This document shows positions 1-61,254 of a stretch of 61,254 nt of DNA, piece by piece (positions within the stretch are counted from its first letter, which is position 1; each line of letters opens with the position of its first letter). Where the stretch lies: the IMG/VR virus record IMGVR_UViG_3300023440_000007, positions 1 through 61,254 of that record; one strand, given 5' to 3'. This DNA comes from a virus (taxonomy: Duplodnaviria; Caudoviricetes). The notes below the pieces were generated by a model. It made no database searches, was not told the DNA's origin, and saw nothing but the letters and a program-made list of their open reading frames with translations. The position numbers and the translations under genes were made by a program.

Positions 1-337
1 AGAGGCTGAGAGCCTTCTGCCTGATCTCTAGAGGATACTTCTGTAACTGAGAAGACTTTACATATTTCCTTGAGCCTCTGTTATTAGAGACTCGGATGAA
101 CAGCCTCCAAGAAGTTGAACCGACACCCTGACCAACTTTATTGACGACGGCCCTGAGCCACGGCATACTATTATAGCTCTTCAAAAGCTCAGTCGTCCCG
201 AGCCTTGGAGGCGTGCTCTTACTTCCTATGAAAGAGACGCTTCCAGATGGAGATATAGAAAGCCCAGCTCCAGAAGCCTTTGAAGAACGTCCAAAGACGT
301 TAGACAATACTCTAGAGAAGAAATTCTCTTTTGCCAT
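1..337 (-). CDS. Probable portal protein, N-terminal part (runs off the left edge)
   Basis: Hand translation from ATG at 337: MAKENFFSRVLSNVFG...SYNSMPWLRAVVNKVGQGVGSTSWRLF, open to base 1; resembles the N-terminal helix of HK97-type portals. Confidence 0.55.
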   Translation of the reverse strand, partial: MAKENFFSRVLSNVFGRSSKASGAGLSISPSGSVSFIGSKSTPPRLGTTELLKSYNSMPWLRAVVNKVGQGVGSTSWRLFIRVSNNRGSRKYVKSSQLQKYPLEIRQKALSL

Positions 338-419
338 GATCTACTGATGCATTCCAATAGAATCGTTCTTTGCAGTATATCTTAACACAATCAGTATGCC
401 AATCGTTATGGAGAATTAA

Positions 420-761
420 ATGTTTCTAGACGCGAAAAGGAGATGGCTGAAAGCACTGGAATCTGGGAACTACAAAAAGGGCCGGTATGGATTACGGACT
501 AGAGACACATACTGCGCCACAGGAGTATTATGCGACATCTATAGAGCTTATATAGGAGGAGAATGGGTAGAATCTAAGAAGAATTCTGGTATGTTCAGAC
601 TGAACGTAAAAGGTCAATATTACATATCGTACATACCAGAGGAGATATTAGAACTTACTGGGCTGAGCAAAGAAGACGTAGACATGATACAAAAGATAAA
701 TGACAGCAGCGAAGACGAAGACTTCAGCCAGGCAATAAGATACATTAAGAGCATGCTCTAG
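420..761 (+). CDS. Conserved-looking phage hypothetical protein
   Basis: 113 aa; W..AL.SG.Y..G...L....YC..GVLCD pattern; GGAG RBS. Confidence 0.75.
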   Translation: MFLDAKRRWLKALESGNYKKGRYGLRTRDTYCATGVLCDIYRAYIGGEWVESKKNSGMFRLNVKGQYYISYIPEEILELTGLSKEDVDMIQKINDSSEDEDFSQAIRYIKSML

Positions 762-762
762 C

Positions 763-790
763 AAAAAAGATGGGGCCGAAAGGCCCCATT
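763..790. terminator. Intrinsic terminator between convergent genes
   Basis: AAAAAAG-ATGGGGCC-GAAA-GGCCCCAT hairpin with U-tract on the minus strand. Confidence 0.8.
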
Positions 791-910
791 AAGTTTACAG
801 GGAGGCTTGTAGGTAGGACACCTACAGACGGGAGAATCCGCCTCTGATGAGAATACAATACACCGAGAACTACACAACCGCAAGACTATATCTCTGTGCG
901 CTGCACCTCC

Positions 911-1093
911 TCAGTAGCTTGCTGAGAAAAGCGATGTGTGGATGCAGCATAGGCCAACAATGCATGACAAGCCCAAGAAGCCTATGCTGCTCGCGGACCC
1001 CACACAAGCCCGGAAAGGAGTCTTGAGCTTGATCCAAGCACCTGCAGAGGACACATATAAATACACAAGCAAAATCCGTTCTGTGAAGAACAA
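911..1093 (-). CDS. Small hydrophobic protein
   Basis: 60 aa, two hydrophobic stretches; abuts the upstream minus-strand ORF. Confidence 0.5.
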   Translation of the reverse strand: MFFTERILLVYLYVSSAGAWIKLKTPFRACVGSASSIGFLGLSCIVGLCCIHTSLFSASY

Positions 1094-1411
1094 CTATAGT
1101 CTTTCATATTCTTCGTCGTCAGAAGGACCGCCCGTCACTTCCAAAAAGCTCCTAAGAGAATCATTCTCTATGTCTTTCATGCATCTTATGACGCACTTCC
1201 AATAGACGTCTCCTTCCTGAGTAGTAAAATACGGTCTGAAAGGAAACCTCACATATGAGAACTCTCCAACATACTTCTTTGTAGAAGACATATATCTATC
1301 GACATATACCATCTTCTTATAAGACGGTACTCCGACCATGTGCCCACGTTTGTCCGATAAGTCCTTTATGTTGGAGAACATCATACCTCCTGAGTCGGAT
1401 AAATTTTCCAT
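1094..1411 (-). CDS. EG-x2-YW paralog family protein
   Basis: FPFRPYFTTQEGDVYWKCV. Confidence 0.75.
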   Translation of the reverse strand: MENLSDSGGMMFSNIKDLSDKRGHMVGVPSYKKMVYVDRYMSSTKKYVGEFSYVRFPFRPYFTTQEGDVYWKCVIRCMKDIENDSLRSFLEVTGGPSDDEEYERL

Positions 1412-1563
1412 CCTTTCCTACCGCAATATCCTATCAACCATTTCATGTCCTTACCTATAGCCCACTTCAGTATTGGAGCTGCGTCTATGATCTCATCATT
1501 GTCCGACACAATTATGCCAGCACAGAAATATCCAGAATCTACTGTTATTACTGACTCATCCAT
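1381..1563 (-). CDS. Phage hypothetical protein
   Basis: 60 aa, YFCAGIIV...AAPILKW; in the minus-strand operon. Confidence 0.7.
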   Translation of the reverse strand: MDESVITVDSGYFCAGIIVSDNDEIIDAAPILKWAIGKDMKWLIGYCGRKGWKIYPTQEV

Positions 1564-1585
1564 AGAACTGACAATTTTCTCATAT

Positions 1586-1661
1586 TGGCCCTCCCTCTAG
1601 GATTCGAACCTAGAACCTACGGTTTAGAAGACCGTTGCTCTATCCATTGAGCTAAGGGAGG
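1586..1661 (-). tRNA. tRNA-Arg (anticodon TCT)
   Basis: Cloverleaf: acceptor CCTCCCT/AGGGAGG, anticodon arm ACGGT-CTTCTAA-ACCGT, T arm CTAGG-TTCGAAT-CCTAG, encoded CCA. Confidence 0.95.
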
Positions 1662-1903
1662 AAGAGTTCTCTAATAATAAGGAATGAATCTGACCTAATT
1701 CCATGAACATTAATCCTATCAGCGCTGAATATAGACTTGACAACCTGCTGCCAATACATATGGCCTTCACGAGTCTTCCTTAGAGAAAATGGGAACACTG
1801 CTCCAGATACAGACGTCCTTTCATCAGATGTAAAAGGCATATAGTGGACCTTGAAAGTCTTCAAGACTTCAGGACTATCATATAGCAATGAAAAGCTTCT
1901 CAT
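1652..1903 (-). CDS. EG-x2-YW paralog family protein between the two tRNAs
   Basis: FPFSLRKTREGHMYWQQV. Confidence 0.75.
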   Translation of the reverse strand: MRSFSLLYDSPEVLKTFKVHYMPFTSDERTSVSGAVFPFSLRKTREGHMYWQQVVKSIFSADRINVHGIRSDSFLIIRELFLP

Positions 1904-1979
1904 GGTGCCCGTCCTGGGACTCGAACCCAGACTTGCGAGATTTTAAGTCTCGCTCCTCTGCCAATTGGGATAGACGGGC
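1903..1979 (-). tRNA. tRNA-Leu (anticodon TAA), short variable loop
   Basis: Acceptor GCCCGTC/GACGGGC, anticodon arm CGAGA-CTTAAAA-TCTCG, T arm CTGGG-TTCGAGT-CCCAG, CCA. Confidence 0.9.
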
Positions 1980-1984
1980 ATTAA

Positions 1985-2236
1985 TCACCACTTGTCTACC
2001 CTAACAAGATACGCATTAGGAGAATTGGAAAAGAATCTCATCCTACTTATATCAATCATATTTGTCATACTATACAGGACGCCTGACCAATAGTCAAATC
2101 CCTCAACCGAGTCTTCCAAGGAGAATGGACAAACAATCGTATGAGTCTCCCTGAGGTCGAAATTGACAAATCTAAATACTCTAGACCTGATCATTCTTTT
2201 ACGACTATGAGTCCATCTCTTCATGGAGCTACCCAA
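1985..2236 (-). CDS. EG-x2-YW paralog family protein
   Basis: CPFSLEDSVEGFDYWSGV. Confidence 0.75.
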   Translation of the reverse strand: MGSSMKRWTHSRKRMIRSRVFRFVNFDLRETHTIVCPFSLEDSVEGFDYWSGVLYSMTNMIDISRMRFFSNSPNAYLVRVDKW

Positions 2237-2493
2237 TAGTACAAATACTCATCCACATCTTTCATTTCAACGATCCTATACTGTGCACCTAGAAATCTAG
2301 AAAATACTTCTAGCCAATATGTCTCACCTTCATTAGAAGTAACTATTGGAAAAGGAGACAATACGAAGTACTCAAATCCATTGGGCGGGGAAGAAGTGCA
2401 TACTATATTCACTGTCTGATACATGTATATGTTCAATACGGATTCTATCTCTCTAAGAGATGAATAAAATCTTCTTTTCTTACAAGAATCCAT
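2221..2493 (-). CDS. EG-x2-YW paralog family protein
   Basis: SPFPIVTSNEGETYWLEV. Confidence 0.75.
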   Translation of the reverse strand: MDSCKKRRFYSSLREIESVLNIYMYQTVNIVCTSSPPNGFEYFVLSPFPIVTSNEGETYWLEVFSRFLGAQYRIVEMKDVDEYLYYWVAP

Positions 2494-2713
2494 TAGAACA
2501 CAAACAAAAGAATACTCTCTTCCAGTATTGCTTACCCTCTCTCAGGACGTCTATGTAAAATGGCAGATTAATCTCTCTGTAATAGTATCTTCTAGCATCA
2601 TTTGTGTCCTGCTCATAATAGCAGAAGACCGGGACATATCTATTCCTTCCTATAGGCTTTCCTCTAACATGAGAATATTCATATCTAACTAATTCATTAC
2701 CCATCAAAAACAC
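2480..2713 (-). CDS. EG-x2-YW paralog family protein
   Basis: LPFYIDVLREGKQYWKRV. Confidence 0.75.
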   Translation of the reverse strand: MFLMGNELVRYEYSHVRGKPIGRNRYVPVFCYYEQDTNDARRYYYREINLPFYIDVLREGKQYWKRVFFCLCSNGFL

Positions 2714-2916
2714 CTCTCCCCTATAGAGTCAAAGACATAATACCAATATGAATTGCCCTCCCTGGAAACATTAGAGGAAAACGGAGCCAGATGCGAATTC
2801 TTCCTATTGATAGGCTGCGCAGGAATTGCAATGAATCTGCGACCGTCTTTATAGATTATCCAATACTTCCTGCCATGCATATAGACTTTCTTTAAGACCT
2901 TTGTCATATCAAACAT
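2704..2916 (-). CDS. EG-x2-YW paralog family protein
   Basis: APFSSNVSREGNSYWYYV. Confidence 0.75.
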   Translation of the reverse strand: MFDMTKVLKKVYMHGRKYWIIYKDGRRFIAIPAQPINRKNSHLAPFSSNVSREGNSYWYYVFDSIGERCF

Positions 2917-2920
2917 CCAA

Positions 2921-3118
2921 TCAAAAAATCAGATAACAAGCATCCCTACTGATGTCTGAGATAGACCTGAAAACTGAGTTCCAATATAAATTGCCTTCCC
3001 TTGTGATAGAAGAATCGAATGGAGCCGATACTGATTCTATATATCTGTAATCACTTCCTCTGTCTATACCCTTCCTATGATATCTGATCATAAGAATTGG
3101 AGGAAAAGTCTCACTCAT
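2921..3118 (-). CDS. EG-x2-YW paralog family protein
   Basis: APFDSSITREGNLYWNSV. Confidence 0.75.
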   Translation of the reverse strand: MSETFPPILMIRYHRKGIDRGSDYRYIESVSAPFDSSITREGNLYWNSVFRSISDISRDACYLIF

Positions 3119-3297
3119 CTAGTGAGACTAACCCTGGAAAAGTCTATCATCTCAGAGTCATTTCTATAAGCTATTATAGAGAAAATGTGATCCCAATATG
3201 ACCTGCCCTCTCTAGTGAGATTGATATCAAAAGCAAGGTATGGATACCTATAAACTATGTGATCCTTATGTATTACCGTAGACATCGAAACGGTCAT
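3115..3297 (-). CDS. EG-x2-YW paralog family protein
   Basis: LAFDINLTREGRSYWDHI. Confidence 0.75.
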   Translation of the reverse strand: MTVSMSTVIHKDHIVYRYPYLAFDINLTREGRSYWDHIFSIIAYRNDSEMIDFSRVSLTR

Positions 3298-3500
3298 CTA
3301 TTGGGGTATGATTGTCTGATAGAAAGAGTGCATTGGCCGTATTTGAGTATAGTCTCATGCTCATCAATCTCTGTAAGAGAATGAAAGACGTGCTTCCAAT
3401 ACCCATCACCTTCTACAGCCAGACTTATATCGAAAGGAATCTCATAGCTTTTGTATAGAAATCCACCAGATGAGACTTCCTTTTTAGTCCATGCGAACAT
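3294..3500 (-). CDS. EG-x2-YW paralog family protein
   Basis: IPFDISLAVEGDGYWKHV. Confidence 0.75.
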   Translation of the reverse strand: MFAWTKKEVSSGGFLYKSYEIPFDISLAVEGDGYWKHVFHSLTEIDEHETILKYGQCTLSIRQSYPNR

Positions 3501-3560
3501 GAGAACAAACTCTTCACAATATCTACAGGATATACGACTGCAAAACCAAGTCTGTGCAGA

Positions 3561-3836
3561 TTATGACTCTATATGATCATAATATACAGAAGATATATGA
3601 CGCATGATACGCTCTAAGTGATGATTCAGATGAAGATAGGAATAATCTGGCAGACTCCTTAGAACATATCTCCAATAGTACTTGCCTTCTTGGGCTCTGT
3701 CCATAGCGAATGGAAGCCTGAGCCCTCCTCTGAAATCAAACTTGTTTATTGCCGGTCTGTTGTCAACGAATATGCAGACGTGGGTTCTCGCACCGTTAGA
3801 GTATGTTATATACATGGACTTCTTGTATTTCTTCAT
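3561..3836 (-). CDS. EG-x2-YW paralog family protein
   Basis: LPFAMDRAQEGKYYWRYV. Confidence 0.75.
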   Translation of the reverse strand: MKKYKKSMYITYSNGARTHVCIFVDNRPAINKFDFRGGLRLPFAMDRAQEGKYYWRYVLRSLPDYSYLHLNHHLERIMRHISSVYYDHIES

Positions 3837-4090
3837 GAAGATTCCCTAAGATCGAAAAATCTATTGCAGAGTTGTAGGATATCCAAGTCGTAGAGTCTTA
3901 TGAAGACATACTTCCAAAATAGAGGATGCTCCCTGCACAACCGAAAATCGGCAGGGATATACACTTCATCGTATACGACCTGCTGTTCATCTATGACTAT
4001 GAGCACAGGCTTTGAGTACTCTGTCGTATACTTCTCCATCTCTATGGAGTATGAGAAGAAAGACCTCTCAAGCCTGTGGTTGCTTATCAT
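3833..4090 (-). CDS. EG-x2-YW paralog family protein (divergent)
   Basis: ADFRLCREHPLFWKYV. Confidence 0.65.
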   Translation of the reverse strand: MISNHRLERSFFSYSIEMEKYTTEYSKPVLIVIDEQQVVYDEVYIPADFRLCREHPLFWKYVFIRLYDLDILQLCNRFFDLRESS

Positions 4091-4292
4091 CAGTATTCAT
4101 CTTCCTATGTATGCGCCAATAGACCTCTAGCCAGTACTCTGCTCCTTCTCTGAACATATTATATCCAATCCAATTCATCCAGTCTATGGGAATATTCACA
4201 TTATCATGCACATGATCAGAGATATAGCTCTCAAGCTCCTTGTCCATACATTCTGGGATATAGGAATAGTCGTCTAACTTTACCCATCTCAT
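4068..4292 (-). CDS. EG-x2-YW paralog family protein (WRIHR subgroup)
   Basis: FREGAEYWLEVYWRIHR. Confidence 0.75.
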   Translation of the reverse strand: MRWVKLDDYSYIPECMDKELESYISDHVHDNVNIPIDWMNWIGYNMFREGAEYWLEVYWRIHRKMNTDDKQPQA

Positions 4293-4477
4293 ACTTCTAG
4301 TATCTTCTTATATCTGATGAAGACTTGTCTCCAATAGTCATCTCCTTCACGCGTCCTGGCATATGCGAATGGAGTGACCGCCCATAGCTCCCATGACCCC
4401 AGCTTATCTGCAAGACCTACGAACACGCTTCCTTGAGGATTGATATAGGATATATGTGAACAGAAATGCTTCTTCAT
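4289..4477 (-). CDS. EG-x2-YW paralog family protein
   Basis: TPFAYARTREGDDYWRQV. Confidence 0.75.
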   Translation of the reverse strand: MKKHFCSHISYINPQGSVFVGLADKLGSWELWAVTPFAYARTREGDDYWRQVFIRYKKILEV

Positions 4478-4499
4478 ACATAGTCTCCATATGTAGAAA

Positions 4500-4745
4500 T
4501 CAATTCCTCTGAGATATGAAAGTCTGTATGTCTTGGATCTCCCTTTCTATGATCTTACCTGTTACGCATAACCAGTACTGAATGCCTTCTCTGGATCTAG
4601 CAGGTAAGAATGGGAATAGAAGATCTTCGCTCCAATCTTCTCCATAATATGTAAAGAACGTCTCAGATTTGTGCTCGCTGCGCCAGAAGAATCCAGCATA
4701 GTCTACCCTCCCATCTGATAGAATCTTCTTGACTATCGTTCTCAT
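4500..4745 (-). CDS. EG-x2-YW paralog family protein
   Basis: FPFLPARSREGIQYWLCV. Confidence 0.75.
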   Translation of the reverse strand: MRTIVKKILSDGRVDYAGFFWRSEHKSETFFTYYGEDWSEDLLFPFLPARSREGIQYWLCVTGKIIEREIQDIQTFISQRN

Positions 4746-4799
4746 GATCCAGATCCAAATTTTATTTGTGTGAAATTTCCTAGAAAATAGATGCCCTCC

Positions 4800-5009
4800 T
4801 CAGGTTCTCGCTATGCGTCTATATAGATACCCTAGCCTATTCTGACCTGTAATGCGGTAGATCCTCCTGTAAATGCAATCCCAGTACTTTGGACCTTCCC
4901 TGGAAAAGTCGGGAACGAATGGAGAATAGATCACTCCTTCCCCTAAATAGATTGGACAAAGACTAGGACTCTTCCTGAGCCTATCGTCTAGAGGCTTGAA
5001 TTTTATCAT
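4800..5009 (-). CDS. EG-x2-YW paralog family protein
   Basis: SPFVPDFSREGPKYWDCI. Confidence 0.75.
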   Translation of the reverse strand: MIKFKPLDDRLRKSPSLCPIYLGEGVIYSPFVPDFSREGPKYWDCIYRRIYRITGQNRLGYLYRRIART

Positions 5010-5056
5010 AGAGTCACTGCTTCAACGCTCTGACTTATTGAATAGATCTGTCCAGC

Positions 5057-5386
5057 TCAATCCCCAGAACTCTTCCCCTTATCATCCTTTTTCTGTTGTT
5101 GTCGAACTTCACCAATGACCCAGAACGATGACCAGTGACACGTGAATCTGTTGAATGCGACACAGTGATAGGCTTTATAGCCGTCTTTTGCGACATATTC
5201 TTTCCAAAACCTTATCTCATTGACTTTCTTGAACAAATCTTGTTTAATTTCAACATCTTCTACATATCTGAATTTATACGGTTCAAGCCAGATCCAATAC
5301 TCTCCTATCTTCACTGGAATCACAGCGTATCTATGTATGTATTCCTGTCTAGTAGACCTCTTCTTTACTTCAGCCTTGAATCTCAT
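5057..5386 (-). CDS. Hypothetical protein
   Basis: 109 aa, overlaps its neighbour in the operon. Confidence 0.65.
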   Translation of the reverse strand: MRFKAEVKKRSTRQEYIHRYAVIPVKIGEYWIWLEPYKFRYVEDVEIKQDLFKKVNEIRFWKEYVAKDGYKAYHCVAFNRFTCHWSSFWVIGEVRQQQKKDDKGKSSGD

Positions 5387-5600
5387 CTCTCATTCCCAAG
5401 AGCCTATGAATCCTCCAATACACATCAGACCAATATTCACTGCCTTCTCTGAACCTGCATACTCCGACCAGAGCTATCCAGTTTATGTAGCCACATGCAT
5501 CAAATCTGTGAGAATCGACGTACTGAGCAAGGTCTTCATCTTGACTGTAGAATCTATATTCAGAATACCCAGATTCATTTATTTCCATTATCCACTTCAT
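5370..5600 (-). CDS. EG-x2-YW paralog family protein (WRIHR subgroup)
   Basis: FREGSEYWSDVYWRIHR. Confidence 0.75.
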   Translation of the reverse strand: MKWIMEINESGYSEYRFYSQDEDLAQYVDSHRFDACGYINWIALVGVCRFREGSEYWSDVYWRIHRLLGMRDEIQG

Positions 5601-5793
5601 TCAAGAGCCTGTGAATCCTCCAGAATACTTCAAGCCAGTATTCCCATCCTTCTCTGAATTTCTCATATCCTACCGCCGCTATCCATTCTGCATATTCACA
5701 TCTCTCATATCTGTTCTTTTTGACGTATTCATCCAACTCCGCATCATTGGAATGCGGATCATATAGAGCAGATCCAGTTTTTACCCACTTCAT
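5575..5793 (-). CDS. EG-x2-YW paralog family protein (WRIHR subgroup)
   Basis: FREGWEYWLEVFWRIHR. Confidence 0.75.
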   Translation of the reverse strand: MKWVKTGSALYDPHSNDAELDEYVKKNRYERCEYAEWIAAVGYEKFREGWEYWLEVFWRIHRLLNEVDNGNK

Positions 5794-5844
5794 TTATAAG
5801 ATATATTCTCTAGATCTATGTCCTAGGATAATATTTTACAGAAC

Positions 5845-6730
5845 TCAGAATATTTCCATAAAGGATTTTATGAACTCTACTGCGACCTGCGGCACGATCG
5901 CGTTCCCATAGGCGCGCAGTCGTCCCACTCGGTTGGGTATCCCATGAGCCAGCGGGAATGAGCCGGGTTCAATACGTCTCGCTTTTCCGTCTCTGCACCA
6001 TACGAGTTCGTACTCGTCCCAGAAACCAGAGTTACTTGCATACTTAGGGGTTTCCCTCTTCTTTGTTTCCAGCGTCTCTGATTGAATTCGTCCGATGCCT
6101 TCTCGCTTTTGTAGTCTCTTGCCGTTGGCGTCGCCCAACCGCTCAGATCTATTAAATGAACTATGTCTTCTACTGACCATTGTCTCTTCTTTTTGCTTAG
6201 ATCCCTCTTCCTGCCTGTTTCTGTAGCGCAGGGAGTCGGCCACCCACCAAAGCCTTTGTCGGATGTGCGGCGCGCCGACGCTCGCAGCGCAGATATCTGC
6301 GGTCCCGACGGCATATCCCATCTTTTCCAAGTCAGAGCGTACTCTAGAGCCATACCCTTCCATCCTTCGAAGCAACCTGCTCTCCAAACACCGTTGGAGG
6401 TTTGCACTCAAGTATGATCTGTTTCCATACCGGCCATAGATGCCTTGGGTCTTTCTCAGCTTGTCGCTTCCCTGCGGCCGAGAACGGCTGACAAGGACAT
6501 GATCCTGTCCATACTTTCTTTCCTTCAGGCCATCCAGCAATTTCAAGCGCATAGGCCCATCCTCCTATCCCAGCAAAGAAGTGGCATTGAACATAATCAT
6601 CAAGAGCTCCAACATCTATGTCTTCTATACTCCTATTGTCTATATATCCTTCTTGTATGAGCCCTTCCTTCATCAAATTCTCAAGCCATCTACACACATA
6701 CGGATCATTGTCATTGTAATACGCAGCCAT
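5845..6730 (-). pseudogene. C5-cytosine DNA methyltransferase (two-polypeptide, overlapping-frame type) broken by a 2-nt frameshift at ~6347
   Basis: Motif I FFAGIGG, IV SCPCQPFS and VI EQV in 6344..6730; VIII HIRQRLW and [11 protein letters not shown] in 5845..6552; motif IX-like [13 protein letters not shown] in overlapping frame 5877..6407. Confidence 0.8.
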
Positions 6731-6876
6731 TGTTCAATGTCTAATCCCAATGATTACTCATTGCGTACATATTAGCCATAAATTCTCAGACTTGAGGAAA
6801 TATCTTATAGAAGAGTCTAGCACTTGAGCAATTGTATATGGAGTAAACAGTATAGGCTGGAGTCTCAGGTATATAG

Positions 6877-7002
6877 TCTCAGATCCAAGGATTCAATTCT
6901 CAAGCCTAATCTCAGATCCAAAATTTGTGTGATGGAATTTTTGTATTCTTAGTATGTGGAGTTCAATGAGTAGAGTTCTTGGTGTCAAGATCTCAGATCC
7001 AA
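6877..7002 (+). repeat. Three direct copies of TCTCAGATCCAA
   Basis: Copies at 6877, 6910 and 6991, just before the compositional switch at 7030. Confidence 0.8.
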
Positions 7003-7232
7003 AAATTTCATGAGGGGATTTTTGGGTGACCCAGGGTGTGCCAGTGCGCGCAATGCGCGCATAACCCGCCCCCCGTACCACCTATAGGCGCATAGGCCAT
7101 TGCTGCGCCTACAAGCCGCGTACACGCGCACTAGGCATTGTGCAGTACCTAGTACCGCACCAGGCCACAACGCGCACCACGCGCGCTTGTAGGGGCGTTG
7201 TGGCCATACCTAGCAGGCATGGTACAGGCACA

Positions 7233-7265
7233 ACAAAACCCCCGCGCCTACATGGTGCGGGGGCT
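7233..7265 (-). terminator. Intrinsic terminator of the 7362-7793 gene
   Basis: AAAA-CCCCCGCGCC-TACAT-GGTGCGGGGG hairpin, U-tract on the minus strand. Confidence 0.7.
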
Positions 7266-7361
7266 TGGTTTGGGTTTGGCCCGCTTACTTATGCGGGCCG
7301 GTTTGCCTTACCACTAGGCGCGCACGCCACCTAGTGGCAAGGGGCGCGCAGCATGCTAGCG

Positions 7362-7793
7362 TTACTTGTTGTAACGCTTAGCAAGCGCAGCATACACCGC
7401 GCGCGCCGCCGCTATAGTAGCGGCCAAGCTGGGCGCGGGCATACCGGGCTTGCACGCAGGCGCGTGCTTGGCCACCAGTTTAGTGGCCGCAGCAACATGC
7501 TGCGGGGCCACAAACACGGCATGGCCATGCTTGTGGTACCAGCTAAACTGGTGCCGCACGCCTGCGGCACGCCAGGCACCCTGCATAGTGGCCATAGTAG
7601 CACCGCTATGCTGCGCCAACAAACGCCCCTTTAACTGGGCGCCTGCGGCACGGTAAGGGTACCCCGGGCAAGCGCACACAACACAGTGTGCGCCCGCCTT
7701 GGGCGCTTGGGCGCTTGGCACGCCAGGCCAGGCCGCCGCAGCGGCCATAGTGGCGTAAAAAGCGCCAGGCGTGGTAGGTGCCTGCATGGGCAC
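7362..7793 (-). CDS. Early-island protein with no Asp or Glu (143 aa, Ala-rich, basic)
   Basis: GCAAGGGGG RBS shared with the neighbouring cassettes, own terminator downstream, TAA stop; no D or E in the translation. Confidence 0.7.
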   Translation of the reverse strand: MPMQAPTTPGAFYATMAAAAAWPGVPSAQAPKAGAHCVVCACPGYPYRAAGAQLKGRLLAQHSGATMATMQGAWRAAGVRHQFSWYHKHGHAVFVAPQHVAAATKLVAKHAPACKPGMPAPSLAATIAAARAVYAALAKRYNK

Positions 7794-7970
7794 AACCCCC
7801 TTGCCAATTAGTGCGCGCCGCCCCGCACCAGGCCTGGCCGCCCCGCGCGGCCAGTAAGTACACTACCACAACTACGCGCGCGTAGGCGCGCAATGTTTGC
7901 ATACCAGCCATGCAACAAACGCATACCACCTGCGGGTGTAACACACGAAAACGCAATACAACCCACAGTT

Positions 7971-8083
7971 GCACAACCACAGGTTGTGCGCCACACAACC
8001 AAAACACGTGCATACTTGCATAGGTTTGCAAGTATGCAAATGCGTCTCTCACAACTTGCGTATGTGCATAGGTTTGCAAGTAA
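7971..8083. repeat. Cluster of inverted and direct repeats
   Basis: GCACAACC-ACA-GGTTGTGC; TGCATACTTGCA-TAGGTT-TGCAAGTATGCA; GCATAGGTTTGCAAGTA twice. Confidence 0.7.
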
Positions 8084-8431
8084 GCAAGCGTGCAAGTGGG
8101 CGCAGACGCGCCGTTGACCCGACGCTTGTGTGACCGCTGGATGATTTGGACCTAGTGTGAACACTGGATGACTGAGCGCTTGTGAACTCGCTGGACGGTT
8201 CTCTCTTCTACGCTGAAGATGCCGTGAGTGAAGAGTTCCTCCTCTTCATCATCAAAGAAGATGAAGAGACATGAAGAACTCGTCTTCATCTTCTTTGATG
8301 AAGAACTCACGCACTGGAGTTAGGGTCAAATTTTTTGACAATGAACTTGTGATTCCGCTGGATGATTTGGATCAATATATATGACTAAGAGCTTGTGACT
8401 CTGCTGGATCATCTTCTTTGATACTGTACGG

Positions 8432-8464
8432 CAAAAGGGTAGCGGACTGACTGCCCGCTACCCC
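8432..8464 (-). terminator. Intrinsic terminator
   Basis: CAAAA-GGGTAGCGG...CCGCTACCC. Confidence 0.75.
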
Positions 8465-8470
8465 TGCGGC

Positions 8471-8770
8471 TTAGGAGTCCAGCGCCGTAACCTGGTAAGT
8501 CACAGGCGGCTGAGCGTACTGCCTAACCTGTTCGAGCGTGAGCTCCTTGCCACGCAAGTTGGGCGGCAGGTTAAGCGGAATCTCCGTAACCTTGGTGGCA
8601 AGCGCTGCCAAGTGCAGCGGGAGGACGCCAATAACGTGCTTACCGGCGATCTCCCTGGCAGGATCCGTCACGTGCATAATGCACGCAACGGTGCCCTGGT
8701 CGTCAATAAGCCCCAGCTCCTTAATGTACGAGAGCAGGGCCGGATGGCGTGTAACGATGACCTTTTCCAT
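8471..8770 (-). CDS. Csx16-like (Cas_VVA1548 family) protein; candidate anti-type III CRISPR ring nuclease
   Basis: VTRHPA...VIGVLPLHLAA...LNLPPNLRGKELT matches the Csx16 pattern SRHPGA...VIGTLPVHLAA...LDLP..LRG.ELS; no cas operon in the window. Confidence 0.75.
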   Translation of the reverse strand: MEKVIVTRHPALLSYIKELGLIDDQGTVACIMHVTDPAREIAGKHVIGVLPLHLAALATKVTEIPLNLPPNLRGKELTLEQVRQYAQPPVTYQVTALDS

Positions 8771-8778
8771 CTTTGTTA

Positions 8779-8849
8779 CCCCTTGCTAGTTGCTAGGCGG
8801 TATTGCCTAGTGTTTGCAGCGTAGTAGGGCAGACTGTCAAACGCAAATC
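8779..8849 (-). promoter_or_regulatory. Early cassette promoter, 5' hairpin and RBS
   Basis: GAT-TTGCGT-17 nt (GAcagTC)-TACGCT; hairpin CTAGGC/GCCTAG; CTAGCAAGGGG. Confidence 0.85.
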
Positions 8850-9116
8850 CAAAGTGCATCAGTCGAAAAGAAGATGCATCTGAGGAGGCATCATCAAACA
8901 GGAAGACGTGTCTGAGGAGGCATCATCATCTTTGAAAATGAGATCAGAGAAGCTGACTTGGGTCAAATTTTTTGATAGGACGCTTGTGAAATCGCTGGAT
9001 CAATTCGATTGACTGGGTCAATATATATGACTGAGGACTAGTGTGAGCGCTGGATCATCTTCACGGATGCTGGCGGGCAGCAGTAAGGGGGCCAGGATCC
9101 TGGCCCCCTTAGTGGC

Positions 9117-9365
9117 TTAAGCCGTAAAGCCGGTTTCGATCCCGCCCCCGTACTTACGGCAAAAAGCCACGATCCGCAGCTGCCGCTTGGGCATAACGGC
9201 AACCGCGCGGTTACCGAAGACCGTGTGGTTGTGGTAGGCCCACACGGCGTCGACGATCTGCTGCGGCTTAAAGCCAAGCAGCAGGCCGCGAACGAACGAT
9301 GACAGCGGCAGGGTAACGCCCTGCCAGCTGATCCAAGTACCATGCCTGGTAATTTCGATCTTCAT
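9117..9365 (-). CDS. Early cassette hypothetical protein
   Basis: 82 aa; shared promoter/RBS; terminator hairpin ~9086-9110. Confidence 0.8.
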   Translation of the reverse strand: MKIEITRHGTWISWQGVTLPLSSFVRGLLLGFKPQQIVDAVWAYHNHTVFGNRAVAVMPKRQLRIVAFCRKYGGGIETGFTA

Positions 9366-9373
9366 AGCATTTA

Positions 9374-9448
9374 CCCCTTGCTAGTTTTGGGCAGCACCAT
9401 TGCTGCCCATGTTGCCAGCATGGCAGGGTGGATTTTCCATTGCAAATC
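9374..9448 (-). promoter_or_regulatory. Early cassette promoter, 5' hairpin and RBS
   Basis: GAT-TTGCAA-17 nt (GAaaaTC)-CATGCT; CTAGCAAGGGG. Confidence 0.85.
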
Positions 9449-9776
9449 CTTTATGTATCCGTCAACAAAGAAGACAGCGCCTCAGACGCATCATAAGGAA
9501 GGAAGAAGTTAGAGTTGCATTCATCTTCTATGATGAAGATAACTCGAATAGGAGGCTGAATCATCTTTGAAGATGACATCATGCGAATTGAACAGACTCA
9601 AAATATCTGACTGTGAACTAATGATTCTATTGGATGATTTCGGTCAAATTGTATGAGAGAAGGCTAGTATGACTGCTGGATGATTTGGATCAACACATAT
9701 GAACTAGAGCTTATCCATTCGCTGGATGGTTTCCTCAAAAAGTGTTGGGGCCTACCTGGCCCCATAGTCAAGCCAA

Positions 9777-10325
9777 CTACTTGTTGGCGTAAATCGGCAA
9801 CTGCACGTTGCCGGGTCGTCTGTATTTGTACTGCGTTACGGCAGCCAGCATCCTGTAGGCGCAAGCCGTAACCTTAAGCGGGTCAGCGGCGGCAAGGCGG
9901 GCCGGTCCAACCAGGGCCTTGGCCAGCTCAATATGCTGCCGCTTAACCCAAATGGCGGCGGTCAAAGCAAGGCCGTCAATGCAAACGGCCACGTCGCCAA
10001 ACGGCTTGGCCCAATCAGGGGCCTGTCGTTCCGGGTTATTGTCTCCCCAAAACAGCGTAAGGCCGTCGTCCACGCTGGCAACATGCTGCAAAGCCGTGCT
10101 GTACAGCTTGCGCATGTCATCGTAGGGCAGGTCAAATGCCCCAAGCGCGTGGTCAATAACCTGCGTGGGCAGGTCGTAGGCATTGCCATACACCCACACA
10201 GGGTACAGGTCTTCCTGGCGGGCAATAATGGCAAAATCGCCAAACACGCCGCCGTAGCCGTCGTCGTCCCCGTTGGGCACGTACGCGGCCAAGTCATCGT
10301 ACAAGCTGGTTGTGTTGTTGGTCAT
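9777..10325 (-). CDS. Early cassette hypothetical protein
   Basis: 182 aa; shared promoter/RBS; terminator ~9737-9765. Confidence 0.85.
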   Translation of the reverse strand: MTNNTTSLYDDLAAYVPNGDDDGYGGVFGDFAIIARQEDLYPVWVYGNAYDLPTQVIDHALGAFDLPYDDMRKLYSTALQHVASVDDGLTLFWGDNNPERQAPDWAKPFGDVAVCIDGLALTAAIWVKRQHIELAKALVGPARLAAADPLKVTACAYRMLAAVTQYKYRRPGNVQLPIYANK

Positions 10326-10332
10326 CGCTAAA

Positions 10333-10402
10333 CCCCTTGCTAGTGCTGTGGCCCCATTGCCACAGTACCCACACTAATAGGGCTGATAATCAAACACAAA
10401 TC
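10333..10402 (-). promoter_or_regulatory. Early cassette promoter, 5' hairpin and RBS
   Basis: GAT-TTGTGT-17 nt (GAttaTC)-TAGTGT; CTAGCAAGGGG. Confidence 0.85.
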
Positions 10403-10686
10403 TAAAATGCATCTATCCCATTGGAAGATAACACGAAAAGGGCGTTGAATCTTCTTTGAAGAAGATGCCTCTATGCGTACCTCATCATCTTTGATGGGGA
10501 TGCTTATTCACACTTCATCTTCTTTGATGAAGATTTGGCGTCTAGTTTGTCTTGTTATAAGAGGATGAGCTTGTATGACCGCTGGATGATTTGGATCAAT
10601 ATATATGATAGGAAGCTTGTGATTCCGCTGGATGATTTGGATAGCCAAAAAGAAGGGGCAGGCTTTGATGCCTACCCCAAACAAGC

Positions 10687-11109
10687 CTAGATATACGGCC
10701 GACCATCCCCGCCTGGGCCTACCATGCCGTACAGCCCATTAGCGACGAAGGCGCAAGCCTTAGCCAACGACTTTTTGTTAACGGTGGAGCAGAACACCCT
10801 GCTGCCTACCTGGATAGTGCTGGAACACACCCTTACGCCACACAGATCTACATACCGTATGGCAAAACTAAAGTGCGCATGCGGAACTACGGCGAAGTAG
10901 CCCACATTGACCAACACCTTAAACCGCTGTATGACGTTCTCCACCTGCTGATACTCACCATTTACCAAATGCGTACCAGCAGTGAAGCGTTCCAGATCCG
11001 CCAGCTTTAGCCAGCCAACCCGACTGAGGACCTGGCACAAAACCGGCAGTTTGCTGGGATCGTCGCTGTGAGTAACCACGCACAGCGCATACAGGTTACG
11101 ATTTTCCAT
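10687..11109 (-). CDS. Early cassette hypothetical protein
   Basis: 140 aa; shared promoter/RBS; terminator ~10647-10678. Confidence 0.8.
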   Translation of the reverse strand: MENRNLYALCVVTHSDDPSKLPVLCQVLSRVGWLKLADLERFTAGTHLVNGEYQQVENVIQRFKVLVNVGYFAVVPHAHFSFAIRYVDLCGVRVCSSTIQVGSRVFCSTVNKKSLAKACAFVANGLYGMVGPGGDGRPYI

Positions 11110-11118
11110 AGTTTTTTA

Positions 11119-11187
11119 CCCCTTGCTAGTGTTATGGCACCATTGCCATAGTAACAGCCTAGTAGGGCTGAATATCAATAGCAAATC
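11119..11187 (-). promoter_or_regulatory. Early cassette promoter, 5' hairpin and RBS
   Basis: GAT-TTGCTA-17 nt (GAtatTC)-TAGGCT; CTAGCAAGGGG. Confidence 0.85.
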
Positions 11188-11347
11188 ATAAATACTTCAG
11201 TCAATTAAGACTCAAAGGCCGCTTCGAGTTATCTTCATCGTAGACGAAGAACAATACTCTACCGCAATCATCCACGTAGAAGAGACATACAGTCAAAAAG
11301 AAGGGGCGAGTTTTGATACTCACCCCAAGTTGCCTAGCAGGGGGAAG

Positions 11348-11458
11348 CTAGTACAGGAACTTGGCGGTAGCGATAATGCCCACGCCGAACACACCGCCAA
11401 GAATCAGAGACCCTATGGCTGCCAGGCCGAGGATAATTGCGGCTTCGAGCTTATGCAT
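11348..11458 (-). CDS. 36-aa membrane peptide (below the ORF-track cutoff)
   Basis: MHKLEAAIILGLAAIGSLILGGVFGVGIIATAKFLY; start overlaps the stop of 11451..11828; terminator ~11295-11326. Confidence 0.65.
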   Translation of the reverse strand: MHKLEAAIILGLAAIGSLILGGVFGVGIIATAKFLY

Positions 11459-11828
11459 GGTTTAACGCCTCCTTAGCGCGCTTGATGGTATCGCCGTACA
11501 GGGAGGCCAGCGCATTGTACAGCAGGAGCGACATGGCATAGTGCGGTTCCATGCCGATGCTGTGCGCTTGGCTGTGGACAGCCGCTGGCCACGAGCTGCT
11601 AAGCAGGTCGTCGACGCGCTGCACATCCCTGGGGTGAATGAACACAACCTTGCCTTCGTACAAGGCCGTGGTGCTGTCGAGCTCGTGGTCCCACACAGGC
11701 CCAAGGATTACACGGTGGGTGCATCCCGCAGCCTTGAGGTCGTCCACGGTTGCCTGCCCATCAGCCGCCAGGCGGTATGCCCGATAGACGGGCTGGGCAA
11801 GCTTCAGCATATCCTGAATGTCTTGCAT
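11451..11828 (-). CDS. Early cassette hypothetical protein
   Basis: 125 aa; shared promoter/RBS. Confidence 0.8.
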   Translation of the reverse strand: MQDIQDMLKLAQPVYRAYRLAADGQATVDDLKAAGCTHRVILGPVWDHELDSTTALYEGKVVFIHPRDVQRVDDLLSSSWPAAVHSQAHSIGMEPHYAMSLLLYNALASLYGDTIKRAKEALNHA

Positions 11829-11836
11829 TGCTTAAT

Positions 11837-11906
11837 CCCCTTTGCTAGTTGCATGGCTTGCTTGCCATGTTGCCAGCATGGCAAAGGTGATTATCAAACG
11901 CAAATC
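11837..11906 (-). promoter_or_regulatory. Early cassette promoter, 5' hairpin and RBS
   Basis: GAT-TTGCGT-17 nt (GAtaaTC)-CATGCT; CTAGCAAAGGGG. Confidence 0.85.
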
Positions 11907-12080
11907 TAAAGTGCGTCAGTCGCAGCGGAAGAGAAACCCTCGTGGCTGGTCGTCTTTGATGAGGATAACTCGAATAGCGGGTTGAATCATCTTTGAAGAG
12001 AAGCTGCGAGGCGGCATCGTCTTCTTGGATACCTCGAAACAAAAAGAACCCCGGCCTACCTGGCCGGGGATTTTGCTTGG

Positions 12081-12545
12081 CTACGTGCCAAGACGCCAGC
12101 CCAACAGCGCGCCGTAGACGGCGGCGGCAAGCTGGGCCGACGGAACCGTACCCTGCAGCGCACCAGCCAAGGACTGGGCGGCGCTGCGGTCCTGCTTGCG
12201 CGGGAACACGGCGCAGTAGTACATCAGTTCGTTAACCGCCGGGCCGTAGTCCTGCTCGAAGTTGGGCAGCAGGTTTTCCATTTCCCGCATGGCCAACACA
12301 AAGTCGTCTTTGTTGTTGGCCATAAAGCCGCGCAGGTTTGCCCAAGTATCCTGCACGCTTCCCGTGCTGCACTCAGCAAGCGCAGCAACAAAAGCGGCCA
12401 GGTCATCCGGCAACGGCTTAGCGGAAAACACCCAAACCGGGACCGGACCAACCTGCTGCATCAACTTAGGCCAGCCCGGCCAATCAGGGTGCATGTTGTC
12501 GTTACGCACCCTAAGGATTTCGCTGTAGTACTGGTAAGCATCCAT
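12081..12545 (-). CDS. Early cassette hypothetical protein
   Basis: 154 aa; shared promoter/RBS; terminator ~12041-12070. Confidence 0.85.
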   Translation of the reverse strand: MDAYQYYSEILRVRNDNMHPDWPGWPKLMQQVGPVPVWVFSAKPLPDDLAAFVAALAECSTGSVQDTWANLRGFMANNKDDFVLAMREMENLLPNFEQDYGPAVNELMYYCAVFPRKQDRSAAQSLAGALQGTVPSAQLAAAVYGALLGWRLGT

Positions 12546-12553
12546 TGGTTAAT

Positions 12554-12624
12554 CCCCTTGCTAGTTGCTAAGCACCATTGCTTAGTGTGCCCATGCTAGT
12601 AAGGGGGACTTTCAAAGGCAAATC
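12554..12624 (-). promoter_or_regulatory. Early cassette promoter, 5' hairpin and RBS
   Basis: GAT-TTGCCT-17 nt (GAaagTC)-TAGCAT; CTAGCAAGGGG. Confidence 0.85.
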
Positions 12625-13052
12625 CAAAGTGCATCAGTCAGGCCGGACTCAAAACAGCTCTGCTGGCTCATCTTTTGCGAGTCACAGCGCCATTCGAGTT
12701 ATCATCATCTATGATGAGGAACAGTACTCTGCTGCAATCATCAGTCCTGATTCATTAGCCTATTCGAGTTATCTTCATCGTAGACGAAGACAAGTGAGTG
12801 CAAATCTTCTTCGCTGAAGAGGATAACTCGAATAGCGGTTTGAATCATCTTTGATGAGGCAATCATCTTCATGATGATGAAATGCCTGGCAAGCTCATCT
12901 TATATGAGATAGAGCTTATGAATCCGCTGGATGATTTGGTCCTAGCGTGTGAACTAGAGCTTATGGATTTGCTGGATCAATTGGATAGACATATACCGTC
13001 AAAAAGATGGGCGGGGCATTGAGCCCCGCCCGATGGCCGCCTGGCAAGGGGT

Positions 13053-13601
13053 TCAGGCAGCCGCGTCGCTGGCCTGCTCGTTAACGAGCACCGGCACCGG
13101 CGGTGTGGACTCGGCCTTGGGCTTGGCCTCCTCCTTGGGCTTCTCCTTGGGCGTAATGGCGTCGACCAGGGCCTCATAAAAGCCCATGAACGCCTGCTTC
13201 CTAGCCGCCTCGAAGTTGGCCCGGAAGCTGGTAGCCTCGCCCTGGAACTTCTTGCGCCCCACCTTCAGCGCCCCGTCACTGCCGATGGACACGGCGTAAC
13301 GCTTGGCAAACTGAAGCGCCTTGCGCGTGTGGGTGGGATGGACCAGCGCCACGAAGCAGTTCTTGTAGTGCCAGGACAAGCCCCACCTGTCGCGCGGGAC
13401 GCTGCGCTTGCTGAACGCCTGGTTCAGCTCCCCCACGGTCTTGCCGGGGTTGTGGGTAATCACGTCCCACTTGACCGGGGCCGTGTCCCCACGGGGATTG
13501 TAACCCTCTCCCACCAGGGGGATGGCCACCGCGCAGCCCGCGTTGAGCATGCCACGGTAGCTGTTCTTCAACTCGCTGGCCTTGTAATAGGTATCACGCA
13601 T
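13053..13601 (-). CDS. Early cassette protein; possible DNA-binding domain related to the C-terminus of 42681..43400
   Basis: YNPRGDTA..KW....GKTVGEL....LSW....FVAL; AAGGAGG RBS; terminator ~13001-13031. Confidence 0.8.
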   Translation of the reverse strand: MRDTYYKASELKNSYRGMLNAGCAVAIPLVGEGYNPRGDTAPVKWDVITHNPGKTVGELNQAFSKRSVPRDRWGLSWHYKNCFVALVHPTHTRKALQFAKRYAVSIGSDGALKVGRKKFQGEATSFRANFEAARKQAFMGFYEALVDAITPKEKPKEEAKPKAESTPPVPVLVNEQASDAAA

Positions 13602-13657
13602 TGTTTCCTCCTTTGCTGCTAGATGCGCGGCACTAACTGCACCGCCCTATGGTTTGC

Positions 13658-13689
13658 AGCATGGCAGGGTTGATTGTCAGTTGCAAATC
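13658..13689 (-). promoter_or_regulatory. Early cassette promoter
   Basis: GAT-TTGCAA-17 nt (GAcaaTC)-CATGCT. Confidence 0.85.
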
Positions 13690-14327
13690 TAAAATGGCTG
13701 CATTTTTGTGAGGTGGGACGGCTCATCAACCTTGAGTCAAACCGCTATTCGAGTTATCTTCATCGTAGAGGAAGAACACAGCCCTATATATTATATAAAG
13801 TGCGCCAATTCGTCAAAGCTGAGTCATTGGCCTATTCGAGTTATCCTCATCAAAGAGGACTCAAAGCCCTATTCGAGTTATCTTCTTCAATGAAGAACGT
13901 ACTCGTTTTGTTTCGGATCATCTTTTTTGATGATACCGCATCCTCATCATGATGAGGATCTATGGGAATGACACCCGACATTACGCTAGAGTATGAGCTT
14001 GCATATGAGCTGGATTGATTCAAAATATCTTCATTTTGAAGATGAACATGACGGTTTTTTGTCATTTTTCGGATTCACAAACTTCATCCAGCTAAGTCAT
14101 TGTAAAACAACAAAACACGATCGCGTGTCTCAAGCGGGGCAGACGTCGTTTTTGGACCGTGTTTCATCTTCATCCATGACGCTTTTGAATCATAAAATCT
14201 TCCTCATGAAGAAGACATTCCACACTTGAACCGGAATCCATGGAATGATGCCAGAGGTTTTGTATGAAAGTGAGCTAATATGACCGCTGGATGAGCCTGT
14301 ACACTCCCATACTTTAGACCCAAAAAA

Positions 14328-14365
14328 GACTTGCATGTGAAATTCCACCATGTAAGGGTTATAAT
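14328..14365 (+). promoter_or_regulatory. Divergent promoter of the same class
   Basis: GAC-TTGCAT-17 nt (GAaatTC)-AAGGGT, immediately followed by TATAAT. Confidence 0.65.
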
Positions 14366-14367
14366 GC

Positions 14368-14735
14368 TGGCGCGGCATATGCGTCAGGGCCTAAAAGTCA
14401 ATGGTTCCATAGGAGTAACCATTGGCAGGACGACAGGGGTTATGCCCGGCCATAGAGAGCCTAGGGGGCCAGACGGGAGCGGTACTTGCCTTTGAGCAAG
14501 CAGCGCACGTCGCAGGGTAGCGGAAGCCTACAGCGAGGCGCACAACGTGGTCTGCGCCGGTAGAGCTGGATATGACCGCTAAGGAAAATTCCCTGGGTGG
14601 AATTCCCAGGGCCAGGGGCTGAGTAGCTGATATAGTGAAACCCCTGCGAGGACTGCGGAATACTCTGGTTTTACTCGGTATGCAGCAAGCCGGACGGTGT
14701 GATGAGCTGTAGGGATACAACCGCCCTGAAGGTCA
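14368..14735 (+). ncRNA. Candidate structured RNA (~360 nt)
   Basis: GC-rich, no credible + ORF; closing TCAGGGC/GCCCTGA; hairpins CAATGGTT/AACCATTG, CCCTGGG/CCCAGGG, GCGCA/TGCGC. Confidence 0.45.
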
Positions 14736-14854
14736 GAAAAACCTCCTCTTACCATGCAACTTGACAGGGGGTACTGAGTGCTGGCGTGATGCGGTACTGT
14801 AAGTATCCCCTTGCTTTATCCATTTATGGACCAACCAGTAGAGGACGTGATGAA

Positions 14855-15196
14855 ATGACCAGTACATGGAGAACAATGCAAGGACTGAACACATACGGTG
14901 GTGGGTACAGCCTGAGAAAGAAACACAGGGCTGATCGCTGGTTCAAAGGGAAAGCCGGTGATGAAATAACCGCCAAGATGTGCCGTAAAAAGAGCAAAAC
15001 CTACAAAATAAGGAGTGGCCCAAGTCCTTGGACGCCAGGGGAAACTCTGGAACACTACCCTGAAATACATCCTTGGCATGTGAAAAACGCTGAGGCGCTA
15101 ATAGCGAAAATCAACCTATACTGGGAAAGCAAAGGGCTGCCGACCAAAGTAAACATCACCAATGAAATGAGAAAGAAATACGGACCCAAACAATAA
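14855..15196 (+). CDS. Basic hypothetical protein
   Basis: ORF 14786..15196; ATG at 14855 after GAGG is the likelier start. Confidence 0.65.
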   Translation: MTSTWRTMQGLNTYGGGYSLRKKHRADRWFKGKAGDEITAKMCRKKSKTYKIRSGPSPWTPGETLEHYPEIHPWHVKNAEALIAKINLYWESKGLPTKVNITNEMRKKYGPKQ

Positions 15197-15327
15197 AAAA
15201 ATCTGAGTAATACGTTACTGGAAGGAGGGGTTGGGGAGGGAAAATTGAGAGAAGAAGGGGGATAGCATTCAGAGATAGAGAATTTCGAGTTTGACACTTA
15301 CTCCCAATACATGAGAGAAACTGAATC

Positions 15328-15675
15328 ATGGTGAGGATCCTACCGGAAGACATAGAAGACCTATTCCATGAATCATTTGAATTCAGATATTCAAGGGAAG
15401 GTGGAGAATATTGGTGGGACATTTACGAACATGTAACTGACCACCTTGAATGGATAATGAGGAAAGATGAAGTGATGGACTACGAGATGATGGAATTCAT
15501 TCTATACAAAAGAATAGAATATGAATGGGAAGAGAAAGCCATATGGGAGAAGTTGAATGAATCTCTTTGCAGTGGGAATACCTGCGAAGGGAACAGATAC
15601 TGGAAAGAAGTTCTGAAAAGATTTGGGAAATTAGTGAACAAGAAAACTCTCCATCCTGCCTATAGGGAGAAATGA
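15328..15675 (+). CDS. EG-x2-YW paralog, two motif copies
   Basis: SFEFRYSREGGEYWWDI and TCEGNRYWKEV. Confidence 0.75.
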   Translation: MVRILPEDIEDLFHESFEFRYSREGGEYWWDIYEHVTDHLEWIMRKDEVMDYEMMEFILYKRIEYEWEEKAIWEKLNESLCSGNTCEGNRYWKEVLKRFGKLVNKKTLHPAYREK

Positions 15676-15676
15676 G

Positions 15677-16306
15677 ATGAAGATAGTGAAAAATAAATTC
15701 ATTGTGAACGACGAAGGAAGAGTAATCGGGAAAATCTCAAAAGTCAGATATGAAAACAATAGAGTGACGATCTACAACGTAAAAGGAGAGACGGTGGGTC
15801 ATACGAGTCTAGAGAAACTCTTTGATGTATGTAGAGCTCTAGAGAAAATCGGAGTGTTGGATTCCAATGATCCAAAACTGAATCCAAAATGGGGAATTGT
15901 GAAATACATAGGAGAAAGTCTATACAAACTCGGAGATACTATTGGATACATAAGTCCGAATATGGACGAGATGTTTGAGATTGATGAAGAAAATAAGATC
16001 ATAAAATTCAAACTTTCCTCGATGGAAAAAGAAATCAGAGAGGAAATTCAAGACGAGTTTGAAGGTAAATTCAAGAACTTTTTGAGGCTCTACTTCGACA
16101 AAGAGACTCTGAAACCCATAAAAGGGAATACGGTAAAAAACATCTGTCTGAAAAGCGCATTCGAGAAACAAGTTGAGCTTTACAACAAATCTCTCATTCT
16201 TTCCAGACTTGTAGCAGAGGTCTCACTGATAAGCTTCAAAGAAGCGAATGCCTCACTGGAAGAGGCTCTGTCCAAGTTTGGGTACAAATTCACAATCGAG
16301 TACTGA
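15677..16306 (+). CDS. Hypothetical protein
   Basis: 209 aa, GGAG RBS. Confidence 0.75.
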   Translation: MKIVKNKFIVNDEGRVIGKISKVRYENNRVTIYNVKGETVGHTSLEKLFDVCRALEKIGVLDSNDPKLNPKWGIVKYIGESLYKLGDTIGYISPNMDEMFEIDEENKIIKFKLSSMEKEIREEIQDEFEGKFKNFLRLYFDKETLKPIKGNTVKNICLKSAFEKQVELYNKSLILSRLVAEVSLISFKEANASLEEALSKFGYKFTIEY

Positions 16307-16693
16307 AAGGAGGTGAAGACCGCTGACACGCAGAATTCTAAAGAAAGCGCTGACGAGCTGCGTCATCGCAATCGCTTCACTTGCGATTAGCATCATCATG
16401 GCGGGCTCGTTCACCTATGGAGCCCTCATGATAGCTGAGGGAAACTTCCTCCTTGGAACAAGCCATCTCCTTCTTGGTTGGTCTATTGCCTTTCTGGTAA
16501 TTGGTCTGATTACAGATTTCAATCTCTGATAAGAAAGGAGGTGAAAACTCTTGAAAATCTCTAAGAAAATTCAGAGAAAGCTCGAAGCCAGGCTCAAAGG
16601 CTATAAGATAGCCTGCGAAATCGCAGAAAAGAAGAAGCCTGGATCGAGCAAGGGACTGAGGATTCCTGGATCTAGGAATCCAAGGAAGCAGGC

Positions 16694-17023
16694 ATGAGAA
16701 CGATGGAGCCTTACGAAGAAAGACTCATTGAATTGAAAGCCGTAGAAGCGCTGATACGAGCTCTGAAGTCTATGTCTGAGACGGAAGAGGAGCGTCTGGC
16801 GCATTCAGCGGCTTTGAAGAAGCTCAAGAGAGTTCAGAGAAAAGTTGGGATCTCTGGATCTCTCTTTGGGTTCCTTTCCAATTTCAAAATTTCAAAATTG
16901 GGAAGGAATGCGCTGCTTCTAATAAAGCGAGTAAGGATGGCGGTCAATGTCTACAAATTCTATCGGCATTACTCAATGCCGAGGAAAGCATCGGCCGTAT
17001 TGAAGACCTTACTCGCATTGTAG
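16694..17023 (+). CDS. Hypothetical protein
   Basis: 109 aa ORF in the + operon. Confidence 0.6.
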   Translation: MRTMEPYEERLIELKAVEALIRALKSMSETEEERLAHSAALKKLKRVQRKVGISGSLFGFLSNFKISKLGRNALLLIKRVRMAVNVYKFYRHYSMPRKASAVLKTLLAL

Positions 17024-17061
17024 AAGCTCTAAACTTTCTGATAGAAAGGAGGTGATAGTAA

Positions 17062-17346
17062 ATGGCCGAGAAGAAAGTGAAGAAGATCCCTCTGGACAAG
17101 CTTCCCAAGGCCAAGGTCGGATTGAACTACAAGCCGCATATGGACGACAGACGCGGTCTGTATCGCGGCGTCAATCAGGAAGCTCTGGCGAAGCTGATCG
17201 AGATTCTCGAAGATACCGACTTCTCTGACGCTCCAGAGCCTGAGGAGTTCTGGGAAGAGGTGATCGCCAGGCTGAAGAAAATTCAACGGGATACCAAGCT
17301 CGTTCTCACCACCCTGAAAATTCAGGGTAAATTGGAAGGAGACTGA
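17062..17346 (+). CDS. Hypothetical protein
   Basis: 94 aa, AAAGGAGGTGA RBS, hairpin downstream ~17357-17390. Confidence 0.8.
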   Translation: MAEKKVKKIPLDKLPKAKVGLNYKPHMDDRRGLYRGVNQEALAKLIEILEDTDFSDAPEPEEFWEEVIARLKKIQRDTKLVLTTLKIQGKLEGD

Positions 17347-17389
17347 GCGTCACTTTTGGGGGTGCGGACGCTTTCGCACTCCCAGTTTT

Positions 17390-17680
17390 ATGGATTTGAT
17401 AGAAATGAGTGATAATCTCATAGACTACCTGTTCGGTAAAACGAGCATAAAAGAAGAGATAGATAAGAAAAGACTGATGTGGAAAAACTTTCTTGACCAT
17501 ACCGAGACGGAAAACAAGAGAGAGGTCTGGAAGAACCTTCTGTCTAGAAGCGAGGAAGAGGTCACGCTGTTGACCTGCTTCGACCTTCTATACCCGAGCC
17601 TATTCCTTAAATCAAGAGAAGGATATGAGTATTGGGATTGCGTAGAAACGAGATTGATGAACTCTCTTGACCTCTCTTAG
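17390..17680 (+). CDS. EG-x2-YW paralog family protein
   Basis: LFLKSREGYEYWDCV. Confidence 0.75.
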   Translation: MDLIEMSDNLIDYLFGKTSIKEEIDKKRLMWKNFLDHTETENKREVWKNLLSRSEEEVTLLTCFDLLYPSLFLKSREGYEYWDCVETRLMNSLDLS

Positions 17681-17924
17681 AGTAAGTCTAAGATTGGATG
17701 AATTCAAAAATACTCCGTTTTATGAATTTCATGGAGTTTTAGGAGAACAAGACATGAAAAGGTATGAGATGATAGAACTCATGGCGCTAAGAATAGCGCC
17801 TTATTCTCTCCTTCAGGAAGGCTACGAATACTGGTACGAAGTCTCAAGGAGAGTAAGACGTCTATATGAGTTGAAGGAGAACAATCGTGAAAGTGTACAG
17901 AATTCAGAGGAAGCCTCTGACTGA
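17667..17924 (+). CDS. EG-x2-YW paralog family protein
   Basis: YSLLQEGYEYWYEV. Confidence 0.7.
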   Translation: MTSLRVSLRLDEFKNTPFYEFHGVLGEQDMKRYEMIELMALRIAPYSLLQEGYEYWYEVSRRVRRLYELKENNRESVQNSEEASD

Positions 17925-18378
17925 GAAACAGATAAATGAGCTTCCCTCTGTTATAAGGATGAAGCTCAAAAGAACCAGGAACTCTAGAAAGATCCTGAAA
18001 GTCAGATGCCTGTACATCAACTATCAGCCGGTTCTCTATTATCAGAGAGACATGGGCTGCATCAGAGCAGTTGACATGGTCGGGAGCGCTGATACGTTCT
18101 ATGCAGGAAGAAACAGAGATACCATCCATACTTCTGACCAGGAAGTGATCGATCTGATCAATAAAGAAAGAATCCTGGTTTCCATTGACGATCAGCTTAG
18201 AGCGCTAATACGCAGATGTCTTTCTAGCCTGATCAATTCTGCAATACGCAAAGCCATGATCGTACGGCTTTCGTATTCATCCGGCAATGAAATCTGTAGA
18301 AAGATTCTGCAGAGACTGGCAGAAGACGCAGGATGCAGTGATCGGGAGATAGAATCTCTAAAATATCTGGAATTCTGA
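17887..18378 (+). CDS. Hypothetical protein
   Basis: 163 aa, AAGGAG RBS before GTG. Confidence 0.7.
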   Translation: MKVYRIQRKPLTEKQINELPSVIRMKLKRTRNSRKILKVRCLYINYQPVLYYQRDMGCIRAVDMVGSADTFYAGRNRDTIHTSDQEVIDLINKERILVSIDDQLRALIRRCLSSLINSAIRKAMIVRLSYSSGNEICRKILQRLAEDAGCSDREIESLKYLEF

Positions 18379-18390
18379 GGAGAACTGCAC

Positions 18391-18576
18391 ATGTTCAAGC
18401 TGAAAAACGAAGAAGAGATAGTCAAATTATGGAAAGAACAGTTCAATAGTGGATATCGCTCTCCCATTATGGAAAGGGAGAGGGAGAAAATCTATGAAGA
18501 ATTCTGTGAGAGGATCCTGAGTATTCTGAGATCTGATCCTACTTTGTCAAAGAGCTCAGATACTGATCCAAGGTAA
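18391..18576 (+). CDS. Hypothetical protein
   Basis: 61 aa, GAGGAG RBS. Confidence 0.6.
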   Translation: MFKLKNEEEIVKLWKEQFNSGYRSPIMEREREKIYEEFCERILSILRSDPTLSKSSDTDPR

Positions 18577-19015
18577 TCGTGTTAGAGTCTTTCATGACTC
18601 TCTCCATGCCCATTATCTTGAGTAACATCGCCAAAGACCTAGAGACGACTATATAACGCTCAAACGTTTCCCTATCGTCGCTTCCTCGTGCAATCTCAAT
18701 TTCCAGGTCCTGCGCAAGAGTCGCAAGACCGGCACATCGTTTGGCGATTTCTCTCTGAGCAGTCGTAACGTAGTCCATACCGCCAAGATCTGATATGAAC
18801 TGCTCATAAATCGAGGTCATTGTTCTGACTCGTGGATCGTTGGCGCTCAATCCATCGAGCCACTTCCCAGTTCTTGGATTGTATCTTACAAGATCCCTGG
18901 CCTTTGTCTTAAGGACCTTCTTGAGGAACTTCTTATCAGACTTCCTTCTTTTGTAGATTTCTTTAGTGGCAGAAGACATTGCCTTCTGCAAAGAATCTGA
19001 AATGCGCTCAGTCAT
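18539..19015 (-). CDS. Probable terminase small subunit
   Basis: DLGG.D.VT.AQ..I..R.A.L...Y....SL..LL..MG.ER..KD...TLDQYL resembles small proteins that usually precede GRRGGKS-type TerL in alphaproteobacterial (pro)phages. Confidence 0.55.
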   Translation of the reverse strand: MTERISDSLQKAMSSATKEIYKRRKSDKKFLKKVLKTKARDLVRYNPRTGKWLDGLSANDPRVRTMTSIYEQFISDLGGMDYVTTAQREIAKRCAGLATLAQDLEIEIARGSDDRETFERYIVVSRSLAMLLKIMGMERVMKDSNTITLDQYLSSLTK

Positions 19016-19040
19016 GTGAACTCCCTAATATGACAGCTGG

Positions 19041-19250
19041 ATGAAATTGTACATGTCAAAGAAACTAAAGAAAAGACTTTTGCCTGACGAGACTGTCACA
19101 GCATCGATATTGATAGACATATCGCTCTCATTATCTCTTACAAGAGAGGGCGAGGAGTACTGGAGAGAAGTCAAAGATAAGATATTCGACAACAATGAAT
19201 TGAGTTTGCCTATGTCTGAAGTATTAATGCTTGCATTGGGAGAACAGTAA
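19041..19250 (+). CDS. EG-x2-YW paralog family protein
   Basis: LSLTREGEEYWREV. Confidence 0.75.
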   Translation: MKLYMSKKLKKRLLPDETVTASILIDISLSLSLTREGEEYWREVKDKIFDNNELSLPMSEVLMLALGEQ

Positions 19251-19291
19251 GACGGACAAAGATCCATCCTAAGAAACTCTCAGAATGGAGA

Positions 19292-19561
19292 ATGATATTG
19301 AATAGGTCGGGAAGGATGAATTATAAAGAACTGAGAGAAAGATATTCTGAGAAGGCTCTAAAGCAATGCTTCTCAAGCCCGATGAGGGTTGGGCATCTGC
19401 TGATTGAGGCATTCAAGCTTGACGTTTCAAGAGAAGGGCTCAGATACTGGTATGAAGTAGACAGCCGAATTCCCAATAAAGAACAAGCTCTGAGCGTAGA
19501 TGAAGAGTACAAAATCCTGAGTGAGATAGGCGGATACTTGGAGAAGAAGTATATCAGGTGA
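19292..19561 (+). CDS. EG-x2-YW paralog family protein
   Basis: AFKLDVSREGLRYWYEV. Confidence 0.75.
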   Translation: MILNRSGRMNYKELRERYSEKALKQCFSSPMRVGHLLIEAFKLDVSREGLRYWYEVDSRIPNKEQALSVDEEYKILSEIGGYLEKKYIR

Positions 19562-19646
19562 ATATCTCACTGGTCTTTTTGTGAGAGACCAGTGAGATGT
19601 CCACTGATGGGCATCATATAGAACTTCTACATGGAAGGAGGAGACA

Positions 19647-20660
19647 ATGAGACCAAGTGATGCCAAGGAAGTCCTCAAGGCCATGTTCCGCATGAGGCGT
19701 CCGATCCTGCTGTCCGGGATGCCCGGCGTCGGCAAGACATCCATTGTCGTGCAGGCGTGTGAGAGCATCGGCATGAAGTATGTTCTGTTCCACCCGGCAG
19801 TCAGCGAGCCGACTGACTTCAAGGGCTATCCGTTCGTTGTGGATGGCCAGGCGCTGTTCCTGCCGTTCGGGGATCTTAAGATCCTGCTGGACGCGCAGGA
19901 GCCGATTGTGGCGTTTATGGACGACTTCGGACAGGGACCCGCTTCCACTCAGGCTGCCATCATGCAGCTGCTTGGGAGCCGACGGCTGAACGATCACGTT
20001 ATCAGCGACAACGTGACGTTCGTACTCGCCACCAATCGCAAGCAGGACAAGGCCAATGTGAGAGGCATCCTGGAGCCGGTGAAGTCCAGATGCATCACCA
20101 TCATCGAAGTGACGCCCAATCTGGACGATTGGTGTGAATGGATGATCAAGAACAACAAGTCTCCAGAGGTCGTCGCGTTTATCCGCTGGAGGCCTGAGTT
20201 CTTGGAGAAGTTCAAGCCCACCAACGACATGACCAATTCTCCATGTCCGCGCACGTTGGCGAACGCGGCGGACTTGGTCGCAAATCCGGACATCCCGAGG
20301 AACTGCTTGTTCGAAGTCCTCGCTGGCGCTGCCGGTGAGGCCTTCGCAGCGGAATTCACGGGATTTCTGAAGGTCTATCAGAACTTGCCGGATCTGGACA
20401 AGATGCTTCTGATGCCGGACCAGGCGCATATTCCCACTGACGAGGTCGGCGTGTTGTATGCCATCGCCGTCGGCTTGGGAGTGAGGGCTAACAAGAGGAA
20501 CTTCAAGAATTACACGAAGCTCCTCAGCAAGATGCCTGACGAGATGGCCGTCACATCCATCAGGACTGCCGTTTCCAAGACTCCTGACTTGGTTGAAACC
20601 AAGGAATACATGGAGGGATGGGGAAGGCAGTTCGCTGAGAAGATGTACTCTGACGACTGA
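19647..20660 (+). CDS. MoxR-like AAA+ ATPase
   Basis: Walker A GMPGVGKT, Walker B AFMDD, LATN sensor, SPCPR; AGGAGG RBS. Confidence 0.9.
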   Translation: MRPSDAKEVLKAMFRMRRPILLSGMPGVGKTSIVVQACESIGMKYVLFHPAVSEPTDFKGYPFVVDGQALFLPFGDLKILLDAQEPIVAFMDDFGQGPASTQAAIMQLLGSRRLNDHVISDNVTFVLATNRKQDKANVRGILEPVKSRCITIIEVTPNLDDWCEWMIKNNKSPEVVAFIRWRPEFLEKFKPTNDMTNSPCPRTLANAADLVANPDIPRNCLFEVLAGAAGEAFAAEFTGFLKVYQNLPDLDKMLLMPDQAHIPTDEVGVLYAIAVGLGVRANKRNFKNYTKLLSKMPDEMAVTSIRTAVSKTPDLVETKEYMEGWGRQFAEKMYSDD

Positions 20661-20744
20661 CATCTCGCTACAGCGCAGGGGAGCCAGCCAGTCTGGCTCC
20701 CTCACGGTGCAGCGAGAATGCGCCGAACAGAAAAGGAGGTAACA

Positions 20745-21572
20745 ATGACCAGTATTTCAGAGAAAGCGATGCTGTCCAGGTTTCGTGCGACGGGCTGGAG
20801 AGCCAGCAAGGCTGACAGAAGCGTGAGCGATGAGGTCGCCGAGAGCAAGAAGGCAGAGCGGACGGCTGGGAAGTATTACAAGAAGTTGATCCGCTGTGTC
20901 GCCATCGACGACTTCAATCGCACCGTAGCGTCTGCCAGAGCGTATCACAACAAGGTGACGCTGCCGTGGCTCGACTCGGACTTCCGGATCTTGCCGAACA
21001 AGTTCCATATGGAACATGTCCAGCAGATGGCGAAGTTCCGTGAGGAGTGCATGGAGCACGTCGAGCACTTCTGCCAGTTGTACGAGCTCTCCAAGAACGA
21101 TGCCAAGAAACGTCTTGGGGAGTTGTTCAACGAGCAGGACTATCCGCCCATCGAAGACCTGAAGGCCAAGTTCACCTTCACGGTGAGCTACATGCCGATC
21201 CCAGAGGTCGGGGACTGGCGTGTCGAGGACAGCCTGAAGGCTGAGACGGAGAAGATGCTGCTCGAAGCTCAGAACGAGGCTGTGAGAGACCTGCTTCGCA
21301 GACTCCACAGTCGCGTCGAGAAGCTTCACGAGAGGCTGTCGGATCCTACGGCATCGTTCAGGAACTCTCTGCTCGACAAGGTCAAAGGGCTTGTGGAAGT
21401 CATTCCGGACATGAACGTCATCGACAATGCTGACGTCAGGACGTTCACGGAAGAGGTCCGCAAGCACCTGTGCTCCGTGCATCCTGACGACCTCCGCAAC
21501 GACCTCGTGAAGAGGCAGAAGGTCTCTGACGCTGTGTCTGAGATCCTGGAGCGTATGAAGGGATACGTATAA
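20745..21572 (+). CDS. DUF3150-like phage protein
   Basis: TLPW....RILP...LGELFN..DYP; lies between the AAA and vWA genes; AAGGAGG RBS before ATG 20745. Confidence 0.7.
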   Translation: MTSISEKAMLSRFRATGWRASKADRSVSDEVAESKKAERTAGKYYKKLIRCVAIDDFNRTVASARAYHNKVTLPWLDSDFRILPNKFHMEHVQQMAKFREECMEHVEHFCQLYELSKNDAKKRLGELFNEQDYPPIEDLKAKFTFTVSYMPIPEVGDWRVEDSLKAETEKMLLEAQNEAVRDLLRRLHSRVEKLHERLSDPTASFRNSLLDKVKGLVEVIPDMNVIDNADVRTFTEEVRKHLCSVHPDDLRNDLVKRQKVSDAVSEILERMKGYV

Positions 21573-21599
21573 AAAGCAGCTCGAAATCCTGTATAGCTA

Positions 21600-21640
21600 T
21601 GGGGGGAGTCATATATGACTCCCCCTAGTCTCTTTTATTT
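21600..21640 (+). terminator. Intrinsic terminator
   Basis: GGGGGAGTCATA-TATGACTCCCCC followed by a U-rich tract. Confidence 0.7.
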
Positions 21641-21651
21641 GGATATTCGTT

Positions 21652-21867
21652 ATGCGATTTAATCAGACACTGAGACCCATGAGGAAGAGAATTCTCCTAA
21701 AAGACAGTGACGCTCCCCGTCTTCTAGTATATTCGTTTGATTGGTTTGCATCTAAAGACGGAGGAGATGAGGACGGATCAGATGAATTCTGGCATCAGAT
21801 ATATAGGAGAATGTCGTTCTGTAGAGCAGAAGTTCAACCCAATAGAAAACGGATAAAGAAGAAATGA
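21652..21867 (+). CDS. EG-x2-YW paralog (insertion variant)
   Basis: SFDWFASKDGGDEDGSDEFWHQI. Confidence 0.6.
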   Translation: MRFNQTLRPMRKRILLKDSDAPRLLVYSFDWFASKDGGDEDGSDEFWHQIYRRMSFCRAEVQPNRKRIKKK

Positions 21868-22094
21868 GAAAAAAGCTTCTATTAAGATATAGTGAAGCTG
21901 GAATATTATTGATACGCGCCTTCCATTGGCGTTTATCTAGAGATGGAGGAGTCCCATATCTATCAGACCTATATTGGTACTTAGTCCATAAAAGGATTAT
22001 GGGAAGCAATGCGGAAGTCAGAAGTAGGACCAAATCCGTCTACAATAAGAATAAAAAGGATCACATTACTGAATACCGTAAGATGCATCATTAA
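21864..22094 (+). CDS. EG-x2-YW paralog (insertion variant)
   Basis: AFHWRLSRDGGVPYLSDLYWYLV. Confidence 0.6.
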   Translation: MRKKLLLRYSEAGILLIRAFHWRLSRDGGVPYLSDLYWYLVHKRIMGSNAEVRSRTKSVYNKNKKDHITEYRKMHH

Positions 22095-22195
22095 GACATA
22101 CTGCGACTTCTCAAAAATAGACCATAGATGATAGACTATAACGAATAATTCGTTAGCTCATTACAGAGCATCCATAACCAGAAAAGGAGGTTGAA

Positions 22196-23476
22196 ATGAC
22201 CGCTCAACCTGGAAACGTGATCCAAGTGACCGTGATCAGCGAGGAAGAGAAGAACCGACTGGAGAAGCGTGCTGAGGAGCTCATCTCCAAAGCAAAGACG
22301 AAGGTCGTTCTAGACCATCCGGAATTCTCCATTTTCATTCTGACGTCGAAAATGGAACCGGATTGGTCCTTCCCAACGCTGGCGACTGATGGACAGTGGA
22401 TCAAGTATAATCCACACTTCATCTGCCAGTTCAAGGTGAAGCACATCAAGACTTTCTTGATGCATGAGTGCCTGCACATCATGATGCTTCACGCTTCCAG
22501 GCGTAGGAACAGACCCCATGTGAAGTGGAACATGGCCTGTGACTATGCGATCAATGCCCTGCTGGTCCAGTCCAAACAGGACTTCGGCATGAAACCTGGA
22601 GAATTCCTGTACGGCAAGGAATTCGAAGGAATGTCTGCCGAGGACATCTATGCCAAAATCCCCGATCCGCCTGAGAGGGAAGGTGGAAATGGGGATGGTG
22701 AATGTGAGGGCCAAGACAAGACTGGGAAGTCCAATGCTGGACACGGTCATACGAATGCAGGCGGATGCACCTGCACCATCCTGGATCCCAGGAATCCTGA
22801 TGGCTCTAAGATGACTGAGTCTCAAATCAAAGAGCTTGAGTCTCAGGTAAAGATCGCCGTCGCACAGTCTGAGGCGATTGCGAAGCAGTGCGGCAGAGAT
22901 CCTCTTGGAGTCAAAAGGATCCTGAAGGCCATCGAGGCTCCGGTTGTAGACTGGCGAACCCTGCTGGCTAATCTTGCGACAGAGATCGCCCACGACGACT
23001 ACACGTGGACCAAGGCTAATAGGAGATACGTCTATTCCGGCGCATTTCTACCGAGCCTTGAGAATCGCGAAGTCGGTCACATCGCATTCGTGATCGACAC
23101 GTCTGGATCGGTGTCTGACAAGGAAGTCAGCAAGGCTGCGGCAGCAGCGGAGGACATGTTCAATATCATCAATCCAAGCAGGATTGAGGTAATGTATGTG
23201 GACTATTCGCTGCACGGCATCCAGAATCTCGATGCCTCTGACCTTCCCTTCAAGCTTGAGATCAAGGGAGGGGGAGGGACGAGCTTCCGTCCTGCGTTCG
23301 AGCATATTAGCAAGAACGAGGACGACGAGCCTGTCGCATTGGTCTACGTGACCGATGGGTATTGTCGAGACTTCCCGAAGGAGGAGCCGGATTATCCAGT
23401 AATCTGGCTGCTTATCGGGGATTACGACAGGCGGTTCACTGCACCGTTCGGAGACGTTGTAAGAACAGACGAATAA
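22196..23476 (+). CDS. DUF2201-type metallopeptidase-like / vWA domain protein
   Basis: TLATDG, HECLH (HExxH), N.ACDYAIN, DTSGS MIDAS, GGGGTSF, VTDG. Confidence 0.9.
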   Translation: MTAQPGNVIQVTVISEEEKNRLEKRAEELISKAKTKVVLDHPEFSIFILTSKMEPDWSFPTLATDGQWIKYNPHFICQFKVKHIKTFLMHECLHIMMLHASRRRNRPHVKWNMACDYAINALLVQSKQDFGMKPGEFLYGKEFEGMSAEDIYAKIPDPPEREGGNGDGECEGQDKTGKSNAGHGHTNAGGCTCTILDPRNPDGSKMTESQIKELESQVKIAVAQSEAIAKQCGRDPLGVKRILKAIEAPVVDWRTLLANLATEIAHDDYTWTKANRRYVYSGAFLPSLENREVGHIAFVIDTSGSVSDKEVSKAAAAAEDMFNIINPSRIEVMYVDYSLHGIQNLDASDLPFKLEIKGGGGTSFRPAFEHISKNEDDEPVALVYVTDGYCRDFPKEEPDYPVIWLLIGDYDRRFTAPFGDVVRTDE

Positions 23477-23546
23477 GAGTATCTGACCAAACTATTCTGG
23501 GATCTTGTATAAGATCCCAGACTTTATCCATTTATATGAGGAGAGA

Positions 23547-23702
23547 ATGATAAATACAGAGAAAGATAAGGATGATCACACAAAGTGTGTTGTATATCTA
23601 CAACAGATGTTTCCATATAGAAACAGCATGGAAGGATGGGAATATTGGACTACAGTCTATTTTAGGATAATCTCTTTTTATAGAAGGGATGATATGGAAT
23701 AG
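23547..23702 (+). CDS. EG-x2-YW paralog family protein
   Basis: MFPYRNSMEGWEYWTTV; ATG at 23547 after GAGGAG. Confidence 0.7.
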   Translation: MINTEKDKDDHTKCVVYLQQMFPYRNSMEGWEYWTTVYFRIISFYRRDDME

Positions 23703-23717
23703 GATCTGGACATAGAC

Positions 23718-23906
23718 ATGAAAACAAACAAGAAAACAGAAGATACCGCAGTAAGTGAAGCCTCAGAAATTAGTCAGCAGATCTTTTTCTATGGTCTGAA
23801 TGGTAGAGAGGGCTGGGAATATTGGCGATATGCGTTCACTAAAATAAATGAAATCTTAGTTAAGAACTTAGTAGAACTGGAGGTGATGAAAACAGACAAT
23901 GATTGA
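23718..23906 (+). CDS. EG-x2-YW paralog family protein
   Basis: FFYGLNGREGWEYWRYA. Confidence 0.75.
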   Translation: MKTNKKTEDTAVSEASEISQQIFFYGLNGREGWEYWRYAFTKINEILVKNLVELEVMKTDND

Positions 23907-24042
23907 AGGGACAAGAGCATTCATGGACGATAGGATGGAGCTCTTAGATAGAGCATTCACATGGATCTGTTCAAGAGAAGGATCAGAGTATTGGACATAT
24001 GTATTTGAAGCTCTAGACAACCTAAGACCCGTGTATCCTTAA
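23899..24042 (+). CDS. EG-x2-YW paralog (47 aa, below the ORF-track cutoff)
   Basis: Hand translation: RAFTWICSREGSEYWTYV. Confidence 0.75.
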   Translation: MIEGTRAFMDDRMELLDRAFTWICSREGSEYWTYVFEALDNLRPVYP

Positions 24043-24061
24043 TACGGAATGAAGCTAATAT

Positions 24062-24289
24062 GTGAACTGGATAGAAATGGACACTCTAGGAAATAGAATA
24101 ACGGTAAATATCGGTGCGCTTCTAAATGAAGCTTTCCATTGGAGATGTTCTGAAGAAGATTATGTTTACTGGCATCAGATCTATGATGCTTTGAATGATC
24201 TTGACAGTATCAGCACCGAAATCATATTCGTCCATAAGCCATTTGGACCACCCAAAATCTGTGTTTCCCCTAAGGGCAGGAGCAGATGA
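24062..24289 (+). CDS. EG-x2-YW paralog family protein
   Basis: AFHWRCSEEDYVYWHQI. Confidence 0.7.
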   Translation: MNWIEMDTLGNRITVNIGALLNEAFHWRCSEEDYVYWHQIYDALNDLDSISTEIIFVHKPFGPPKICVSPKGRSR

Positions 24290-24462
24290 AAGGAGTAAAA
24301 CCAAAAGTGTTCATAAGAATTTGGCGTAGGAATGAGAGACTCCTATGGAAGACCGGGATATTCTGGGTAAAGACAAGAGAAGGACTAGAATACTGGAAAG
24401 CCGTGGGAGAAAGATTCAGCATTAGACATGAGCAAGACGACGTTGATCTATACAATCAATAA
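24286..24462 (+). CDS. EG-x2-YW paralog (58 aa, below the ORF-track cutoff)
   Basis: Hand translation: GIFWVKTREGLEYWKAV. Confidence 0.75.
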   Translation: MKGVKPKVFIRIWRRNERLLWKTGIFWVKTREGLEYWKAVGERFSIRHEQDDVDLYNQ

Positions 24463-24628
24463 AGGAAAAGAACAGCCTCCCTGGTTTAGAGGGATAGTTT
24501 GGGAAGCAGTAATACATCCAGAAACAGAATCTATGAAGTTAATGGATATCAGCTTCTGGTATGACTGTTCGAGAGAGGGATTCGATTACTGGCTCTATAT
24601 CTTAAGAAGGATAGAAAGTGAAATATAG
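24428..24628 (+). CDS. EG-x2-YW paralog family protein
   Basis: SFWYDCSREGFDYWLYI. Confidence 0.75.
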   Translation: MSKTTLIYTINKGKEQPPWFRGIVWEAVIHPETESMKLMDISFWYDCSREGFDYWLYILRRIESEI

Positions 24629-24836
24629 CATAGTTGAAATACAAGAAGACCTTCCAGAATATTCTCTTTGCAGAAAGTATGGGGTGATTCCTTCAAAGGA
24701 ACATTACCCATATCAGAGTGAATATGATCTGAGTTGGATATCTGCATTGCTTGATAGTTGCTTCATATTCAGACATTCTATGGAAGGACCAGAGTATTGG
24801 ATGGAAATCCGCAAGAAGCTGAATTTCATAAAGTGA
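24618..24836 (+). CDS. EG-x2-YW paralog family protein
   Basis: CFIFRHSMEGPEYWMEI. Confidence 0.75.
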   Translation: MKYSIVEIQEDLPEYSLCRKYGVIPSKEHYPYQSEYDLSWISALLDSCFIFRHSMEGPEYWMEIRKKLNFIK

Positions 24837-24847
24837 AATCTGGTAAG

Positions 24848-25021
24848 ATGCCAGAGGAATACATGAATCCTGCTAAGAGAAGGAAGAAAAGATTCCTATT
24901 CGATCCTATAGAAGCAGCAAGACTGCTGGATCGCTCATTCATTTGGCATAGATCTAGAGAGGAAGACAGCTATTGGATATTCGTTCAGAGAAGGATCAGA
25001 ACATCATGCCAGAACGAGTAG
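24848..25021 (+). CDS. EG-x2-YW paralog family protein
   Basis: SFIWHRSREEDSYWIFV. Confidence 0.7.
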   Translation: MPEEYMNPAKRRKKRFLFDPIEAARLLDRSFIWHRSREEDSYWIFVQRRIRTSCQNE

Positions 25022-25254
25022 AAGTGAGGAAAAGACATAAAAGCAGTAATACGTATCTATGCATCAATACTGAGACTCCAAAGCCCAAGTGGTTTAGAGG
25101 AATAGAGTGGGATTTTCGTGTAAGCGAGAAATCTATGTTAGAGAAATTGGCCATTGTTTCCTTCTGGTTCTCAGAGCCAATGGAAGGGTATGAGTATTGG
25201 AGAGAGGTCTATGATCGGATAAAATTCTTGAACAGGAAAGACAGGGAAACATGA
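25006..25254 (+). CDS. EG-x2-YW paralog family protein
   Basis: SFWFSEPMEGYEYWREV; PKWFRG shared with neighbours. Confidence 0.75.
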   Translation: MPERVEVRKRHKSSNTYLCINTETPKPKWFRGIEWDFRVSEKSMLEKLAIVSFWFSEPMEGYEYWREVYDRIKFLNRKDRET

Positions 25255-25568
25255 AACTTCCTATCAAGATAAATGCAGAAAATATGAGACCAAAGTGGTT
25301 CAGTGGGGTCACGTATCACTTAACAATAAGAGAGAGTACTGAGATACATCTGTTACTAAATTCAGCTTTCTGGTTCAGTGCCTCCAATGAAGGAGCAGAA
25401 TACTGGTATGAAGTCAGAAATAGGATAGAGAGCCATACAAAAGAACAGGAATATGTCTTTCCATACGAAACAGCTATGGAGCTGCTAGATAAGTCATTTC
25501 TCTGGGCTTCTACCAGAGAAGAAGTAAGATACTGGATGCACGTATATTATGGATTTCAAAGAATTTGA
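25251..25568 (+). CDS. EG-x2-YW paralog, two motif copies
   Basis: AFWFSASNEGAEYWYEV and SFLWASTREEVRYWMHV. Confidence 0.75.
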   Translation: MKLPIKINAENMRPKWFSGVTYHLTIRESTEIHLLLNSAFWFSASNEGAEYWYEVRNRIESHTKEQEYVFPYETAMELLDKSFLWASTREEVRYWMHVYYGFQRI

Positions 25569-25665
25569 ATCTAAGAGTCCTACAAGCCTTAGGATCCGTT
25601 CCATTCAGACATCAAGATGAAAAAGAAAATTCCATACTCAAAAGAGATCAGTACCAGAAGAACAA

Positions 25666-25932
25666 ATGGAAACGACTCTAATGAACGAAATATTCATAAG
25701 GACCATAATAAGAAAGGAAATAAGTAAGATACACTTTTCTGTCATATTTGACTTCTGCTCAACAAGAGAGGGCAAAGAATACTGGAATGGATCTTTGTAC
25801 TGTCATGTCTATGTATTTTACTTTTACAGAGATTTCTGCATAAAAGGGAGCAAGATCGATAAATGGCTAGTAGGAAAACATGAAAGAGATTTCATTGAAT
25901 ATACAAATACGAGCTCTATTGATGCGCCTTAA
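25666..25932 (+). CDS. EG-x2-YW paralog family protein
   Basis: IFDFCSTREGKEYWNG. Confidence 0.7.
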   Translation: METTLMNEIFIRTIIRKEISKIHFSVIFDFCSTREGKEYWNGSLYCHVYVFYFYRDFCIKGSKIDKWLVGKHERDFIEYTNTSSIDAP

Positions 25933-26200
25933 GAAGAGACCCAAACAGACAATGGATGAAGAAAGATACAACAATATATTAGACCTATTTGTTAGAGACT
26001 CTAGAACTCTATACATAATAGAACCAGCCTTCTATACCTCAGTATCCCACGAAGACTGGGAATATTGGTACGAAGTATTCAATAGAATGTCTTCACTCTT
26101 TGCAAGAGAATTGAAAGCGAATGGAGTGTTTGAAGGAATTGGCGTCATAAGACCAAAAGTCAGGATGAGAAAGAAACCGCCGACGACGAAGCTATTCTGA
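25880..26200 (+). CDS. EG-x2-YW paralog family protein
   Basis: AFYTSVSHEDWEYWYEV. Confidence 0.7.
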   Translation: MKEISLNIQIRALLMRLKKRPKQTMDEERYNNILDLFVRDSRTLYIIEPAFYTSVSHEDWEYWYEVFNRMSSLFARELKANGVFEGIGVIRPKVRMRKKPPTTKLF

Positions 26201-26265
26201 CTGTGTTCCTCCACGCATGGTCAGTGAAGTATGTGAACCTAGTGGAGAAGAAAAGGAGGGTATAA

Positions 26266-26595
26266 ATGCACGAATCTGACCTTGTTGACGAGTATGCGCA
26301 AGTCTGTAAGCGCATCGAGTCTCTTAACAAGAAGAAACAGAAGCTCAAGCAGGAGCTTCTACGTCTCACTGGGAATACCTTCATCGGCAACAAGTATGCC
26401 GTAGTGAAAGTCGTCTCAACGAGGGAGACGCTGAAGACGGCAGAAGTCAAGAAGTTCCTTGGCAAACGCCTTGAAAAGTTCCTGCGCGTGACTGATGTTA
26501 TCTCCTTGAAGATTGTAAAGCTCGACAAGAGAACATCGAGCAGGATTGTTCCTCTCGATGAATTCTCAAAAGAGCAGAAGGAGAAAGTCGCGTGA
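26266..26595 (+). CDS. Hypothetical protein (coiled-coil N-terminus)
   Basis: 109 aa, AAGGAGG RBS. Confidence 0.8.
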   Translation: MHESDLVDEYAQVCKRIESLNKKKQKLKQELLRLTGNTFIGNKYAVVKVVSTRETLKTAEVKKFLGKRLEKFLRVTDVISLKIVKLDKRTSSRIVPLDEFSKEQKEKVA

Positions 26596-26816
26596 TAAGA
26601 ACCATTCTGTACTGTACGATCGCTGCTGGACTCACAGTAGTCGGGTTCTTCTGGGGACTCTATCTCCTATTGGAGAACCTGGATAAAGTAGTGAAGTAGT
26701 GATCATTATTCAAACTCGGCCACAGAAATGTGGCCATTCTTTTATCCATTTCATGCAGTGCAACATGAAAAGGAGGAATGGAGAGACCATACATCAAAAG
26801 ATGAGGAGAAAAACAA

Positions 26817-27818
26817 ATGAAGCATGGTTGGAAGTATTCCCCATACCGGATTGTGCGTGAAGGAACACGTCACTTCGGCGTGGGAACATGCGAAGAGTGT
26901 GGATTTGAAGTGAAGATCGGACTCTCAAAGAACTTGCCCAGAAATGTAATGATGGAAAAGTTCGCCCAGAAGGGTCTGTTTCCTTCACACAATATCCCCA
27001 CCAAGAAAGCGAAGTTCAGAACTGGGGAGTATCCCCCATTCATCTGCAAATCTTGTGAAGACAAGAGGAAGCAGAAGAACGTCGCTATTCAGAAACCTCA
27101 AAAGGAGGAGACAATGACTACTTTCCCGCAAGGAAAGGACCTGGTTGTGTACATGTCCATCACGTCTCCTGCTGCTCGCAGTGTGTACCACAGGGTCAAC
27201 TTCGCCCTTGATAGAGACGAGTGGGAGAAGATGGGAAGTCCGAAATTCGCCAGGATCCTGATAGGAGAAAACGGACATACCATTAAGGATACCTCCAAGC
27301 TGATCATTCAGTTCACTTCGGAGGGAAACGGAAAGTCCGTTCCTGGGTATAGGACGCTGGCGATCGGAGACTACGATTACGGCAAAACCCTTAATCGTAA
27401 AGTCAGGTTCACGACGTCAGCAAGATACCTTCCCATAAAGGACGTGACCTGCTTATGCGGGGCGACTCCCATCAAGGGGACGCTTTCCTACTCCATGGGA
27501 AACAAGTACCGACAGTTCGTTTCCAATGACAACTTCGTCGGAATCAAGAACTCTCTCATGCAGAGGAAGCGTGGAGTTCCCAAAACCGGACTCAAGCCCG
27601 TATCCGCTGTCGGTAAGTTCGTACAAGTAGAACAGACCAGAAAGAAGAACTATATGAGTCAGACTGATCACTCATACAGTCTGGAAGACGGTAGAGTGAT
27701 CTGTGACATGCTGGAAGGCTGGGTCAAATGGATGCGCGGCAGAGGATTCCAAGTATCCCTGAGCGTTGATCCAAACAACCCTGACAAGATCAACATCAAG
27801 GCATACATGGACCTGTAA
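26817..27818 (+). CDS. Hypothetical protein with N-terminal Zn-ribbon-like CxxC pairs
   Basis: CEEC...CKSC; internal AAGGAGG-ATG at ~27114 may give a second start. Confidence 0.8.
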   Translation: MKHGWKYSPYRIVREGTRHFGVGTCEECGFEVKIGLSKNLPRNVMMEKFAQKGLFPSHNIPTKKAKFRTGEYPPFICKSCEDKRKQKNVAIQKPQKEETMTTFPQGKDLVVYMSITSPAARSVYHRVNFALDRDEWEKMGSPKFARILIGENGHTIKDTSKLIIQFTSEGNGKSVPGYRTLAIGDYDYGKTLNRKVRFTTSARYLPIKDVTCLCGATPIKGTLSYSMGNKYRQFVSNDNFVGIKNSLMQRKRGVPKTGLKPVSAVGKFVQVEQTRKKNYMSQTDHSYSLEDGRVICDMLEGWVKWMRGRGFQVSLSVDPNNPDKINIKAYMDL

Positions 27819-27825
27819 AAAACTG

Positions 27826-27854
27826 TTGCATTTCCTGTCCAGCCTCGCTAGTAT
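27826..27854 (+). promoter_or_regulatory. Sigma70-type promoter
   Basis: TTGCAT-17 nt-TAGTAT. Confidence 0.75.
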
Positions 27855-27860
27855 GTCTGT

Positions 27861-27990
27861 CGTGGAGTAAGCAACCCCCTTGCTAGCTCTGCTTTGGAGG
27901 AGATGGAGGGCAACCCTGGGGATCATCCAGTCCAACCTGTCCGGTTGATCCTTGTCATCACTACTCCATCTCCTCCAGCTTTTTCATTTA
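27861..27990 (+). ncRNA. Candidate sRNA with a C-rich loop complementary to the early-cassette RBS
   Basis: 5' hairpin AGCAA-CCCCC-TTGCT; 3' stem GGAGGAGATGGAG/CTCCATCTCCTCC followed by a U-tract; promoter upstream. Confidence 0.65.
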
Positions 27991-27999
27991 GGAAATAAT

Positions 28000-29290
28000 C
28001 AATCTATTCAGTCTTTCAGATAACGGTTCCGTGAACAGGATCAGCTCTAAGACACCCAAAATATGGACTGATCGTCCATCAGCGATAAGGATCCTGTTCG
28101 AACGAGATGATCTCCGTCATGATTGGCGGGGATCTTTTTGTTCCTCCTACGGAGATTCTCAAATGTAGGAGACGGTTGACATAGCCTGACCGATGTTCCA
28201 TTAGGAACCGAGCCAGATTCGGCCATTTAGCTCTGCGGGGCGGTGCGCCGATGGGGGGCTGAGACAGGCATAAGGAGGCTGTCTCTATAGTTTCCATTAT
28301 AGAGACGGGAAAGTGACGAGGTGAAAAAGACTCAGGCATCATTGGTAGTGATGACCGTTTAGGGTTGCCTATGTTGCTCCCGTCGGTGGTTCTATGCGCA
28401 ACGTAGAGGCTAGACGGCCTGTAATCGTCTACAGCTCTTATAGAGCCAATTGCTGGTAGTTGTTACCAGCAGAGACCCTTGTAGGAGCCATAGACGATCA
28501 TACGACCATCTAGTAGAATTTTCTATGGCTGCCGCAGAAGTCGCTTCTATAGAGTGCGTATAGACCAGTGGATCTTGCGTAAAAGGTGACCGGCCGACCT
28601 ACCTAATCCCGCTGACTGTGTGTTAGATCGTGAGATATAAGTCGCATGTCTTTGCTTAGAGCTCAGAGACATGTTCCATCCTCTAGCCGCATCCTTCCTC
28701 CGGGGTACGGCTACGATGGTTAGGATGAAGTTCTCACCGTCTAGCTGGCAGCGTGGAGCTCTTCAATTCATCCATCACGGGTTGGGATCCTGATGGAGTG
28801 AATGAATCTACACGAGAAGATCAGCGGGTTGCATATCCCTACGGCGCTAATGTCAGTCAATCCCCTTAGCATTAGCTGTTTGATCCATCATCTAGGGTTC
28901 TTTGAATATTCCGGTATTGAACTGGATACTGATACTGGAGTATGAACCTTAGATGATGGATTGAATACTCTACTCCCTGGTAGGGGGTGGAGTGTGCTAA
29001 TGAGGGGGAGAGAGAAGTCATGAATCTACCACGAAATTAGCACACGACTAGAAATGGAGGGGGTGGGTGGCGGGTAAAGAATAACCGCTACTCGTAGAGT
29101 AGGAGAAGTCCTGCTCGTAGAGTAGGCCGCTAGGTAGGACCATACCTGTAAACAACATCTACGCTTGGGATTGGAGGCGTCTGGAAGGAGTGTGTCTAGA
29201 GAATGAAATGAATCTATGACTCAAGCCGTATTCAATTGAGTGGAATATATTTCTTAAGCTGTAAGAATCAGTCTCATGCGTTCAATGGGA
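28000..29290. ncRNA. ~1.3 kb hairpin-rich non-coding region; candidate large structured RNA(s)
   Basis: No credible ORF; long stems, e.g. 28883-28900 pairs with 28944-28961, and 28861-28876 with ~28996-29010. Confidence 0.45.
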
Positions 29291-29299
29291 TACTAGAAT

Positions 29300-29530
29300 A
29301 TGTGGGGAATACATAAAACCATGATGAAGATGGAGAAGATAGGGAATAAGATCTATTTCTATAGGAACAAGTATCTACCTGATTTGGAAGATCAGTTGGC
29401 CCTATATAGAATATTGAGGATTAATGTGAAGGCTCTACGTAATTCAAGAGAGCGGCAGGCATACTGGGAATATGTGATGTACTCTATTGAGACGTATAAA
29501 TCATATGAACGGCCTGGTTTGGACAGATGA
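29300..29530 (+). CDS. EG-x2-YW paralog family protein
   Basis: LRNSRERQAYWEYV. Confidence 0.7.
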   Translation: MWGIHKTMMKMEKIGNKIYFYRNKYLPDLEDQLALYRILRINVKALRNSRERQAYWEYVMYSIETYKSYERPGLDR

Positions 29531-29715
29531 TCATAAACAGGGACATACTTCCTGAAATGTTCAGAAATATCGAAAATATGTCCATCGTTGGAACCATAAT
29601 CTTCTATAATGGGAGAACGAGGGAGGGATGGAAGTACTGGCTTGCAGTCACTTCTAAGATCGAGGAGAGGTTCATTGAGAACTCTGAATCTATGGATCAA
29701 AGTGAATGGAGGTAA
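29527..29715 (+). CDS. EG-x2-YW paralog family protein
   Basis: IFYNGRTREGWKYWLAV. Confidence 0.75.
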   Translation: MIINRDILPEMFRNIENMSIVGTIIFYNGRTREGWKYWLAVTSKIEERFIENSESMDQSEWR

Positions 29716-29716
29716 A

Positions 29717-29860
29717 ATGAGCAGGTCTAGAAATAGAATCTCTAGGAAATTCGCCATTATCTATGACGCTTTGGACATATATAAAACCAGAGAGGGATGG
29801 AAGTATTGGTTTGATGTATCTGTAGAAATATTCAAGCTCATGGAAAGAGGGAAGATATAG
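29717..29860 (+). CDS. EG-x2-YW paralog family protein
   Basis: LDIYKTREGWKYWFDV; ATG at 29717 after GGAGG. Confidence 0.75.
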   Translation: MSRSRNRISRKFAIIYDALDIYKTREGWKYWFDVSVEIFKLMERGKI

Positions 29861-29862
29861 AA

Positions 29863-30078
29863 ATGAAGAGATTCAAAAGAATAGGATCAATAGAAGCAAA
29901 ATATCTGAGAATAGAAGATAAAGAGCTCAATAACAAAATACTTCGTCTATTCCAAAATGTGTTCTCATGGATGAGCGCTAGAGAGGGACGATTCGAAAAT
30001 TCGAACAAGCCGTATGATTACTGGTACTATGTCACAATGATTGTCAGATGTGACGGTAAATTCGTTATGAACGCTTGA
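29863..30078 (+). CDS. EG-x2-YW paralog (insertion variant)
   Basis: VFSWMSAREGRFENSNKPYDYWYYV. Confidence 0.75.
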   Translation: MKRFKRIGSIEAKYLRIEDKELNNKILRLFQNVFSWMSAREGRFENSNKPYDYWYYVTMIVRCDGKFVMNA

Positions 30079-30086
30079 TATAATCA

Positions 30087-30254
30087 ATGGCCTATATCGT
30101 GAAAGAAGTGATACGGGATCGGCAGCACAATCTTATATGGATCTATCTATTTGATTCCTTGCTCTCAAGAGAAGGACCTGAATATTGGGTAGAAGTCGTT
30201 AAGAAAATAGAAGATCTCATTATAGACGGGACTATACAGATCAGCGAATCATGA
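30087..30254 (+). CDS. EG-x2-YW paralog (55 aa, below the ORF-track cutoff)
   Basis: Hand translation: LFDSLLSREGPEYWVEV. Confidence 0.75.
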   Translation: MAYIVKEVIRDRQHNLIWIYLFDSLLSREGPEYWVEVVKKIEDLIIDGTIQISES

Positions 30255-30463
30255 ATAACTGCAACAGAGAGAAGAAATACAAAAGACTTGGGATCAAGCA
30301 TAGTTACGGAAACGGGAACATAGATAGGGAAATCCGTCATCTGTTCATTCGCATGTTTCCTTGGACTTGTGCTAGAGAAGGAATCCTAGATAAAGGATAT
30401 TCTTACTGGTGTGCTGTAGATAAATACCTCCAATTGAATGGAAATATAGTCAGGAATAGATGA
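30251..30463 (+). CDS. EG-x2-YW paralog (insertion variant)
   Basis: MFPWTCAREGILDKGYSYWCAV. Confidence 0.75.
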   Translation: MNNCNREKKYKRLGIKHSYGNGNIDREIRHLFIRMFPWTCAREGILDKGYSYWCAVDKYLQLNGNIVRNR

Positions 30464-30654
30464 TGGTCTATGTAGCCAAAGAAATGCTTGGATACGATGC
30501 GGGCCGTATGATTATGGTCCGCATATTCGATTCTGAGAGATCAAGAGAAGGGATCAGATACTGGATGGAGACTCTCTATAGAATAGAGGAGCTGCTTTGG
30601 AATAATGGACCGTCCCGTCGATATAAACAAAGAAAGAATGTACAGTCTGACTGA
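30460..30654 (+). CDS. EG-x2-YW paralog family protein
   Basis: IFDSERSREGIRYWMET. Confidence 0.75.
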   Translation: MMVYVAKEMLGYDAGRMIMVRIFDSERSREGIRYWMETLYRIEELLWNNGPSRRYKQRKNVQSD

Positions 30655-30715
30655 TGACAGGTCATGTTTCAATTTCGAATCTCCTCAAGAAGGCGTCTGA
30701 GCAAGAAGGTCTGAG

Positions 30716-30904
30716 ATGAAGAAATACAGACGAGAGGAATACATAAATAATTCATTTCTTAAGAATGAGATAGAAAGACTTTTTACGACTATGTTCAGCT
30801 GGAGGCGTGCCCAGGAAGGGATATGCTCAAATGAGCTCTCATATTGGGCATTGGTCTTCAGAGTCTTAATTAGATCTCCTAGGAATCGTAGATATACGAG
30901 ATGA
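30716..30904 (+). CDS. EG-x2-YW paralog (insertion variant)
   Basis: MFSWRRAQEGICSNELSYWALV. Confidence 0.75.
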   Translation: MKKYRREEYINNSFLKNEIERLFTTMFSWRRAQEGICSNELSYWALVFRVLIRSPRNRRYTR

Positions 30905-31125
30905 AGAAATACAAGAGAACTATGGATGAAGGGGAGGACACTTTAATCCCTCTTAAAGAAGACGAGTTGTTTATGCTGTTTGACCAAATGTTCATTTGGA
31001 AGTCTGCCAGGGAAGGATCCATAGACGATCATAATACATTCACGTACTGGAATGCGGTTATGAGAATTCTCCTATATAGAAACCATAGATTATGTATTGA
31101 GGACCATTGGGAGAACCATTGGTAG
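30901..31125 (+). CDS. EG-x2-YW paralog (insertion variant)
   Basis: MFIWKSAREGSIDDHNTFTYWNAV. Confidence 0.75.
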   Translation: MKKYKRTMDEGEDTLIPLKEDELFMLFDQMFIWKSAREGSIDDHNTFTYWNAVMRILLYRNHRLCIEDHWENHW

Positions 31126-31135
31126 GAGAATCATT

Positions 31136-31303
31136 ATGATTATAGACAAGATTGATGATGTCTGAGTGATCCCATCTGACGCGTCCTCTATCCAAGAAGG
31201 ATGGCAATATTGGGAAAGAGCGATGGACAGGGTTCTGTACATAGTACACAGTCTGTGCACAATACATAGAAAGGGAGGGAATTCGGAAGAGTTGTTCATA
31301 TAA
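31136..31303 (+). pseudogene. EG-x2-YW paralog with an in-frame TGA at codon 10
   Basis: AGGAG RBS; MIIDKIDDV*VIPSDASSIQEGWQYWERA. Confidence 0.6.
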
Positions 31304-31346
31304 GACAACGCTTTGATATTTGTATGGATATCCCTCTTGAACTCAG

Positions 31347-31577
31347 ATGCAGCGCTTAGGATATAAAGAAATGGGAAACGGCTTCATAGAGATATTCGAT
31401 GTCTATCGTCCTGTCACAATGGAAGCTAATATCTGCTATCTAATAAAGCCGGTTGGAGAAGAGGTCATTACTCTGGAATTTCCATTCGATATAGAGGATA
31501 CAAGAGAAGGATATATCTACTGGGCTAGAGCGTCGTGGAGCATATACAGATACTTCAAGGAAACACGAGGCAGATAG
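31347..31577 (+). CDS. EG-x2-YW paralog family protein
   Basis: FPFDIEDTREGYIYWARA. Confidence 0.75.
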   Translation: MQRLGYKEMGNGFIEIFDVYRPVTMEANICYLIKPVGEEVITLEFPFDIEDTREGYIYWARASWSIYRYFKETRGR

Positions 31578-31736
31578 ATGATGATATATGAAGGAGAACT
31601 GATCTGTTATGAAAAAGGGCCATGTACGATCTTCATAGATCTGTTCTCTGAGGAAGGTCCTCAATACTGGCAAGAAGTCTCTGTGAGGATAAATGAGATC
31701 TTGCGTGATAGAAATCAGGAAATTCTAGAGACATGA
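31578..31736 (+). CDS. EG-x2-YW paralog (52 aa, below the ORF-track cutoff)
   Basis: Hand translation: IFIDLFSEEGPQYWQEV. Confidence 0.7.
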   Translation: MMIYEGELICYEKGPCTIFIDLFSEEGPQYWQEVSVRINEILRDRNQEILET

Positions 31737-31948
31737 GCTTGCCACGACGTGGAGGACATTGGTCTTATATGCCGTTCGAAATCGATAACACTAAAGAAGG
31801 AACGGAGTATTGGATCTCTATCTCTAGAAGATTGGATGAATTAGTAGCAGATAAAATGTCCTCAGCCTTTCCTCACAGAGTAGAAAGATTCATCTCAGTA
31901 ATGCAGTATTCTGGAGATAAATACATATTTTACTGGGTTAAGGACTGA
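31733..31948 (+). CDS. EG-x2-YW paralog family protein
   Basis: MPFEIDNTKEGTEYWISI. Confidence 0.75.
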   Translation: MSLPRRGGHWSYMPFEIDNTKEGTEYWISISRRLDELVADKMSSAFPHRVERFISVMQYSGDKYIFYWVKD

Positions 31949-32179
31949 TTGGAGCAGACAAGAGCGATGGGCGATTATTACCCAATAAGATTCATGCCGT
32001 TTACAGAAGAAGATTCTATGGAGGGTAATGAGTATTGGGAAGAAGTCTCTGACAGGATTTCTCAAACTTCCGTATTTAATGTCATGCAGAGTATGAGTAC
32101 ATACGATAAAGACTTGGCTGGAATATTGATTTTTCCAGGAGCTGAAAGGATCCTATTTAGGGTGAGTCCAGTAAAATGA
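31949..32179 (+). CDS. EG-x2-YW paralog family protein
   Basis: MPFTEEDSMEGNEYWEEV. Confidence 0.75.
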   Translation: MEQTRAMGDYYPIRFMPFTEEDSMEGNEYWEEVSDRISQTSVFNVMQSMSTYDKDLAGILIFPGAERILFRVSPVK

Positions 32180-32379
32180 ATACATCAAGCACAATGTCTG
32201 TTATGCCATTCTTCATAGAAGTATCTAGAGAAGGTCCTAGCTATTGGTTTGACGTTTCTTGTATTCTTGATAGAGAGTTGTCTGACAAAGTAGTATCTGC
32301 AGATATGTCTTCAGGAATATACCTTTGCAGTTCTCCTAATGAGAATGGATATGTATTCTATGTAGTAGGGAAGCCGTAG
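32176..32379 (+). CDS. EG-x2-YW paralog family protein
   Basis: MPFFIEVSREGPSYWFDV. Confidence 0.75.
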   Translation: MNTSSTMSVMPFFIEVSREGPSYWFDVSCILDRELSDKVVSADMSSGIYLCSSPNENGYVFYVVGKP

Positions 32380-32381
32380 AC

Positions 32382-32597
32382 ATGAAACAAGATACAAGAT
32401 ACGTCCTATATCATCTATATGAACTATCGTCAACTGTTCCTATGGTCGATGTCATGCCGTTCTGTATAGAACATACCAAAGAAGGATCAGAATACTGGGT
32501 TGGAATTTCCAGTATTCTGTTTAGATCAGGAGTAACTCCATATAGGGTCCAATGTGGCGGTGAAGAATGGATAGAAAATATGGAGACATTCCAATGA
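32382..32597 (+). CDS. EG-x2-YW paralog family protein
   Basis: MPFCIEHTKEGSEYWVGI. Confidence 0.75.
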   Translation: MKQDTRYVLYHLYELSSTVPMVDVMPFCIEHTKEGSEYWVGISSILFRSGVTPYRVQCGGEEWIENMETFQ

Positions 32598-32785
32598 ACA
32601 TGCCGAAGAGCCTGATCCCATTCAGCGAACTTCCAAGTGAGAAGGAGATCATCCCAAGAAGCCTGGTTATATTCTTCAATTTCAGGACCAGGGAAGGCGC
32701 TGAATATTGGGTAGAAGTCAATAACAAGATCAAGTATATCTTGGAGAGGAACGTTGGAACAGAAGCAGATAGAAAAGCTTCATAA
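32594..32785 (+). CDS. EG-x2-YW paralog family protein
   Basis: FFNFRTREGAEYWVEV. Confidence 0.75.
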   Translation: MNMPKSLIPFSELPSEKEIIPRSLVIFFNFRTREGAEYWVEVNNKIKYILERNVGTEADRKAS

Positions 32786-32960
32786 TGCACTTAGACTAGA
32801 TAAGCTGTTGAGGGATGAGCCAATATTCACCTTCGGCAGGATCAAGTCTAATGGAGAATTCCCATTTATGGAGGGGTATGAATATTGGAAAGAGGTTGGA
32901 AATAGGCTTGCTAAGTACTGTTCATCCCAGCTTGGTAAGGAAACAGAGAATATTCTGTAA
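32754..32960 (+). CDS. EG-x2-YW paralog family protein
   Basis: EFPFMEGYEYWKEV. Confidence 0.7.
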   Translation: MEQKQIEKLHNALRLDKLLRDEPIFTFGRIKSNGEFPFMEGYEYWKEVGNRLAKYCSSQLGKETENIL

Positions 32961-32967
32961 TACAGAC

Positions 32968-33168
32968 ATGAGAGACATAAAATCAGGGAGACAGGATATT
33001 CTATATACTAATGAGAAAGAAGTATTCAATGTAGTCAGAAGAAATATAGATTGTTTTACATGGCTAAATTCTGAGGAATCTTATGATTACTGGAAAGAAG
33101 TATTCAGCAGAATGTATGGATATTACTACTGGAAGAGTACAGGAAAATATGGGCTTGTCTTCTCTTAG
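32968..33168 (+). CDS. EG-x2-YW paralog family protein
   Basis: CFTWLNSEESYDYWKEV. Confidence 0.7.
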   Translation: MRDIKSGRQDILYTNEKEVFNVVRRNIDCFTWLNSEESYDYWKEVFSRMYGYYYWKSTGKYGLVFS

Positions 33169-33349
33169 CTTATTAGAACGACACGAAATGATATCGAGCG
33201 GACTATGCGCATTTAGGTGGCACGGAACCATGGAAGGATTGAAATATTGGTCCTTAGTTGATATGCGTCTTCATGACTACGCATATCAATTAGAGATTCA
33301 ATATTATAATTCTGATAGACATGGAGAACATGAATGGAATTGTCGATAG
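33149..33349 (+). CDS. EG-x2-YW paralog family protein
   Basis: AFRWHGTMEGLKYWSLV. Confidence 0.75.
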   Translation: MGLSSLSLLERHEMISSGLCAFRWHGTMEGLKYWSLVDMRLHDYAYQLEIQYYNSDRHGEHEWNCR

Positions 33350-33504
33350 ACCAGAAGCTGTTGTTAGTTTTGATTGTTTCTATAGTCGTTACTATCAATC
33401 TGATATTCTTGATCTACAAGGAATATCAGACTGTGAAGATGTGCAAGACATACTTAAGACTCATTGAGGAGCTGAACAGAGACTATAGCAGAGAGTGATA
33501 TGTT

Positions 33505-34053
33505 GTGAATAGAAAGAAGGTAGACAAGATAATAGATCAGCTTTTCTATCTACAGAAAGACCAAGTCGAAGAGATAAAAGCTGCATGTGATCTTATTCTG
33601 TCCTCTGGAAAGAAGAGGAATATCAGTGAAGACCAAGCAGAATTCTATTCTAGGATAGTAGCTATCCTAAGAAAGAATAATGTTCCATTCATACCTACTC
33701 TGGATGGCAAGACTAGATCGCCAAAGATCAAAGGATTCTCTTATGAGAAGTTCGTAGATGCATACAATTCGGTTGTTTATTTTTCTGAACAATTGGATCT
33801 TCCAAGAAGAGGACCCAAGAAAATATTATGGTATGATCTTCTACTGGAGTGTTGCTGTAATTATATTCGTAGTAGAGAAGGGACAGTCGGTATAAAGTCT
33901 TTGCTTGAGTGTCTTAATGCCTTAGAAGACGTTATAGAAGAGTCCTATCCAGGATATATAAGATCTGGCCTTCTTCCCTCTATAATAAGGGATAGGGATG
34001 GAAAAGCTCTCAGAAAGCTTGCAAGAAAGTCTGCTGACTCTTCTATGTTATGA
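33505..34053 (+). CDS. Hypothetical protein upstream of the helicase
   Basis: 182 aa, overlaps the helicase start. Confidence 0.75.
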   Translation: MNRKKVDKIIDQLFYLQKDQVEEIKAACDLILSSGKKRNISEDQAEFYSRIVAILRKNNVPFIPTLDGKTRSPKIKGFSYEKFVDAYNSVVYFSEQLDLPRRGPKKILWYDLLLECCCNYIRSREGTVGIKSLLECLNALEDVIEESYPGYIRSGLLPSIIRDRDGKALRKLARKSADSSML

Positions 34054-35377
34054 CGAGAAGTCTGCGAAGATAATAAGAAATATAGCTTCCGTATCTCACT
34101 TCGATTCTTTTTACTCTCCTATAGTATCAAAGATCTATTCATACATAGATCAGTATGATTCTGTTCCTAAAGACAATACGATAGATCTATTTGATGATGT
34201 AATCTATGGAGACAATGAGGAAAAGGCGAGGGTATACAAAGAGCTGTTTATAGCTGTCGCTGAAAATTCAAGTTCTATATTCGCAAAATATCATCTAGAC
34301 AGACTCTCTGAGTTCATAGAAAGACAGGAGCTTAAGAAGGCCATCATAAAGGCTGCTCCATTATTGCAGTCTGAAACAAGGGAAGGACTAGAGTCAGCCA
34401 AAGCCGTAATATCTTCGAGTCTGAATAAGAAGCTTGAAATCTTTGATGCTGGCATAAGGCTTGGGGATGTAAGGAATTTAGACAAGGAAAATGAACCTGA
34501 ATTCGTAACCGGCATAAGAGAGCTTGATAAACACAGTGTCTGTCCAGACAGAGGACAGCTCATGACACTGATCGCCAAATACAATGCAGGTAAGACATGG
34601 TGGCTGATAAATATAGGCAAACGCGCTCTTATGAACAGGAAGAAGGTATGTCACATCTCATTAGAAATGTCAGACAAGATGATAGCGACCAGGTATTATC
34701 AGTGTCTCTTTGCTGTTTCTACAAGAAAGGAAGCATTGGTAATATCTAATTTCGTCAAAGATTCTGATAACAGACTTATAGGAATAGACGAAAATGACAT
34801 TCAAGCCAAAATGAGCTTTGAGAGCCCAACTGATGTGATAAAGCTCAAACAGAAGATACAGATGTGGGGACCTAGATTGAACAGTCTAGTCATAAAGCAA
34901 TTCCCTACAAGTTCCCTATCAGTCCACAACCTAGAAGCCTATCTTGATGCTCTTGAAGATAGGGAAGGATTCTTTCCAGACATATTATTAATAGATTATG
35001 CAGATTTGATGAAGCTAGACACGTCCTCTTATCGTTTGGAGCTTGGTCGTATTTATAGGGAGCTAAGAGGTATAGCCGTAAAGAGGAATATAGCCGTAGT
35101 CACTGTGAGTCAGTCTAATAGACAGAGTGAGAAGTCTAAGATAATAACTGGAGCAGAGGTTGCAGAAGACTTCAGCAAAATGGCGACAGCTGACGTTGTT
35201 CTGTCGTATAATCAGACAGAAGCAGAACAAAAGTCTGGTCTAGCTAGACTGTTTGTTATAAAGAACAGATCAGATAAGGGAAAATATGTAGTATTGATAT
35301 CTCAGAACTACTCTATAGGACAGTTTGTAATAGATTCCTGCATGATGTCTGATCATTACTGGGACTTGATTGAATAA
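33998..35377 (+). CDS. DnaB-like (SF4) replicative helicase
   Basis: AKYNAGKT Walker A, ISLEM, LLIDYADLM, VSQSNR, IKNR. Confidence 0.92.
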   Translation: MEKLSESLQESLLTLLCYDEKSAKIIRNIASVSHFDSFYSPIVSKIYSYIDQYDSVPKDNTIDLFDDVIYGDNEEKARVYKELFIAVAENSSSIFAKYHLDRLSEFIERQELKKAIIKAAPLLQSETREGLESAKAVISSSLNKKLEIFDAGIRLGDVRNLDKENEPEFVTGIRELDKHSVCPDRGQLMTLIAKYNAGKTWWLINIGKRALMNRKKVCHISLEMSDKMIATRYYQCLFAVSTRKEALVISNFVKDSDNRLIGIDENDIQAKMSFESPTDVIKLKQKIQMWGPRLNSLVIKQFPTSSLSVHNLEAYLDALEDREGFFPDILLIDYADLMKLDTSSYRLELGRIYRELRGIAVKRNIAVVTVSQSNRQSEKSKIITGAEVAEDFSKMATADVVLSYNQTEAEQKSGLARLFVIKNRSDKGKYVVLISQNYSIGQFVIDSCMMSDHYWDLIE

Positions 35378-36882
35378 TGATATCTAAAAAGGCAGTGCAC
35401 GTCTTTCTAAATAGAAAGCTCAGAGAGTTTGATTGGATCAATGATCTCTCAGATAGAGAGATAGACAGAGTCTGTGATAATCTAGGCTATGAGTTTACTA
35501 CTCAGCCGTTCAGACATCAAAAAATCTGCTTCCTGATCGGAGTTTTTGAGAGCAAGTTCATGTTCTTTTTGGACATGGGCTTGGGTAAGACCAAGATAAT
35601 CTTGGACATACTGAATTATCACAGGAATTATTCTCGTAAAGCGCGTAGGGCCTTGATTGTCGTTCCCAATGAGTCCATAATGAATACGTGGGAAACGGAG
35701 AATAGGCTGCATGCTCCTGATCTGAATATAGTCATATTGAACGGCGAGACGAAACAGCGTCGCAGGAAGATAGAGACTATAGATGCTGATGGATTCGTAA
35801 TCCATTATCCAGGCATGATGCATCTATGTACAACTATAGCTAAAAGGAAGCGTAGGATAGATCCTGAAAAGCTCTTATTCATGAAGAGTAAGTTTGACTT
35901 CATAGTGGCTGATGAATCTCATTCAATAGCAAACTGGTCTTCTATGCAGACCAAGTGTTTCACTGCCATAGCGTCTTCATGCAAGTTCAGATACGGCTTG
36001 ACAGGTACTCCATTCGGTAGAGACCCTATGCGTATCTGGGCTCAATTCAAGGCCATAGACGGCGGCGAGACTCTAGGTAATACGCTCGGACTATTCAGAG
36101 AAGCATTCTTCACTAAGCACCAAAATTACTGGGGAGGGTATGAATACAAATTAAGGAAAAGAAGGGAGGGGATACTACACAGAACTCTGAAGAACAGGTC
36201 TATAAGATATTGCATAGAAGACTGCATTCGTATGCCAGACAGGTCTTTTATCTCTATTCCTATCCCATTTCCAAAGAGAAACAGAGAAATCTATCTTGAG
36301 CATGTCAATAAGTTCAATAGTTCCAACAGGAACGAAAAGACAGAATCCTTCATTAAGATCAGAGAAGTCTTATCTGGATTCGTCATTCATGATGGGAAGA
36401 CTATAAGGCTTCCACAAAACCCGAAGCTTGATACTCTACTGGAACTCATAGAAGATATTCCTGAGGACAGGAAGATTGTTGTTTTTCACGAGTTCAACTA
36501 CAGCGGGCAAGTCATAGAGCAGGCTCTAAAGGGCAAAGACATATCTTGTGTCAGGCTCTATGGCGGCACAAAAGATAAGATGGAAGTAGTGAGAGAGTTT
36601 ACTGGGGGAGAAAAGTATAGAGTCCTGATAACCAACTCCGCTACCGGCGGTCAGGGAATAAACCTTCATATAGCGAATTACCAGATATTCTACGAATGTC
36701 CTGTTTCTCCAATCGTAAGGACTCAGGCAGAGAATAGATGTTATAGACCAAACCAGGAAAGGAAGGTGTTTGTGTATGATCTCGTAATCAATAATTCTAT
36801 AGATACCAAAATTCTAGGATTCGTAAAAGAAGGGAAAGACCTCCTAAAAGCCATTATAGATGGGAAAGAGACCATAGATTGA
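35377..36882 (+). CDS. SNF2-family SF2 helicase
   Basis: DMGLGKT, DESH, LTGTP, GQGINL, QAENRCYR. Confidence 0.92.
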   Translation: MISKKAVHVFLNRKLREFDWINDLSDREIDRVCDNLGYEFTTQPFRHQKICFLIGVFESKFMFFLDMGLGKTKIILDILNYHRNYSRKARRALIVVPNESIMNTWETENRLHAPDLNIVILNGETKQRRRKIETIDADGFVIHYPGMMHLCTTIAKRKRRIDPEKLLFMKSKFDFIVADESHSIANWSSMQTKCFTAIASSCKFRYGLTGTPFGRDPMRIWAQFKAIDGGETLGNTLGLFREAFFTKHQNYWGGYEYKLRKRREGILHRTLKNRSIRYCIEDCIRMPDRSFISIPIPFPKRNREIYLEHVNKFNSSNRNEKTESFIKIREVLSGFVIHDGKTIRLPQNPKLDTLLELIEDIPEDRKIVVFHEFNYSGQVIEQALKGKDISCVRLYGGTKDKMEVVREFTGGEKYRVLITNSATGGQGINLHIANYQIFYECPVSPIVRTQAENRCYRPNQERKVFVYDLVINNSIDTKILGFVKEGKDLLKAIIDGKETID

Positions 36883-37928
36883 TGGAAACCTTTGATTGGA
36901 GGTCATTCCTGGAGCTACACGGGATTCCTTATATAGAATCAGGCAAGAACGTAGCTTCTGGGAACATAAATATAAAATGTCCCTTCTGTAGGGATGATGA
37001 TCCTTCAGAACATATGGGCATAAATATAGAGAATGGGTACTGGGGATGTTGGAGAGATGATACTCATAGAGGAAAGGCTCCCCATAGATTGATAGCTCAG
37101 CTCCTAGGGTATACTCGCAGACAGGTTTTGGAGCTGTTAGGGCAATTTAGAACATTGCCAGATGATGAGGACATGATCAATGCGATAAGAGCCATTTCCA
37201 ATGAAAATAGAGGTGAAGATAGAAGCATTGCAAGAAACAAGCTGTCTATGCCGAAGACGTTTTGGAGATATTCTGAAATACCGTCTGAGGCTATGAAAGA
37301 ACAATTCAAAAGATATTTGATAGGCAGGGGCTTCAAGCACAATAGGATAGAGAGGGTATGTAATCAATATGATATAAGGTTTTGTATTTCTGATCCATTG
37401 AAGAATAGAATAATATTCCCAATAACCAAGAACAATTCTCTATATACCTGGACTAGCAGATCTATAGGAAGCAGAGGTCCTAAATACAAGACCTTATCCC
37501 ACAAGAGCAGGACAGTCATAGCAGGAAGATATTATACTGCGGTAGGAAGCATAAAAGACTGTGTGTATAGATATGATCATGTGATTAGAAACAATGCTGA
37601 ATTCGTATTCATATGCGAAGGAGTGTTTGATGCTATCAAGTTCAATTATCTCGCAGATAGGGTAGGCTTGAGCGATACGTTCACTGCTGTCTGTGTTTTT
37701 GGAAAAGTGACTTCTACTGAGCAAGAGTTCATGTTAATGCGTCTGCAAAGACAGGGAAGGAAACTTATACTCTTGCTGGATGAAAATACAACTCATGATG
37801 CTCTCAGAATATGCAGCAGATTTGGCAGAGATCCTGTATCTATTTTGACTTTGCCAGAAGACATAAAAGATCCTGGGAGTCTCACGAAGAGGTCATTCAT
37901 TAAACTCATTGGAAGCATGAACAGGTGA
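36879..37928 (+). CDS. DNA primase (Zn finger + TOPRIM)
   Basis: CPFC..., RIIFPI, ICEGVFDA, KDPG. Confidence 0.88.
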   Translation: MMETFDWRSFLELHGIPYIESGKNVASGNINIKCPFCRDDDPSEHMGINIENGYWGCWRDDTHRGKAPHRLIAQLLGYTRRQVLELLGQFRTLPDDEDMINAIRAISNENRGEDRSIARNKLSMPKTFWRYSEIPSEAMKEQFKRYLIGRGFKHNRIERVCNQYDIRFCISDPLKNRIIFPITKNNSLYTWTSRSIGSRGPKYKTLSHKSRTVIAGRYYTAVGSIKDCVYRYDHVIRNNAEFVFICEGVFDAIKFNYLADRVGLSDTFTAVCVFGKVTSTEQEFMLMRLQRQGRKLILLLDENTTHDALRICSRFGRDPVSILTLPEDIKDPGSLTKRSFIKLIGSMNR

Positions 37929-37931
37929 ATC

Positions 37932-38168
37932 ATGGAAAAGTCGGAGCTTCATTTACAGAGGGCTAGGAAGAATGCAGGAAAGAAATCCAAGCTGCGACAG
38001 CCAGAGATGCTGGTCTCTGTAATTGGATTTGACAGTCCCGGTATGATATTCAGGACGTGCCAATTCTTTCCAGGAGAAATTTATGAAGGTAAGTGCGGCA
38101 AGCCTGCTAAGAGGGGATCTCCATACTGTCAAGAACACTATGAAATCTGCTACAAGCCGATAGAATGA
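37932..38168 (+). CDS. GcrA C-terminal-domain-like protein
   Basis: TCQFFPGE....KCG.....GSPYCQEH...CY matches the Cys/His pattern of the GcrA C-terminal domain. Confidence 0.7.
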   Translation: MEKSELHLQRARKNAGKKSKLRQPEMLVSVIGFDSPGMIFRTCQFFPGEIYEGKCGKPAKRGSPYCQEHYEICYKPIE

Positions 38169-38413
38169 TGATAAGATCTTTTCGTAGTAGAGTACTGGAA
38201 GAGTTTGGAAATGAATGGGACATAGAAATAATAGATGGAATAGATCATGATCTTGATTCTGCTCTGTGGATATATCTCCGTATGAAGAAGTCAGCTACGA
38301 AATCTGTGTGGAATGCAGAGAATAGAAATGGAATAAGAACAAGGATATTTGAAATAGCGAAAGAATATGGGATCATAGATGACAGCATGATATACATAAG
38401 GTTCAGGAAATGA
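38165..38413 (+). CDS. Hypothetical protein
   Basis: 82 aa, ATGA overlap. Confidence 0.65.
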   Translation: MMIRSFRSRVLEEFGNEWDIEIIDGIDHDLDSALWIYLRMKKSATKSVWNAENRNGIRTRIFEIAKEYGIIDDSMIYIRFRK

Positions 38414-38634
38414 CTCTCTTAGAGAAGATAGTACATGCAGCGAAAATTTCTTCACTAATTATTGGGATATTTACTATATGCGTATTGATGATACTTTTCA
38501 TCATATTTGGCATAAATATGGCTTTGCGTCCAGAGTATTCCATATTTGATGTTCTTGAGGGGATATCTATAGTCATAGCTTCGGCTTTTATAGGGATATT
38601 CTCCATAGTCATTATGGTTGAATGTATAGAGTGA
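38410..38634 (+). CDS. Two-TM membrane protein
   Basis: Two long hydrophobic segments. Confidence 0.65.
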   Translation: MTLLEKIVHAAKISSLIIGIFTICVLMILFIIFGINMALRPEYSIFDVLEGISIVIASAFIGIFSIVIMVECIE

Positions 38635-38681
38635 TTCCAAGTCTGTCTTCAAAGGACTCACAAAGAACAGGTATAAGCCTA

Positions 38682-38832
38682 TTGTCTACAGCGGCGTGGA
38701 AAGTCGCAGACACGCTAGGGAAGTCTCTATGATCCTATCGCTCGTGAACCCGACGTGCCAGATAGGGGAGAGACTAGGACGTTCGATTCGTCCGATATCG
38801 GGCAGCCGGAGTAGCGCTCGGCCTGTAGACAA
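38682..38832 (+). ncRNA. tRNA-like RNA, unit 1
   Basis: Closing GTCTACAG/CTGTAGAC; GCGTG-GAAAGTCGCAGA-CACGC; GCCGG-AGTAGCGC-TCGGC. Confidence 0.7.
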
Positions 38833-38926
38833 GATTTGGGTCCACGGGGGTGCATGAGACGTATTGGATCATGCATATTTCCACGCCCAATGTCAGTCTG
38901 AAGCCGTGGGTAGGACTGGCGCTTAT

Positions 38927-39042
38927 GGACGCGGCGGCATGGAAAGTCGCAGACATGCGGGCAGTGGCGATGGGATGGTAAACCATGAGTTCTGACGCCT
39001 ATAGCCTCCATAGTCGGAGTAGCGCCCGACCCGCGTCCGCTA
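38927..39042 (+). ncRNA. tRNA-like RNA, unit 2
   Basis: Closing GGACGCGG/CCGCGTCC; GCATG-GAAAGTCGCAGA-CATGC; GTCGG-AGTAGCGC-CCGAC. Confidence 0.7.
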
Positions 39043-39266
39043 GCCATTAGATTTAATGCCTAGATGTGGCCCGCAGAAACGCATACGATAACGGCGCGTC
39101 GATGGGAAGCCCGTATGCGGTTTCCAGCGCCATGAGCTGACCCAAAGCTGCGGATAGGGTCGGCATCTATGGATGTGACAGCGATCTGAGTTACGACTGG
39201 TTCTGTTCTCAGGATCAGTTGCAGTCTTTGAATTTACGTTATCTGGATAACTACATGTATTCCTGT

Positions 39267-39507
39267 GGACGCAGCGGTGCAGAAGTCGCAGATGCACAAG
39301 CCCACGAGGTCATGCCATTAGGTATGAAAGGGACAGTGGCGCAAGCTCAAGGAAGGGAGTGACCGGAGTACCGGAAGTGGCTTTAGGGTCCCGGCCCACG
39401 CCTCGCCGAAGAATATCCTTCCTGATACGGCAGAGGGTAAGAATCCGAGATGAGTGTGGAGCCGAAGCGCCATGAGAGCAGGAGTAGCGTCCTGCCTGCG
39501 TCCGCCA
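39267..39507 (+). ncRNA. tRNA-like RNA, unit 3 (ends GCCA)
   Basis: Closing GGACGCAG/CTGCGTCC + GCCA; GTGCA-GAAGTCGCAGA-TGCAC; GCAGG-AGTAGCGT-CCTGC. Confidence 0.7.
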
Positions 39508-39512
39508 TATTC

Positions 39513-39660
39513 AGGCCCGTAGTTCAAAACGCTTAATAGAAGATCACTGTATTCTATAATGGGAAAGTGCAGATTTTGCGGTAAAGAATACGTAGGAAGT
39601 CTGCACTATGATTAATGAAATAACTACAATGTTGCAGGTTCGAGTCCTGCTGGGCCTGCC
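39513..39660 (+). ncRNA. tRNA-like RNA with canonical T arm and an enlarged central region
   Basis: AGGCCCG/TGGGCCT acceptor, TAGTTCAA start, GCAGG-TTCGAGT-CCTGC; internal stem AGTGCAGA/TCTGCACT. Confidence 0.6.
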
Positions 39661-39702
39661 GTCTTCACCAAAACGTGTAACTATGCAGTATATGAACGTA
39701 TC

Positions 39703-40116
39703 GTGAACTTAACGGAGCTATACACGATGTTTGTAGAATGTGAATACAAGAGGGAAAACAACAAGAATACAGGGATCCGCATCTGCGTATACAGGGTAGG
39801 AAGGAACGAAAGTCCTAGATTCGCCTTTCACATCATGGTAACAAAAGACCTCCTGAAAAAGGCGAACATTCCTGAAGACTCCAAACTTTCCCTGCTTTAT
39901 GGGATTGAAGAGGATTCTGGGAAAGTACTGATCCGTAGAGCGACCGATGGAAGAAAATTCACCTCCATGCGCTCCAAAACCCAGCTTAAAGTCCTAACGA
40001 CTCATCTGCCCTCTTGGCTTAAGAGGGATGTCGTAAAGCCCCAGAATGCCGATTTCTCCTTTGGGGACGGAGAGATCCTGTTTGAAGTTCCGAAAGAGTT
40101 CCGAGTAGATATTTGA
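39703..40116 (+). CDS. Hypothetical protein
   Basis: 137 aa ORF; start uncertain. Confidence 0.65.
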   Translation: MNLTELYTMFVECEYKRENNKNTGIRICVYRVGRNESPRFAFHIMVTKDLLKKANIPEDSKLSLLYGIEEDSGKVLIRRATDGRKFTSMRSKTQLKVLTTHLPSWLKRDVVKPQNADFSFGDGEILFEVPKEFRVDI

Positions 40117-40117
40117 C

Positions 40118-40155
40118 AATAAAAGGCCGAATTCCAATGATTCGGCCTTTTATTT
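40118..40155. terminator. Bidirectional intrinsic terminator
   Basis: AATAAAAGGCCGAAT...ATTCGGCCTTTTATT. Confidence 0.85.
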
Positions 40156-40156
40156 C

Positions 40157-40330
40157 CTACCTTGAAGTCCAGAGCTTATTAGCTCTGTCTATCTCCTGGA
40201 GAATTCTGTCCCACTGTTCCTTCGGGACTTTTCCACTTTCGCTGGCTGTCCGTATGACTTGCGCTAGATCAAGTCCAGTTGAAGCAAGTTCTGCTAAGGC
40301 CAAGCCTAACTGTATAGCTGCTGAACTCAT
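40157..40330 (-). CDS. 57-aa protein (below the ORF-track cutoff)
   Basis: MSSAAIQLGLALAELASTGLDLAQVIR...; ATGA overlap with the lipoprotein gene. Confidence 0.65.
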   Translation of the reverse strand: MSSAAIQLGLALAELASTGLDLAQVIRTASESGKVPKEQWDRILQEIDRANKLWTSR

Positions 40331-40629
40331 TTCCTGACTTCCTTCTCAACTATGAGCATTTTGCTCAATTCAGCTCTCACGGTATCCAAAGAGGATCTTA
40401 AGTCGTATACTTCACCGCTAGCGGCAGTCTGACAGATGGGATTGATTATTGCTCTTGCCTCATCTACTGTCTTTATCTGTTCCTGTGTCATCTTGTCCTT
40501 GTATGTCGCTAGGATGGTCAGTGTTGAAGCATATCCTCTACAGGCTATGGCCATCTCCTGATCAACGGTCAGAGAGGCGCATGAAGCTATAAGAAGAGGC
40601 AGAGCTATTACGAAAGTTTTCAGTTTCAT
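40327..40629 (-). CDS. Lipoprotein
   Basis: MKLKTFVIALPLLIAS|C lipobox; ATG at 40629 after GGAG. Confidence 0.75.
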   Translation of the reverse strand: MKLKTFVIALPLLIASCASLTVDQEMAIACRGYASTLTILATYKDKMTQEQIKTVDEARAIINPICQTAASGEVYDLRSSLDTVRAELSKMLIVEKEVRK

Positions 40630-40690
40630 AGGGACAGTCTCCATGTAGTATTCGGGTGAAGTATACCACTTAATAGGGAGATGGAAACGA

Positions 40691-41245
40691 ATGTCAGTTA
40701 TGTCAGACACATGGATAAAAGACATGGTTATTAAGCACGATATGATCACGCCATTCATTGACCATCTTGTTAAAGATGGCTGTATATCGTATGGATTATC
40801 ATCGTATGGATATGATGTAAGAGTATCAAATCACTTCAAAATCTTCACTGACGTTGATTCTGTAATCGTCGATCCAAAAAAGTTTTCCGATAAGAGTTTC
40901 GTGAATAGGACATTGGAGGAGTGTATAATTCCTCCAAACAGCTTCGTCTTAGCGACTACGGTAGAATGGTTCAAGATACCGAGAGATGTGATGGCATTCT
41001 GCGTGGGCAAGTCTACATACGCAAGAATAGGCATCTCTGTCGGCTGTACCCCATTAGAGCCCGAATGGTCAGGACAGATAACTCTGGAATTGGCTAATAC
41101 CACACCGATTCCAGCAAAGGTCTATGCCAATGAGGGGATCGCACAAGTTATCTTCTTTAAGGCTGACAAGGAATGTTCTGTGTCCTATAAGGATCGTAAA
41201 GGGAAGTACATGAACCAGATAGGAGTAACTCCAGCAAAGATATAG
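40691..41245 (+). CDS. dcd: dCTP deaminase
   Basis: [43 protein letters not shown]. Confidence 0.95.
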
Positions 41246-41249
41246 GACG

Positions 41250-41531
41250 ATGCTGAACCCAAAATCAAAGACCGTAGTTGTTCATGTTAAGGACAATCAT
41301 CCAGATGCCGTCTACATAGGCAGAGGCAGCAAATGGGGAAATCCTTTCAGGATAGGAAAGGATGGAACTAGGATGGAAGTCATAAGAAAGTATGAATTAT
41401 GGATAAGAACTCAGCCTCACCTCCTGTCAAGCGTGTGTGAATTGAAGGGGAAGAAACTGGCCTGTTTCTGCGCTCCAAAGCCTTGTCACGGGGACGTTCT
41501 GATAAAGCTCATAGAGGAGCAGGGAATATGA
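41250..41531 (+). CDS. DUF4326 family protein
   Basis: YIGRGSKWGNPF...LKGK.LACFCAP..CHGDVL. Confidence 0.9.
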   Translation: MLNPKSKTVVVHVKDNHPDAVYIGRGSKWGNPFRIGKDGTRMEVIRKYELWIRTQPHLLSSVCELKGKKLACFCAPKPCHGDVLIKLIEEQGI

Positions 41532-41603
41532 AATAGATTCAAAAATGATTTGCTTATCAAGGCCGGTTATGTAATGGTAATGGCCTTCTTAGAGGGGAGA
41601 ACG

Positions 41604-42158
41604 ATGATGCAAATCGAATGGAATGGAGCTATAGAGAACTGGACTAAGAAGTTTATAAGCAAGAACCTATGGAGATTCGAGGGATCATATGAGTTTGATG
41701 ACCTAATGCAGGACTGCTTTATAAAATTCATGTTCTGCAGAGACAAATACAAAGATACTGCTGAAAACATGGCTCATTTCATGAGCCTATACAAAAGAGC
41801 GGTAGTAAATCATTTTCATGACAAGGCTAATGAGACTACCAATCATAGACATTCTGATATAGAGGAAGTGCAAAACTATGCGGCTTCCTCTATATGTTTT
41901 AACAATCTAGGATTCTTGTTGGTTCTTATAAAAGAAGCGCCCAAAGAGGTACAAACAGTTATAGAGACAATGATATTGGAAGGGAACAGCGGTAAGCTGA
42001 GGAGACCATTCAGGAAAACGTATGGGAAGCGTTCCAAGATCTCTGGGAAGATCGTGCGCATAAGAGAGACAACCGACGAGTTCCTGTCTAGGGTCATGGA
42101 CATCCCAGAGCTTGAAGAGAATTTAAGAGAGAGGGTAAGAGAGTATCTATTGAAATGA
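41604..42158 (+). CDS. Sigma-factor-like protein (region 2)
   Basis: YEFDDLMQDCFIKF...F...YKRAVVNHFHD resembles sigma region 2. Confidence 0.55.
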   Translation: MMQIEWNGAIENWTKKFISKNLWRFEGSYEFDDLMQDCFIKFMFCRDKYKDTAENMAHFMSLYKRAVVNHFHDKANETTNHRHSDIEEVQNYAASSICFNNLGFLLVLIKEAPKEVQTVIETMILEGNSGKLRRPFRKTYGKRSKISGKIVRIRETTDEFLSRVMDIPELEENLRERVREYLLK

Positions 42159-42697
42159 GACATAGCCTAGCCTTTGTCAGCAAAGTCGAGCGCGATATCA
42201 CTCGTGCTACTGGGATAAGAAGGGCTCCTTCATATAAAAACTTGTTCAGATGGAGAGTGGCCCTGCTAGAAGCTGTCGCTGAATTGCCTGAGAAAGAGTG
42301 GCGGCTTCTCTCTGAAGACACGAAGAAATGGTATGTTGAAGCATGTCAAGCTCTTAAGAATAAGCAGAAGCTTCCACCGTTTCCAGATGAAGATGAAATA
42401 GAGATCAAAAGAAGACAAGCATATGGAAGCGCATATGAAAAGAAGCACAAGAACTTTAAGATAAACTACAAGGGAGCAGGATATAGGGCAAAGGAGATAA
42501 TGATAAAAGAGGGTATGTATTTTCCTCTTATGAAACTTCATAAGAGGCTTCAAGAAGAGGGATACATATACTCTCCTAGGACTCTGCAGATCGTTATTGC
42601 GGAGTTTAGATCAGCGGTTAGAGTCCTACAAGATCATGGACTTCTTAAGTGTGAACTGAATTGGGACAGAAGGAAAAAACATGAAGAGCAAGATTGA
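42155..42697 (+). CDS. Hypothetical protein; N-terminal motif paralogous to 42681..43400
   Basis: AVAELPEKEWRLLSEDTKKW vs AAASLSDDDWEQLSSPAQEW. Confidence 0.75.
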   Translation: MRHSLAFVSKVERDITRATGIRRAPSYKNLFRWRVALLEAVAELPEKEWRLLSEDTKKWYVEACQALKNKQKLPPFPDEDEIEIKRRQAYGSAYEKKHKNFKINYKGAGYRAKEIMIKEGMYFPLMKLHKRLQEEGYIYSPRTLQIVIAEFRSAVRVLQDHGLLKCELNWDRRKKHEEQD

Positions 42698-43400
42698 AGA
42701 GGAGCTTATGAAGGCTACCGCTACCTCTCCTGATGAAAATGAAGACAGGGAAGCGTGGTTGGAACGTCTCACTGTCGCTGCTGCTTCTCTTTCTGACGAT
42801 GACTGGGAACAGCTGTCTTCCCCTGCTCAGGAGTGGGTAAACATCAACGTAGACATCCTCACAGACTATGAAAACAATGATAAGCATCTGAATGACTTCA
42901 ATGACATTGAAGCTGAAGATGGAGAGCTCAGTGAGGAAGTAGAACAGAACGAAGAGGACACAGAGGAGAAAGACATGGTGGAGTTCAATAGGTTCGAAGA
43001 AGACGCGTTCAAGGGTAAAAAGCGTAAGAAGACTAAGAAAGAGAATGAAACGGCAGTAGAGGAAGCCAAGGTGGAGGCTGAGGAAGCTGCCGAGGAAGAG
43101 GCTGAGGAAGAGCCCTCTGTCGAGGAAATCGTTGAGGAGGTTGAGACTTCCAAGAAGATCAAGAAGAAAAAGGTGAAGTACACTAACGTTATCGAGATGG
43201 ATAACGTTATCAAGGTCAATGTCAAGGAAAATCCCAAGAGACAGGGAACCAAAGCGTACAAGAAGTTTGCGCTTATCAAAGACGGCATGACCGTGAAGGA
43301 GTTCTGTGAACTTGCTGATAAGCATGAAGAGTTCGGCAAGAAGTGGGGAATCAGAGAGCTCAGGTGGTGTCTGGCTCGTGGCTACATCGAGCTCAAATAG
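42681..43400 (+). CDS. Acidic protein with a C-terminal putative DNA-binding domain
   Basis: Glu-rich linker; NPKRQGTKAYKKF....GMTVKEF....LRWCLARGYIEL. Confidence 0.8.
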   Translation: MKSKIEEELMKATATSPDENEDREAWLERLTVAAASLSDDDWEQLSSPAQEWVNINVDILTDYENNDKHLNDFNDIEAEDGELSEEVEQNEEDTEEKDMVEFNRFEEDAFKGKKRKKTKKENETAVEEAKVEAEEAAEEEAEEEPSVEEIVEEVETSKKIKKKKVKYTNVIEMDNVIKVNVKENPKRQGTKAYKKFALIKDGMTVKEFCELADKHEEFGKKWGIRELRWCLARGYIELK

Positions 43401-43465
43401 GTCTGTATGAAGTAGGGTCTCCGTGCAGCTATCAACTGCACGGAGACTTTTTATAGGAGACACTG

Positions 43466-43633
43466 ATGGAAAACAGGAATCCTATGGAGTGGCTTGAATC
43501 CATTCCTTCGTTTTGGTTAGGCAGAGCAGAGGCTAGGCTTCAGATCGCTGAAAAAGCAGTAGGAGATGAAAAGCTTAGGCACTTGAGCGTCGCTGCTGAG
43601 TACGAAAGAATCGCCAAACAGAGAAGCACATGA
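43466..43633 (+). CDS. 55-aa hypothetical protein
   Basis: AGGAG RBS; MENRNPMEWLESIPSFWLGRAEARL... Confidence 0.55.
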   Translation: MENRNPMEWLESIPSFWLGRAEARLQIAEKAVGDEKLRHLSVAAEYERIAKQRST

Positions 43634-43634
43634 T

Positions 43635-44549
43635 ATGGGAGATTTAGGGGAACTGTGGTATGGCTTGGATGCGAACCAAGTCGTAAACTTCTTCTCCTTT
43701 ATAAGAGAAAGAGAGAACATACGCTTAAGAAGGCTTCGTAGACAGCCTTATCCATGGACAGAAGATCCAATCCTCTGTTCTTACAGGTTTACGAATGTAA
43801 AGAGGAAGCATGACAAGACTACGCAATGGGCTATAAAGAACTGGTATGAGCCAAATAAAGAAAATGAGAATTTAGGAGCGCAGTTCTTCAATTGCGCTGT
43901 GTTCAGATACTTTGGAACTATAGAGTTCGCAAAAAGATATGGCTGGAGCGAGAGCTTCTATCCCCAAAAAGCCATAAAAGTTGTAGAACAGCTCAGAGCA
44001 GAAGGAAAGCCTGCTTTCACAAGCGCTTATGTAATAACGAACTCTGGGATAAAGGCTCCAAAAGAGGAAGTTGTAGCCAACAACTTCCTAATGCCCCTCT
44101 TTGTCAAGAGGGAGGAAGTTGTCGAGATAGCCCAAGATACCAAGTCTTGGAAAGCCGTGTTTGAATACCTAAAAGAGTTTGAAGGATTTGGAGGTACTGG
44201 CTTCATGGCCAAAGAAGTACTCCAAGACACTATGTTCACTGCCGTATTGCAAGACTGTATAGATGCTGATACATGGTCCCCATGCGGACCAGGAGCTACT
44301 CGCGGCATAGAAATTCTTTTAGGAGAGCACGACTTTAATGCAGATGCGAAAAAGAGGATCAAGGGACTCACAGAATCTAAGAAGCTTTCGATAATGAAGT
44401 ATCTTAGGATGCTGTCCCTACACGGATTTTGGCCTAAGAGATGGGAGCCTCTCACTGTCCATGATATTCAATTTTCATTGTGTGAGTTTGCGAAGTATAT
44501 GCGGATTAAGAATGGGTGTAGAGCAAAGAGAAAATACCATCCAACATGA
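43635..44549 (+). CDS. aGPT-Pplase1 / 5-hmdU DNA kinase helical-domain family protein (thymidine hypermodification)
   Basis: F..ERE.IR..R....PWTEDPIL..YRFTNV.R..D; GFMAKEV..D; GPGA.RG; IQFSLCEF.KY. Confidence 0.85.
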   Translation: MGDLGELWYGLDANQVVNFFSFIRERENIRLRRLRRQPYPWTEDPILCSYRFTNVKRKHDKTTQWAIKNWYEPNKENENLGAQFFNCAVFRYFGTIEFAKRYGWSESFYPQKAIKVVEQLRAEGKPAFTSAYVITNSGIKAPKEEVVANNFLMPLFVKREEVVEIAQDTKSWKAVFEYLKEFEGFGGTGFMAKEVLQDTMFTAVLQDCIDADTWSPCGPGATRGIEILLGEHDFNADAKKRIKGLTESKKLSIMKYLRMLSLHGFWPKRWEPLTVHDIQFSLCEFAKYMRIKNGCRAKRKYHPT

Positions 44550-45364
44550 AGTTCTTCAAGCCTCTGAAAGAAGACTTCTGCCTATTTATTCCAACGTGCA
44601 GAAGACCCAATAGACAGATCACAGCAACAAGGCTGCTACAGGCTAGCATACCATTTAATGTCGTCGTACAAGGCCGTGAGGCGACCGCATACGACTACTT
44701 TAGGGAGCAGGGAGTGCCTGTCATCGTACTGCCGTGGTGGGTATGTGATCTCTCTGATACATGGCAGTGGCTATTAGAAAATACCCCGACAAGATACTTC
44801 ATGTGTATGGATGACGACTTGTACCTCTTCAGGAGGGAGCCAGACAGTGTAAAGCTCCACATAGCTTCAGATGAAGACATAAAACAGATGTTTGATACTC
44901 TTTATGGTTGGATGAAAGAAGGAGTAGTCCATGTCGGAGTATCTATGAGAGAAGGCAATAATAGGTATCCAGACCCATATTACGAAAACATGAGGATGTG
45001 CAGGGCGACTGGATATGATTCTGAAGTGGTTAGAAGCCTTGGAGTGAAGTTCAATAGAGTTATTTGTAGAGCAGACTTTCACATGACTCTAGAATTATTG
45101 AAAAGGGGTTATAAAAACAGAGTATTATTTGAATTTGCTACTAATCAACCTGGCAGCAATACTGATGGTGGATGCAGCAGCTACAGATCTGACGAAGTGC
45201 TAGAAGAAAATGCCATACTCTTAGCGAAGATGCATCATCCGTATGTTAAAGTCGTAGAAAAAGTAACCAAAACTGCTTGGAATAGCAGGCCGAGAAAGGA
45301 CGTAATCGTCTATTGGAAAAAAGCCTTCAGAGATTCTCAGAAGAATCAAAATGATAGTCATTAA
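44546..45364 (+). CDS. GT-A glycosyltransferase, TET/JBP-associated (GREB1-like) type
   Basis: IPT..R, MDDD, DFHMTLELL..GY.N, GSNTDGGCSSYR; sits inside the modification cluster. Confidence 0.75.
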   Translation: MKFFKPLKEDFCLFIPTCRRPNRQITATRLLQASIPFNVVVQGREATAYDYFREQGVPVIVLPWWVCDLSDTWQWLLENTPTRYFMCMDDDLYLFRREPDSVKLHIASDEDIKQMFDTLYGWMKEGVVHVGVSMREGNNRYPDPYYENMRMCRATGYDSEVVRSLGVKFNRVICRADFHMTLELLKRGYKNRVLFEFATNQPGSNTDGGCSSYRSDEVLEENAILLAKMHHPYVKVVEKVTKTAWNSRPRKDVIVYWKKAFRDSQKNQNDSH

Positions 45365-46412
45365 TTGCAGAAATGTAAGCGAGTCGCTTGCCAGGGGTAT
45401 AGACATGCTCCTGACAGAAGGAGTAGTGCATAAGAGCAGAGCAGGGGATGTTGTGGTATATCCAACCCCTGTGACGACCATATTCAGAAAGCCTACAGAG
45501 AGAGTACTTCTTTATGAAGAAAGAGACGCAAATCCTTTCTTCCATATATTCGAAGCTCTGTGGATGTTGGCAGGTAGAAATGATGTCTCATACGTGAAGA
45601 AATATGTCAAGACTATAGAAAAATACAGCGATGATGGCATTACATTCAACGGAGCCTATGGATACAGATGGAGAAGAGCATTTGGATTTGACCAAATAGA
45701 AAAGATAGTCCAATTGTTAAAGAATTGTCCGAATACAAGGAGGGCCGTATTGCAGATGTGGTTTCCTCCTCTTGACTTGTTTGAGGATGAGGACAATGCG
45801 AGCCTTGATGTATGTTGCAATACGGCTGTCTATTTCTGGATGAGCAGTGATGGACTGAACATAACCGTAACCAACAGATCCAATGACATAATATGGGGAC
45901 TTTATGGTTCAAATGCTGTCCATTTCAGTATCTTGCAGGAGTATGTAGCTAGTCGTATAGGAGCACAAGTAGGCAAATATTATCATATCAGTAATAATTA
46001 TCATGCATATCTAGATATTCTTGACAAGTGTGCCCCGATAAGAATCCATGCTCCAGATCCATATAGAACAGTAGAAAGAAATCCCTACTTAGGGGACAAT
46101 AGAATCCAATGTTATCCTCTTGTCTCCGATTCAGAACACTTTATGGAAGACCTTAACCATTTCATGGGAGACGAATTTGATTATCCCTATAAGAACAAGT
46201 TCTTTAGGGAGGTAGTCATACCACTAGAGAAAGGACATAGATATTTCAAGAACAAGAAGGATCCAGATAGGTTTGACAAGGCACTAGTAGAAATTGCTAA
46301 ATGCAAAGCTTCTGACTGGAAGACAGCCGCTGAGGAGTGGATAATAAGGAGGAGGGATCGTGCAAAAAGAGTTCAAACAGATAATAGAGAGACTAGCAAA
46401 ACAGGACGTTGA
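45351..46412 (+). CDS. Thymidylate-synthase-fold enzyme, probably dUMP hydroxymethylase
   Basis: ANPFFH..E.LWMLAGRND, GAYGYRWR, TRRAVL, CN, NRSND..WG...N (Asn suggests a dUMP substrate), HAY. Confidence 0.85.
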   Translation: MIVINCRNVSESLARGIDMLLTEGVVHKSRAGDVVVYPTPVTTIFRKPTERVLLYEERDANPFFHIFEALWMLAGRNDVSYVKKYVKTIEKYSDDGITFNGAYGYRWRRAFGFDQIEKIVQLLKNCPNTRRAVLQMWFPPLDLFEDEDNASLDVCCNTAVYFWMSSDGLNITVTNRSNDIIWGLYGSNAVHFSILQEYVASRIGAQVGKYYHISNNYHAYLDILDKCAPIRIHAPDPYRTVERNPYLGDNRIQCYPLVSDSEHFMEDLNHFMGDEFDYPYKNKFFREVVIPLEKGHRYFKNKKDPDRFDKALVEIAKCKASDWKTAAEEWIIRRRDRAKRVQTDNRETSKTGR

Positions 46413-46665
46413 AGCTCTAGAGAAAGCAGACGAGTCCTATGGAGATAGCTGGAAGAAGCGTGGGGGTATTGGGGCATACATGGTCTCAATACGGAAGATT
46501 GATAGGATCGAAAATCAAGTAGAGAAATTCAATTACGATATATTCAAGGCTGGAATAAAAGAGATAGAGGGAAATATACAGGATGGTATTCTAGACGACA
46601 TAAGAGATTATCGTAGGTATCTCTTTCTGATAGAGGCTGAAATAATCAGACTTAGCAAGAAATGA
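46360..46665 (+). CDS. Nucleotide-modification-associated small helical protein (DUF1599/Nmad-like)
   Basis: SYGDSWKKRGG.GA....RK.DRIEN...DDIRD...YL. Confidence 0.7.
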   Translation: MQKEFKQIIERLAKQDVEALEKADESYGDSWKKRGGIGAYMVSIRKIDRIENQVEKFNYDIFKAGIKEIEGNIQDGILDDIRDYRRYLFLIEAEIIRLSKK

Positions 46666-49193
46666 GCCTAGCTATAGTAAAGGAGAAGTTCAAGAGGTCA
46701 ACAAAGCCTGAAATGATCAGGCTTTGTAATCGGTACGGCTGCGCGCTATGTCCTCTAGACAACGCTAAAGTAAACAGCCCGAAGATGGAGCCTTCCGGGG
46801 CTGAGTACCCGGTAGTATACTTCCTAGCGGAAGCCCCAGGAAGAATAGAAGATGATAGAGGAGAGCCTTTGATTGGACCTTCTGGGCAACTGCTCAGGAG
46901 GGTCATTCCCAATAGATATAAGGACAAAGTGAGGTTCAACAACTGTGTTAGAACCCGCCCACCTAATAATAGGACGCCTACCTATATAGAAATAGAGTGT
47001 TGTCGTAAAAGCATTGAAGAGGACATTGAAGAATCCAAGCCCAAGGCCATAATAGGTTTGGGCAATATCCCGCTTAAATGGATGACAGGACAGTCAGGCA
47101 TATCTGCCTGGCGTGGAAGGATAATGCCTGTGAAGGTAGGAAGCCACGAGTGTTGGTTCCTGCCCACTTTTCATCCTGCTCTTATACTCAGGAGAGGAAC
47201 AGAGATTTATGGAGAAGAAACTCAAGAATATAGGATCTTTAAGAAAGACATAAGAAGCCTCTTTAGAGAAATAGAGGCTATGCCGGATGCGCATGTATTT
47301 CCTCGTGAAGACATAGAAAACAATGTTCAATTACTGGGCATAGATAGAGATGCAGCAGAGGTCAATAAGACCATCCGCTTAATGGAAGAATTAGCAAGTT
47401 CAGGACTTATAGCCATAGACCTGGAGACTACTTGCTTACGGCCATACGACGAGAATGCGAAGATTCTTTCTATATCCATGTGCGATGATAGGAGAGCTAT
47501 CGCATTCCCAATAGACCACAGCGAGAGTGCATTTGATAGAAAGTCAAAAGAAAAGATCTGGAATAAGTTCGTTGAAATCATACTGGATAGGTCAGTACAG
47601 AAGATAGTCCACAATTCTACATTCGAGTATGAATGGCTAATAGAATTCATAGGAAGAGATGTAGCTAAGCAAGAACCTTGGCACGATACTTTGGCTCAAG
47701 CATATGTTTTAGATGCTAGGAAAGGAGTCTTAAGCCTTGAGTGTTTGACGATCCAGTATTACGGATTCAATTTGAAATCTTACTCTGATGTAAATGTAAA
47801 GAAACTCAGTAAAGAGCCTCTAAATAAAGTTCTTCTGTATAATGCTCTTGATTCCAAATTTGAATATATGTTGTTTCAAGACCAGATGAGGAAGATAGAG
47901 ATTGAGAACCTGAAAGATGTATATTATGAGCAGATAAGAAGAAATAGAACGGTATCTTTAACACAAGCAAAAGGACTTCTTATTGATAAGAAGCAGAATA
48001 AGAATCTTGCTAGGAAGTATGCCTTAAAGATAAAGAACGTTTTGGATAAAATACATTCGTATGAAGAAGTGAAAATGTATAAACAGAACAGTGAAGATGG
48101 GGAATTCAACATTGGATCTCCTAACCAACTCGGACTGTTATTAGACAGATATTTTGGCATACCTATAGGAAAGACAGATAAAGGCAATTACTCAACCGGA
48201 AAAGACATATTAGAAGAATTGGATATTCCAATAGCGAAGGATGCTGTTCTTTACAGAAACTTGAAGAAGATGCACTCCACGTACATAGTGGAGTTCTCTG
48301 AGAATGGAAAATATTATTGGCCAGATGGGAGGCTGCACCCCAAGTTCAATACTGCCCATGTAGTCACTAGAAGGTTTTCCAGCTCAGAGCCTAATGGGCA
48401 GAACTTCCCAAAAACAGAAAATAAGGAGATCAGAAGACAGATAATCCCAGAGGAGGGATGCTTGCTTCTGAGCTGTGACTATGGTCAGATGGAGATATGC
48501 GTCGTTGCTATCCTTTCTAGGGATACCAAGCTAAGGAGAGCAATAAAGGAAAGACATGATATCCATATGGAATGGAGTCAGAGAATCGCCTATGCTAGAC
48601 CTAGTCTCATTGGAGGCAAGAAATTCATAAAAGACAAAGATGAGATGAAGAAGTTCAGGAGCAAGGTGAAGAATGGATTCGTGTTTCCCCTGTTATATGG
48701 GAGCTCAACCAATAAGGTCGGAATCGCTATGGGTTTGGAGGGGAGTATTCTATACAAGCTCGTGGACGCGTTCTGGCATCAAATGCCTGGAGTCAAGAGA
48801 TGGCATAAGATCATAAGAGAAACATACAAAGAGTATGGATATTTGGAAGCTCCTACTGGATTTAGGTTTAGGGAGCCTTTGGATGTGACAAAGCTTATAA
48901 ACTATCCTGTACAATGTACCGCTTCAGAAATAGTCGTTAATTCTATGAACAGAATTTCTGAGTACAGTATTAGTAAGGACAAAGAGTATTTTCAGCCAAT
49001 ACTTAACATACACGACGATTTGACTTTCTCAATACCAGAGAAGTCATTTGATGAAGATGCTGAAACAATCATCAAATTCATGCTGAATCCAGATTTTGAC
49101 TTTATTTCTGTGCCTCTTTCTGTAGAAGCTTCCTATGGAAAGAATTGGTGTGACATGGAAGACATAGGAGTGTTTTTCTCTGATGAATTCTAG
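46662..49193 (+). CDS. Family A DNA polymerase with N-terminal family-4 UDG-like domain
   Basis: C..CPL, EAPG..ED, G.SG.LL, RPP.NRTP, HPA; exonuclease DLET; motif A DYGQME, B K....F.LLYG, C IHDD. Confidence 0.93.
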   Translation: MSLAIVKEKFKRSTKPEMIRLCNRYGCALCPLDNAKVNSPKMEPSGAEYPVVYFLAEAPGRIEDDRGEPLIGPSGQLLRRVIPNRYKDKVRFNNCVRTRPPNNRTPTYIEIECCRKSIEEDIEESKPKAIIGLGNIPLKWMTGQSGISAWRGRIMPVKVGSHECWFLPTFHPALILRRGTEIYGEETQEYRIFKKDIRSLFREIEAMPDAHVFPREDIENNVQLLGIDRDAAEVNKTIRLMEELASSGLIAIDLETTCLRPYDENAKILSISMCDDRRAIAFPIDHSESAFDRKSKEKIWNKFVEIILDRSVQKIVHNSTFEYEWLIEFIGRDVAKQEPWHDTLAQAYVLDARKGVLSLECLTIQYYGFNLKSYSDVNVKKLSKEPLNKVLLYNALDSKFEYMLFQDQMRKIEIENLKDVYYEQIRRNRTVSLTQAKGLLIDKKQNKNLARKYALKIKNVLDKIHSYEEVKMYKQNSEDGEFNIGSPNQLGLLLDRYFGIPIGKTDKGNYSTGKDILEELDIPIAKDAVLYRNLKKMHSTYIVEFSENGKYYWPDGRLHPKFNTAHVVTRRFSSSEPNGQNFPKTENKEIRRQIIPEEGCLLLSCDYGQMEICVVAILSRDTKLRRAIKERHDIHMEWSQRIAYARPSLIGGKKFIKDKDEMKKFRSKVKNGFVFPLLYGSSTNKVGIAMGLEGSILYKLVDAFWHQMPGVKRWHKIIRETYKEYGYLEAPTGFRFREPLDVTKLINYPVQCTASEIVVNSMNRISEYSISKDKEYFQPILNIHDDLTFSIPEKSFDEDAETIIKFMLNPDFDFISVPLSVEASYGKNWCDMEDIGVFFSDEF

Positions 49194-49713
49194 CGATCCT
49201 CTGATAGAAAGAGCGAAAGAAAAGCTTCTGATAGATAAGTACAATCTTGACGATGCTTTACAGGAGCATCCATCTCTGTATTGGGACATATGCGAAGAGT
49301 ACATTCAGGCTGTATCCAAAAGAGATGAGGCATACGAGAACATAAAGACCGTATCTGCCGATCTCAATGTCTCCATAAGACAGATGTTTGAGTCTGAAGG
49401 TAAGAAATGCACTGAAGCTATGATCACAAATGCGGTATTGTCTGCTAAGCCTTACAAAGAAGCTGTAGAGAAACATCTTTCTTTGAAAGAGGAAGCAGCT
49501 AAACTGGGAGCGCTTAAGGACTCGTTTGAGCAGCGCAGCTATGTCCTAAAATCTCTGGTTGAGCTGTATATAGCAGGATACTTTACGAAGGAGACATACT
49601 TCTCTAAGCCTAAGAGGGAAGAAAAGAGCAGCAAGCAGATGCTTGCTGAAGACCTTCGAGCAAAGCTTATAGAGAAGCGTAGGAACAGAGCCTCTAACAG
49701 AACCTCGAAATAG
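49183..49713 (+). CDS. UvsY-like recombination mediator
   Basis: Helical protein, IDK.NLD...P.LY, TEA.I..AV; lies before the SSB and RecA genes. Confidence 0.6.
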   Translation: MNSSDPLIERAKEKLLIDKYNLDDALQEHPSLYWDICEEYIQAVSKRDEAYENIKTVSADLNVSIRQMFESEGKKCTEAMITNAVLSAKPYKEAVEKHLSLKEEAAKLGALKDSFEQRSYVLKSLVELYIAGYFTKETYFSKPKREEKSSKQMLAEDLRAKLIEKRRNRASNRTSK

Positions 49714-49724
49714 GGAAAAGAGCT

Positions 49725-50672
49725 ATGGAACGCAGGAAGAAAGTGTCTAGCAGACATGGACCTAAACACCCTACATTCAAGTATCGCAAAAGGGACATCT
49801 CGGTAGTCAAGAAGAGGGCGACCCAGAAGGGATACACGACTACGAGGATGCTCAAAGATGAGTTTGAGTATTTTGTCCCTACTGAAGGAGACTTTAGGAT
49901 AAGAATCCTGCCTCCTTCCTCTAAGCTCCCTGAGCCTTACTATGGCTACGATATCTATATCCACTATGGAGTTGGCGTAGACGAGGGTAATTACATTTGT
50001 CCTAAAAAGACGTTCAACGACAAGTGTCCCATTTGTGAAGAAAGAGACAGCATGGTCTCAAAGGACCCTGACTATGCTGCGAAACTCGACTCTAAGAAAA
50101 GGGTAGCTGTATGGATCATAGATAGGGACAAAGAGAAGGAAGGTCCCCTCATGTGGTTCATGCCTTGGACTGTAGATAGAGACATCGCTCAGATCTCTCA
50201 GGACAAGTACACTGGTGAAGTCTATTACATAGACGATCCTGAAGAGGGATATGATGTCATGTTCTCTAAAGAGGGTTCCGGGTTAAGGACAAAGTATACC
50301 GGGATCATGATCGCCAGGAAGAGCTCTCCCATCCATGACGATCCAGACGTAATGGATTCCTGGCTGGAATTTGTAGAGGTGAATCCCATAAATGAGTGTC
50401 TGGTAGTTTACAGCTACGACGAGCTCAAAGACATCTTCTGTGGAGCTTCTCCTGCTAAACAGGAAGTATATGAAGATGATGAAGACGAAGATGAAGAGTA
50501 CGAAGAAGAGGAAGAAAGTGATCTCAAGAAATATGTAACGAGTAGGAGGGAAAGACTTGATGTAGATGATGAGGAAGACGAGGATGAAGAGCCTTCTCCC
50601 TGGGATGATGAGGAAGAAGAGGAAGAAAGGCGTTCCATTTCCAAGCGCATTAGGAGGGCTAGGAGCAGATAA
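49725..50672 (+). CDS. gp32-like single-stranded DNA-binding protein
   Basis: IRILP, HY, CP......CPICE, DP..GYD, G..TKY, acidic tail. Confidence 0.8.
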   Translation: MERRKKVSSRHGPKHPTFKYRKRDISVVKKRATQKGYTTTRMLKDEFEYFVPTEGDFRIRILPPSSKLPEPYYGYDIYIHYGVGVDEGNYICPKKTFNDKCPICEERDSMVSKDPDYAAKLDSKKRVAVWIIDRDKEKEGPLMWFMPWTVDRDIAQISQDKYTGEVYYIDDPEEGYDVMFSKEGSGLRTKYTGIMIARKSSPIHDDPDVMDSWLEFVEVNPINECLVVYSYDELKDIFCGASPAKQEVYEDDEDEDEEYEEEEESDLKKYVTSRRERLDVDDEEDEDEEPSPWDDEEEEEERRSISKRIRRARSR

Positions 50673-51697
50673 TGAAAAGACCAGACCTTTCTAACTATAG
50701 AAAAGAGTCTGAAAGAGCTGGGAACTACTTCCTAAAGAAAACGTCTTCCCACAGATTTGTTTCCTCTGGGTGCGTCCTCCTAGACTGTGTTCTAGGAGGA
50801 GGCTTCCCTATAGGAAGGATAGTCAACATCGTAGGTGACAAAGCTGTAGGAAAGACTTTATTGGCCATAGAAGCCATAGCCAATTTCCATAGAGAGTACC
50901 CACAAGGCAAGATATGGTATAGGGAGACAGAAGCAGCATTTGATACAGAATATGCGAGGATGCTAGGTCTGCCAGTGGAAGATGTTGATTTTGGTGATCA
51001 TAAGTTCTTCACTGTAGAAGACATCTTCGATGACATCAGACAATGCATAAAGTCTATAGAAAAAGAAAATGTCGGTATCTATATCCTTGATTCTTTAGAT
51101 GCCCTTTCGGATAAAGCTGAACTAGAAAGGGACATGGACCAAGGGACTTATGGAGCTACCAAAGCAAAAAAGATGTCAGAGCTGTTCAGGAGGGTATCCC
51201 AACTTCTAGAAGACAGCAATATCCTCTTGATAATCATATCCCAAGTCAGAGATAAGATAGGGGTAATGTTTGGCGAGAAGCATACAAGGTCTGGAGGTAG
51301 AGCCTTAGACTTCTATGCTAGCCAGATCTTGTATCTTTCTCAGCTGAAAAAGATCTCTAAGACTGTCAATAAGATAAAGAGGCCGGTAGGAGTATATGTC
51401 TCTGCGCTTTGTAAGAAGAATAAGATAGGAATGCCGTATAGATCTTGTGAGTTTCCAATCATATTCTCTTTTGGCATTGACAACCTTGCAGCCTGCACAG
51501 AGTGGCTAAAGAGCGTGGATAGACTAGAGGAAGCAGGTCTAGGTGAAGTTAATATATCCTCTCTGTCTTGCAGGAGCAAGGGCATATCTGTAGACACGTA
51601 TTTCAAATACGACAAGAAAGTCAGACAGATTGTACCGAAGGTATGGAAAGAACTAGAACAAGAGTTCATGCCTACCTTCGGTAAGTATGATGGCTAA
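50672..51697 (+). CDS. recA: RecA/UvsX recombinase
   Basis: LD..LGGG.P.GRI, GDKAVGKT, ILDS, SQVR.KIG, GGRALDFYAS, KNK. Confidence 0.93.
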   Translation: MKRPDLSNYRKESERAGNYFLKKTSSHRFVSSGCVLLDCVLGGGFPIGRIVNIVGDKAVGKTLLAIEAIANFHREYPQGKIWYRETEAAFDTEYARMLGLPVEDVDFGDHKFFTVEDIFDDIRQCIKSIEKENVGIYILDSLDALSDKAELERDMDQGTYGATKAKKMSELFRRVSQLLEDSNILLIIISQVRDKIGVMFGEKHTRSGGRALDFYASQILYLSQLKKISKTVNKIKRPVGVYVSALCKKNKIGMPYRSCEFPIIFSFGIDNLAACTEWLKSVDRLEEAGLGEVNISSLSCRSKGISVDTYFKYDKKVRQIVPKVWKELEQEFMPTFGKYDG

Positions 51698-52235
51698 GCC
51701 TGGATACAGTAATGCTAAGGGAGGCAATTTTGAAAGAAGAGTCTCTAAAGACCTTTCACTCCTGATCTCAAAAGGCAGTAAGAAAGATCTATTCTGGAGG
51801 TCTCCATCCTCTGGAGGCAGAGCGACTATAGCAATAAGGATAGGAGACAGCGCTGATAGGATTTCAGGTGACGTTATAGCCTTATCTGAAGAGGGGAGAA
51901 TCCTAACCGAACACTTCTTAATTGAATGTAAGGCATATAAGGATGTTCAATTCGATTCTTTCATCATAAAAAGCACTGGACTTCTACAAGGGTTTTGGGA
52001 AAAGACATGTATACAAGCAAAGAGCATAGATAAGCATCCTCTTCTAATAGTCAAAGAGAACTTTGTAAAGCCATACATTCTTTTATGGGATTCCAGCGTG
52101 AGATTCTTGCAAAGGGTTGGTCCTATATGTCTAATAGCTAGGAAATATGTATCCAAGACTGACTATGAGAGCAGTATTATTTCTATTATAGACTATGAGA
52201 AATTTGTGAACTATAAAGATGCTGATAACTTCTGA
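51687..52235 (+). CDS. Holliday junction resolvase-like PD-(D/E)XK nuclease
   Basis: KGGNFER, RSPSSGG, GD, IECK. Confidence 0.8.
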   Translation: MMAKPGYSNAKGGNFERRVSKDLSLLISKGSKKDLFWRSPSSGGRATIAIRIGDSADRISGDVIALSEEGRILTEHFLIECKAYKDVQFDSFIIKSTGLLQGFWEKTCIQAKSIDKHPLLIVKENFVKPYILLWDSSVRFLQRVGPICLIARKYVSKTDYESSIISIIDYEKFVNYKDADNF

Positions 52236-53223
52236 TCTACACTTGACCAGCAATGAGAATGATTCCTACAGGTTAGGGATCCTCTTATGGCTCGCACAAA
52301 AGGCCAAGGATCTTGACGTGAATACCGTCTTCATACTTGGAGACCTTACCGATAAGAAGGATAATCACCCTTCTTCATTGGTGAATAGGATAGTATCTGA
52401 CTTGAAGACGATAGCGAATAGAGTCGAGAATGTGGTCATATTGAAAGGGAACCACGACTATATAGATCCGGAAAACCCATTCTTCAAGTTCTTATCCAAT
52501 ATTGATAAGATTTCGTTCATAGTCAGTCCTTCCATCATGACCATAGGAAGGAAGAAAATACTGCTCCTTCCTCATAGCCAAAATCCATACAAGGAATGGG
52601 GCACTATAGACATGTCCGGATTTGACCTGATCCTCATGCATCAAACTATAAAAGGAGCTATAGCATCTAACGGCATGAGGATGGACGGGTATCGACAAGA
52701 CCTTTTCTCAAGAGCAAATTGTAGGATCATATCTGGAGATATCCATGTTCCCCAAGTCTTGGGAAGAATAGAATATGTAGGATCTCCATATAGGATAAAA
52801 TTTGGAGATAATTTCACCCCAAGACTCATTCATATAGATCATAGAGACTTCACTTCTACAGATTTGTATTTTCCATGTCTTTCAAAACATGTAATAGAGA
52901 TATCCTCCCCAGAGGAGCTTGAATCTATAGACTTCCTAAATAAGGGAGATCAAGTGAAGATACGAATGTTCCTAGGTAGACATGATTATCATAAGTGGCC
53001 TGAATACAGAGACAGGGTAAGGAGGTACTGTGGCTCAATCGGTATGTCAACGTGTTCTATAGAACTTGTTTCAGACGCAAACATGATAGAGGGAGAGACC
53101 CCTTCTGAGGAGGACCTTACTAAAAAGCAGGATGATGAGGTCCTGGTAGCCTACTGTGAATACAAAAACGTTCCTGATTTCTATGTCAGAAGGGGACTAG
53201 AGATTATAGGGGATGGAGAATGA
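52219..53223 (+). CDS. Mre11/SbcD-like metallophosphoesterase nuclease
   Basis: SDLH, GDLTD, GNHD, HQ, SGDIH, YVGSP. Confidence 0.92.
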   Translation: MLITSDLHLTSNENDSYRLGILLWLAQKAKDLDVNTVFILGDLTDKKDNHPSSLVNRIVSDLKTIANRVENVVILKGNHDYIDPENPFFKFLSNIDKISFIVSPSIMTIGRKKILLLPHSQNPYKEWGTIDMSGFDLILMHQTIKGAIASNGMRMDGYRQDLFSRANCRIISGDIHVPQVLGRIEYVGSPYRIKFGDNFTPRLIHIDHRDFTSTDLYFPCLSKHVIEISSPEELESIDFLNKGDQVKIRMFLGRHDYHKWPEYRDRVRRYCGSIGMSTCSIELVSDANMIEGETPSEEDLTKKQDDEVLVAYCEYKNVPDFYVRRGLEIIGDGE

Positions 53224-55067
53224 ACATAGATTCTGTGGTCCTTACAAATTTCAGGTCATTTTTGGGTAGACACTCTCTGAACTTCAATAGATTCAGTCAT
53301 GGAGTCAATTTCGTTTTTGGAGAAAACAAACAGGAAGAAGGATTAGGAGCTAACGGGGCAGGCAAGTCTTCTCTGTTCGAAGCTATATATTGGTGTCTGT
53401 ACGGTAAGACGACTCGTAACGTTAGAGGCGCAAATGTGCTCGCCAGATCGTCGTCAGATCCGTGTAGCGTACTTGTGCGCTTAGGCATAGGCGGTAAGCA
53501 ATACGAGATCGAGCGGAGATTAAAACCAAACAGACTTACCATAAATGGCGAACAGGTTACTCAAGCTGATGTAGAACAGCTGATAAACCTTACACCCGAA
53601 GAGTTTCAGAGCTGCATCCTAATAGGACAGTTCTCAAGCATGTTCTTCGACATGCAGCCAGCACAAAGACTGCAGATATTTTCGAACATTCTTGATCTAG
53701 AAAAGTGGTCAAAATATGGCAAGAAAGCAGCAGAACTGTGTCGCATACGCTATGAACAACTTTCTGACTTAGAAGTTAAGTACTCTACGCACTGCTCATT
53801 ATTGCGTAGAGAGGAATCTCTGTACGAGGAAAATATTGAGAAGTCTAAGAATTTTGAAAAGGAGAGGGATAGAAGAATTAAGGACTGTGAAGCTAGGATA
53901 GAGAATATCCTATCTTCCATAAAGGAATTTGAGAGCTCAAACTCCAAAGCTCACAATAAGATAAAGAAGACCAAGATAAAGCTGCGGAAATACGAAGCTG
54001 AAATAGAAGACATACTTTCTATAAAAGAAGAGCTGGAAAGAGAAAGAAGTGTTATGAGAGATGAGGCTTCTAGACTCGAAGCTGAGATATCCGCTGAAGA
54101 GAGAGCTATACAGGATCTAGATTCCATTGGATCTAGGTGTCCAATATGTTTCAATGAGATAACAGAGAGCCACAAGAATACTGAAATCAAAAATAGGGAA
54201 GAGATCATAGAGAGACTCTCTGAAAAATTCGATAAGCTAGTGCAACCTTACGAAGAGATAAAAGCAGCTATATCGGAAGCGGATGAAAGGATAAGACAGC
54301 TTTCTGAATTGATAGCGGAGTGTAAGAGCACAATACCCGTCCTTGAGAATTCGATAAAATCGAACGATAAGACTATAGATCAATACAAATCTCTGATAGA
54401 ACAAGCTGCATCAGAGAAGACATGCGTAGAGAACATGATGAATTTATACGAAGAAGAGTCAAAGAAGAACATGGAAACCATATCTTCACTGAAGTCTAAG
54501 ATAGAAAGACTTTCTAGAAAGAAGAAGCTATGCGAGAAAGATATGGAGGCATATGAGTTCTGGTCTAAAGAATTCAGTAAAGTCAGGCTCATGATAATAG
54601 AAAATGCTGTATCTCATCTAACTCTTGAGACAAACAGCATATTGGGACAATTGGGAATGGGAGATTGGTCCATAAAATTCGACATAGCTAGAGAGACAAA
54701 ATCCGGCTCTATCAGTTCTGGATTCCATCTAATGGTCACTCCTCCTGGAAATAGGGATCCCATCCCTATAGAGTGCTTCTCTGGAGGAGAAGTCCAGAGA
54801 CTCAGAATGGCTACTACCTTCGGGCTAGCTAACCTTATACAGAACAGCAAGGGCATCAATACCAATATCGAGATATACGATGAACCTTCTCAACACTTGT
54901 CTGAAGAAGGAATCACGGACCTAGTAGAGTTCTTAAGCTATAGAGCTAGGTCTCAAAGAAAACAGATATGGTTCATAGACCATAGAACGGTCAATTTTGG
55001 TGACTTCACTTCTGTTATCACTGTGATAAAAGACAACAACGGTTCTAGGATCAGTAGAGTTGCATGA
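53220..55067 (+). CDS. Rad50/SbcC-like SMC ATPase
   Basis: NGAGKSS, CPIC zinc hook, FSGGE signature, YDEP, DH. Confidence 0.93.
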   Translation: MNIDSVVLTNFRSFLGRHSLNFNRFSHGVNFVFGENKQEEGLGANGAGKSSLFEAIYWCLYGKTTRNVRGANVLARSSSDPCSVLVRLGIGGKQYEIERRLKPNRLTINGEQVTQADVEQLINLTPEEFQSCILIGQFSSMFFDMQPAQRLQIFSNILDLEKWSKYGKKAAELCRIRYEQLSDLEVKYSTHCSLLRREESLYEENIEKSKNFEKERDRRIKDCEARIENILSSIKEFESSNSKAHNKIKKTKIKLRKYEAEIEDILSIKEELERERSVMRDEASRLEAEISAEERAIQDLDSIGSRCPICFNEITESHKNTEIKNREEIIERLSEKFDKLVQPYEEIKAAISEADERIRQLSELIAECKSTIPVLENSIKSNDKTIDQYKSLIEQAASEKTCVENMMNLYEEESKKNMETISSLKSKIERLSRKKKLCEKDMEAYEFWSKEFSKVRLMIIENAVSHLTLETNSILGQLGMGDWSIKFDIARETKSGSISSGFHLMVTPPGNRDPIPIECFSGGEVQRLRMATTFGLANLIQNSKGINTNIEIYDEPSQHLSEEGITDLVEFLSYRARSQRKQIWFIDHRTVNFGDFTSVITVIKDNNGSRISRVA

Positions 55068-55519
55068 AAAGAAACTGTGTAATTTTTGATCTAGACGGTA
55101 CTATGTCCAATGACAAGTGGCGCAGACAATTTGCCTATGATGGGGATTTTGACAAATACTTCTCTGGGATAATATATGATCCTCCAGTAGAAATGGTATG
55201 CAGACTGTATAGGAGGATGCATGATATCTGTCCCATCTTCATTTTGACTGGAAGACCAGATAAGTGTCTTAATGACACTCTATACTGGTTCAAGATAAAT
55301 AACATAGAGCTTCCCGATGCATTCATGTTTAGACTGAAAGGGGAAAGATCGAAGACTTCTGTAGTAAAGAGCAGGATGCTTAAAACAGTACAGACTAAAT
55401 ATGATCCTCTATTTGCAGTAGAAGATAATGAAGATGTGATAAACATGTATAGAAGTTATGGGATAAATTGTATTATTCCAGAAGACGTTCTAAAGATTGA
55501 TAATGGAGATTGCCATTAG
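55064..55519 (+). CDS. HAD phosphatase (PNKP phosphatase-like)
   Basis: FDLDGT, LTGRP, VED. Confidence 0.85.
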   Translation: MKRNCVIFDLDGTMSNDKWRRQFAYDGDFDKYFSGIIYDPPVEMVCRLYRRMHDICPIFILTGRPDKCLNDTLYWFKINNIELPDAFMFRLKGERSKTSVVKSRMLKTVQTKYDPLFAVEDNEDVINMYRSYGINCIIPEDVLKIDNGDCH

Positions 55520-55520
55520 G

Positions 55521-56927
55521 ATGTCTTCTGGTAGGAGAGAACTTTCCATAATCGAGGCAATGGATGACCCAAATCTCTTCTTGCCTTGGTTTCAGGATAA
55601 GAAGAGTTGGGCCAGATGGAGAAGTTTTCTTAAAGTACTATTCCATCTAAAGATGGATAGAGAGGATATTCGCACATATAGACAATTCACAAAAAGGAAT
55701 AAGCTGCCGAAAGCTCCTTTCAATGAAAGTTGGCTTGTCATTGGAAGAAGAGGCGGGAAGTCAAGAATATTAGCTCTTATCGCTGTCTACCTTGCCTGCT
55801 TCAAAGACTGGAAGAAATATCTGTCTCCAGGTGAGCGTGGGATGCTTGTCATCATCGCAACAGACAGGAGACAAGCTAGAGTCATATTCAGATACATACA
55901 GGCATTTTTTGAAGAGATTCCCCTACTGAAAGGCGTAGTGCTTAATGAAACCATGGAGAGGTTTGACCTTAGGGGACAGATCTCTATAGAGATCCATACA
56001 GCGACTTATAGAGGAGTAAGAGGATATACGATTATAGCTGCTTTATTGGATGAGATTGCGTTTTGGAGGACCGATAAAGCCCAAAATCCGGACTATGAGA
56101 TCTTAGCCGCTCTTCGTCCTGGTATGGCCACTATGCCAGGATCTATGATGCTATGCGCAAGCTCTCCTTATGCCAGAACCGGGGAACTGTATAACAACTA
56201 CAAGAAACACTTTGGAGAAGATGATTCTCCAGTCCTGATATGGCAGGCGAAGAGCTTGGACATGAATCCTACTCTTGATCCTAGAGTAGTGGAGGAGGCG
56301 TACGAAAGGGATCCATATGCAGCTAGATCAGAATATGACGCGGAATTTAGGACAGATGTAGAAAATTTCATTCCAATCGAAGTATTAGAGGACTGTACAG
56401 ATAAAGGATCTAGAGAAAAGCCGTATAGTCCTTCATTTTCTTATAATGCATTCGTTGACGTGTCTGGTGGATCTCAAGACAGCTTTACACTAGCCATCTC
56501 CCATAAAGAGGGAGACAGAGTAGTATTAGACGTAATAAGGGAAAGGATGCCCCCCTTCTCACCGGATGATGTCGTTGCAGAGTATTCTGAACTGATGAAG
56601 AAATACTCAGTATACAAAGTAACAGGAGACAGATATGGTGGAGAATGGCCGAGAGAAAGGTTTGAGAGACACGGGATATACTATGAAGTCTCTAAGAGGT
56701 TCAAATCTCAGTTATATTCAGAGTTTCTTCCACTAATCAATACTGGAAAAGTCGTCTTATTGGATAACGATAAAATGATCAGGCAATTTGCTTCTCTTAT
56801 ACGTCGTAAAACATCTTCTGGCAGAGAGACAATTGACCATCCTCCAAAAGGCCAAGATGACTTGGCTAACGTGGTTGCTGGATCAGTCGTAGAGTCTGGG
56901 ACTGTAACTTCAGTCGACTTGTGGTGA
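55521..56927 (+). CDS. terL: Terminase large subunit
   Basis: GRRGGKS Walker A, LLDE Walker B, ASSP, EY.AEF, nuclease D.SGG..D, DHP..G.DDLAN. Confidence 0.9.
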   Translation: MSSGRRELSIIEAMDDPNLFLPWFQDKKSWARWRSFLKVLFHLKMDREDIRTYRQFTKRNKLPKAPFNESWLVIGRRGGKSRILALIAVYLACFKDWKKYLSPGERGMLVIIATDRRQARVIFRYIQAFFEEIPLLKGVVLNETMERFDLRGQISIEIHTATYRGVRGYTIIAALLDEIAFWRTDKAQNPDYEILAALRPGMATMPGSMMLCASSPYARTGELYNNYKKHFGEDDSPVLIWQAKSLDMNPTLDPRVVEEAYERDPYAARSEYDAEFRTDVENFIPIEVLEDCTDKGSREKPYSPSFSYNAFVDVSGGSQDSFTLAISHKEGDRVVLDVIRERMPPFSPDDVVAEYSELMKKYSVYKVTGDRYGGEWPRERFERHGIYYEVSKRFKSQLYSEFLPLINTGKVVLLDNDKMIRQFASLIRRKTSSGRETIDHPPKGQDDLANVVAGSVVESGTVTSVDLW

Positions 56928-57377
56928 GCACCAACCCTTTCTAGGCCCACCTGCATAGGCTCTAGCAAGTCCTTCGTCTATCAGAGCTTGAGCGAGATTT
57001 CCCTTACTAGAGAACACATCCGCTAGGATCCTTCCTGCATACTTTCCAAGCCTGACGTCTACAAGTAAGACCTTATCTCCTATAAAGCTCTTCGTGAATT
57101 CTCTGGCAGCTCTAGCTCGCTCCTTCTCAAACTCACATTTCCCCTTTATTTCTGGAGTATCTATGCCATTGACTCTTACTGATATCCTTATAGACATGCC
57201 AGGCCACGGACGGGCCAGCGCAGTGAAAGTATCACCATCATAGACGCTGACGACGTCAGCCCAGACAACAATCTTCTGCCTGAAAGGACTGGTCTGCGCT
57301 GCCGTCCTAGCGCCTGACCAAACTAGGACCGTCGCAGCGCAGACCAGCGCGGCTACGAACTTGTGCCTACCTGTCAC
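56910..57377 (-). CDS. Thermonuclease (SNase-like) with signal peptide
   Basis: VYDGDT, RV.GIDTPE, KYAGRILA, L..EGLA..Y. Confidence 0.9.
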   Translation of the reverse strand: MTGRHKFVAALVCAATVLVWSGARTAAQTSPFRQKIVVWADVVSVYDGDTFTALARPWPGMSIRISVRVNGIDTPEIKGKCEFEKERARAAREFTKSFIGDKVLLVDVRLGKYAGRILADVFSSKGNLAQALIDEGLARAYAGGPRKGWCSPQVD

Positions 57378-57559
57378 TTGTCCGTAGCTACAGACTTGAT
57401 GCCCTTACGAAGCGTGATAGCCATAAAGGCAACGATAAACTTATCTATGGAATCACCGATAGTGATATCTCCCTGGAAAAGCTGGAATAGGAGATGGAAT
57501 ATCTCCGCTGCCGCCAACATATACGTCTTATAACCAGGGAAGAAGTCCAAGAGCTTCAT
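57374..57559 (-). CDS. Probable holin
   Basis: 61 aa, GYKTY, two hydrophobic segments, next to the endolysin. Confidence 0.6.
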   Translation of the reverse strand: MKLLDFFPGYKTYMLAAAEIFHLLFQLFQGDITIGDSIDKFIVAFMAITLRKGIKSVATDK

Positions 57560-57578
57560 ATCAATTCTCCATCAGTAG

Positions 57579-58136
57579 TTAGTCGTAAGCCCTGTTGAGC
57601 CAACCTCTCTCGTATTTGCTGAATCTCGGTGAGAACTTCCTAACGATGTTTCTGTAATGACACGCTGCTTCCGATCTAATGGAAGCCACTAGTGCAAAAG
57701 ACCTATCTCCAATCTCCAAGGCATTGATCGCTGAAAGTGTCTTTGGTCCTAGTATGCCATCCTGTACTACAGGAAGACCACATGCCCTAAGTGCTCTTTG
57801 AACGATCTTGTGAGCATTTATAGGACCGACATTTACAGACAAATCTAAGACCTTAGCCGCTACTTCACAGCTTGCAATTCTATCATATCCATACCTATCC
57901 CACCACTGATTCTTATAGATTTGTATAGCCTTTTCCTTAGTCAGCTTCTTTATATCATCTGGATCGATGTCTCCATCTTCATCCAAATCTCCGTATTTCA
58001 TACCAACTCTCTTTATAAAGTTCAGGCTTATGCCGTACTTGGTCACTCCGCCTGGATCATCTGGGTCATCTATATACCCGCCTTCATGCTTCAAGACAAA
58101 TTCAACGGCTTTAGTGAACTTTTGATCCTCTGTCAT
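57579..58136 (-). CDS. Endolysin, glycoside hydrolase family 108 + PG-binding
   Basis: HEGGY.DDP.DPGG.TKYGIS, DG..GP.T, GWLNR. Confidence 0.92.
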   Translation of the reverse strand: MTEDQKFTKAVEFVLKHEGGYIDDPDDPGGVTKYGISLNFIKRVGMKYGDLDEDGDIDPDDIKKLTKEKAIQIYKNQWWDRYGYDRIASCEVAAKVLDLSVNVGPINAHKIVQRALRACGLPVVQDGILGPKTLSAINALEIGDRSFALVASIRSEAACHYRNIVRKFSPRFSKYERGWLNRAYD

Positions 58137-58642
58137 AGCTGGTATCTCGGGGAGTTTAGATATTCCGGAACATCCTCTCCCTCTTTAGGAGGATTTGGAG
58201 GCTGTGGAGCAGGATAAAACATTCTGTCTCCATCTTGGAGTCCATGTCTATACATATTCTTCATCATTATTTCACCCTGCCCATTCTCAGTGGCTTCTTT
58301 TATAGCTCTTCTTAGATCCTTAGCGATGTTTGGATCCCATGGAAACTTGAAATATCTGGGCTGCTCTCCTTCTGAAAATCTAAGGAGCATGTATATAGCC
58401 GTGTTTGGGATGATCACGGCTGACACGACAACCGCATCAGAGTTTGAAGCATACAGCCTGGCAGAATAGACTTCTTTTGGGTTAGAAAGGGAAGCCTCTA
58501 TAAGACTCCATGAGAGAGGGATGCCAAAAAAGGCCAACACTACAGCAAAAGCCTTTAATGCGACTGAGCGACGACCGTAGGCGACAGCAGCGGCAGTTAT
58601 AGCTACAAAGGTAGATGCAATGATATAGAGAATAGGAGTCAT
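58133..58642 (-). CDS. Membrane protein
   Basis: Two N-terminal TM segments; third gene of the membrane triad. Confidence 0.75.
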   Translation of the reverse strand: MTPILYIIASTFVAITAAAVAYGRRSVALKAFAVVLAFFGIPLSWSLIEASLSNPKEVYSARLYASNSDAVVVSAVIIPNTAIYMLLRFSEGEQPRYFKFPWDPNIAKDLRRAIKEATENGQGEIMMKNMYRHGLQDGDRMFYPAPQPPNPPKEGEDVPEYLNSPRYQL

Positions 58643-59214
58643 GGAGTATAGCTCCTCAAATATACCTGAGTATCGTCTTCAGAGCCCCTATCTATACGAC
58701 CATTCACTACTCTGAAGCCTAGTACAGTTATCTCCTGTCCAAGAAATAGAAGCTTTGTCCTACGAACAAAAGCGGTATTTGATCTGTTTCCATTTATTTC
58801 CCATACTCTTATGAGGACATTCACAGGCCACTTCTTGGCTCTATTAGCATATGCATGAACATTTATGATGTATTTCCCATCTGGCATTCCTCTAGTGTAG
58901 GCATTTTCATAATTCAGTCTGGTTATATCAGAAGAGTCGCCTAGATCATCCCTGAGAAGATTGAATACCTTCCCAGACAGATTGGAATATCCAACCGGCC
59001 TATCCCCAGGAGCCTTGACCCACAAGTCAATGTCTATGTCTCCTTGATCCCAGATCATCTCTACTGCGATAGATCCAGGATTTTTCATCGTTATCTTCTG
59101 ATTCTCTCCCACAGGATTTATATGGGGAATCAGTATCATTATAGCCGCTGTCATAACAGACAGGATCAAGAATACGACGTCTAAGAAGGTCGTACTCGTA
59201 CGCCTATCAATCAT
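58639..59214 (-). CDS. Single-TM protein with ExbD/MotB-like TM Asp and YfaP-like periplasmic domain
   Basis: FLDVVFLIL TM; DIDLWV..P, L.RDDLG, NYE, Y.INVH.Y. Confidence 0.65.
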   Translation of the reverse strand: MIDRRTSTTFLDVVFLILSVMTAAIMILIPHINPVGENQKITMKNPGSIAVEMIWDQGDIDIDLWVKAPGDRPVGYSNLSGKVFNLLRDDLGDSSDITRLNYENAYTRGMPDGKYIINVHAYANRAKKWPVNVLIRVWEINGNRSNTAFVRRTKLLFLGQEITVLGFRVVNGRIDRGSEDDTQVYLRSYTP

Positions 59215-59220
59215 TGTAGA

Positions 59221-59640
59221 TTAGTCCTCCTTTTGAGGACGGAAGAACATCAATTTATTTATGGAGAGCCATACACTTCCTACTGCGCCCACTAGGGTCG
59301 TTCCTAGAGCAGTTCCAAGGCCGGACAGCAAAGTCGAAACCATCTTTGCAGCTGAAGATGGATCTGAAGCAGTGCTCGGATCTATACCGGACAGGGATAT
59401 CATAAACCCAATCACTGTCCCTATCAATCCCAGGAACACTAAGAAAGACCTAGAACTATCAACAAATCTCCATGCTTTTACGGAAATAGAAGCTACTGCT
59501 ACAAAGGCCCAAGCAGCGATGGCATATGTCAGATATGTATGATCATTTTCGAATATCACTCCAGCATTTCCCCAAAATACCGAAGCAAATATCGCTGCTA
59601 CAACACTGAGATTGAAACAAGCATAAACAAAGATGTTCAT
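59221..59640 (-). CDS. MotA/TolQ/ExbB proton-channel-like protein
   Basis: LGLIGTVIGF...GLGTALGTTLVG. Confidence 0.8.
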   Translation of the reverse strand: MNIFVYACFNLSVVAAIFASVFWGNAGVIFENDHTYLTYAIAAWAFVAVASISVKAWRFVDSSRSFLVFLGLIGTVIGFMISLSGIDPSTASDPSSAAKMVSTLLSGLGTALGTTLVGAVGSVWLSINKLMFFRPQKED

Positions 59641-59650
59641 AGTGATGCTC

Positions 59651-59938
59651 CTATTTGAATCTAATCATATTATCCCCCCTTCCTAAGACACAGGCTTTAT
59701 TCTCTTCTATGAATTCCTGCAAGACGACCCATTGATTGTCTTTATTGCTCATAACCACAATAACAACTCCAGGCTCTTCAGAAGTACCTATAAATGATAC
59801 CTTCATTCCAGCCTGAAAGACAAGAGCCTGTATAATTTTTCCTGAATCAAAGCACAGACCTTCTTTCAATAGATCTTCGTTATTGAAGAAATAGACGTTA
59901 GTTAATAATAACGAGGAAAGTACTATAGTATTTATCAT
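59651..59938 (-). CDS. Hypothetical exported protein
   Basis: Signal-like N-terminus, W......ACV..G. Confidence 0.7.
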   Translation of the reverse strand: MINTIVLSSLLLTNVYFFNNEDLLKEGLCFDSGKIIQALVFQAGMKVSFIGTSEEPGVVIVVMSNKDNQWVVLQEFIEENKACVLGRGDNMIRFK

Positions 59939-60420
59939 CTATTAGACAGCTTTTCCAACATCTCCTTCAGAGTCCTCCTCATCTCTTTTTGGAATTGTTT
60001 AGAATCGGTTATGAACTCTTCCTGCTTATTCTTTAGATTCTCAATCTTCTCTTGCATAACAGCCTGTTCACGTTCTATTCTCTGTATTGGGATAACAGCT
60101 TCCTGAAGCTTCTTATATCTCTGAAATGATTCAAGTCTCAGCTTCTCTATTTCTCTAGCACTCCTCATTTCATCCATGCTTATTCTATATTCTAGTGCAT
60201 CTATATCCTTCGCCATAGACACTTTGCTAGAGGTATACTCAGAAATCGCGGCTACAATTCCTATCAATGCAGGAATCATCACACTGATAATAGATACTAC
60301 AAATGTACCAACCTTTAGAGACTGAGAAGCTTTTTGTTTGACTTTTTCAATAGTCATTTCTAAACACTCGTTTTTGAAATTACCTATGGAAGCTTCCTTC
60401 CCAACAGTGTCTGAACTCAT
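59935..60420 (-). CDS. TM + coiled-coil protein
   Basis: One TM then a heptad-rich C-terminus; true start probably internal. Confidence 0.7.
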   Translation of the reverse strand: MSSDTVGKEASIGNFKNECLEMTIEKVKQKASQSLKVGTFVVSIISVMIPALIGIVAAISEYTSSKVSMAKDIDALEYRISMDEMRSAREIEKLRLESFQRYKKLQEAVIPIQRIEREQAVMQEKIENLKNKQEEFITDSKQFQKEMRRTLKEMLEKLSNR

Positions 60421-60664
60421 GATACATGATTTTCCATCTTTCTAAATCTGTCGGATCCCTAGGCTTAGGAACGTATATCCTACACCCGCTATCAAACAAT
60501 TCTGCATATCCAAGAGCTCCTCTCCTACCGTATTGCTCAGCATAGTCTATGCTTATTTGTTCAGGTTCCTGGAATATGACAGTTATAGGAACGTCTGGTC
60601 CAAACTTCGTTGAACATGCTCCGAGCACCAGTAGGATAGGCAGCATTATGAAGTATTGTCTCAA
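60380..60664 (-). CDS. Small lipoprotein with HExxH motif
   Basis: LVLGA|C lipobox; YHEFRHC.EG. Confidence 0.75.
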   Translation of the reverse strand: MRQYFIMLPILLVLGACSTKFGPDVPITVIFQEPEQISIDYAEQYGRRGALGYAELFDSGCRIYVPKPRDPTDLERWKIMYHEFRHCWEGSFHR

Positions 60665-60667
60665 TAA

Positions 60668-61162
60668 TCAGCTCCATGCCCTCAAAATCAACTTCCAATT
60701 AGCAACTGTAATGAGAGCGGAAAGGCCGATTGAACCAGAATCCTTTCTAAGGATTTGGATTCCTCCGGAGCCTATCGTTACATAAAGGTTCGTGGAGTCT
60801 GCGCTTGTGTTTATTCCGTAATTCGTATCGTTTGACATGGCAGAGGCCGAGAGGGAAATTTCATCTCCCACGGCATAACCATATTCGGCAGTAGCGCATT
60901 GAAGAACAGCAATTACTAGACGTGGAATAGCTCCCAATCCATGAGCTAACGTCAATGTTGTTCCCAGGGTGATAGTCTGGACACCCGAATCGTACTTCTT
61001 ATGTTCCTCGAAGGATGGATCAGTAGGGAACCCTCCCGCCGTCGCTCCATCATGGACAACAATCCTGTCCTTCGTGGTATCCACTGTGACCTCGCCGACT
61101 GCTCCTGTGAAAGAGGAATGGTCGCTGGTCGTTCCACGCCGGAATTGGACTTGAGTTGACAT
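60668..61162 (-). CDS. Tail fibre / Mtd-N-like protein
   Basis: QVQFRRGTT..HSSFTGA.GEVTVDT.K...VVHDG.TAGGFP; HGLG..P. Confidence 0.8.
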   Translation of the reverse strand: MSTQVQFRRGTTSDHSSFTGAVGEVTVDTTKDRIVVHDGATAGGFPTDPSFEEHKKYDSGVQTITLGTTLTLAHGLGAIPRLVIAVLQCATAEYGYAVGDEISLSASAMSNDTNYGINTSADSTNLYVTIGSGGIQILRKDSGSIGLSALITVANWKLILRAWS

Positions 61163-61165
61163 GGT

Positions 61166-61254
61166 TCACTTCCACGCTAGAATTTTAATATCAAGATCGT
61201 CCGTTAGAGTTACAAGTCCTACACTTCCTGTGTCCCGCCGGAGAATGGGAACCA
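61166..61254 (-). CDS. C-terminus of an upstream tail-fibre paralog (partial)
   Basis: ...ILRRDTGSVGLVTL..DLDIKILAWK* parallels ILRKDSGSIGL...KLILRAWS* of 60668..61162. Confidence 0.6.
   Translation of the reverse strand, partial: VPILRRDTGSVGLVTLTDDLDIKILAWK

What the first reader, a model, noticed from the sequence alone, without database searches (positions are those of the whole stretch)
1094..33349. About 56 tiny paralogous genes sharing an F-x5-7-(R)EG-x2-YW-x2-V motif
Seen: 17 copies on the minus strand (1094-5793) and about 39 on the plus strand (15328-33349), 47-115 aa, mostly translationally coupled. Several are below the ORF-track cutoff (23899, 24286, 30087, 31578). Only the ~20-aa core is shared; flanks are unrelated or form local subgroups (WRIHR; PKWFRG; MPF; insertion variants between EG and YW), and two genes carry double motifs. 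They take roughly a fifth of the window and are inserted between tRNAs and within the AAA/vWA module. Inference: a diversified repertoire with a common docking helix, such as adaptors for one hub protein, anti-defence decoys, or readers of the modified base. Paralog expansion on this scale is exceptional for a phage.
Basis: partly seen in the sequence, partly recalled or inferred. Interest (0 to 1): 0.85.

Follow-up and report, generated by a model that had tools for sequence, protein, structure and literature searches.

The report
Huge small-protein family in a phage
A phage genome fragment from a microbial mat spends about a fifth of its DNA on some 50-57 tiny, very divergent genes that share one short helical module; the module is common in phages but has never been studied, and this is an unusually large gene-family expansion for a virus of this size.

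Summary
The strict pattern EGxx[YF]W occurs 45 times (0.14 expected). All 45 lie on the coding strand of the two claimed blocks: 16 on minus 1199-5652 and 29 on plus 15397-33250. A profile finds 50 firm open frames. Gapped or degenerate variants bring the total to 57 ORFs of 45-117 aa, covering 12,418 nt, or 20.3% of the 61,254-bp contig.

Conservation is at the protein level. Gly uses all four codons, third codon positions are the least alike, and in-frame codon usage matches the phage's long genes.

The core is not unique to this phage. It is a divergent form of a widespread, unnamed phage module, F-x-W-xx-[ST]-x-[EQ]-G-xx-[YF]-W-xx-V. PHROGs 16354, 25460 and 10949 hold it, all marked 'unknown function'. 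It has no Pfam, NCBIfam or PDB match. Elsewhere it occurs 1-4 times per locus, once as a 12-gene array in a 266-kb phage, and as up to about 8-9 repeats in one protein.

AlphaFold predicts a helix-turn-helix hairpin, and two hairpins pack into a helical bundle. The conserved residues look like fold core and turn. My best reading (inference) is therefore a diversified repertoire of small cytoplasmic binders for host takeover or counter-defence. Function is untested.

The parts
1094..1411 (-). family gene, 105 aa (EGDVYW)
   Evidence: strict motif; core profile 31.0 bits
1652..1903 (-). family gene, 83 aa, between tRNA-Arg (1586-1661) and tRNA-Leu (1903-1979)
   Evidence: 34.8 bits
1985..2236 (-). 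family gene, 83 aa
   Evidence: 31.1 bits
2221..2493 (-). family gene, 90 aa
   Evidence: 31.1 bits
2480..2713 (-). family gene, 77 aa
   Evidence: 36.6 bits
2704..2916 (-). family gene, 70 aa
   Evidence: 37.6 bits
2921..3118 (-). family gene, 65 aa
   Evidence: 36.5 bits
3115..3297 (-). family gene, 60 aa
   Evidence: 33.8 bits
3294..3500 (-). family gene, 68 aa
   Evidence: 32.9 bits
3561..3836 (-). family gene, 91 aa
   Evidence: 30.9 bits
3833..4090 (-). degenerate family gene, 85 aa (REHPLFW)
   Evidence: (8.0 bits)
4068..4292 (-). family gene, 74 aa, WRIHR subgroup
   Evidence: 36.8 bits; BLASTP 1.7e-20 to 5575-5793
4289..4477 (-). family gene, 62 aa
   Evidence: 37.9 bits
4500..4745 (-). 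family gene, 81 aa
   Evidence: 32.2 bits
4800..5009 (-). family gene, 69 aa
   Evidence: 38.9 bits
5370..5600 (-). family gene, 76 aa, WRIHR subgroup
   Evidence: (36.4 bits)
5575..5793 (-). family gene, 72 aa, WRIHR subgroup; the protein folded
   Evidence: (42.5 bits)
15328..15675 (+). family gene, 115 aa, two motifs
   Evidence: 58.3 bits, two domains
17062..17346 (+). marginal candidate, 94 aa (PEEFWEEV)
   Evidence: 10.3 bits with the wider profile; no paralog BLAST hit
17390..17680 (+). family gene, 96 aa
   Evidence: 33.4 bits
17667..17924 (+). family gene, 85 aa
   Evidence: 32.4 bits
19041..19250 (+). family gene, 69 aa
   Evidence: 33.7 bits
19292..19561 (+). family gene, 89 aa
   Evidence: 33.8 bits
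21652..21867 (+). insertion variant, 71 aa (DG-x9-FW), between the AAA and VWA genes
   Evidence: BLASTP 2e-13 to its neighbour
21864..22094 (+). insertion variant, 76 aa (DG-x8-YW)
23505..23702 (+). family gene, 65 aa
   Evidence: 39.9 bits
23718..23906 (+). family gene, 62 aa
   Evidence: 34.6 bits
23899..24042 (+). family gene, 47 aa
   Evidence: 36.5 bits
24062..24289 (+). family gene, 75 aa (EEDYVYW)
   Evidence: (11.7 bits); best phrog_16354 place
24286..24462 (+). family gene, 58 aa
   Evidence: 30.6 bits
24428..24628 (+). family gene, 66 aa, PPWFRG subgroup
   Evidence: (37.2 bits)
24618..24836 (+). family gene, 72 aa
   Evidence: 35.9 bits
24848..25021 (+). family gene, 57 aa from the ATG at 24848 (frame open from 24758) (REEDSYW)
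   Evidence: (12.8 bits)
24973..25254 (+). family gene, 93 aa, PKWFRG subgroup
   Evidence: (37.7 bits)
25251..25568 (+). family gene, 105 aa, two motifs (second is REEVRYW)
   Evidence: (41.7 bits); phrog_16354 E 1.7e-5
25666..25932 (+). family gene, 88 aa; motif not followed by V, atypical tail
   Evidence: 34.0 bits
25880..26200 (+). family gene, 106 aa (HEDWEYW)
   Evidence: (19.9 bits)
29300..29530 (+). marginal candidate, 76 aa (RERQAYWEYV)
   Evidence: (5.4 bits)
29527..29715 (+). family gene, 62 aa
   Evidence: 35.7 bits
29609..29860 (+). family gene, 83 aa as the longest ORF; overlaps the previous gene by 107 nt, start uncertain
   Evidence: (32.9 bits)
29863..30078 (+). insertion variant, 71 aa (EG-x10-YW)
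30087..30254 (+). family gene, 55 aa
   Evidence: 38.8 bits
30251..30463 (+). insertion variant, 70 aa (EG-x7-YW)
   Evidence: (9.5 bits)
30460..30654 (+). family gene, 64 aa
   Evidence: 36.1 bits
30716..30904 (+). insertion variant, 62 aa (EG-x6-YW)
   Evidence: (11.0 bits)
30901..31125 (+). insertion variant, 74 aa (EG-x9-YW)
   Evidence: (12.4 bits)
31166..31303 (+). short copy, 45 aa, GTG start, lacks the upstream F segment
   Evidence: 28.0 bits
31347..31577 (+). family gene, 76 aa
   Evidence: 34.1 bits
31578..31736 (+). family gene, 52 aa
   Evidence: 33.5 bits
31733..31948 (+). family gene, 71 aa, MPF subgroup (motif near the N-terminus)
   Evidence: (34.0 bits)
31949..32179 (+). family gene, 76 aa, MPF subgroup
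   Evidence: (40.6 bits)
32176..32379 (+). family gene, 67 aa, MPF subgroup
   Evidence: (36.6 bits)
32382..32597 (+). family gene, 71 aa, MPF subgroup
   Evidence: (33.8 bits)
32567..32785 (+). family gene, 72 aa
   Evidence: 37.4 bits
32754..32960 (+). family gene, 68 aa
   Evidence: 30.2 bits
32815..33168 (+). family gene, up to 117 aa (SEESYDYW); overlaps both neighbours in another frame, start uncertain
   Evidence: (16.5 bits)
33083..33349 (+). family gene, 88 aa, last of the plus-strand set
   Evidence: 31.1 bits

Best explanation
Shown or predicted (about 0.95 for this descriptive part):
- The contig is a novel phage fragment. CheckV estimates it 61% complete, and it comes from a microbial-mat metagenome.
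- It carries a lineage-specific expansion of 50 firm and up to 57 small, soluble proteins without membrane segments.
- Each protein holds one copy of a roughly 30-residue module, and two proteins hold two. In this phage the module reads [P]-F-x5-[R]-E-G-x2-Y-W-x2-V-x2-[R]-I.
- The module is a divergent subtype of a widespread, so far unnamed phage module: hydrophobic-x3-A-F-x-W-x2-[ST]-x-[EQ]-G-x2-[YF]-W-x2-V-x3-L.
- AlphaFold predicts a helix, a turn and a long helix. In two-module proteins the two hairpins pack into a helical bundle.
- The genes sit in long same-strand runs with many overlapping stops and starts, among replication and nucleotide-metabolism genes.

Inferred (about 0.35-0.4 for this functional part):
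- The conserved residues are hydrophobic-core and turn or cap positions, so the motif marks a fold, not an active site.
- Specificity then lies in the unrelated flanks and the variable helix faces.
- The set most likely works as a repertoire of small cytoplasmic binders, each aimed at a different host (or phage) protein, for host takeover or counter-defence.
- It grew by repeated local duplication followed by deep divergence.
For: Reality and coding:
- 45 strict motifs against 0.14 expected, all on the coding strand of the two blocks.
- 52 frames at 7 bits or more against 0.3 in shuffles.
- The invariant Gly uses GGA 20, GGC 12, GGT 8, GGG 5. Glu uses GAA 33 and GAG 12. Tyr uses TAT 27 and TAC 18.
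- Pairwise identity by codon position is 0.50, 0.55 and 0.35.
- In-frame codon usage correlates at 0.86 with 16 long phage genes, against 0.18-0.53 in the other five frames.

Homology to a wider family:
- A profile of 44 window proteins finds 164 proteins at E of 1e-3 or less among 1.84 billion representatives. Of the 150 listed, 112 are external, and one of those is a YWTD false positive.
- Ten external hits were scanned, and all ten match phrog_16354 and phrog_25460, with best E-values from 3.5e-39 to 2.1e-7.
- Window proteins match the same PHROGs weakly: 1.7e-5, and 12 places at E of 0.01 or less.
- 118 of 120 IMG/VR pattern hits carry an in-frame module, as do 48 of 120 hits in prokaryote genomes and MAGs.

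In-lineage expansion:
- 27 of 44 window units have another window unit as their best-scoring neighbour, although the pool held 43 window units against 411 external ones.
- The window copies share their own signature: R at -1 in 61% against 9%, and P at -8 in 39% against 1%.
- Best paralogs are often neighbours, and a two-type alternation runs through 29863-31125.

Fold:
- AF2 of 5575-5793 gives pLDDT 71.7 with helices 33-41 and 50-70 around the motif.
- AF2 of the two-module protein P0026 gives pLDDT 82 and pTM 0.74, with five helices and pLDDT above 90 on both modules.
- Conserved hydrophobic positions fall at -15, -11, -8, -7 and at +4, +5, +8, +12.

Solubility and diversity:
- No 19-residue stretch reaches Kyte-Doolittle 1.6. 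There are 34 acidic and 23 basic members.
Against: - No direct evidence of expression. No RNA run is listed for this sequence.
- There is no partner, no fusion to a known domain in 10 long relatives, and no conserved neighbour across 118 loci. The binder or counter-defence function therefore rests on analogy alone.
- I had no model coordinates, so burial of the conserved residues is argued from helical periodicity and not measured.
- The invariant Glu and the frequent Arg at -1 and at +11 could form a functional site.
- Shine-Dalgarno-like sequences are weak for many genes, and several starts are uncertain.
- A few copies (25666-25932, 31166-31303, 3833-4090) look degenerate and may be decaying.
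Confidence: 0.4

Rival explanations
1. Hub-docking model. The conserved core is a surface docking element for one common partner, a host or phage hub. The variable flanks make each paralog a different adaptor, decoy or competitor at that hub.
For: - E-G-x2-Y-W is invariant in the 45 strict copies by construction, but the flanking preferences (R at -1, V at +8, R/K at +11) are also kept across otherwise unrelated proteins.
- Proteins elsewhere string up to about 8-9 modules together, which would suit multivalent binding to an oligomeric hub.
Against: - The conserved positions form an amphipathic stripe plus a turn, as expected of a folded hairpin core.
- AF2 packs two modules against each other with pLDDT above 90.
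- The module occurs in viruses assigned to very different host phyla and in archaeal MAGs. A single conserved hub would have to be nearly universal.
Confidence: 0.2
2. Nucleic-acid-binding model. The proteins are small DNA- or RNA-binding regulators or nucleoid-type proteins, comparable to the zinc-ribbon expansion proposed as transcription factors or structural DNA binders in Bacillus phage G.
For: - The architecture is helix-turn-helix-like.
- 23 of 57 members are basic, with pI up to 11.
- The genes lie beside replication and DNA-modification genes.
- There is precedent in the passage read from PMC7824862.
Against: - 34 of 57 members are acidic, and many external multi-repeat proteins are visibly rich in Asp and Glu.
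- No HTH or other DNA-binding Pfam family matched at E of 1 or less in the 10 window and 10 external proteins scanned.
- The turn is longer than in classical HTH motifs (from my own knowledge).
Confidence: 0.12
3. Combinatorial oligomer model. Single-hairpin proteins pair as homo- or heterodimers to rebuild the bundle seen in two-module proteins, so the array encodes a mix-and-match set of dimers. This can coexist with the best explanation.
For: - By the wider profile, 70 of 112 external hits carry two modules, and the two modules of P0026 are predicted to pack together.
- Basic insertion variants alternate with standard copies at 29863-31125, which suggests duplication of two-gene units.
Against: - Nothing was measured.
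- Most window proteins have extra N- or C-terminal segments that could complete the fold on their own.
Confidence: 0.1
4. Readers of the hypermodified thymidine. The family recognises the phage's own modified base.
For: The contig encodes a 5-hmdU DNA kinase, a TAGT-like glycosyltransferase, a thymidylate-synthase-like protein and a dCTP-deaminase-like protein.
Against: The 5-hmdU kinase family PF18723 is found in 0 of 5 other records that carry the module, 4 of them at least 95% complete. The same search is positive on this contig. The five records were chosen by me and are few.
Confidence: 0.03
5. Not genes. A repeated cis-acting DNA element or chance ORFs.
For: The ORFs are short, some under 60 aa, and many lack a clear ribosome-binding site.
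Against: - Mean nucleotide identity of the core is only 0.46, with free synonymous variation, and third positions are the least conserved.
- Codon usage is in-frame.
- Homologous proteins exist in hundreds of other viral contigs.
Confidence: 0.01

Closest known systems
PHROG families 16354, 25460, 10949, 20568, 38635 and 30073 (all annotated 'unknown function')
   Same: Same module. External relatives of the window family match these profiles at E down to 3.5e-39. Window proteins match them weakly.
   Different: Window copies are a divergent subtype. W at -5 is present in 7% against 92% of external units, R replaces P at -1, and P often replaces A at -8 (the external figures are partly biased by the pattern used to fetch loci). 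These PHROGs have no function, name or structure.
12-gene tandem array in a 266-kb IMG/VR phage contig (handle G001, about 135.7-139.4 kb)
   Same: A tandem run of 73-89-aa single-module genes on one strand, tightly packed.
   Different: 12 copies in 266 kb (about 1.4% of the genome), of uniform length. Here there are 50-57 copies in 61 kb (20%), with very unequal flanks, in several blocks on both strands.
Zinc-ribbon expansion of Bacillus phage G (about 35 copies; Iyer et al. 2021, PMC7824862; passage read)
   Same: A lineage-specific expansion of a tiny domain in one phage, with function guessed only.
   Different: A different fold (zinc ribbon against helical hairpin). There are fewer copies in a genome that I recall as about 0.5 Mb. 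The paper's supplement S1.4, which lists such expansions, could not be seen.
Multigene families of large eukaryotic DNA viruses (ASFV MGF families, poxvirus ankyrin/BTB families); recalled, not checked here
   Same: Many diverged paralogs of one small scaffold, thought to counter host defences.
   Different: Unrelated folds and hosts. Those are known to be expressed and partly characterised, and nothing of that kind is known here.
Tandem arrays of paralogous immunity genes in polymorphic toxin loci (Zhang et al. 2012, PMC3482391; only the search listing and start of the abstract seen; the array feature is recalled)
   Same: Runs of small, fast-diverging paralogs, each thought to neutralise a different protein.
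   Different: Those are bacterial, lie next to toxin genes, and belong to other folds. No toxin gene is seen beside the arrays here.

Membership tests
Unnamed phage F-x-W-x2-[ST]-x-[EQ]-G-x2-[YF]-W module (PHROGs 16354/25460/10949) | Significant profile match in both directions | tested here: met
   The window profile hits 112 external proteins among the best 150 at E of 1e-3 or less in 1.84 billion. All ten of those scanned match the PHROGs strongly. phrog_16354 hits the window at 12 places with E of 0.01 or less and 25251-25568 at 1.7e-5.
Unnamed phage F-x-W-x2-[ST]-x-[EQ]-G-x2-[YF]-W module (PHROGs 16354/25460/10949) | [EQ]-G-x2-[YF]-W followed by V/I at +3 and L/I at +7 after the W | tested here: met
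   45 strict copies. V/I at +8 in 91% and I/L at +12 in 80% of window units, against 89% and 52% of external units.
Unnamed phage F-x-W-x2-[ST]-x-[EQ]-G-x2-[YF]-W module (PHROGs 16354/25460/10949) | Upstream F-x-W (Trp five residues before the Glu) | tested here: not met
   F at -7 is kept in 75%, but W at -5 is present in only 7% of window units against 92% of external units (the external set is partly selected on this residue). I therefore file the window family as a divergent subtype, not a typical member.
Unnamed phage F-x-W-x2-[ST]-x-[EQ]-G-x2-[YF]-W module (PHROGs 16354/25460/10949) | Helix, turn, long helix around the motif | tested here: met
   Predicted only. The window protein has helices 33-41 and 50-70 at pLDDT 72. 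External P0026 has helices 2-19/29-45 and 73-87/96-117 at pLDDT 82.
Any curated Pfam-A or NCBIfam family | Score above the curated cut-off | tested here: not met
   10 of the 57 window proteins and 10 external proteins were scanned in Pfam, and 10 proteins in NCBIfam. No family reached its cut-off, and no family recurred.
LDL-receptor class B (YWTD) repeat | Match to PF00058; beta-propeller blade | tested here: not met
   Only the false-positive hit P0013 matches PF00058. The 10 window proteins scanned do not, and they are predicted helical.
Solved structures (PDB) by sequence or fold | Sequence hit, or a fold match that stands out | tested here: inconclusive
   The best sequence hit is a chance match to the MHC class I helix at E 0.17. 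Foldseek finds nothing at E of 1e-3 or less. The best VIA-align Z is 7.0, to generic helical bundles, which is within the background for helical models.
Lineage-specific multigene expansion in a virus | Tens of paralogs, clustered, closer to each other than to outside relatives | tested here: met
   50-57 copies in blocks. 27 of 44 units have their nearest neighbour inside the window despite a tenfold larger outside pool.
Cis-acting DNA repeat | Nucleotide conservation without synonymous variation | tested here: not met
   All four Gly codons are used and third positions are the least conserved.
Classical helix-turn-helix DNA-binding domains | Match to an HTH family; DNA binding | tested here: inconclusive
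   No HTH family at E of 1 or less in the 20 proteins scanned. DNA binding cannot be tested with these tools.

The most novel reading that the evidence does not exclude
The EG-YW hairpin is a general-purpose, highly evolvable binder scaffold of phages. This phage has turned it into a true repertoire: some fifty different small binders that together disarm many host defence or housekeeping proteins. That would be a viral counterpart of a diversified immune-type gene family, and would make the module a new and very large class of counter-defence or host-takeover proteins across phages of many phyla.
Probability: 0.25. Interest if true: 0.85.

Novelty: new variant of a known kind. Interest (0 to 1): 0.7.

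Why it matters
Lineage-specific gene-family expansions are a hallmark of host-virus conflict, but they are rare and small in phages of ordinary size. Here about one fifth of a 61-kb contig is one family. That is more copies than the roughly 35 that a comparative study of jumbo phages called unprecedented.

The shared module is also present, in low copy number, in viral contigs and MAGs assigned to many bacterial phyla and to archaea. It has no name, structure or function. This phage therefore offers about fifty natural variants of one tiny scaffold. That is a ready-made library for learning what the module binds, and a strong candidate source of new counter-defence or host-takeover proteins.

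At the least, the module deserves a family definition, such as a Pfam entry.

Tried and rejected
- Word-indexed protein searches with the family alignments found only the window's own proteins or the query rows. The family is too divergent for shared 5-mers.
- The 36-aa core alignment was too short or too variable for two tools.
- tblastn of a 7-repeat relative against GenBank phages found nothing at 1e-3. A 106-aa single-module relative found only 6 records, all 'hypothetical' or unannotated: Vibrio phages Vp_R1, SJSY21 and 2.095.A/B, and Pseudoalteromonas phage HM1.
- megablast of 23000-33500 against phages gave no match.
- Fold searches gave nothing specific: BFVD, PDB by Foldseek, VIA-align wide.
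- ESM Atlas gave no usable feature hit for P0026 or for 25251-25568. Structure neighbours of a poor model (pLDDT 0.50) were viral hypothetical proteins at TM of about 0.5.
- Complex prediction on two copies of 5575-5793 gave 'no answer' (score 0.00). This is no evidence either way.
- Expression: no RNA holder is listed for 23500-33400. Only DNA runs of one microbial-mat study hold it.
- Laying those contigs showed the same phage at low depth in a second sample, with few differences and no joints in the arrays. I learned nothing on diversification from it.
- Relatives of the phage: 0 of 2 loci found with the VWA protein and 0 of 19 found with the DnaB helicase (39% identity or less) carry the module within the held flanks. 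I could not test whether the expansion is shared by close kin, because none was found.
- Fusions: 10 long proteins with the module had no informative Pfam domain.
- Neighbours: clustering of 1431 ORFs around 118 viral loci gave no universal neighbour, only clade-specific ones such as a DnaB-like helicase in 13 loci.
- PHROG scan of 10 non-family ORFs inside the blocks found nothing.
- Literature: three full-text searches on phage paralog families and one on motif strings such as EGxxYW, YWxxV and FxWxxT found no description of this module.
- dN/dS was not attempted. The closest pairs are 47% identical or less, so synonymous sites are saturated.

Full report
**1. What the window is**

The window is the whole record held for this sequence: one contig of 61,254 bp. 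It is an IMG/VR-type virus record that CheckV estimates at 61% complete.

It is a novel phage:
- Its family-A DNA polymerase (46662-49193) is at most 31.5% identical to any GenBank phage, the best being Edwardsiella phage ZHS and Vibrio MAR10-like phages.
- megablast of 10.5 kb finds nothing.
- Ten non-family ORFs in the region have no PHROG match.
- Public DNA runs that hold the sequence come from one microbial-mat study.

Recognisable genes:

| Gene | Coordinates |
|---|---|
| AAA ATPase | 19647-20660 |
| DUF2201 metallopeptidase plus VWA-like protein | 22196-23476 |
| DnaB-like helicase | 33998-35377 |
| SNF2 helicase | 35377-36882 |
| dCTP-deaminase-like | 40691-41245 |
| 5-hmdU DNA kinase | 43635-44549 |
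| TAGT-like glycosyltransferase | 44546-45364 |
| Thymidylate-synthase-like | 45351-46412 |

Two tRNAs lie at 1586-1661 and 1903-1979 on the minus strand.

**2. Check of the observation**

The strict peptide pattern EGxx[YF]W occurs 45 times in the six-frame translation, against a mean of 0.14 (maximum 2) in 50 shuffles. All 16 minus-strand hits lie in 1199-5652 and all 29 plus-strand hits in 15397-33250.

An ungapped alignment of the 45 instances shows the wider core: hydrophobic-x-x-[P/A]-F-x5-[R]-E-G-x2-Y-W-x2-V-x2-[R/K]-[I/L].

A profile of this 28-aa core was searched against all 1381 stop-to-stop frames of 25 aa or more.
- It gives 52 frames with a domain of at least 7 bits, against 0.3 in 20 shuffles.
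- Fifty of them are on the expected strand inside the blocks.
- Two look like noise: 1285-1551 on the plus strand and 59462-59542 on the minus strand.

Read by eye, five further ORFs carry the same core with 6-10 residues inserted between the G and the YW, and two are marginal.

I therefore count 50 firm and up to 57 ORFs, 17 on the minus strand and 38-40 on the plus strand.
- They are 45-117 aa long (median 72).
- Their union is 12,418 nt, or 20.3% of the contig.
- Two genes have two motifs.
- The named sub-60-aa genes are real members.

**3. Protein, not DNA**

- At the invariant Gly all four codons are used (GGA 20, GGC 12, GGT 8, GGG 5).
- Glu splits GAA 33 and GAG 12. Tyr splits TAT 27 and TAC 18. 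Val uses four codons.
- Pairwise identity of the 66-nt core is 0.50, 0.55 and 0.35 at codon positions 1, 2 and 3.
- Mean nucleotide identity is only 0.46.
- Codon usage of the 57 ORFs correlates at 0.86 with 16 long genes of the same phage in frame, against 0.18-0.53 in the other five frames.

Of 55 same-strand neighbour gaps, 29 are overlaps (13 of exactly 4 nt) and 45 are 60 nt or less. No strong terminator-like site lies inside the minus-strand block. This fits polycistronic expression. However, ribosome-binding sites are weak for many genes and some starts are uncertain.

The proteins have no hydrophobic stretch of membrane-segment strength. Thirty-four are acidic and 23 basic.

**4. The core is a widespread, unnamed phage module**

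Pfam has no family for 10 window proteins. PHROGs gives only weak hits to families of unknown function.

A profile of 44 full-length window proteins (A2) was scored against 1.84 billion representative proteins. It found 164 at E of 1e-3 or less.
- Of the 150 listed, 38 are the window's own and 112 are external.
- One external hit, P0013, is a YWTD-repeat false positive.
- The external proteins show a sharper consensus: hydrophobic-x3-A-F-x-W-x2-[ST]-[P]-[EQ]-G-x2-[YF]-W-x2-V-x3-L.
- With the wider profile, 22 of the 112 carry one module, 70 carry two, and 20 carry three to seven. By motif count P0015 has eight, and the profile search gave it nine stretches. Successive modules start a median of 76 residues apart.
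- Ten of them were scanned. All ten match phrog_16354 and phrog_25460, with best E-values from 3.5e-39 to 2.1e-7, and most also match 10949 and 20568. All of these are annotated 'unknown function'.
- None has a Pfam or NCBIfam family, and none of 20 looked up has an informative name.

- In IMG/VR, 118 of 120 loci carry an in-frame module of at least 15 bits.
- In the prokaryote-genome collection, 48 of 120 do (33 at 25 bits or more). The rest are the chance matches expected for so short a pattern in 596 Gb.
- The true hits come from MAGs labelled as many bacterial phyla, plus a Nanoarchaeota and a Thorarchaeota MAG.

Among cultured phages I found it only in Vibrio phages (Vp_R1, SJSY21, 2.095.A/B) and Pseudoalteromonas phage HM1, as hypothetical proteins or in an unannotated record.

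Full-text searches found no description of the module.

**5. How unusual is the copy number?**

In the 118 viral loci (about 5-14 kb each):
- 105 have one module-bearing frame.
- 10 have two.
- 2 have three.
- One has 12.

The last is a tight tandem array of 73-89-aa genes in a 266-kb contig, with no further copy in the 40 kb examined. Genome and MAG loci have 1-4.

I found no close relative of this phage. None of the 21 loci fetched through its VWA or DnaB proteins (39% identity or less) has the module.

The window copies are closer to each other than to outside copies.
- 27 of 44 have their best-scoring neighbour inside the window, although the outside pool is ten times larger.
- They share their own signature: R at -1, P at -8, and loss of W at -5.
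- Full-length paralogs are at most 47% identical, and best hits are often neighbours.
- In 29863-31125 insertion variants alternate with standard copies, as if two-gene units had been duplicated.

This is an old expansion within the lineage.

For scale, a comparative study of 224 jumbo phages calls about 35 copies of a zinc ribbon in Bacillus phage G an 'unprecedented lineage-specific expansion' (PMC7824862, passage read). Its supplement could not be seen. My sample of other phages is not a census, so 'largest known' is a provisional statement.

**6. Fold**

AlphaFold2 on 5575-5793 with the 44-row family alignment gives pLDDT 71.7. It predicts a short helix (33-41) ending in the hydrophobic segment, a loop carrying R-E-G, and a long helix (50-70) starting at x-x-Y-W.

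The external two-module protein P0026, folded with 44 two-module relatives, gives pLDDT 82 and pTM 0.74. pLDDT is above 90 over both modules. It has five helices, with the two hairpins packed together.

Structure searches give only generic helical-bundle matches. The best VIA-align Z is 7.0, Foldseek finds nothing at E of 1e-3 or less, and no PDB sequence match goes beyond a chance hit to the MHC class I alpha-1 helix.

The conserved positions are hydrophobic, at -15, -11, -8, -7 and at +4, +5, +8, +12, which is helical spacing. They also include a [ST]-x-[EQ]-G turn just before the second helix. From this I infer that the motif is the signature of a small fold and not a catalytic or docking site. 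I had no coordinates to measure burial.

**7. What it most likely does**

Shown:
- It is a real, coding, soluble, deeply diverged paralog family built on a widespread module.

Predicted:
- The helical-hairpin fold.

Inferred:
- The invariant part is scaffold. The unrelated flanks and variable helix faces differ from copy to copy. The genes sit in long same-strand runs among replication and nucleotide-metabolism genes.
- The most economical reading is a repertoire of small cytoplasmic binders, each with its own target, used for host takeover or counter-defence. I give this about 0.35-0.4.

Rivals:
- One common hub bound through the conserved core (0.2).
- Nucleic-acid-binding regulators (0.12).
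- Readers of the modified base (0.03).

On the last rival, the 5-hmdU kinase family is absent from 5 of 5 other records that I chose because they carry the module, with a positive control on this contig.

A homodimer prediction returned no verdict, and no RNA data are listed. Neither result counts for or against any reading.

**8. Verdict**

It needs two corrections. The core is a known-but-unnamed, widespread phage module and not a private invention of this phage. It also looks like a fold signature, not a docking helix.

Novelty: a new, extreme variant of a known kind, namely viral lineage-specific gene-family expansion, built on an uncharacterised domain.

Interest: 0.7.

Noticed in passing
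window 6800-14700: A GC-rich island between the two family blocks. GC is 0.51-0.54 against about 0.40-0.47 in the flanks. Six minus-strand ORFs (8471-13601) have GC3 of 0.75, and their codon usage correlates only 0.21 with the phage's long genes. Five of them are each followed by a strong terminator-like hairpin ending in TTCTTTTTG or similar, or ACACTTTTTG. 6800-8400 has no credible ORF. In run X1 the Logan contig covering 14001-15784 has depth 101.7, against 43.5 and 37 for the rest of the laid stretch. It is either a mobile island also present elsewhere in the sample or an assembly join. The same rare family on both sides argues that the flanks belong together.
   Followed up: partly
window 5845-6730 (-): A C5 cytosine DNA methyltransferase appears split over two overlapping frames. 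6344-6730 matches the N-terminal part of PF00145. By eye, 5845-6552 carries C-terminal-looking sequence but has no Pfam hit. It may be a frameshift, a sequencing error or a split enzyme.
   Followed up: partly
window 40691-46412 (+): A gene set for thymidine hypermodification: dCTP-deaminase-like, 5-hmdU DNA kinase, TAGT-like glycosyltransferase and thymidylate-synthase-like. Which modification is made was not examined.
   Followed up: no
window 46662-49193 (+): The 843-aa family-A DNA polymerase has an N-terminal extension of about 200 aa. By eye and from memory it resembles a family-4 uracil-DNA glycosylase. GenBank relatives align from residue 19 or 36 onward. Not tested against Pfam.
   Followed up: no
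window 27820-29300: About 1.5 kb inside the plus-strand block has no ORF over 47 aa on the coding strand. It holds two inverted repeats (arms of 18 nt and 14 nt) and a 16-nt direct repeat 23 nt apart. It could be a regulatory region, an origin or an RNA gene. Rfam finds nothing at gathering score.
   Followed up: partly
window 1586-1979 (-): Family gene 1652-1903 fills the space between tRNA-Leu and tRNA-Arg exactly. Its last 10 nt (1652-1661) overlap tRNA-Arg.
   Followed up: no
window 29527-29860 and 32754-33349 (+): As longest ORFs, neighbouring family genes overlap by 107, 146 and 86 nt in different frames, and each frame carries its own motif. They are either true overlapping genes or use later start codons.
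   Followed up: partly
proteins P0008, P0012, P0015 (metagenome singletons): Long, visibly Asp/Glu-rich proteins made of 5-8 spaced copies of the module. P0015 is 964 aa with a repeat unit of about 95 aa. No other known domain was found.
   Followed up: partly
PDB 3rwc chain A, residues 54-88: The alpha-1 helix of an MHC class I heavy chain reads QEGPEYWEE and aligns to the module at E 0.17. I take it as chance convergence.
   Followed up: no

What the first reader, a model, noticed from the sequence alone, without database searches (positions are those of the whole stretch)
7030..7946. 917 bp with zero GA/TC dinucleotides, containing a gene whose protein has no Asp or Glu
Seen: there is no GA and no TC between 7030 and 7946, and only one GA up to 8044. 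My rough estimate is ~100 expected for this composition, and the rest of the genome is visibly GA/TC-rich. The embedded ORF 7362..7793 has the island's shared RBS and its own terminator, yet has no D/E (GAN codons) and a TAA stop, so the constraint overrides protein composition. Inference: the DNA must stay free of a mark or lesion placed at TC/GA. One candidate is the phage's own thymidine hypermodification, so that the first-expressed gene can be read by unassisted host RNAP or the genome end can be processed. The other is a host defence acting on TC-containing motifs; DarT2 ADP-ribosylates T in TNTC/TCTC, but avoiding every TC is stricter than that would need. I know of no description of this, but novelty is unchecked.
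Basis: partly seen in the sequence, partly recalled or inferred. Interest (0 to 1): 0.95.

Follow-up and report, generated by a model that had tools for sequence, protein, structure and literature searches.

The report
Phage gene purged of GA/TC dinucleotides
A phage that chemically decorates its thymines carries a block of probably early genes whose transcribed parts avoid the dinucleotide TC/GA on both strands, and one whole gene has none at all, so its protein has no aspartate or glutamate.

Summary
No GA or TC occurs at 7029-7946 (0 against about 104 expected; minimum 68 in 20,000 shuffles), and only 4 occur up to 8104. It is not an assembly artefact: an independent 72x contig spans 5000-9541 without a difference, and a second sample holds identical pieces.

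ORF 7362-7787(-) looks like a real gene. It uses the island's codon preferences (0 of 4308 simulated ORFs score as well), has a similar RBS and its own terminator, and is a distant paralogue of island gene 13053-13601, which has normal Asp/Glu.

The zero is the extreme of a wider pattern. The nine ORFs with the lowest GA/TC are the contiguous genes 7362-14720. Their seven 5'UTRs hold 5 GA/TC against 53 expected, starting just after the -10 element. Promoters and spacers are GA/TC-rich.

The phage encodes a 5-hmdU DNA kinase, a DNA glycosyltransferase and a dUMP-hydroxymethylase-like enzyme. Published restriction data point to T-G/T-C specificity for such hypermodification.

Best reading (about 0.45): TC is this phage's hypermodification context, purged from units that must be transcribed from modified virion DNA. 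None of this is shown chemically, and no relatives with the cassette were found. The protein's function is unknown.

The parts
7029..7946 (.). Core zone with no GA and no TC on either strand (918 nt, GC 0.64)
7947..8104 (.). Extension of the purged zone with only 4 sites (GA at 7947; TC at 8045, 8047, 8049). It holds three hairpins on the - strand, each followed by a T-run (8038-8009, 7987-7958, 7947-7920). The 263-nt leader 8050-7788 folds with z = -2.9.
7362..7787 (-). ORF141: 141 aa, ATG start, TAA stop, no Asp or Glu, 28% Ala, 14 Lys+Arg and 8 His. It is an orphan except for weak paralogy to g7.
   Evidence: Codon-usage score +0.031 against simulated -0.311 +/- 0.071; 0 of 4308 simulated ORFs reach it. 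Position-specific composition matches the island genes. BLASTP to 13053-13601 gives E 2e-5. No Pfam or PHROG match. The only hit among 5.8 billion proteins is the protein itself.
7797..7805 (-). RBS-like GCAAGGGGG, 9 nt before the ATG. It resembles the island's shared CTAGCAAGGGG.
7239..7263 (.). GC-rich hairpin with T-runs on both sides (bidirectional terminator-like), behind ORF141. Further hairpins lie at 7276-7301 and about 7307-7343.
7030..7135 (-). Second 5'UTR-like element inside the purged zone. It has a hairpin with a GCAATGG loop (7086-7110), a G-run and an ATG at 7062. The 24-codon ORF runs out of the zone. Possibly vestigial.
   Evidence: read by eye; not statistically supported
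8106..14720 (-). Island of cassettes (genes 8471-8770, 9117-9365, 9777-10325, 10687-11109, 11451-11828, 12081-12545, 13053-13601, 14391-14720). In seven of them (all but 14391-14720) I found a sigma70-like promoter, a 5'UTR of about 60 nt and the shared RBS. Most are followed by a terminator-like hairpin. Transcribed parts are GA/TC-poor and spacers are GA/TC-rich.
13053..13601 (-). g7, the paralogue of ORF141, with ordinary Asp/Glu and GA/TC content
43635..44549 (+). 5-hmdU DNA kinase (HMUDK_hel, E 2e-45)
44546..45364 (+). DNA glycosyltransferase-like protein (Pfam TAGT 3e-7; phrog_842 2e-36)
45351..46412 (+). Thymidylate-synthase homologue, 47% identical to YuA gp17, which is annotated as putative dUMP hydroxymethyltransferase
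40691..41245 (+). dCTP deaminase/dUTPase-like enzyme (nucleotide-pool step)

Best explanation
TC (GA on the other strand) is the sequence context in which this phage converts 5-hydroxymethyl-dU into a bulky hypermodified thymidine after replication. A block of host-polymerase-read genes, probably early ones (7030-14720, - strand), must be transcribed from the fully modified DNA that enters the cell. Selection has therefore removed TC from both strands of their transcribed parts. Removal is nearly complete where sequence is free to change (5'UTRs) and partial in coding sequence (synonymous sites, codon junctions, fewer Asp/Glu). It is total in one cassette, ORF141, whose protein was remodelled to do without Asp, Glu and TCN-Ser.

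Shown: the depletion pattern, its restriction to transcription units, its strand symmetry, the coding nature of ORF141, and the presence of the modification genes.

Inferred: that TC is the modified context, that modification hinders the host polymerase on these units, that the island is early, and what ORF141 does. My guess for ORF141 is a very basic nucleic-acid-binding regulator, but no fold or family supports that.
For: 1. Strand symmetry.
- GA and TC are both absent at 7029-7946.
- Both are depleted on the sense strand of island transcription units: GA 0.64, TC 0.52; these are the two lowest of 16 dinucleotides.
- Two arbitrary RNA dinucleotides would rarely be reverse complements, so a duplex-DNA-level cause is favoured.

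2. Restriction to transcription units.
- The nine ORFs with the lowest GA/TC o/e, out of 84 scored, are exactly the contiguous genes 7362-14720 (0.00-0.79). The next is 0.84 and the rest are 0.93 or higher.
- Seven 5'UTRs hold 5 GA/TC against 52.8 expected in 436 nt, and 4 of the 7 have none. The 43-nt promoter blocks just upstream hold 42 against 32.9.
- Spacers have o/e 1.26 and 1.33. The 60-nt map shows the alternation.

3. Selection at silent sites.
- Codon junctions in island genes: GA 28 against 81.2 expected; TC 23 against 44.7.
- NTY codons end in T 79 times and in C 57 times, while other NNY codons give 74 and 202 (OR 3.8, p 1.5e-9). This runs against the island's high GC3.
- AGA 1 of 50 Arg, GGA 5 of 68 Gly, AGC 23 of 42 Ser. 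Asp+Glu is 9.6% against 14.5% in core genes.

4. The phage encodes a 5-hmdU DNA kinase, a DNA glycosyltransferase-like protein, a TS homologue 47% identical to YuA's putative dUMP hydroxymethylase, and a dCTP-deaminase-like enzyme.

5. Literature.
- hmdU is converted in sequence-specific contexts (PMC8989533 and PMC5889632, passages).
- Restriction-resistant sites of M6, ViI and phiW-14 share TG/TC, and the kinase is proposed to prefer T followed by G or C (PMC6449724, passages).
- 5-HMUDK phosphorylation of an hmU template cut E. coli RNAP output to 37% of natural DNA and 10% of hmU DNA (PMC6457204, passages).
- Bulky major-groove groups block bacterial RNAP (PMC4838386, abstract).

6. Three PolA relatives without the kinase or the TS-like gene (0 of 3) have no dinucleotide-free zone.

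7. Features consistent with early genes. The island promoters are sigma70-like. Island genes do not use the codons served by the phage's own tRNAs (AGA 1 of 50, TTA 1 of 92, against 189 of 372 and 54 of 408 in core genes). One island gene is in a Cas_VVA1548 family.
Against: - No chemical or sequencing evidence shows that TC is the modified context here. The published TS inference rests on restriction resistance, includes TG, and TG/CA is enriched (o/e about 1.5) in the purged zone.
- The island promoters keep an invariant GA and TC inside the -10-like element (TTGAnAnTC), and promoter blocks are GA/TC-rich. The one paper on bulky groups attributes inhibition mainly to initiation (PMC4838386, abstract). 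On that basis one would expect promoters to be purged before transcribed DNA.
- YuA, an M6-like hypermodifying phage, shows no motif-free zone in its first 50 kb.
- GA/TC enrichment of the core genome is not evidence for the model. Relatives without the modification genes show the same enrichment (o/e 1.21), the same junction excess and the same NTC preference.
- No sigma70-like or island-type promoter was found in front of ORF141, so how and when it is transcribed is unknown.
- Early timing is inferred, not observed. No RNA data exist.
- The polarity could be reversed, with TC being the one context left unmodified.
Confidence: 0.45

Rival explanations
1. A host defence enzyme that acts on DNA at TC selects against TC on both strands of heavily transcribed early genes, because damage there blocks the first anti-defence transcripts. 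Candidates include a thymidine ADP-ribosyltransferase of the DarT type, a TC-specific cytosine deaminase, or a glycosylase or nickase that recognises the hypermodified base. ORF141 would be the gene that must get through under attack.
For: The strand symmetry and restriction to transcription units are the same as for the best explanation. The island carries a likely anti-defence gene, Cas_VVA1548 family. Csx16 proteins are cA4 ring nucleases (bioRxiv 10.1101/2024.09.24.614671, passages); the equation of Pfam Cas_VVA1548 with Csx16 is recalled, not from a call. Promoters need not be purged if only opened or transcribed DNA is attacked.
Against: No such TC-wide enzyme was identified here. Known DarT motifs (recalled) are longer than TC. 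An enzyme acting on the exposed non-template strand should purge only sense-strand TC, yet sense GA is purged at least as strongly (junction o/e 0.34 against 0.51). Damage elsewhere in the genome would still kill the phage.
Confidence: 0.18
2. The polarity is reversed. TC is the one context in which hmdU is reduced to plain thymidine, or otherwise left unprotected. Purged units are then fully hypermodified and so maximally shielded from host nucleases or DNA-binding proteins.
For: Papers state that hmdU becomes either hypermodified or canonical T depending on sequence context (PMC8989533, passages). The sequence pattern alone cannot give the sign.
Against: It does not explain why shielding should start just after the -10 element and stop at spacers. 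A cut anywhere in the genome is lethal, so local shielding buys little. The TS contexts inferred in three other phages are the resistant, modified ones (PMC6449724).
Confidence: 0.1
3. Selection acts on the RNA. Early transcripts avoid GA and UC because one or two endoribonucleases cut there, either host abortive-infection or CRISPR-associated HEPN RNases or a phage host-shutoff RNase.
For: The purge begins just after the -10 element, where the transcript should start, and covers UTRs and CDS but not promoters or spacers. The island encodes a protein of a CRISPR-associated family.
Against: The two avoided dinucleotides are exact reverse complements, which an RNA-level cause does not predict. 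Five of the seven hairpins behind the cassettes contain TC or GA in loop or stem (read by eye). No RNase with GA plus UC specificity is known to me (recalled). The zone beside ORF141 extends across terminator-like hairpins on both sides.
Confidence: 0.08
4. Nothing functional: a chimeric assembly, foreign DNA of odd composition, or a spurious ORF in a stop-poor GC-rich stretch.
For: Long open frames are expected here by chance: 77% of simulated sequences have an open stretch of at least 120 codons. ORF141 has no homologue outside this phage.
Against: An independent contig at 72x spans both borders, and a second sample has identical sequence. The ORF's codon score is beaten by 0 of 4308 simulated ORFs. 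It has the island's RBS type, a similar UTR hairpin and a paralogue in the island. A count of 0 against 104 expected cannot arise from composition.
Confidence: 0.03

Closest known systems
Thymidine-hypermodifying phages (M6/YuA, ViI, phiW-14, SP10, PaMx11) with the 5-hmdU DNA kinase pathway
   Same: The window has a TS-family hydroxymethylase homologue (47% identity to YuA gp17), a 5-HMUDK (Pfam 2e-45) and a nucleotide-pool enzyme. The literature describes partial, sequence-context-dependent modification with a proposed T-G/T-C preference.
   Different: The kinase is at most 33% identical to any isolate's. A glycosyltransferase-like gene sits beside it, and I did not find the amino-acid transferase that follows the kinase in the characterised pathways. 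No motif-free gene or island is reported for those phages, and none was seen in YuA's first 50 kb.
Restriction-site or motif avoidance in DNA that must act before protection is in place (for example the first-step-transfer region of T5 lacking EcoRI sites, or leading regions of T7 and plasmids). All recalled; not checked in a call.
   Same: A local absence of a short sequence motif on both strands in early-acting DNA, explained by selection against an enzyme that acts at that motif.
   Different: Here the motif is a dinucleotide. The purge is bounded by transcription units rather than by an entry segment, reaches zero over 918 nt, and remodels a protein's amino-acid content. The suspected enzyme is the phage's own. 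Position relative to the entering genome end is unknown.
Dinucleotide-specific phage DNA modification (DpdA dPreQ0 at GA in phages iggy and CAjan; GpC-specific C5-MT/TET/glycosyltransferase systems)
   Same: These show that phage modification enzymes can have dinucleotide specificity, including GA (PMC10484667 and PMC8256090, passages).
   Different: No TGT/DpdA family match in the window (the contig is 61% complete). No Tet_JBP match (but that search rang in no control). In the passages I read, those papers do not describe motif-purged genes.
Artificial switching of bacterial transcription by major-groove chemistry on hmU (Hocek and Krasny laboratories)
   Same: Gives the mechanistic precedent. 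hmU templates are transcribed well. Phosphorylation by 5-HMUDK or bulky groups shuts E. coli RNAP down (PMC6457204 passages, PMC4838386 abstract).
   Different: These are in vitro systems with fully substituted templates, and the effect is ascribed mainly to initiation. No natural genome design exploiting it is described there.

Membership tests
Thymidine-hypermodifying phage (5-hmdU / 5-HMUDK pathway) | dUMP hydroxymethylase (thymidylate-synthase homologue) | tested here: met
   Pfam Thymidylat_synt 8e-22, phrog_5131 2e-115, and 47% identity (E 2e-109) to YuA gp17, annotated as putative deoxyuridylate hydroxymethyltransferase. The HMMs do not separate hydroxymethylase from methylase activity.
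Thymidine-hypermodifying phage (5-hmdU / 5-HMUDK pathway) | 5-hmdU DNA kinase | tested here: met
   PF18723 HMUDK_hel, E 2e-45, covering 270 of 281 profile positions.
Thymidine-hypermodifying phage (5-hmdU / 5-HMUDK pathway) | Transferase that replaces the (pyro)phosphate (aGPT-Pplase/AADT) and tailoring enzymes | tested here: inconclusive
   No such family was hit among the neighbours scanned. A glycosyltransferase-like gene lies next to the kinase. The contig is 61% complete.
Thymidine-hypermodifying phage (5-hmdU / 5-HMUDK pathway) | Hypermodified thymidine present in virion DNA, in a defined context | not testable with these tools
   Needs LC-MS or long-read kinetics of virion DNA.
7-deazaguanine (DpdA) phages with a GA motif | DpdA/TGT-family transglycosylase | tested here: not met
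   PF01702: 0 matches in the window, while all 14 control genomes rang. The missing 39% of the genome is not covered.
First-entering-DNA motif avoidance (T5 FST-like) | The purged segment lies at the genome end that enters first | not testable with these tools
   The record is linear with no terminal repeats and 61% complete. The physical ends are unknown.
Winged-helix/HTH DNA-binding proteins (my guess for ORF141 and g7) | Recognisable HTH fold or family match | tested here: not met
   No Pfam or PHROG match. PDB profile search: best E 0.07. AF2 models have pLDDT 68.6 and 59.6. Foldseek against pdb and viral libraries: no hit with E below 0.69.
Sigma70-type early transcription units | -35/-10 elements at proper spacing, own terminator, expression before replication | tested here: inconclusive
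   Seven island cassettes share cTGACt-18-GAtAaT-like elements, and most are followed by terminator-like hairpins. ORF141 has none of these promoter elements. Timing was not testable.

The most novel reading that the evidence does not exclude
A phage writes its transcription programme into the distribution of its own DNA-hypermodification dinucleotide. Units that must be read from virion DNA by the unaided host polymerase are purged of TC on both strands. One gene goes as far as evolving a protein without Asp or Glu. Promoters keep an invariant GA...TC in the -10 element and spacers are TC-dense, so the modification state of the DNA itself would act as an epigenetic timer or insulator. If so, motif-free islands could be used to read off the sequence specificity of unknown DNA-modification systems directly from genomes.
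Probability: 0.25. Interest if true: 0.92.

Novelty: new variant of a known kind. Interest (0 to 1): 0.85.

Why it matters
Sequence specificity. The motifs of thymidine hypermodification were still called unknown in the 2018 paper I read (PMC5889632), and only a restriction-based inference was found since (PMC6449724). If the purge marks the modified context, this genome gives the specificity (T before C) by inspection, and it gives a testable kinase and glycosyltransferase pair.

Cost of hypermodification. The pattern would show that hypermodification has a cost for transcription which phages pay for by recoding early genes. That is a constraint on phage genome evolution and on engineering modified phages.

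Protein evolution. ORF141 is a natural experiment on a restricted codon set: no GAN, TCN, NTC, NGA or TGA codons and no G|A or T|C junctions. It is a folded-looking 141-aa protein without acidic residues.

Method. Scanning viral contigs for kilobase-scale dinucleotide-free windows could become a way to find and type DNA-modification systems.

Tried and rejected
Relatives of ORF141
- IMG/VR scan: none.
- 5.8-billion-protein search: only the protein itself.
- ESM Atlas: only itself, with unrelated ACT-like structural neighbours at TM 0.51 or lower.

Relatives of g7
- Word-indexed search: only itself.
- Exhaustive phmmer: one 96-aa protein, P0003, at E 1.8e-4.
- P0003 and the three-sequence profile found no locus in viral or metagenome contigs.
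- So no homologous cassette from another phage could be compared.

Other relatives
- Neighbours: 9777-10325 gave nothing. 8471-8770 gave two unrelated contigs without long GA/TC gaps.
- The kinase gave one 34%-identical locus without gaps.
- DNA similarity to isolate phages: none for 6700-8300 or 30000-37500.
- An IMG/VR search with the promoter consensus gave 2 hits that lack every other island motif. I count them as chance.

RNA families and folds
- Rfam: only sub-threshold hits, for example sraL at 27 bits against a gathering score of 39. tRNAs occur only at 1586-1979.
- Fold searches for ORF141 and g7: nothing significant.
- RNAalifold on the 5'UTRs gave a weak consensus (-4.5 kcal/mol). 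The GCAATGG-loop hairpin is therefore reported only as seen by eye.

Rejected ideas
- C-to-T hypermutation of TC: TT and AA are not inflated (32 and 37 against 23 and 36 expected).
- General restriction-site avoidance: the zone visibly contains many GCGC, CGCG, GGCC, CTAG and CATG palindromes (read).
- PAM avoidance: targeting elsewhere would still kill the phage.
- UV photoproduct avoidance: TT is not reduced, and CT and CC are only mildly below expectation.
- Host-like codon usage: GC3-rich usage predicts NTC over NTT, the opposite of what is seen.
- I first took the GA/TC excess of the core genome as selection for modification sites. I dropped this after relatives without the modification genes showed the same excess.

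Expression and literature
- No RNA holder was listed for the stretch.
- Literature searches listed no paper describing a dinucleotide-free gene or motif-purged early units. This covers only the held library, judged from titles, abstracts and the passages cited.
The supplementary tables of PMC6449724 and the SI of PMC5889632 and PMC8989533 may hold more on motif specificity.
Full report
OBSERVATION

The window is a complete IMG/VR viral record of 61,254 bp. It is linear and CheckV rates it 61% complete.

- Between 7028 and 7947 there is no GA and no TC, a gap of 919. The next longest GA/TC gap in the window is 98 and lies directly beside it.
- Base composition predicts 104 GA+TC in the segment. 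In 20,000 shuffles the mean was 104.7, sd 8.0 and minimum 68.
- For the nine other strand-symmetric dinucleotide classes the longest gap is at most 13.4 times the mean spacing. For GA/TC it is 142 times.
- Up to 8104 there are only four sites.
- The segment has 64% GC in a genome of about 42-44%.

It is not an assembly artefact. An independently built contig from run X1 (7621 nt, depth 72) covers 5000-9541 with no difference. A second sample of the same study, X2, yields contigs over 7454-8056 and 8065-8452, also with no difference. X1 may be the source sample, so only X2 is partly independent.

IS THE ORF A GENE?

Open frames are cheap here, because TGA cannot occur and TAA/TAG are rare. In simulation, 77% of sequences of this composition had an open stretch of at least 120 codons.

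Four things nevertheless mark 7362-7787(-) as coding:
- Its position-specific composition (G1 0.42, A3 0.07) matches the neighbouring island genes. Overlapping frames do not.
- Scored with island codon preferences restricted to permitted codons, it reaches +0.031. Simulated ORFs give -0.311 +/- 0.071, and 0 of 4308 reach the observed score. All eight other frames tested in the zone fall between -0.19 and -0.53.
- It has a GCAAGGGGG run 9 nt before an ATG, close to the island's shared CTAGCAAGGGG. It is followed by a GC hairpin and a T-run.
- It aligns with island gene g7 (13053-13601): 25% identity over 71 residues, pairwise E 2e-5. Both align with the one outside relative found for g7, P0003 (E 1.8e-4).

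g7 and P0003 have ordinary Asp/Glu. At their acidic positions ORF141 has Ala, Thr, Gln, Arg or His. The protein has 141 residues: 40 Ala, 14 Lys+Arg, 8 His, and no Asp or Glu. The acid-free state is therefore derived.

The function of the protein is unknown:
- No Pfam or PHROG family.
- No PDB sequence match.
- AF2 models of moderate confidence: pLDDT 68.6 and pTM 0.66 for ORF141; 59.6 for g7.
- No significant Foldseek match.

THE ZERO IS THE EXTREME OF AN ISLAND-WIDE PATTERN

From 8106 to 14720 the - strand carries a row of cassettes.
- Seven share a conserved upstream block, GACTGATGCAyTTTrGATTTGCnnTTGAnAnTC. I read it as a sigma70-like -35/-10 pair, cTGACt-18-GAtAaT.
- This is followed by a 5'UTR of about 60 nt and the RBS.
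- The promoter motif occurs 8 times in the window, all in the island; shuffles give a mean of 0.86.

GA/TC by ORF. Among 84 ORFs scored, the nine with the lowest GA/TC o/e are exactly the contiguous genes 7362-14720 (0.00-0.79). The next is 0.84 and lies at the island's edge. All others are 0.93 or higher.

Alternation inside the island. GA/TC density is low in each UTR+CDS and high in each spacer.
- Transcription units, sense strand: GA 0.64, TC 0.52.
- Spacers: 1.26 and 1.33.
- Core genome: 1.28 and 1.32.

The switch is sharp. From the base after the -10 element to the ATG, the seven UTRs hold 5 GA/TC against 52.8 expected in 436 nt, and four UTRs have none. The 43-nt promoter blocks just upstream hold 42 against 32.9.

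Inside the coding sequences the depletion sits where it is free.
- Codon junctions: GA 28 against 81, TC 23 against 45.
- AGA 1 of 50 Arg, GGA 5 of 68 Gly, AGC 23 of 42 Ser.
- NTY codons prefer T (79:57) although all other NNY codons prefer C (74:202). OR 3.8, p 1.5e-9.
- Amino-acid content shifts in the same direction. Asp+Glu is 9.6% in the island and 14.5% in core genes. Ala is 11.7% in the island, 4.9% in core genes and 28% in ORF141.

WHAT KIND OF PHAGE THIS IS

The window encodes:
- a 5-hmdU DNA kinase (PF18723, 2e-45);
- next to it a DNA glycosyltransferase-like protein (TAGT 3e-7; phrog_842 2e-36);
- then a thymidylate-synthase homologue 47% identical to YuA gp17, which is annotated as putative dUMP hydroxymethyltransferase;
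- a dCTP-deaminase-like enzyme and a family A polymerase with a UDG-like domain.

No TGT/DpdA match was found. The sequences come from microbial-mat metagenomes.

FROM THE LITERATURE
- Such phages replace T by hmdU during replication. They then convert it, in sequence-specific contexts, to a hypermodified base or back to T (PMC8989533 and PMC5889632, passages).
- The restriction-resistant sites of M6, ViI and phiW-14 share TG/TC. The authors propose that the kinase prefers T followed by G or C (PMC6449724, passages).
- In vitro, hmU templates are transcribed well by E. coli RNAP. After 5-HMUDK phosphorylation, output falls to 37% of natural DNA and 10% of hmU DNA (PMC6457204, passages).
- Bulky major-groove groups block bacterial RNAPs (PMC4838386, abstract).

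INTERPRETATION

Two facts narrow the cause.
- The avoided pair is self-complementary as a pair. This points to duplex DNA or to both DNA strands, not to RNA.
- The avoidance is bounded by transcription units.

My best reading is as follows. TC is the context in which this phage hypermodifies thymidine. Units that must be transcribed from the modified DNA that enters the cell have been purged of it, and ORF141 is the case where the need was absolute.

Three features fit an early role for the island: it has host-type promoters, it does not depend on the codons served by the phage's own tRNA-Arg(TCT) and tRNA-Leu(TAA), and it carries a gene of a CRISPR-associated family. Timing was not observed.

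I give this reading about 0.45.

WHAT SPEAKS AGAINST IT
- Nothing chemical is known for this phage.
- The published TS inference includes TG, which is enriched in the purged zone.
- The island promoters keep an invariant GA and TC in the -10-like element and are GA/TC-rich. The one relevant paper places the inhibition mainly at initiation.
- ORF141 has no recognisable promoter. It is preceded by three terminator-like hairpins in a strongly folding leader, z = -2.9.
- YuA shows no such zone.
- The GA/TC excess of the core genome is generic. Three PolA relatives (36-37% identity) lack the kinase and the TS-like gene. They show the same excess but have no dinucleotide-free zone.

RIVALS
- A host enzyme acting at TC on transcribed DNA (0.18).
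- Reversed polarity, with TC as the unmodified context (0.10).
- RNA-level avoidance of GA- and UC-cutting RNases (0.08).
- Artefact or spurious ORF (0.03).

COMPARISON AND NOVELTY

The gene set places the phage among the thymidine hypermodifiers. The phenomenon works like restriction-site avoidance in early-acting DNA. It differs in four ways:
- the motif is a dinucleotide;
- the bounds are transcription units;
- it reaches zero over 918 nt;
- it reshapes a protein.

Four literature searches listed nothing that describes this. I rate it a new variant of a known kind, of high interest.

The comparison that would have tested conservation could not be made, because no phage with a homologous cassette was found.

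Noticed in passing
window 5845-6730 (-): A C5 DNA methyltransferase (phrog_363) is split over two overlapping frames. 6344-6730 carries the N-terminal half and 5845-6552 the C-terminal half. This may be a frameshift, a sequencing error or a broken gene. Reads of other organisms pile up on its conserved motifs.
   Followed up: partly
window 8471-8770 (-): Island gene g1 matches Pfam Cas_VVA1548 (E 4e-18). If this family is Csx16 (recalled), it would be a phage-borne cA4 ring nuclease, that is, an anti-type-III-CRISPR candidate. Csx16 activity is described in bioRxiv 10.1101/2024.09.24.614671.
   Followed up: partly
window 8106-14400, spacers between cassettes: The spacers are built from several repeat families. 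These include a 23-nt near-palindrome TTCATCTTCTTTGATGAAGA (12 copies), a GCTTGTG..CCGCTGGATGATTTGGATCAATATATATGA module (6-8 copies) and GAGGATAACTCGAATAGCGG (6 copies). All are GA/TC-dense and their function is unknown.
   Followed up: no
window, about 25-45 nt upstream of the start codons of island genes (e.g. 8795-8812, 10345-10364): The 5'UTRs carry a short hairpin with differing stems and a conserved GCAATGG-type loop. A similar one lies at 7086-7110 inside the purged zone. RNAalifold on the MAFFT alignment did not recover it.
   Followed up: partly
window 1586-1661 and 1903-1979 (-): tRNA-Arg(TCT) and tRNA-Leu(TAA). Core genes use AGA for 189 of 372 Arg codons and ATA for 247 of 410 Ile codons. 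Island genes use AGA once in 50 Arg codons.
   Followed up: partly
window 6870-7024: Three copies of TCTCAGATCCAA. Two of them lie within a 35-nt repeat that ends in a CCAAAAAT...ATTTTTGG hairpin, directly at the left border of the purged zone.
   Followed up: no
window 14328-14349 (+) and 27876-27886 (-): One island-type promoter motif points the other way at the island's far edge. One perfect copy of the island RBS motif CTAGCAAGGGG lies far outside the island.
   Followed up: no
window 46662-49193 (+): Family A DNA polymerase with an N-terminal UDG-superfamily domain and a 3'-5' exonuclease domain.
   Followed up: no
window 60668-61162 (-): A protein with an Mtd_N domain, the major tropism determinant N-terminus known from diversity-generating retroelement targets (E 3e-15). 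No reverse transcriptase was looked for.
   Followed up: no
G001 (L011) about 12447-12900; G002 about 56580-56900; G003 about 60600-60930: The PolA relatives have short stretches lacking several AT-containing dinucleotides at once (for example no TA for 446 nt). These look like GC-rich or low-complexity tracts, not single-dinucleotide purges.
   Followed up: no

Follow-up and report, generated by a model that had tools for sequence, protein, structure and literature searches.

Inverted TC/GA sites in a phage gene-cassette island: candidate operator-like elements on duplex DNA

In phage SPO1, TF1 sites lie at early promoters. Dam GATC clusters in regulatory regions are read by methylation-sensitive proteins; examples are Mu mom and agn43, read by OxyR, and pap, read by Lrp. 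The KorB operators on RK2 and the omega heptad arrays on pSM19035 are global operator sets.

SPO1 is described as having a host-takeover module, and its TF1 protein as binding hydroxymethyluracil DNA at specific sites (PMC10531801). In accounts of the PeSL (promoter-early stem-loop) of T4-like phages, a hyperplastic region contains small orphan genes, each set within a frame of a conserved promoter/terminator motif (PMC4122927, PMC2839356); these motifs have been proposed to let cassettes recombine (PMC4122927). The T5 iss region is described as crowded with repeats, inverted repeats and palindromes beside the first-expressed small genes (bioRxiv 10.1101/866236).

The locus described here lies in a record from an uncultured phage; the whole stretch of 61,254 bp was analysed (the window). 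It holds about two dozen short symmetric TC/GA sites, with steps 3 bases apart, and an island of seven small gene cassettes. On the sequence evidence, the sites are read tentatively as duplex operator-like elements which a putative symmetric protein would bind and in which T at TC is probably modified; we give this reading a probability of roughly 0.42.

Inverted TC/GA sites in the spacers

The motif TCNTCNTC-N3-GANGANGA (pattern TCNTCNTCNNNGANGANGA; P site) is present in nine exact copies in the window. Matches to TCNTCNTCNNNGANGANGA start at 8246, 8286, 9521, 10515, 11232, 12702, 12772, 12805 and 13757, and the central triplets are, in that order, aaa, ttt, tat, ttt, gta, tat, gta, gct and gta. 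The window was also shuffled 100 times with its dinucleotides preserved, and no shuffle contains a match. A preliminary description of this DNA had listed nine perfect copies with the centres aaa, ttt, tat, gta and gct, and had proposed a comparison with shuffled controls; every coordinate is reproduced and the centres agree. Its partial copies are also recovered at 8923 and 10482 (one mismatch each), 11947/11950, 13844 and 13881, and the one at 12845 is a short core. The sites, to which no strand is assigned, are arranged as follows.

8246 to 8264, unstranded: perfect P site TCATCATC-aaa-GAAGATGA, within a longer (TCN)6...(GAN)4 run at 8237-8267
8286 to 8304, unstranded: perfect P site TCATCTTC-ttt-GATGAAGA
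9521 to 9576, unstranded: composite module of a perfect P site (9521-9539), TAACTCGAA, a linker and a short site TCATC-ttt-GAAGATGA (9561-9576)
10450 to 10533, unstranded: three sites, one short (10450-10465), one with 1 mismatch (10482-10500) and one perfect (10515-10533)
11223 to 11283, unstranded: TTCGAGTTA, then a perfect P site (11232-11250); also a spacer-6 site (11268-11283)
11950 to 11999, unstranded: composite module of a site (11950-11965), TAACTCGAA, a linker and a second site (11987-11999)
12693 to 12880, unstranded: five sites, perfect at 12702, 12772 and 12805, short at 12845 and spacer-2 at 12863-12880
13748 to 14215, unstranded: densest array, perfect at 13757, followed by sites at 13844, 13881, 13918, 13941, 14028 and 14198

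The array at 12693-12880 has three TTCGAGTTA flanks, two on the plus strand and one on the minus strand. The densest array is placed between cassette g1 and a predicted divergent plus-strand promoter; its site at 13941 is a perfect 8+2+8 palindrome.

With up to two mismatches to the full motif, and with overlapping registers of a single site scored separately, there are 43 matches compared with 4.6 expected and 10 in the highest shuffle; 35 of these lie within 8204-14182 and 8 elsewhere in the window. Across the window there are 17 copies of the 13-bp core TCNTC-N3-GANGA. Sixteen of the 17 are in the island spacers within 8100-14330. In a spacer-only control, the eight spacers (3204 bp) were shuffled 500 times: the core is found 16 times against a mean of 0.08, and the full motif 9 times against 0.00. 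The everted arrangement GANGA-N3-TCNTC does not occur in the eight spacers. The N6 and N9 registers are a by-product of longer triplet runs, and inverted sites with a 2-bp centre are a minor class (3 copies). Enrichment is extreme and specific to the inverted N3 geometry, and the conserved positions have dyad symmetry at fixed spacing.

TCTC is rarer than expected in the spacers (3 compared with 14.8). At lag 3, the autocorrelation of TC with TC reaches 4.85-fold in spacers, compared with 1.0 in the remaining genome; this phasing sits in non-coding DNA, and frames and orientations differ between copies. All nine perfect copies fall between ORFs with a clear coding signature, as expected from the non-coding location first proposed for them.

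The arms of a site are able to pair, TC with GA, and perfect 6-8-bp stems can be drawn at 8286, 9521 and 10515 in a register shifted by 3 bases. The sites might then work through hairpins or cruciforms formed by RNA or by single-stranded DNA, in the manner of REP-like or attC-like elements, N4-type hairpin promoters or sites of RNA processing. However, opposed N positions are complementary in 9/25 pairs compared with 0.35 expected by chance; since this is only the chance level, hairpins have not been selected. The two outer bases of the central triplet are complementary in 1/16 sites, and the DNA hairpin energies of the sites (-2.0 to -5.5 kcal/mol) are weaker than those of a perfect palindrome (-5.6 to -8.9 kcal/mol). 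No Rfam family reaches its gathering score at the sites: only two tRNAs are found in the window, and three weak matches in 6800-14800 are all far below the gathering threshold. A hairpin function is very improbable; in this respect the earlier proposal is supported, as the element behaves like a duplex site with dyad symmetry.

Modules, cassettes and predicted promoters

8471 to 13601, minus strand: island of seven small gene cassettes, GC3 0.64-0.87 compared with GC2 0.37-0.46
8471 to 8770, minus strand: cassette g7
9117 to 9365, minus strand: cassette g6
9777 to 10325, minus strand: cassette g5
10687 to 11109, minus strand: cassette g4
11451 to 11828, minus strand: cassette g3
12081 to 12545, minus strand: cassette g2
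13053 to 13601, minus strand: cassette g1
8110 to 14294, plus strand: 46-bp M1 tandem repeats (GCTTGTGAnnnCGCTGGATGATTTGGATCAATATATATGA), located downstream of a cassette terminator, mostly as two or three copies

All seven cassettes have a predicted promoter, a leader of 54-65 nt free of TC/GA, and a Shine-Dalgarno sequence. A terminator scan places a minus-strand terminator-like hairpin after 5/7 cassettes (g1, g2, the g3 cassette, g4 and g5); a further one, behind g7, was identified by eye. A frame made up of predicted promoter, leader hairpin and terminator is repeated through the island. Sites are present in every cassette spacer (7/7), upstream of the predicted promoters. Their centres lie at -72.5 to -77 from the predicted start site in 4/7 promoters and at -100 to -111.5 in 5/7, where promoters and start sites are our own predictions and 1/7 promoters meets the consensus-scan threshold. 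The constant distances may reflect duplication of one ancestral unit instead of functional constraint.

The P sites are embedded in repeated modules of about 55 bp, which separate the terminator of one minus-strand cassette from the next cassette's predicted promoter; as members of such repeats, the nine copies are not independent. The sequence TTCGAGTTA occurs nine times in the window (six on the plus strand, three on the minus strand), always in the island and abutting a site. It flanks 6/9 perfect copies and is found on both strands, in line with the flanking sequence reported earlier in either orientation. Each M1 copy holds one GATGA pentamer; M1 repeats are absent from the spacers 11110-11336 and 11829-12080.

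When nine modules are aligned, no TC or GA column of the left arm or of the inner pentamers varies, while conservation is among the lowest in the centre and in the N columns that lie between them. The preliminary description held that N positions vary and TC/GA is fixed. Variation of N and of the centre stands; the N positions are not free, however, as those of the spacer pentamers are A or T in 103/126 cases. In the strain of a second sample, a comparison that covers two within-site changes on one contig, positions 11952 and 11955 (N and centre positions) are changed and TC/GA is kept; the linker also differs at 11980-11981. Contigs of two runs were covered. No related arrays were found beyond the window, and there is no cross-species conservation.

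The modules occur in both orientations (six plus, three minus) and in tandem copies, and they flank orphan genes which each have their own predicted promoter and terminator; in the Atlas, the g1 and g5 proteins are without relatives. This could mean that the modules are mainly evolutionary, providing dispersed homology for recombination that gains, loses and shuffles cassettes, with palindromes of little function of their own. Such a role is unlikely as the main explanation: recombination needs homology only, yet the TC/GA columns are invariant while neighbouring N columns drift, and it is left unexplained why TC/GA is excluded elsewhere in the island. Recombination and regulatory roles could coexist.

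Injection-pause or stop signals, as in the repeat/palindrome region of T5 first-step-transfer DNA, are a further alternative. Gene content is loosely T5-like (PolA, SbcCD-like, DnaB, primase), and the repeat- and palindrome-rich region lies near small genes without assigned function. However, DnaA boxes (TTWTNCACA, up to 1 mismatch) are not enriched in the window (83 compared with 96.4 expected), and only 2/9 TTCGAGTTA flanks match a DnaA box with no more than one mismatch; the T5-type array is absent. The sites are also spread through seven spacers over 6 kb, not gathered in one untranslated block. An injection role is highly unlikely, and the checkpoint function suggested in the preliminary description finds no support.

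The TC/GA step and the operator-like reading

7028 to 7947, both strands: TC/GA-free stretch of 919 bp, 0 observed compared with about 104 expected

Among 10 dinucleotide classes, the extreme gap is found for TC/GA alone. This dinucleotide is also missing from 7/7 cassette leaders examined (gaps of 50-69 bp), and in the cassette coding sequences 238 are observed compared with 365.6 expected; the remaining genome is about 1.3-fold enriched. The dinucleotide of the sites is excluded from the adjoining 919 bp, in agreement with the earlier claim of a ban next door, and also from the seven leaders. TG/CA is not avoided in the TC/GA-free stretch (observed/expected 1.4-1.5).

40691 to 46412, plus strand: candidate base-modification cluster, followed by a PolA gene
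40691 to 41245, plus strand: dCTP-deaminase-like gene (9.5e-33)
43635 to 44549, plus strand: 5-hmdU DNA kinase helical-domain protein (PF18723, 2.2e-45)
44546 to 45364, plus strand: DNA glycosyltransferase-like gene
45351 to 46412, plus strand: thymidylate-synthase-like gene (phrog_5131, 2.1e-115)

Further modification-type matches are to TAGT (3.2e-07) and phrog_842 (2.2e-36). Together these matches suggest a candidate gene cluster of the thymidine-hypermodification type. The PF18723 protein lacks a Walker A motif, and no PDB relative was found; the window has no homologue of gp13, the P-loop partner in YuA, and its six ORFs that do have a Walker A motif include no small kinase. For lack of these kinase features, the modification pathway is a candidate only.

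The resistant restriction sites of M6, ViI and phiW-14 are described as having TG/TC in common (PMC6449724), and dapT as lying mostly at TG and less at TC (PMC13458397). Conversion of 5-hmdU is described as taking place in sequence-specific contexts (PMC8989533, PMC5889632). The published modification contexts favour TG over TC, which, with TG/CA not avoided here, counts against the reading with modified TC. In the papers cited, context is deduced from restriction patterns only (PMC6449724, PMC13458397).

In the operator-like reading, TCNTC(NTC)-N3-GANGA(NGA) would be a recognition site on double-stranded DNA. It would consist of two inverted TCWTC/GAWGA pentamers, often one triplet longer, inside the module of about 55 bp, and the modules would form the upstream regulatory region for each promoter of the orphan-gene island. 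We infer that the sites are bound by a protein of dyad symmetry (dimeric or of higher order, phage- or host-encoded); this putative binder would control all cassette promoters jointly. TC would be the step where the phage hypermodifies thymine. A full site would carry three modified T per strand at mirror positions, and the leaders, the 919-bp neighbour and much coding DNA would stay free of modified bases. The sites would thereby separate packaged modified DNA from newly made DNA.

Because N positions favour A/T, a plain reader of TCWTC/GAWGA without modification fits the data equally well. There is no HTH, RHH or HU-type Pfam match among the 47 ORFs scanned, and a whole-window scan found no HU-family protein (PF00216). 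As no cognate binder was found and the record, which is linear, is about 61% complete, the binder may lie outside the record or be host-encoded.

A more far-reaching version is doubtful. TC steps would be purged from DNA that has to remain unmodified (the 919 bp, every cassette leader and the whole of one coding strand) and re-used only as mirror-symmetric triplets phased by 3 bp; a dimeric reader would see six modified bases, tell parental packaged DNA from fresh DNA and time the cassettes. Modification context would then serve as a cis-regulatory alphabet.

The sites might also be modification-target clusters without a specific reader, in which dense bulky or charged thymine adducts alter local stiffness, charge and accessibility. 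An early island that is otherwise unmodified would then be bounded or shielded by them, for instance from read-through or translocating nucleases. TC/GA is the sole conserved content of the sites and is excluded from surrounding DNA, modification-type genes are present, and the Pfam search of the ORFs and the PF00216 scan yielded no reader. However, strict inverted symmetry, a fixed 3-bp centre and the lack of everted or direct arrangements are needs of a symmetric reader and not of a TC cluster; the A/T preference at N also points to recognition. We consider clusters without a reader improbable.

Comparison with described systems

Thymidine-hypermodifying phages are known mainly for restriction evasion. 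The island offers a directly testable prediction from sequence only: long stretches exclude the very dinucleotide that is placed in symmetric arrays before seven predicted promoters. If modification does take place at TC, the locus would provide a viral example, found in nature, of a modified base as a transcriptional signal, and would supply a ready set of binding-site probes together with a control region free of modification. Should TC prove unmodified, the sites would still be a new, unusually degenerate operator type; they would still define a co-regulated set of orphan genes, probably expressed early.

SPO1 (PMC10531801) resembles this phage in having a block of many small family-less genes; thymine is replaced in SPO1, and modification-type genes are present here. 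TF1 is described as a phage-encoded dimer reading sites only in modified phage DNA (PMC10531801); the binder here is putative. In contrast to SPO1, which has an HU-family protein (TF1), the window has none. SPO1 also replaces every T and so has no dinucleotide context, and TF1 sites are not phased TC palindromes. Phage YuA encodes a homologous protein, with about 30% identity to one here; unlike this phage, it has neither a dinucleotide-free island nor such arrays.

Dam clusters likewise place several copies of an enzyme's short target at fixed spacing upstream of a promoter, and binding reports the modification state. Their target is a 4-bp palindrome with a known methylating enzyme, whereas here the target would be a 2-bp step with a putative thymine adduct and a putative reader.

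As in the PeSL, small orphan genes are set in frames of a terminator and a promoter, here a predicted one. PeSL combine a promoter with a true stem-loop; in contrast, the sites here are additional to the promoter and lie upstream of it, and pairing of their arms has not been selected. Repeat- and palindrome-rich DNA adjoins small genes both here and in the T5 iss region. That region is one untranslated block of a terminal repeat, defined by an ordered array of eight DnaA boxes which is absent here, whereas the sites here are distributed between genes.

KorB and omega sites show how one short symmetric or iterated site before many promoters of one replicon gives co-regulation, and the island has this layout before its predicted promoters. 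KorB and omega sites are conserved at every position; in the sites described here, only alternate dinucleotides are conserved.

Layout of the cassette island

The island (8100-14330) contains seven small minus-strand genes, from g7 (8471-8770) to g1 (13053-13601), which encode proteins of 82-182 aa and have a clear coding signature (GC3 0.64-0.87 vs GC2 0.37-0.46). The g7 product (99 aa) belongs to PF09652 (Cas_VVA1548; E 3.8e-18), a small family annotated as putative CRISPR-associated. The other six proteins match no Pfam or PHROG family, and an Atlas look-up of g1 and g5 gave no usable neighbour. Most cassettes share a common unit, set out here with its repeated elements.

Elements of the cassette unit, in minus-strand order, and coordinates of the conserved parts
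Part 1: G+C-rich terminator hairpin with T run
Part 2: tandem 46-bp M1 repeats, usually two or three
Part 3: palindromes, one to seven
Part 4: conserved block read as promoter (-35 cTGAtGC, 17-18 bp, -10 GAtAaT)
Part 5: leader of 54-65 nt with hairpin
Parts 6-7: Shine-Dalgarno sequence CAAGGGG, then start codon
8771-8832, 9366-9431, 10326-10385, 11110-11170, 11829-11889, 12546-12607, 13602-13672: conserved leaders (stretches ahead of the start codons)
8110-8195, 8323-8418, 8960-9064, 9595-9727, 10547-10642, 12892-12986, 14260-14294: M1 tandem repeats, GCTTGTGAnnnCGCTGGATGATTTGGATCAATATATATGA

In a consensus scan, terminator-like hairpins on the minus strand follow g1, g2, the g3 cassette, g4 and g5, five cassettes of the seven; the terminator after g7 was read from the sequence, outside the scan results, and none was identified after g6. 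The scan recovers only one of the seven promoters; consequently, these are treated as predicted. Their host-type form and the layout suggest that the cassettes are early. Each leader carries a 7-8-bp hairpin with the loop aatgg immediately 5' of aCTAGCAAGGGG and the start codon. The M1 repeats lie downstream of the cassette terminator and were not found in two spacers, 11110-11336 and 11829-12080. In some copies, M1 resembles an FNR-type box (TTGAT-N4-ATCAT) with TATATA about 30 bp further on; this varies among copies. When the repeats are read against sigma-70, FNR-type and MotA-type promoters, the half-sites likewise differ from copy to copy.

Two stretches of the window are poor in ORFs: 27950-29300 (about 1.3 kb) and 14380-14780 (about 0.4 kb), the latter downstream of a near-consensus promoter (14337-14365). 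These may be structured RNAs; a whole-window Rfam scan gave no family at gathering threshold in either, and a more permissive search of 6800-14800, which includes only the second, gave three weak matches far below that threshold.

A palindrome of fixed geometry in the spacers

The preliminary description reported nine exact copies of a palindrome, TCNTCNTC-N3-GANGANGA, in which three TC steps face three GA steps across a 3-bp centre. All nine are found at the reported starts (8246, 8286, 9521, 10515, 11232, 12702, 12772, 12805 and 13757), with no match in 100 shuffles of the window. With up to two mismatches allowed, the window has 43 matches (4.6 expected), of which 35 fall within 8204-14182; this count tallies overlapping registers of a single site separately. 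For the 13-bp core, TCNTC-N3-GANGA, the window has 17 occurrences, 16 of which are in the island. Because the spacers are rich in TC/GA, a further control was restricted to the eight spacers (3204 bp; 500 shuffles, dinucleotides preserved); there the core is found 16 times against 0.08 and the full motif nine times against 0.

In the spacers, TC follows TC at lag 3 with 4.85 times the expected frequency (1.0 in the remaining genome) and at lag 2 with 0.23 times, while TCTC is depleted (3 vs 14.8 expected). Counts at spacings 6 and 9 (27 and 12) represent the same sites shifted by one or two triplets. The spacers hold a minor second class with a 2-bp centre (three copies) and no everted arrangement at N3. 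A reading of the sites as coding DNA was considered and rejected: copies lie 33-40 bp apart, hence in different reading frames, and both orientations occur.

The interleaved N positions do vary, as had been claimed, but not freely: of 126 spacer pentamers, 103 have A or T there. In spacers, TCATC and TCTTC reach 17.2 and 15.0 per kb compared to 3.4 and 6.7 elsewhere, with no spacer enrichment of TCCTC or TCGTC; the unit is therefore better written TCWTC/GAWGA. Alignment of the modules shows invariant TC/GA columns in the left arm and inner pentamers and variable N and centre columns. A nearly identical phage from a second sample has six substitutions over 7.5 kb; two are inside the site at 11950-11965, at N and centre positions, and two in the adjoining linker. 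This agrees with conservation of TC/GA, though the sample is very small and comes from a single low-depth contig.

An inverted repeat of this kind could act as a folded single strand, and DNA hairpins can be predicted for the sites. However, these are weak (-2.0 to -5.5 kcal/mol). Of 25 pairs of positions between TC and GA steps, 9 are complementary (a fraction of 0.35 is predicted from base frequencies), and the two outer bases of the central triplet can pair at one of 16 sites. Since pairing at N positions is at chance level, selection has retained TC and GA rather than pairing. This favours recognition as duplex DNA over REP-like, attC-like or N4-type hairpins, which we regard as highly improbable.

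The palindromes are embedded in larger modules. A unit of ~55 bp, TCATC-AAA-GnTGA-TTCAAaCCgCTA-TTCGAGTTA-TCtTCATC-nnn-GAnGAAGA, is present in nine copies, six on the plus and three on the minus strand; within the window, TTCGAGTTA is confined to these units. Measured from the predicted start sites, four promoters have a site centred between -72.5 and -77, and five have one between -100 and -111.5. Neighbouring sites are spaced by 33-40 bp and by other values, and no single helical phase is seen. Upstream of g7, the usual module is replaced by two copies of a 32-bp direct repeat, GAAGAyGyrTCTGAGGAGGCATCATCA (8870-8935), in which the sites are either degenerate or built around a 6-bp centre. Repeated units of this type might instead be PeSL-like recombination modules, which seems quite unlikely.

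TC/GA exclusion and possible thymidine modification

The stretch next to the island, 7028-7947 (919 bp), contains no TC/GA on either strand, where about 104 are expected. So extreme a gap (919 vs about 54 expected) is seen for TC/GA and for none of the other nine strand-symmetric dinucleotide classes. All seven leaders are also TC/GA-free, with gaps of 50-69 bp. Cassette coding sequences are depleted (238 vs 365.6 expected) and the remaining genome is about 1.3-fold enriched. A one-strand form of the ban is seen in g5 (9777-10325, minus strand, 182 aa), whose coding strand has no TC and 31 GA; its protein is Asp-rich (19 D) and without relatives. The ban is symmetric over the two strands, which indicates a duplex-DNA property and not an RNA one. 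Its breadth also exceeds what avoidance of a single restriction site would produce. In a palindrome-avoidance test, restriction-type palindromes with TC/GA showed no difference (6-mer medians 0.88 vs 0.87). The TC/GA-free stretch holds a minus-strand ORF of 141 aa (7362-7787) with a Shine-Dalgarno-like AAGGGGG ahead of it and no Asp or Glu; its GC content is even across codon positions (0.67/0.61/0.67), so that its coding status is doubtful.

Genes of thymidine-hypermodification type, all directly upstream of PolA
dCTP-deaminase-like protein (PF22769, 9.5e-33)
43635-44549: 5-hmdU DNA kinase helical-domain family protein (PF18723, 2.2e-45)
DNA glycosyltransferase-like protein (PF20691, 3.2e-07; phrog_842, 2.2e-36)
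Thymidylate-synthase-like protein (phrog_5131, 2.1e-115)

Such genes are associated in thymidine-hypermodifying phages (Lee et al., PMC5889632), in which conversion of 5-hmdU depends on the sequence context (PMC8989533). TG or TC is common to the restriction-resistant sites of M6, ViI and phiW-14 (PMC6449724), and dapT occurs mainly in TG and less in TC (PMC13458397). The genes and the published TG/TC contexts therefore provide an independent, if incomplete, basis for the earlier guess that the banned dinucleotide is the modification context. The PF18723 protein lacks a Walker A motif, and searching PDB sequences with it gave no match and so no sequence-related solved structure. TET/JBP is absent. 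No homologue of gp13, the P-loop neighbour in phage YuA, was found in the window. TG/CA, favoured as the context in the published phages, is not avoided here; YuA, whose PF18723 homologue is about 30% identical, served as a control and, unlike this phage, has neither a dinucleotide-free island nor arrays. A C5-cytosine DNA methylase (PF00145, phrog_363; 5845-6730, minus strand) is split over overlapping ORFs 6344-6730 and 5845-6552, a split that may reflect a frameshift, a pseudogene or recoding.

Candidate function and known systems

The reading we favour, at a probability of about 0.4, is that the palindromes serve as operator-like sites in duplex DNA for a putative symmetric protein that would co-regulate the cassette promoters. 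If so, the TC steps probably bear modified thymine; the sites would then be dense in modification and the leaders free of it. That the modified-base pattern is itself a signal, reporting parental versus newly made DNA, is unlikely. Modification clusters that no protein reads are less probable still. T5-like injection signals would be a different role for the arrays; DnaA boxes are not enriched (83 vs 96.4 expected), and this role is very remote.

Candidate regulators are possible in 41550-43400. A sigma-factor-like ORF (weak Sigma70_r2 match, 0.0044) is followed by two ORFs with paralogous-looking N-termini and possibly helix-turn-helix-like ends; one has a long acidic linker, and neither has a family match. 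Elsewhere, the ORF of a MoxR-like AAA ATPase precedes that of a DUF2201 metallopeptidase/VWA protein by about 1.5 kb (19647-23476), and a minus-strand ORF (60668-61162) has the N-terminal domain of a major tropism determinant (PF18454, 3.3e-15).

The record is linear (61254 bp, the entire IMG/VR virus entry; estimated completeness 61%) and encodes PolA, a DnaB-like helicase, a second helicase, primase, an SbcCD-like pair, RecA-like and gp32-like proteins and large terminase. Near and distant DNA searches of a phage collection gave no match and no close relative; in IMG/VR, the best PolA relatives share 36-37% identity. In three distant relatives at this level, the core is only scattered (7 vs 7 control in the near-complete record; 6 vs 3 and 7 vs 2 in the two fragments) and PF18723 is missing. 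One distant relative of the PF18723 protein also lacks the sites. IMG/VR queries with g1 and with the flank-plus-site pattern returned nothing. A metagenome scan gave eight single matches, none in an array; the four loci read (L017, L019, L022, L023) are unrelated coding DNA. The region itself is present as contigs in two DNA runs, both from one microbial-mat study; no RNA run containing it is listed.

No related array was found among the phage relatives, IMG/VR or metagenomes, and no Rfam family covers the sites. The consulted sections of the hypermodification papers mention no cis-elements built from the modification context; we found no description of such sites in this literature. Repeated operators ahead of a regulon are the known part of this arrangement; it would be categorically new only if the modification interpretation were proven.
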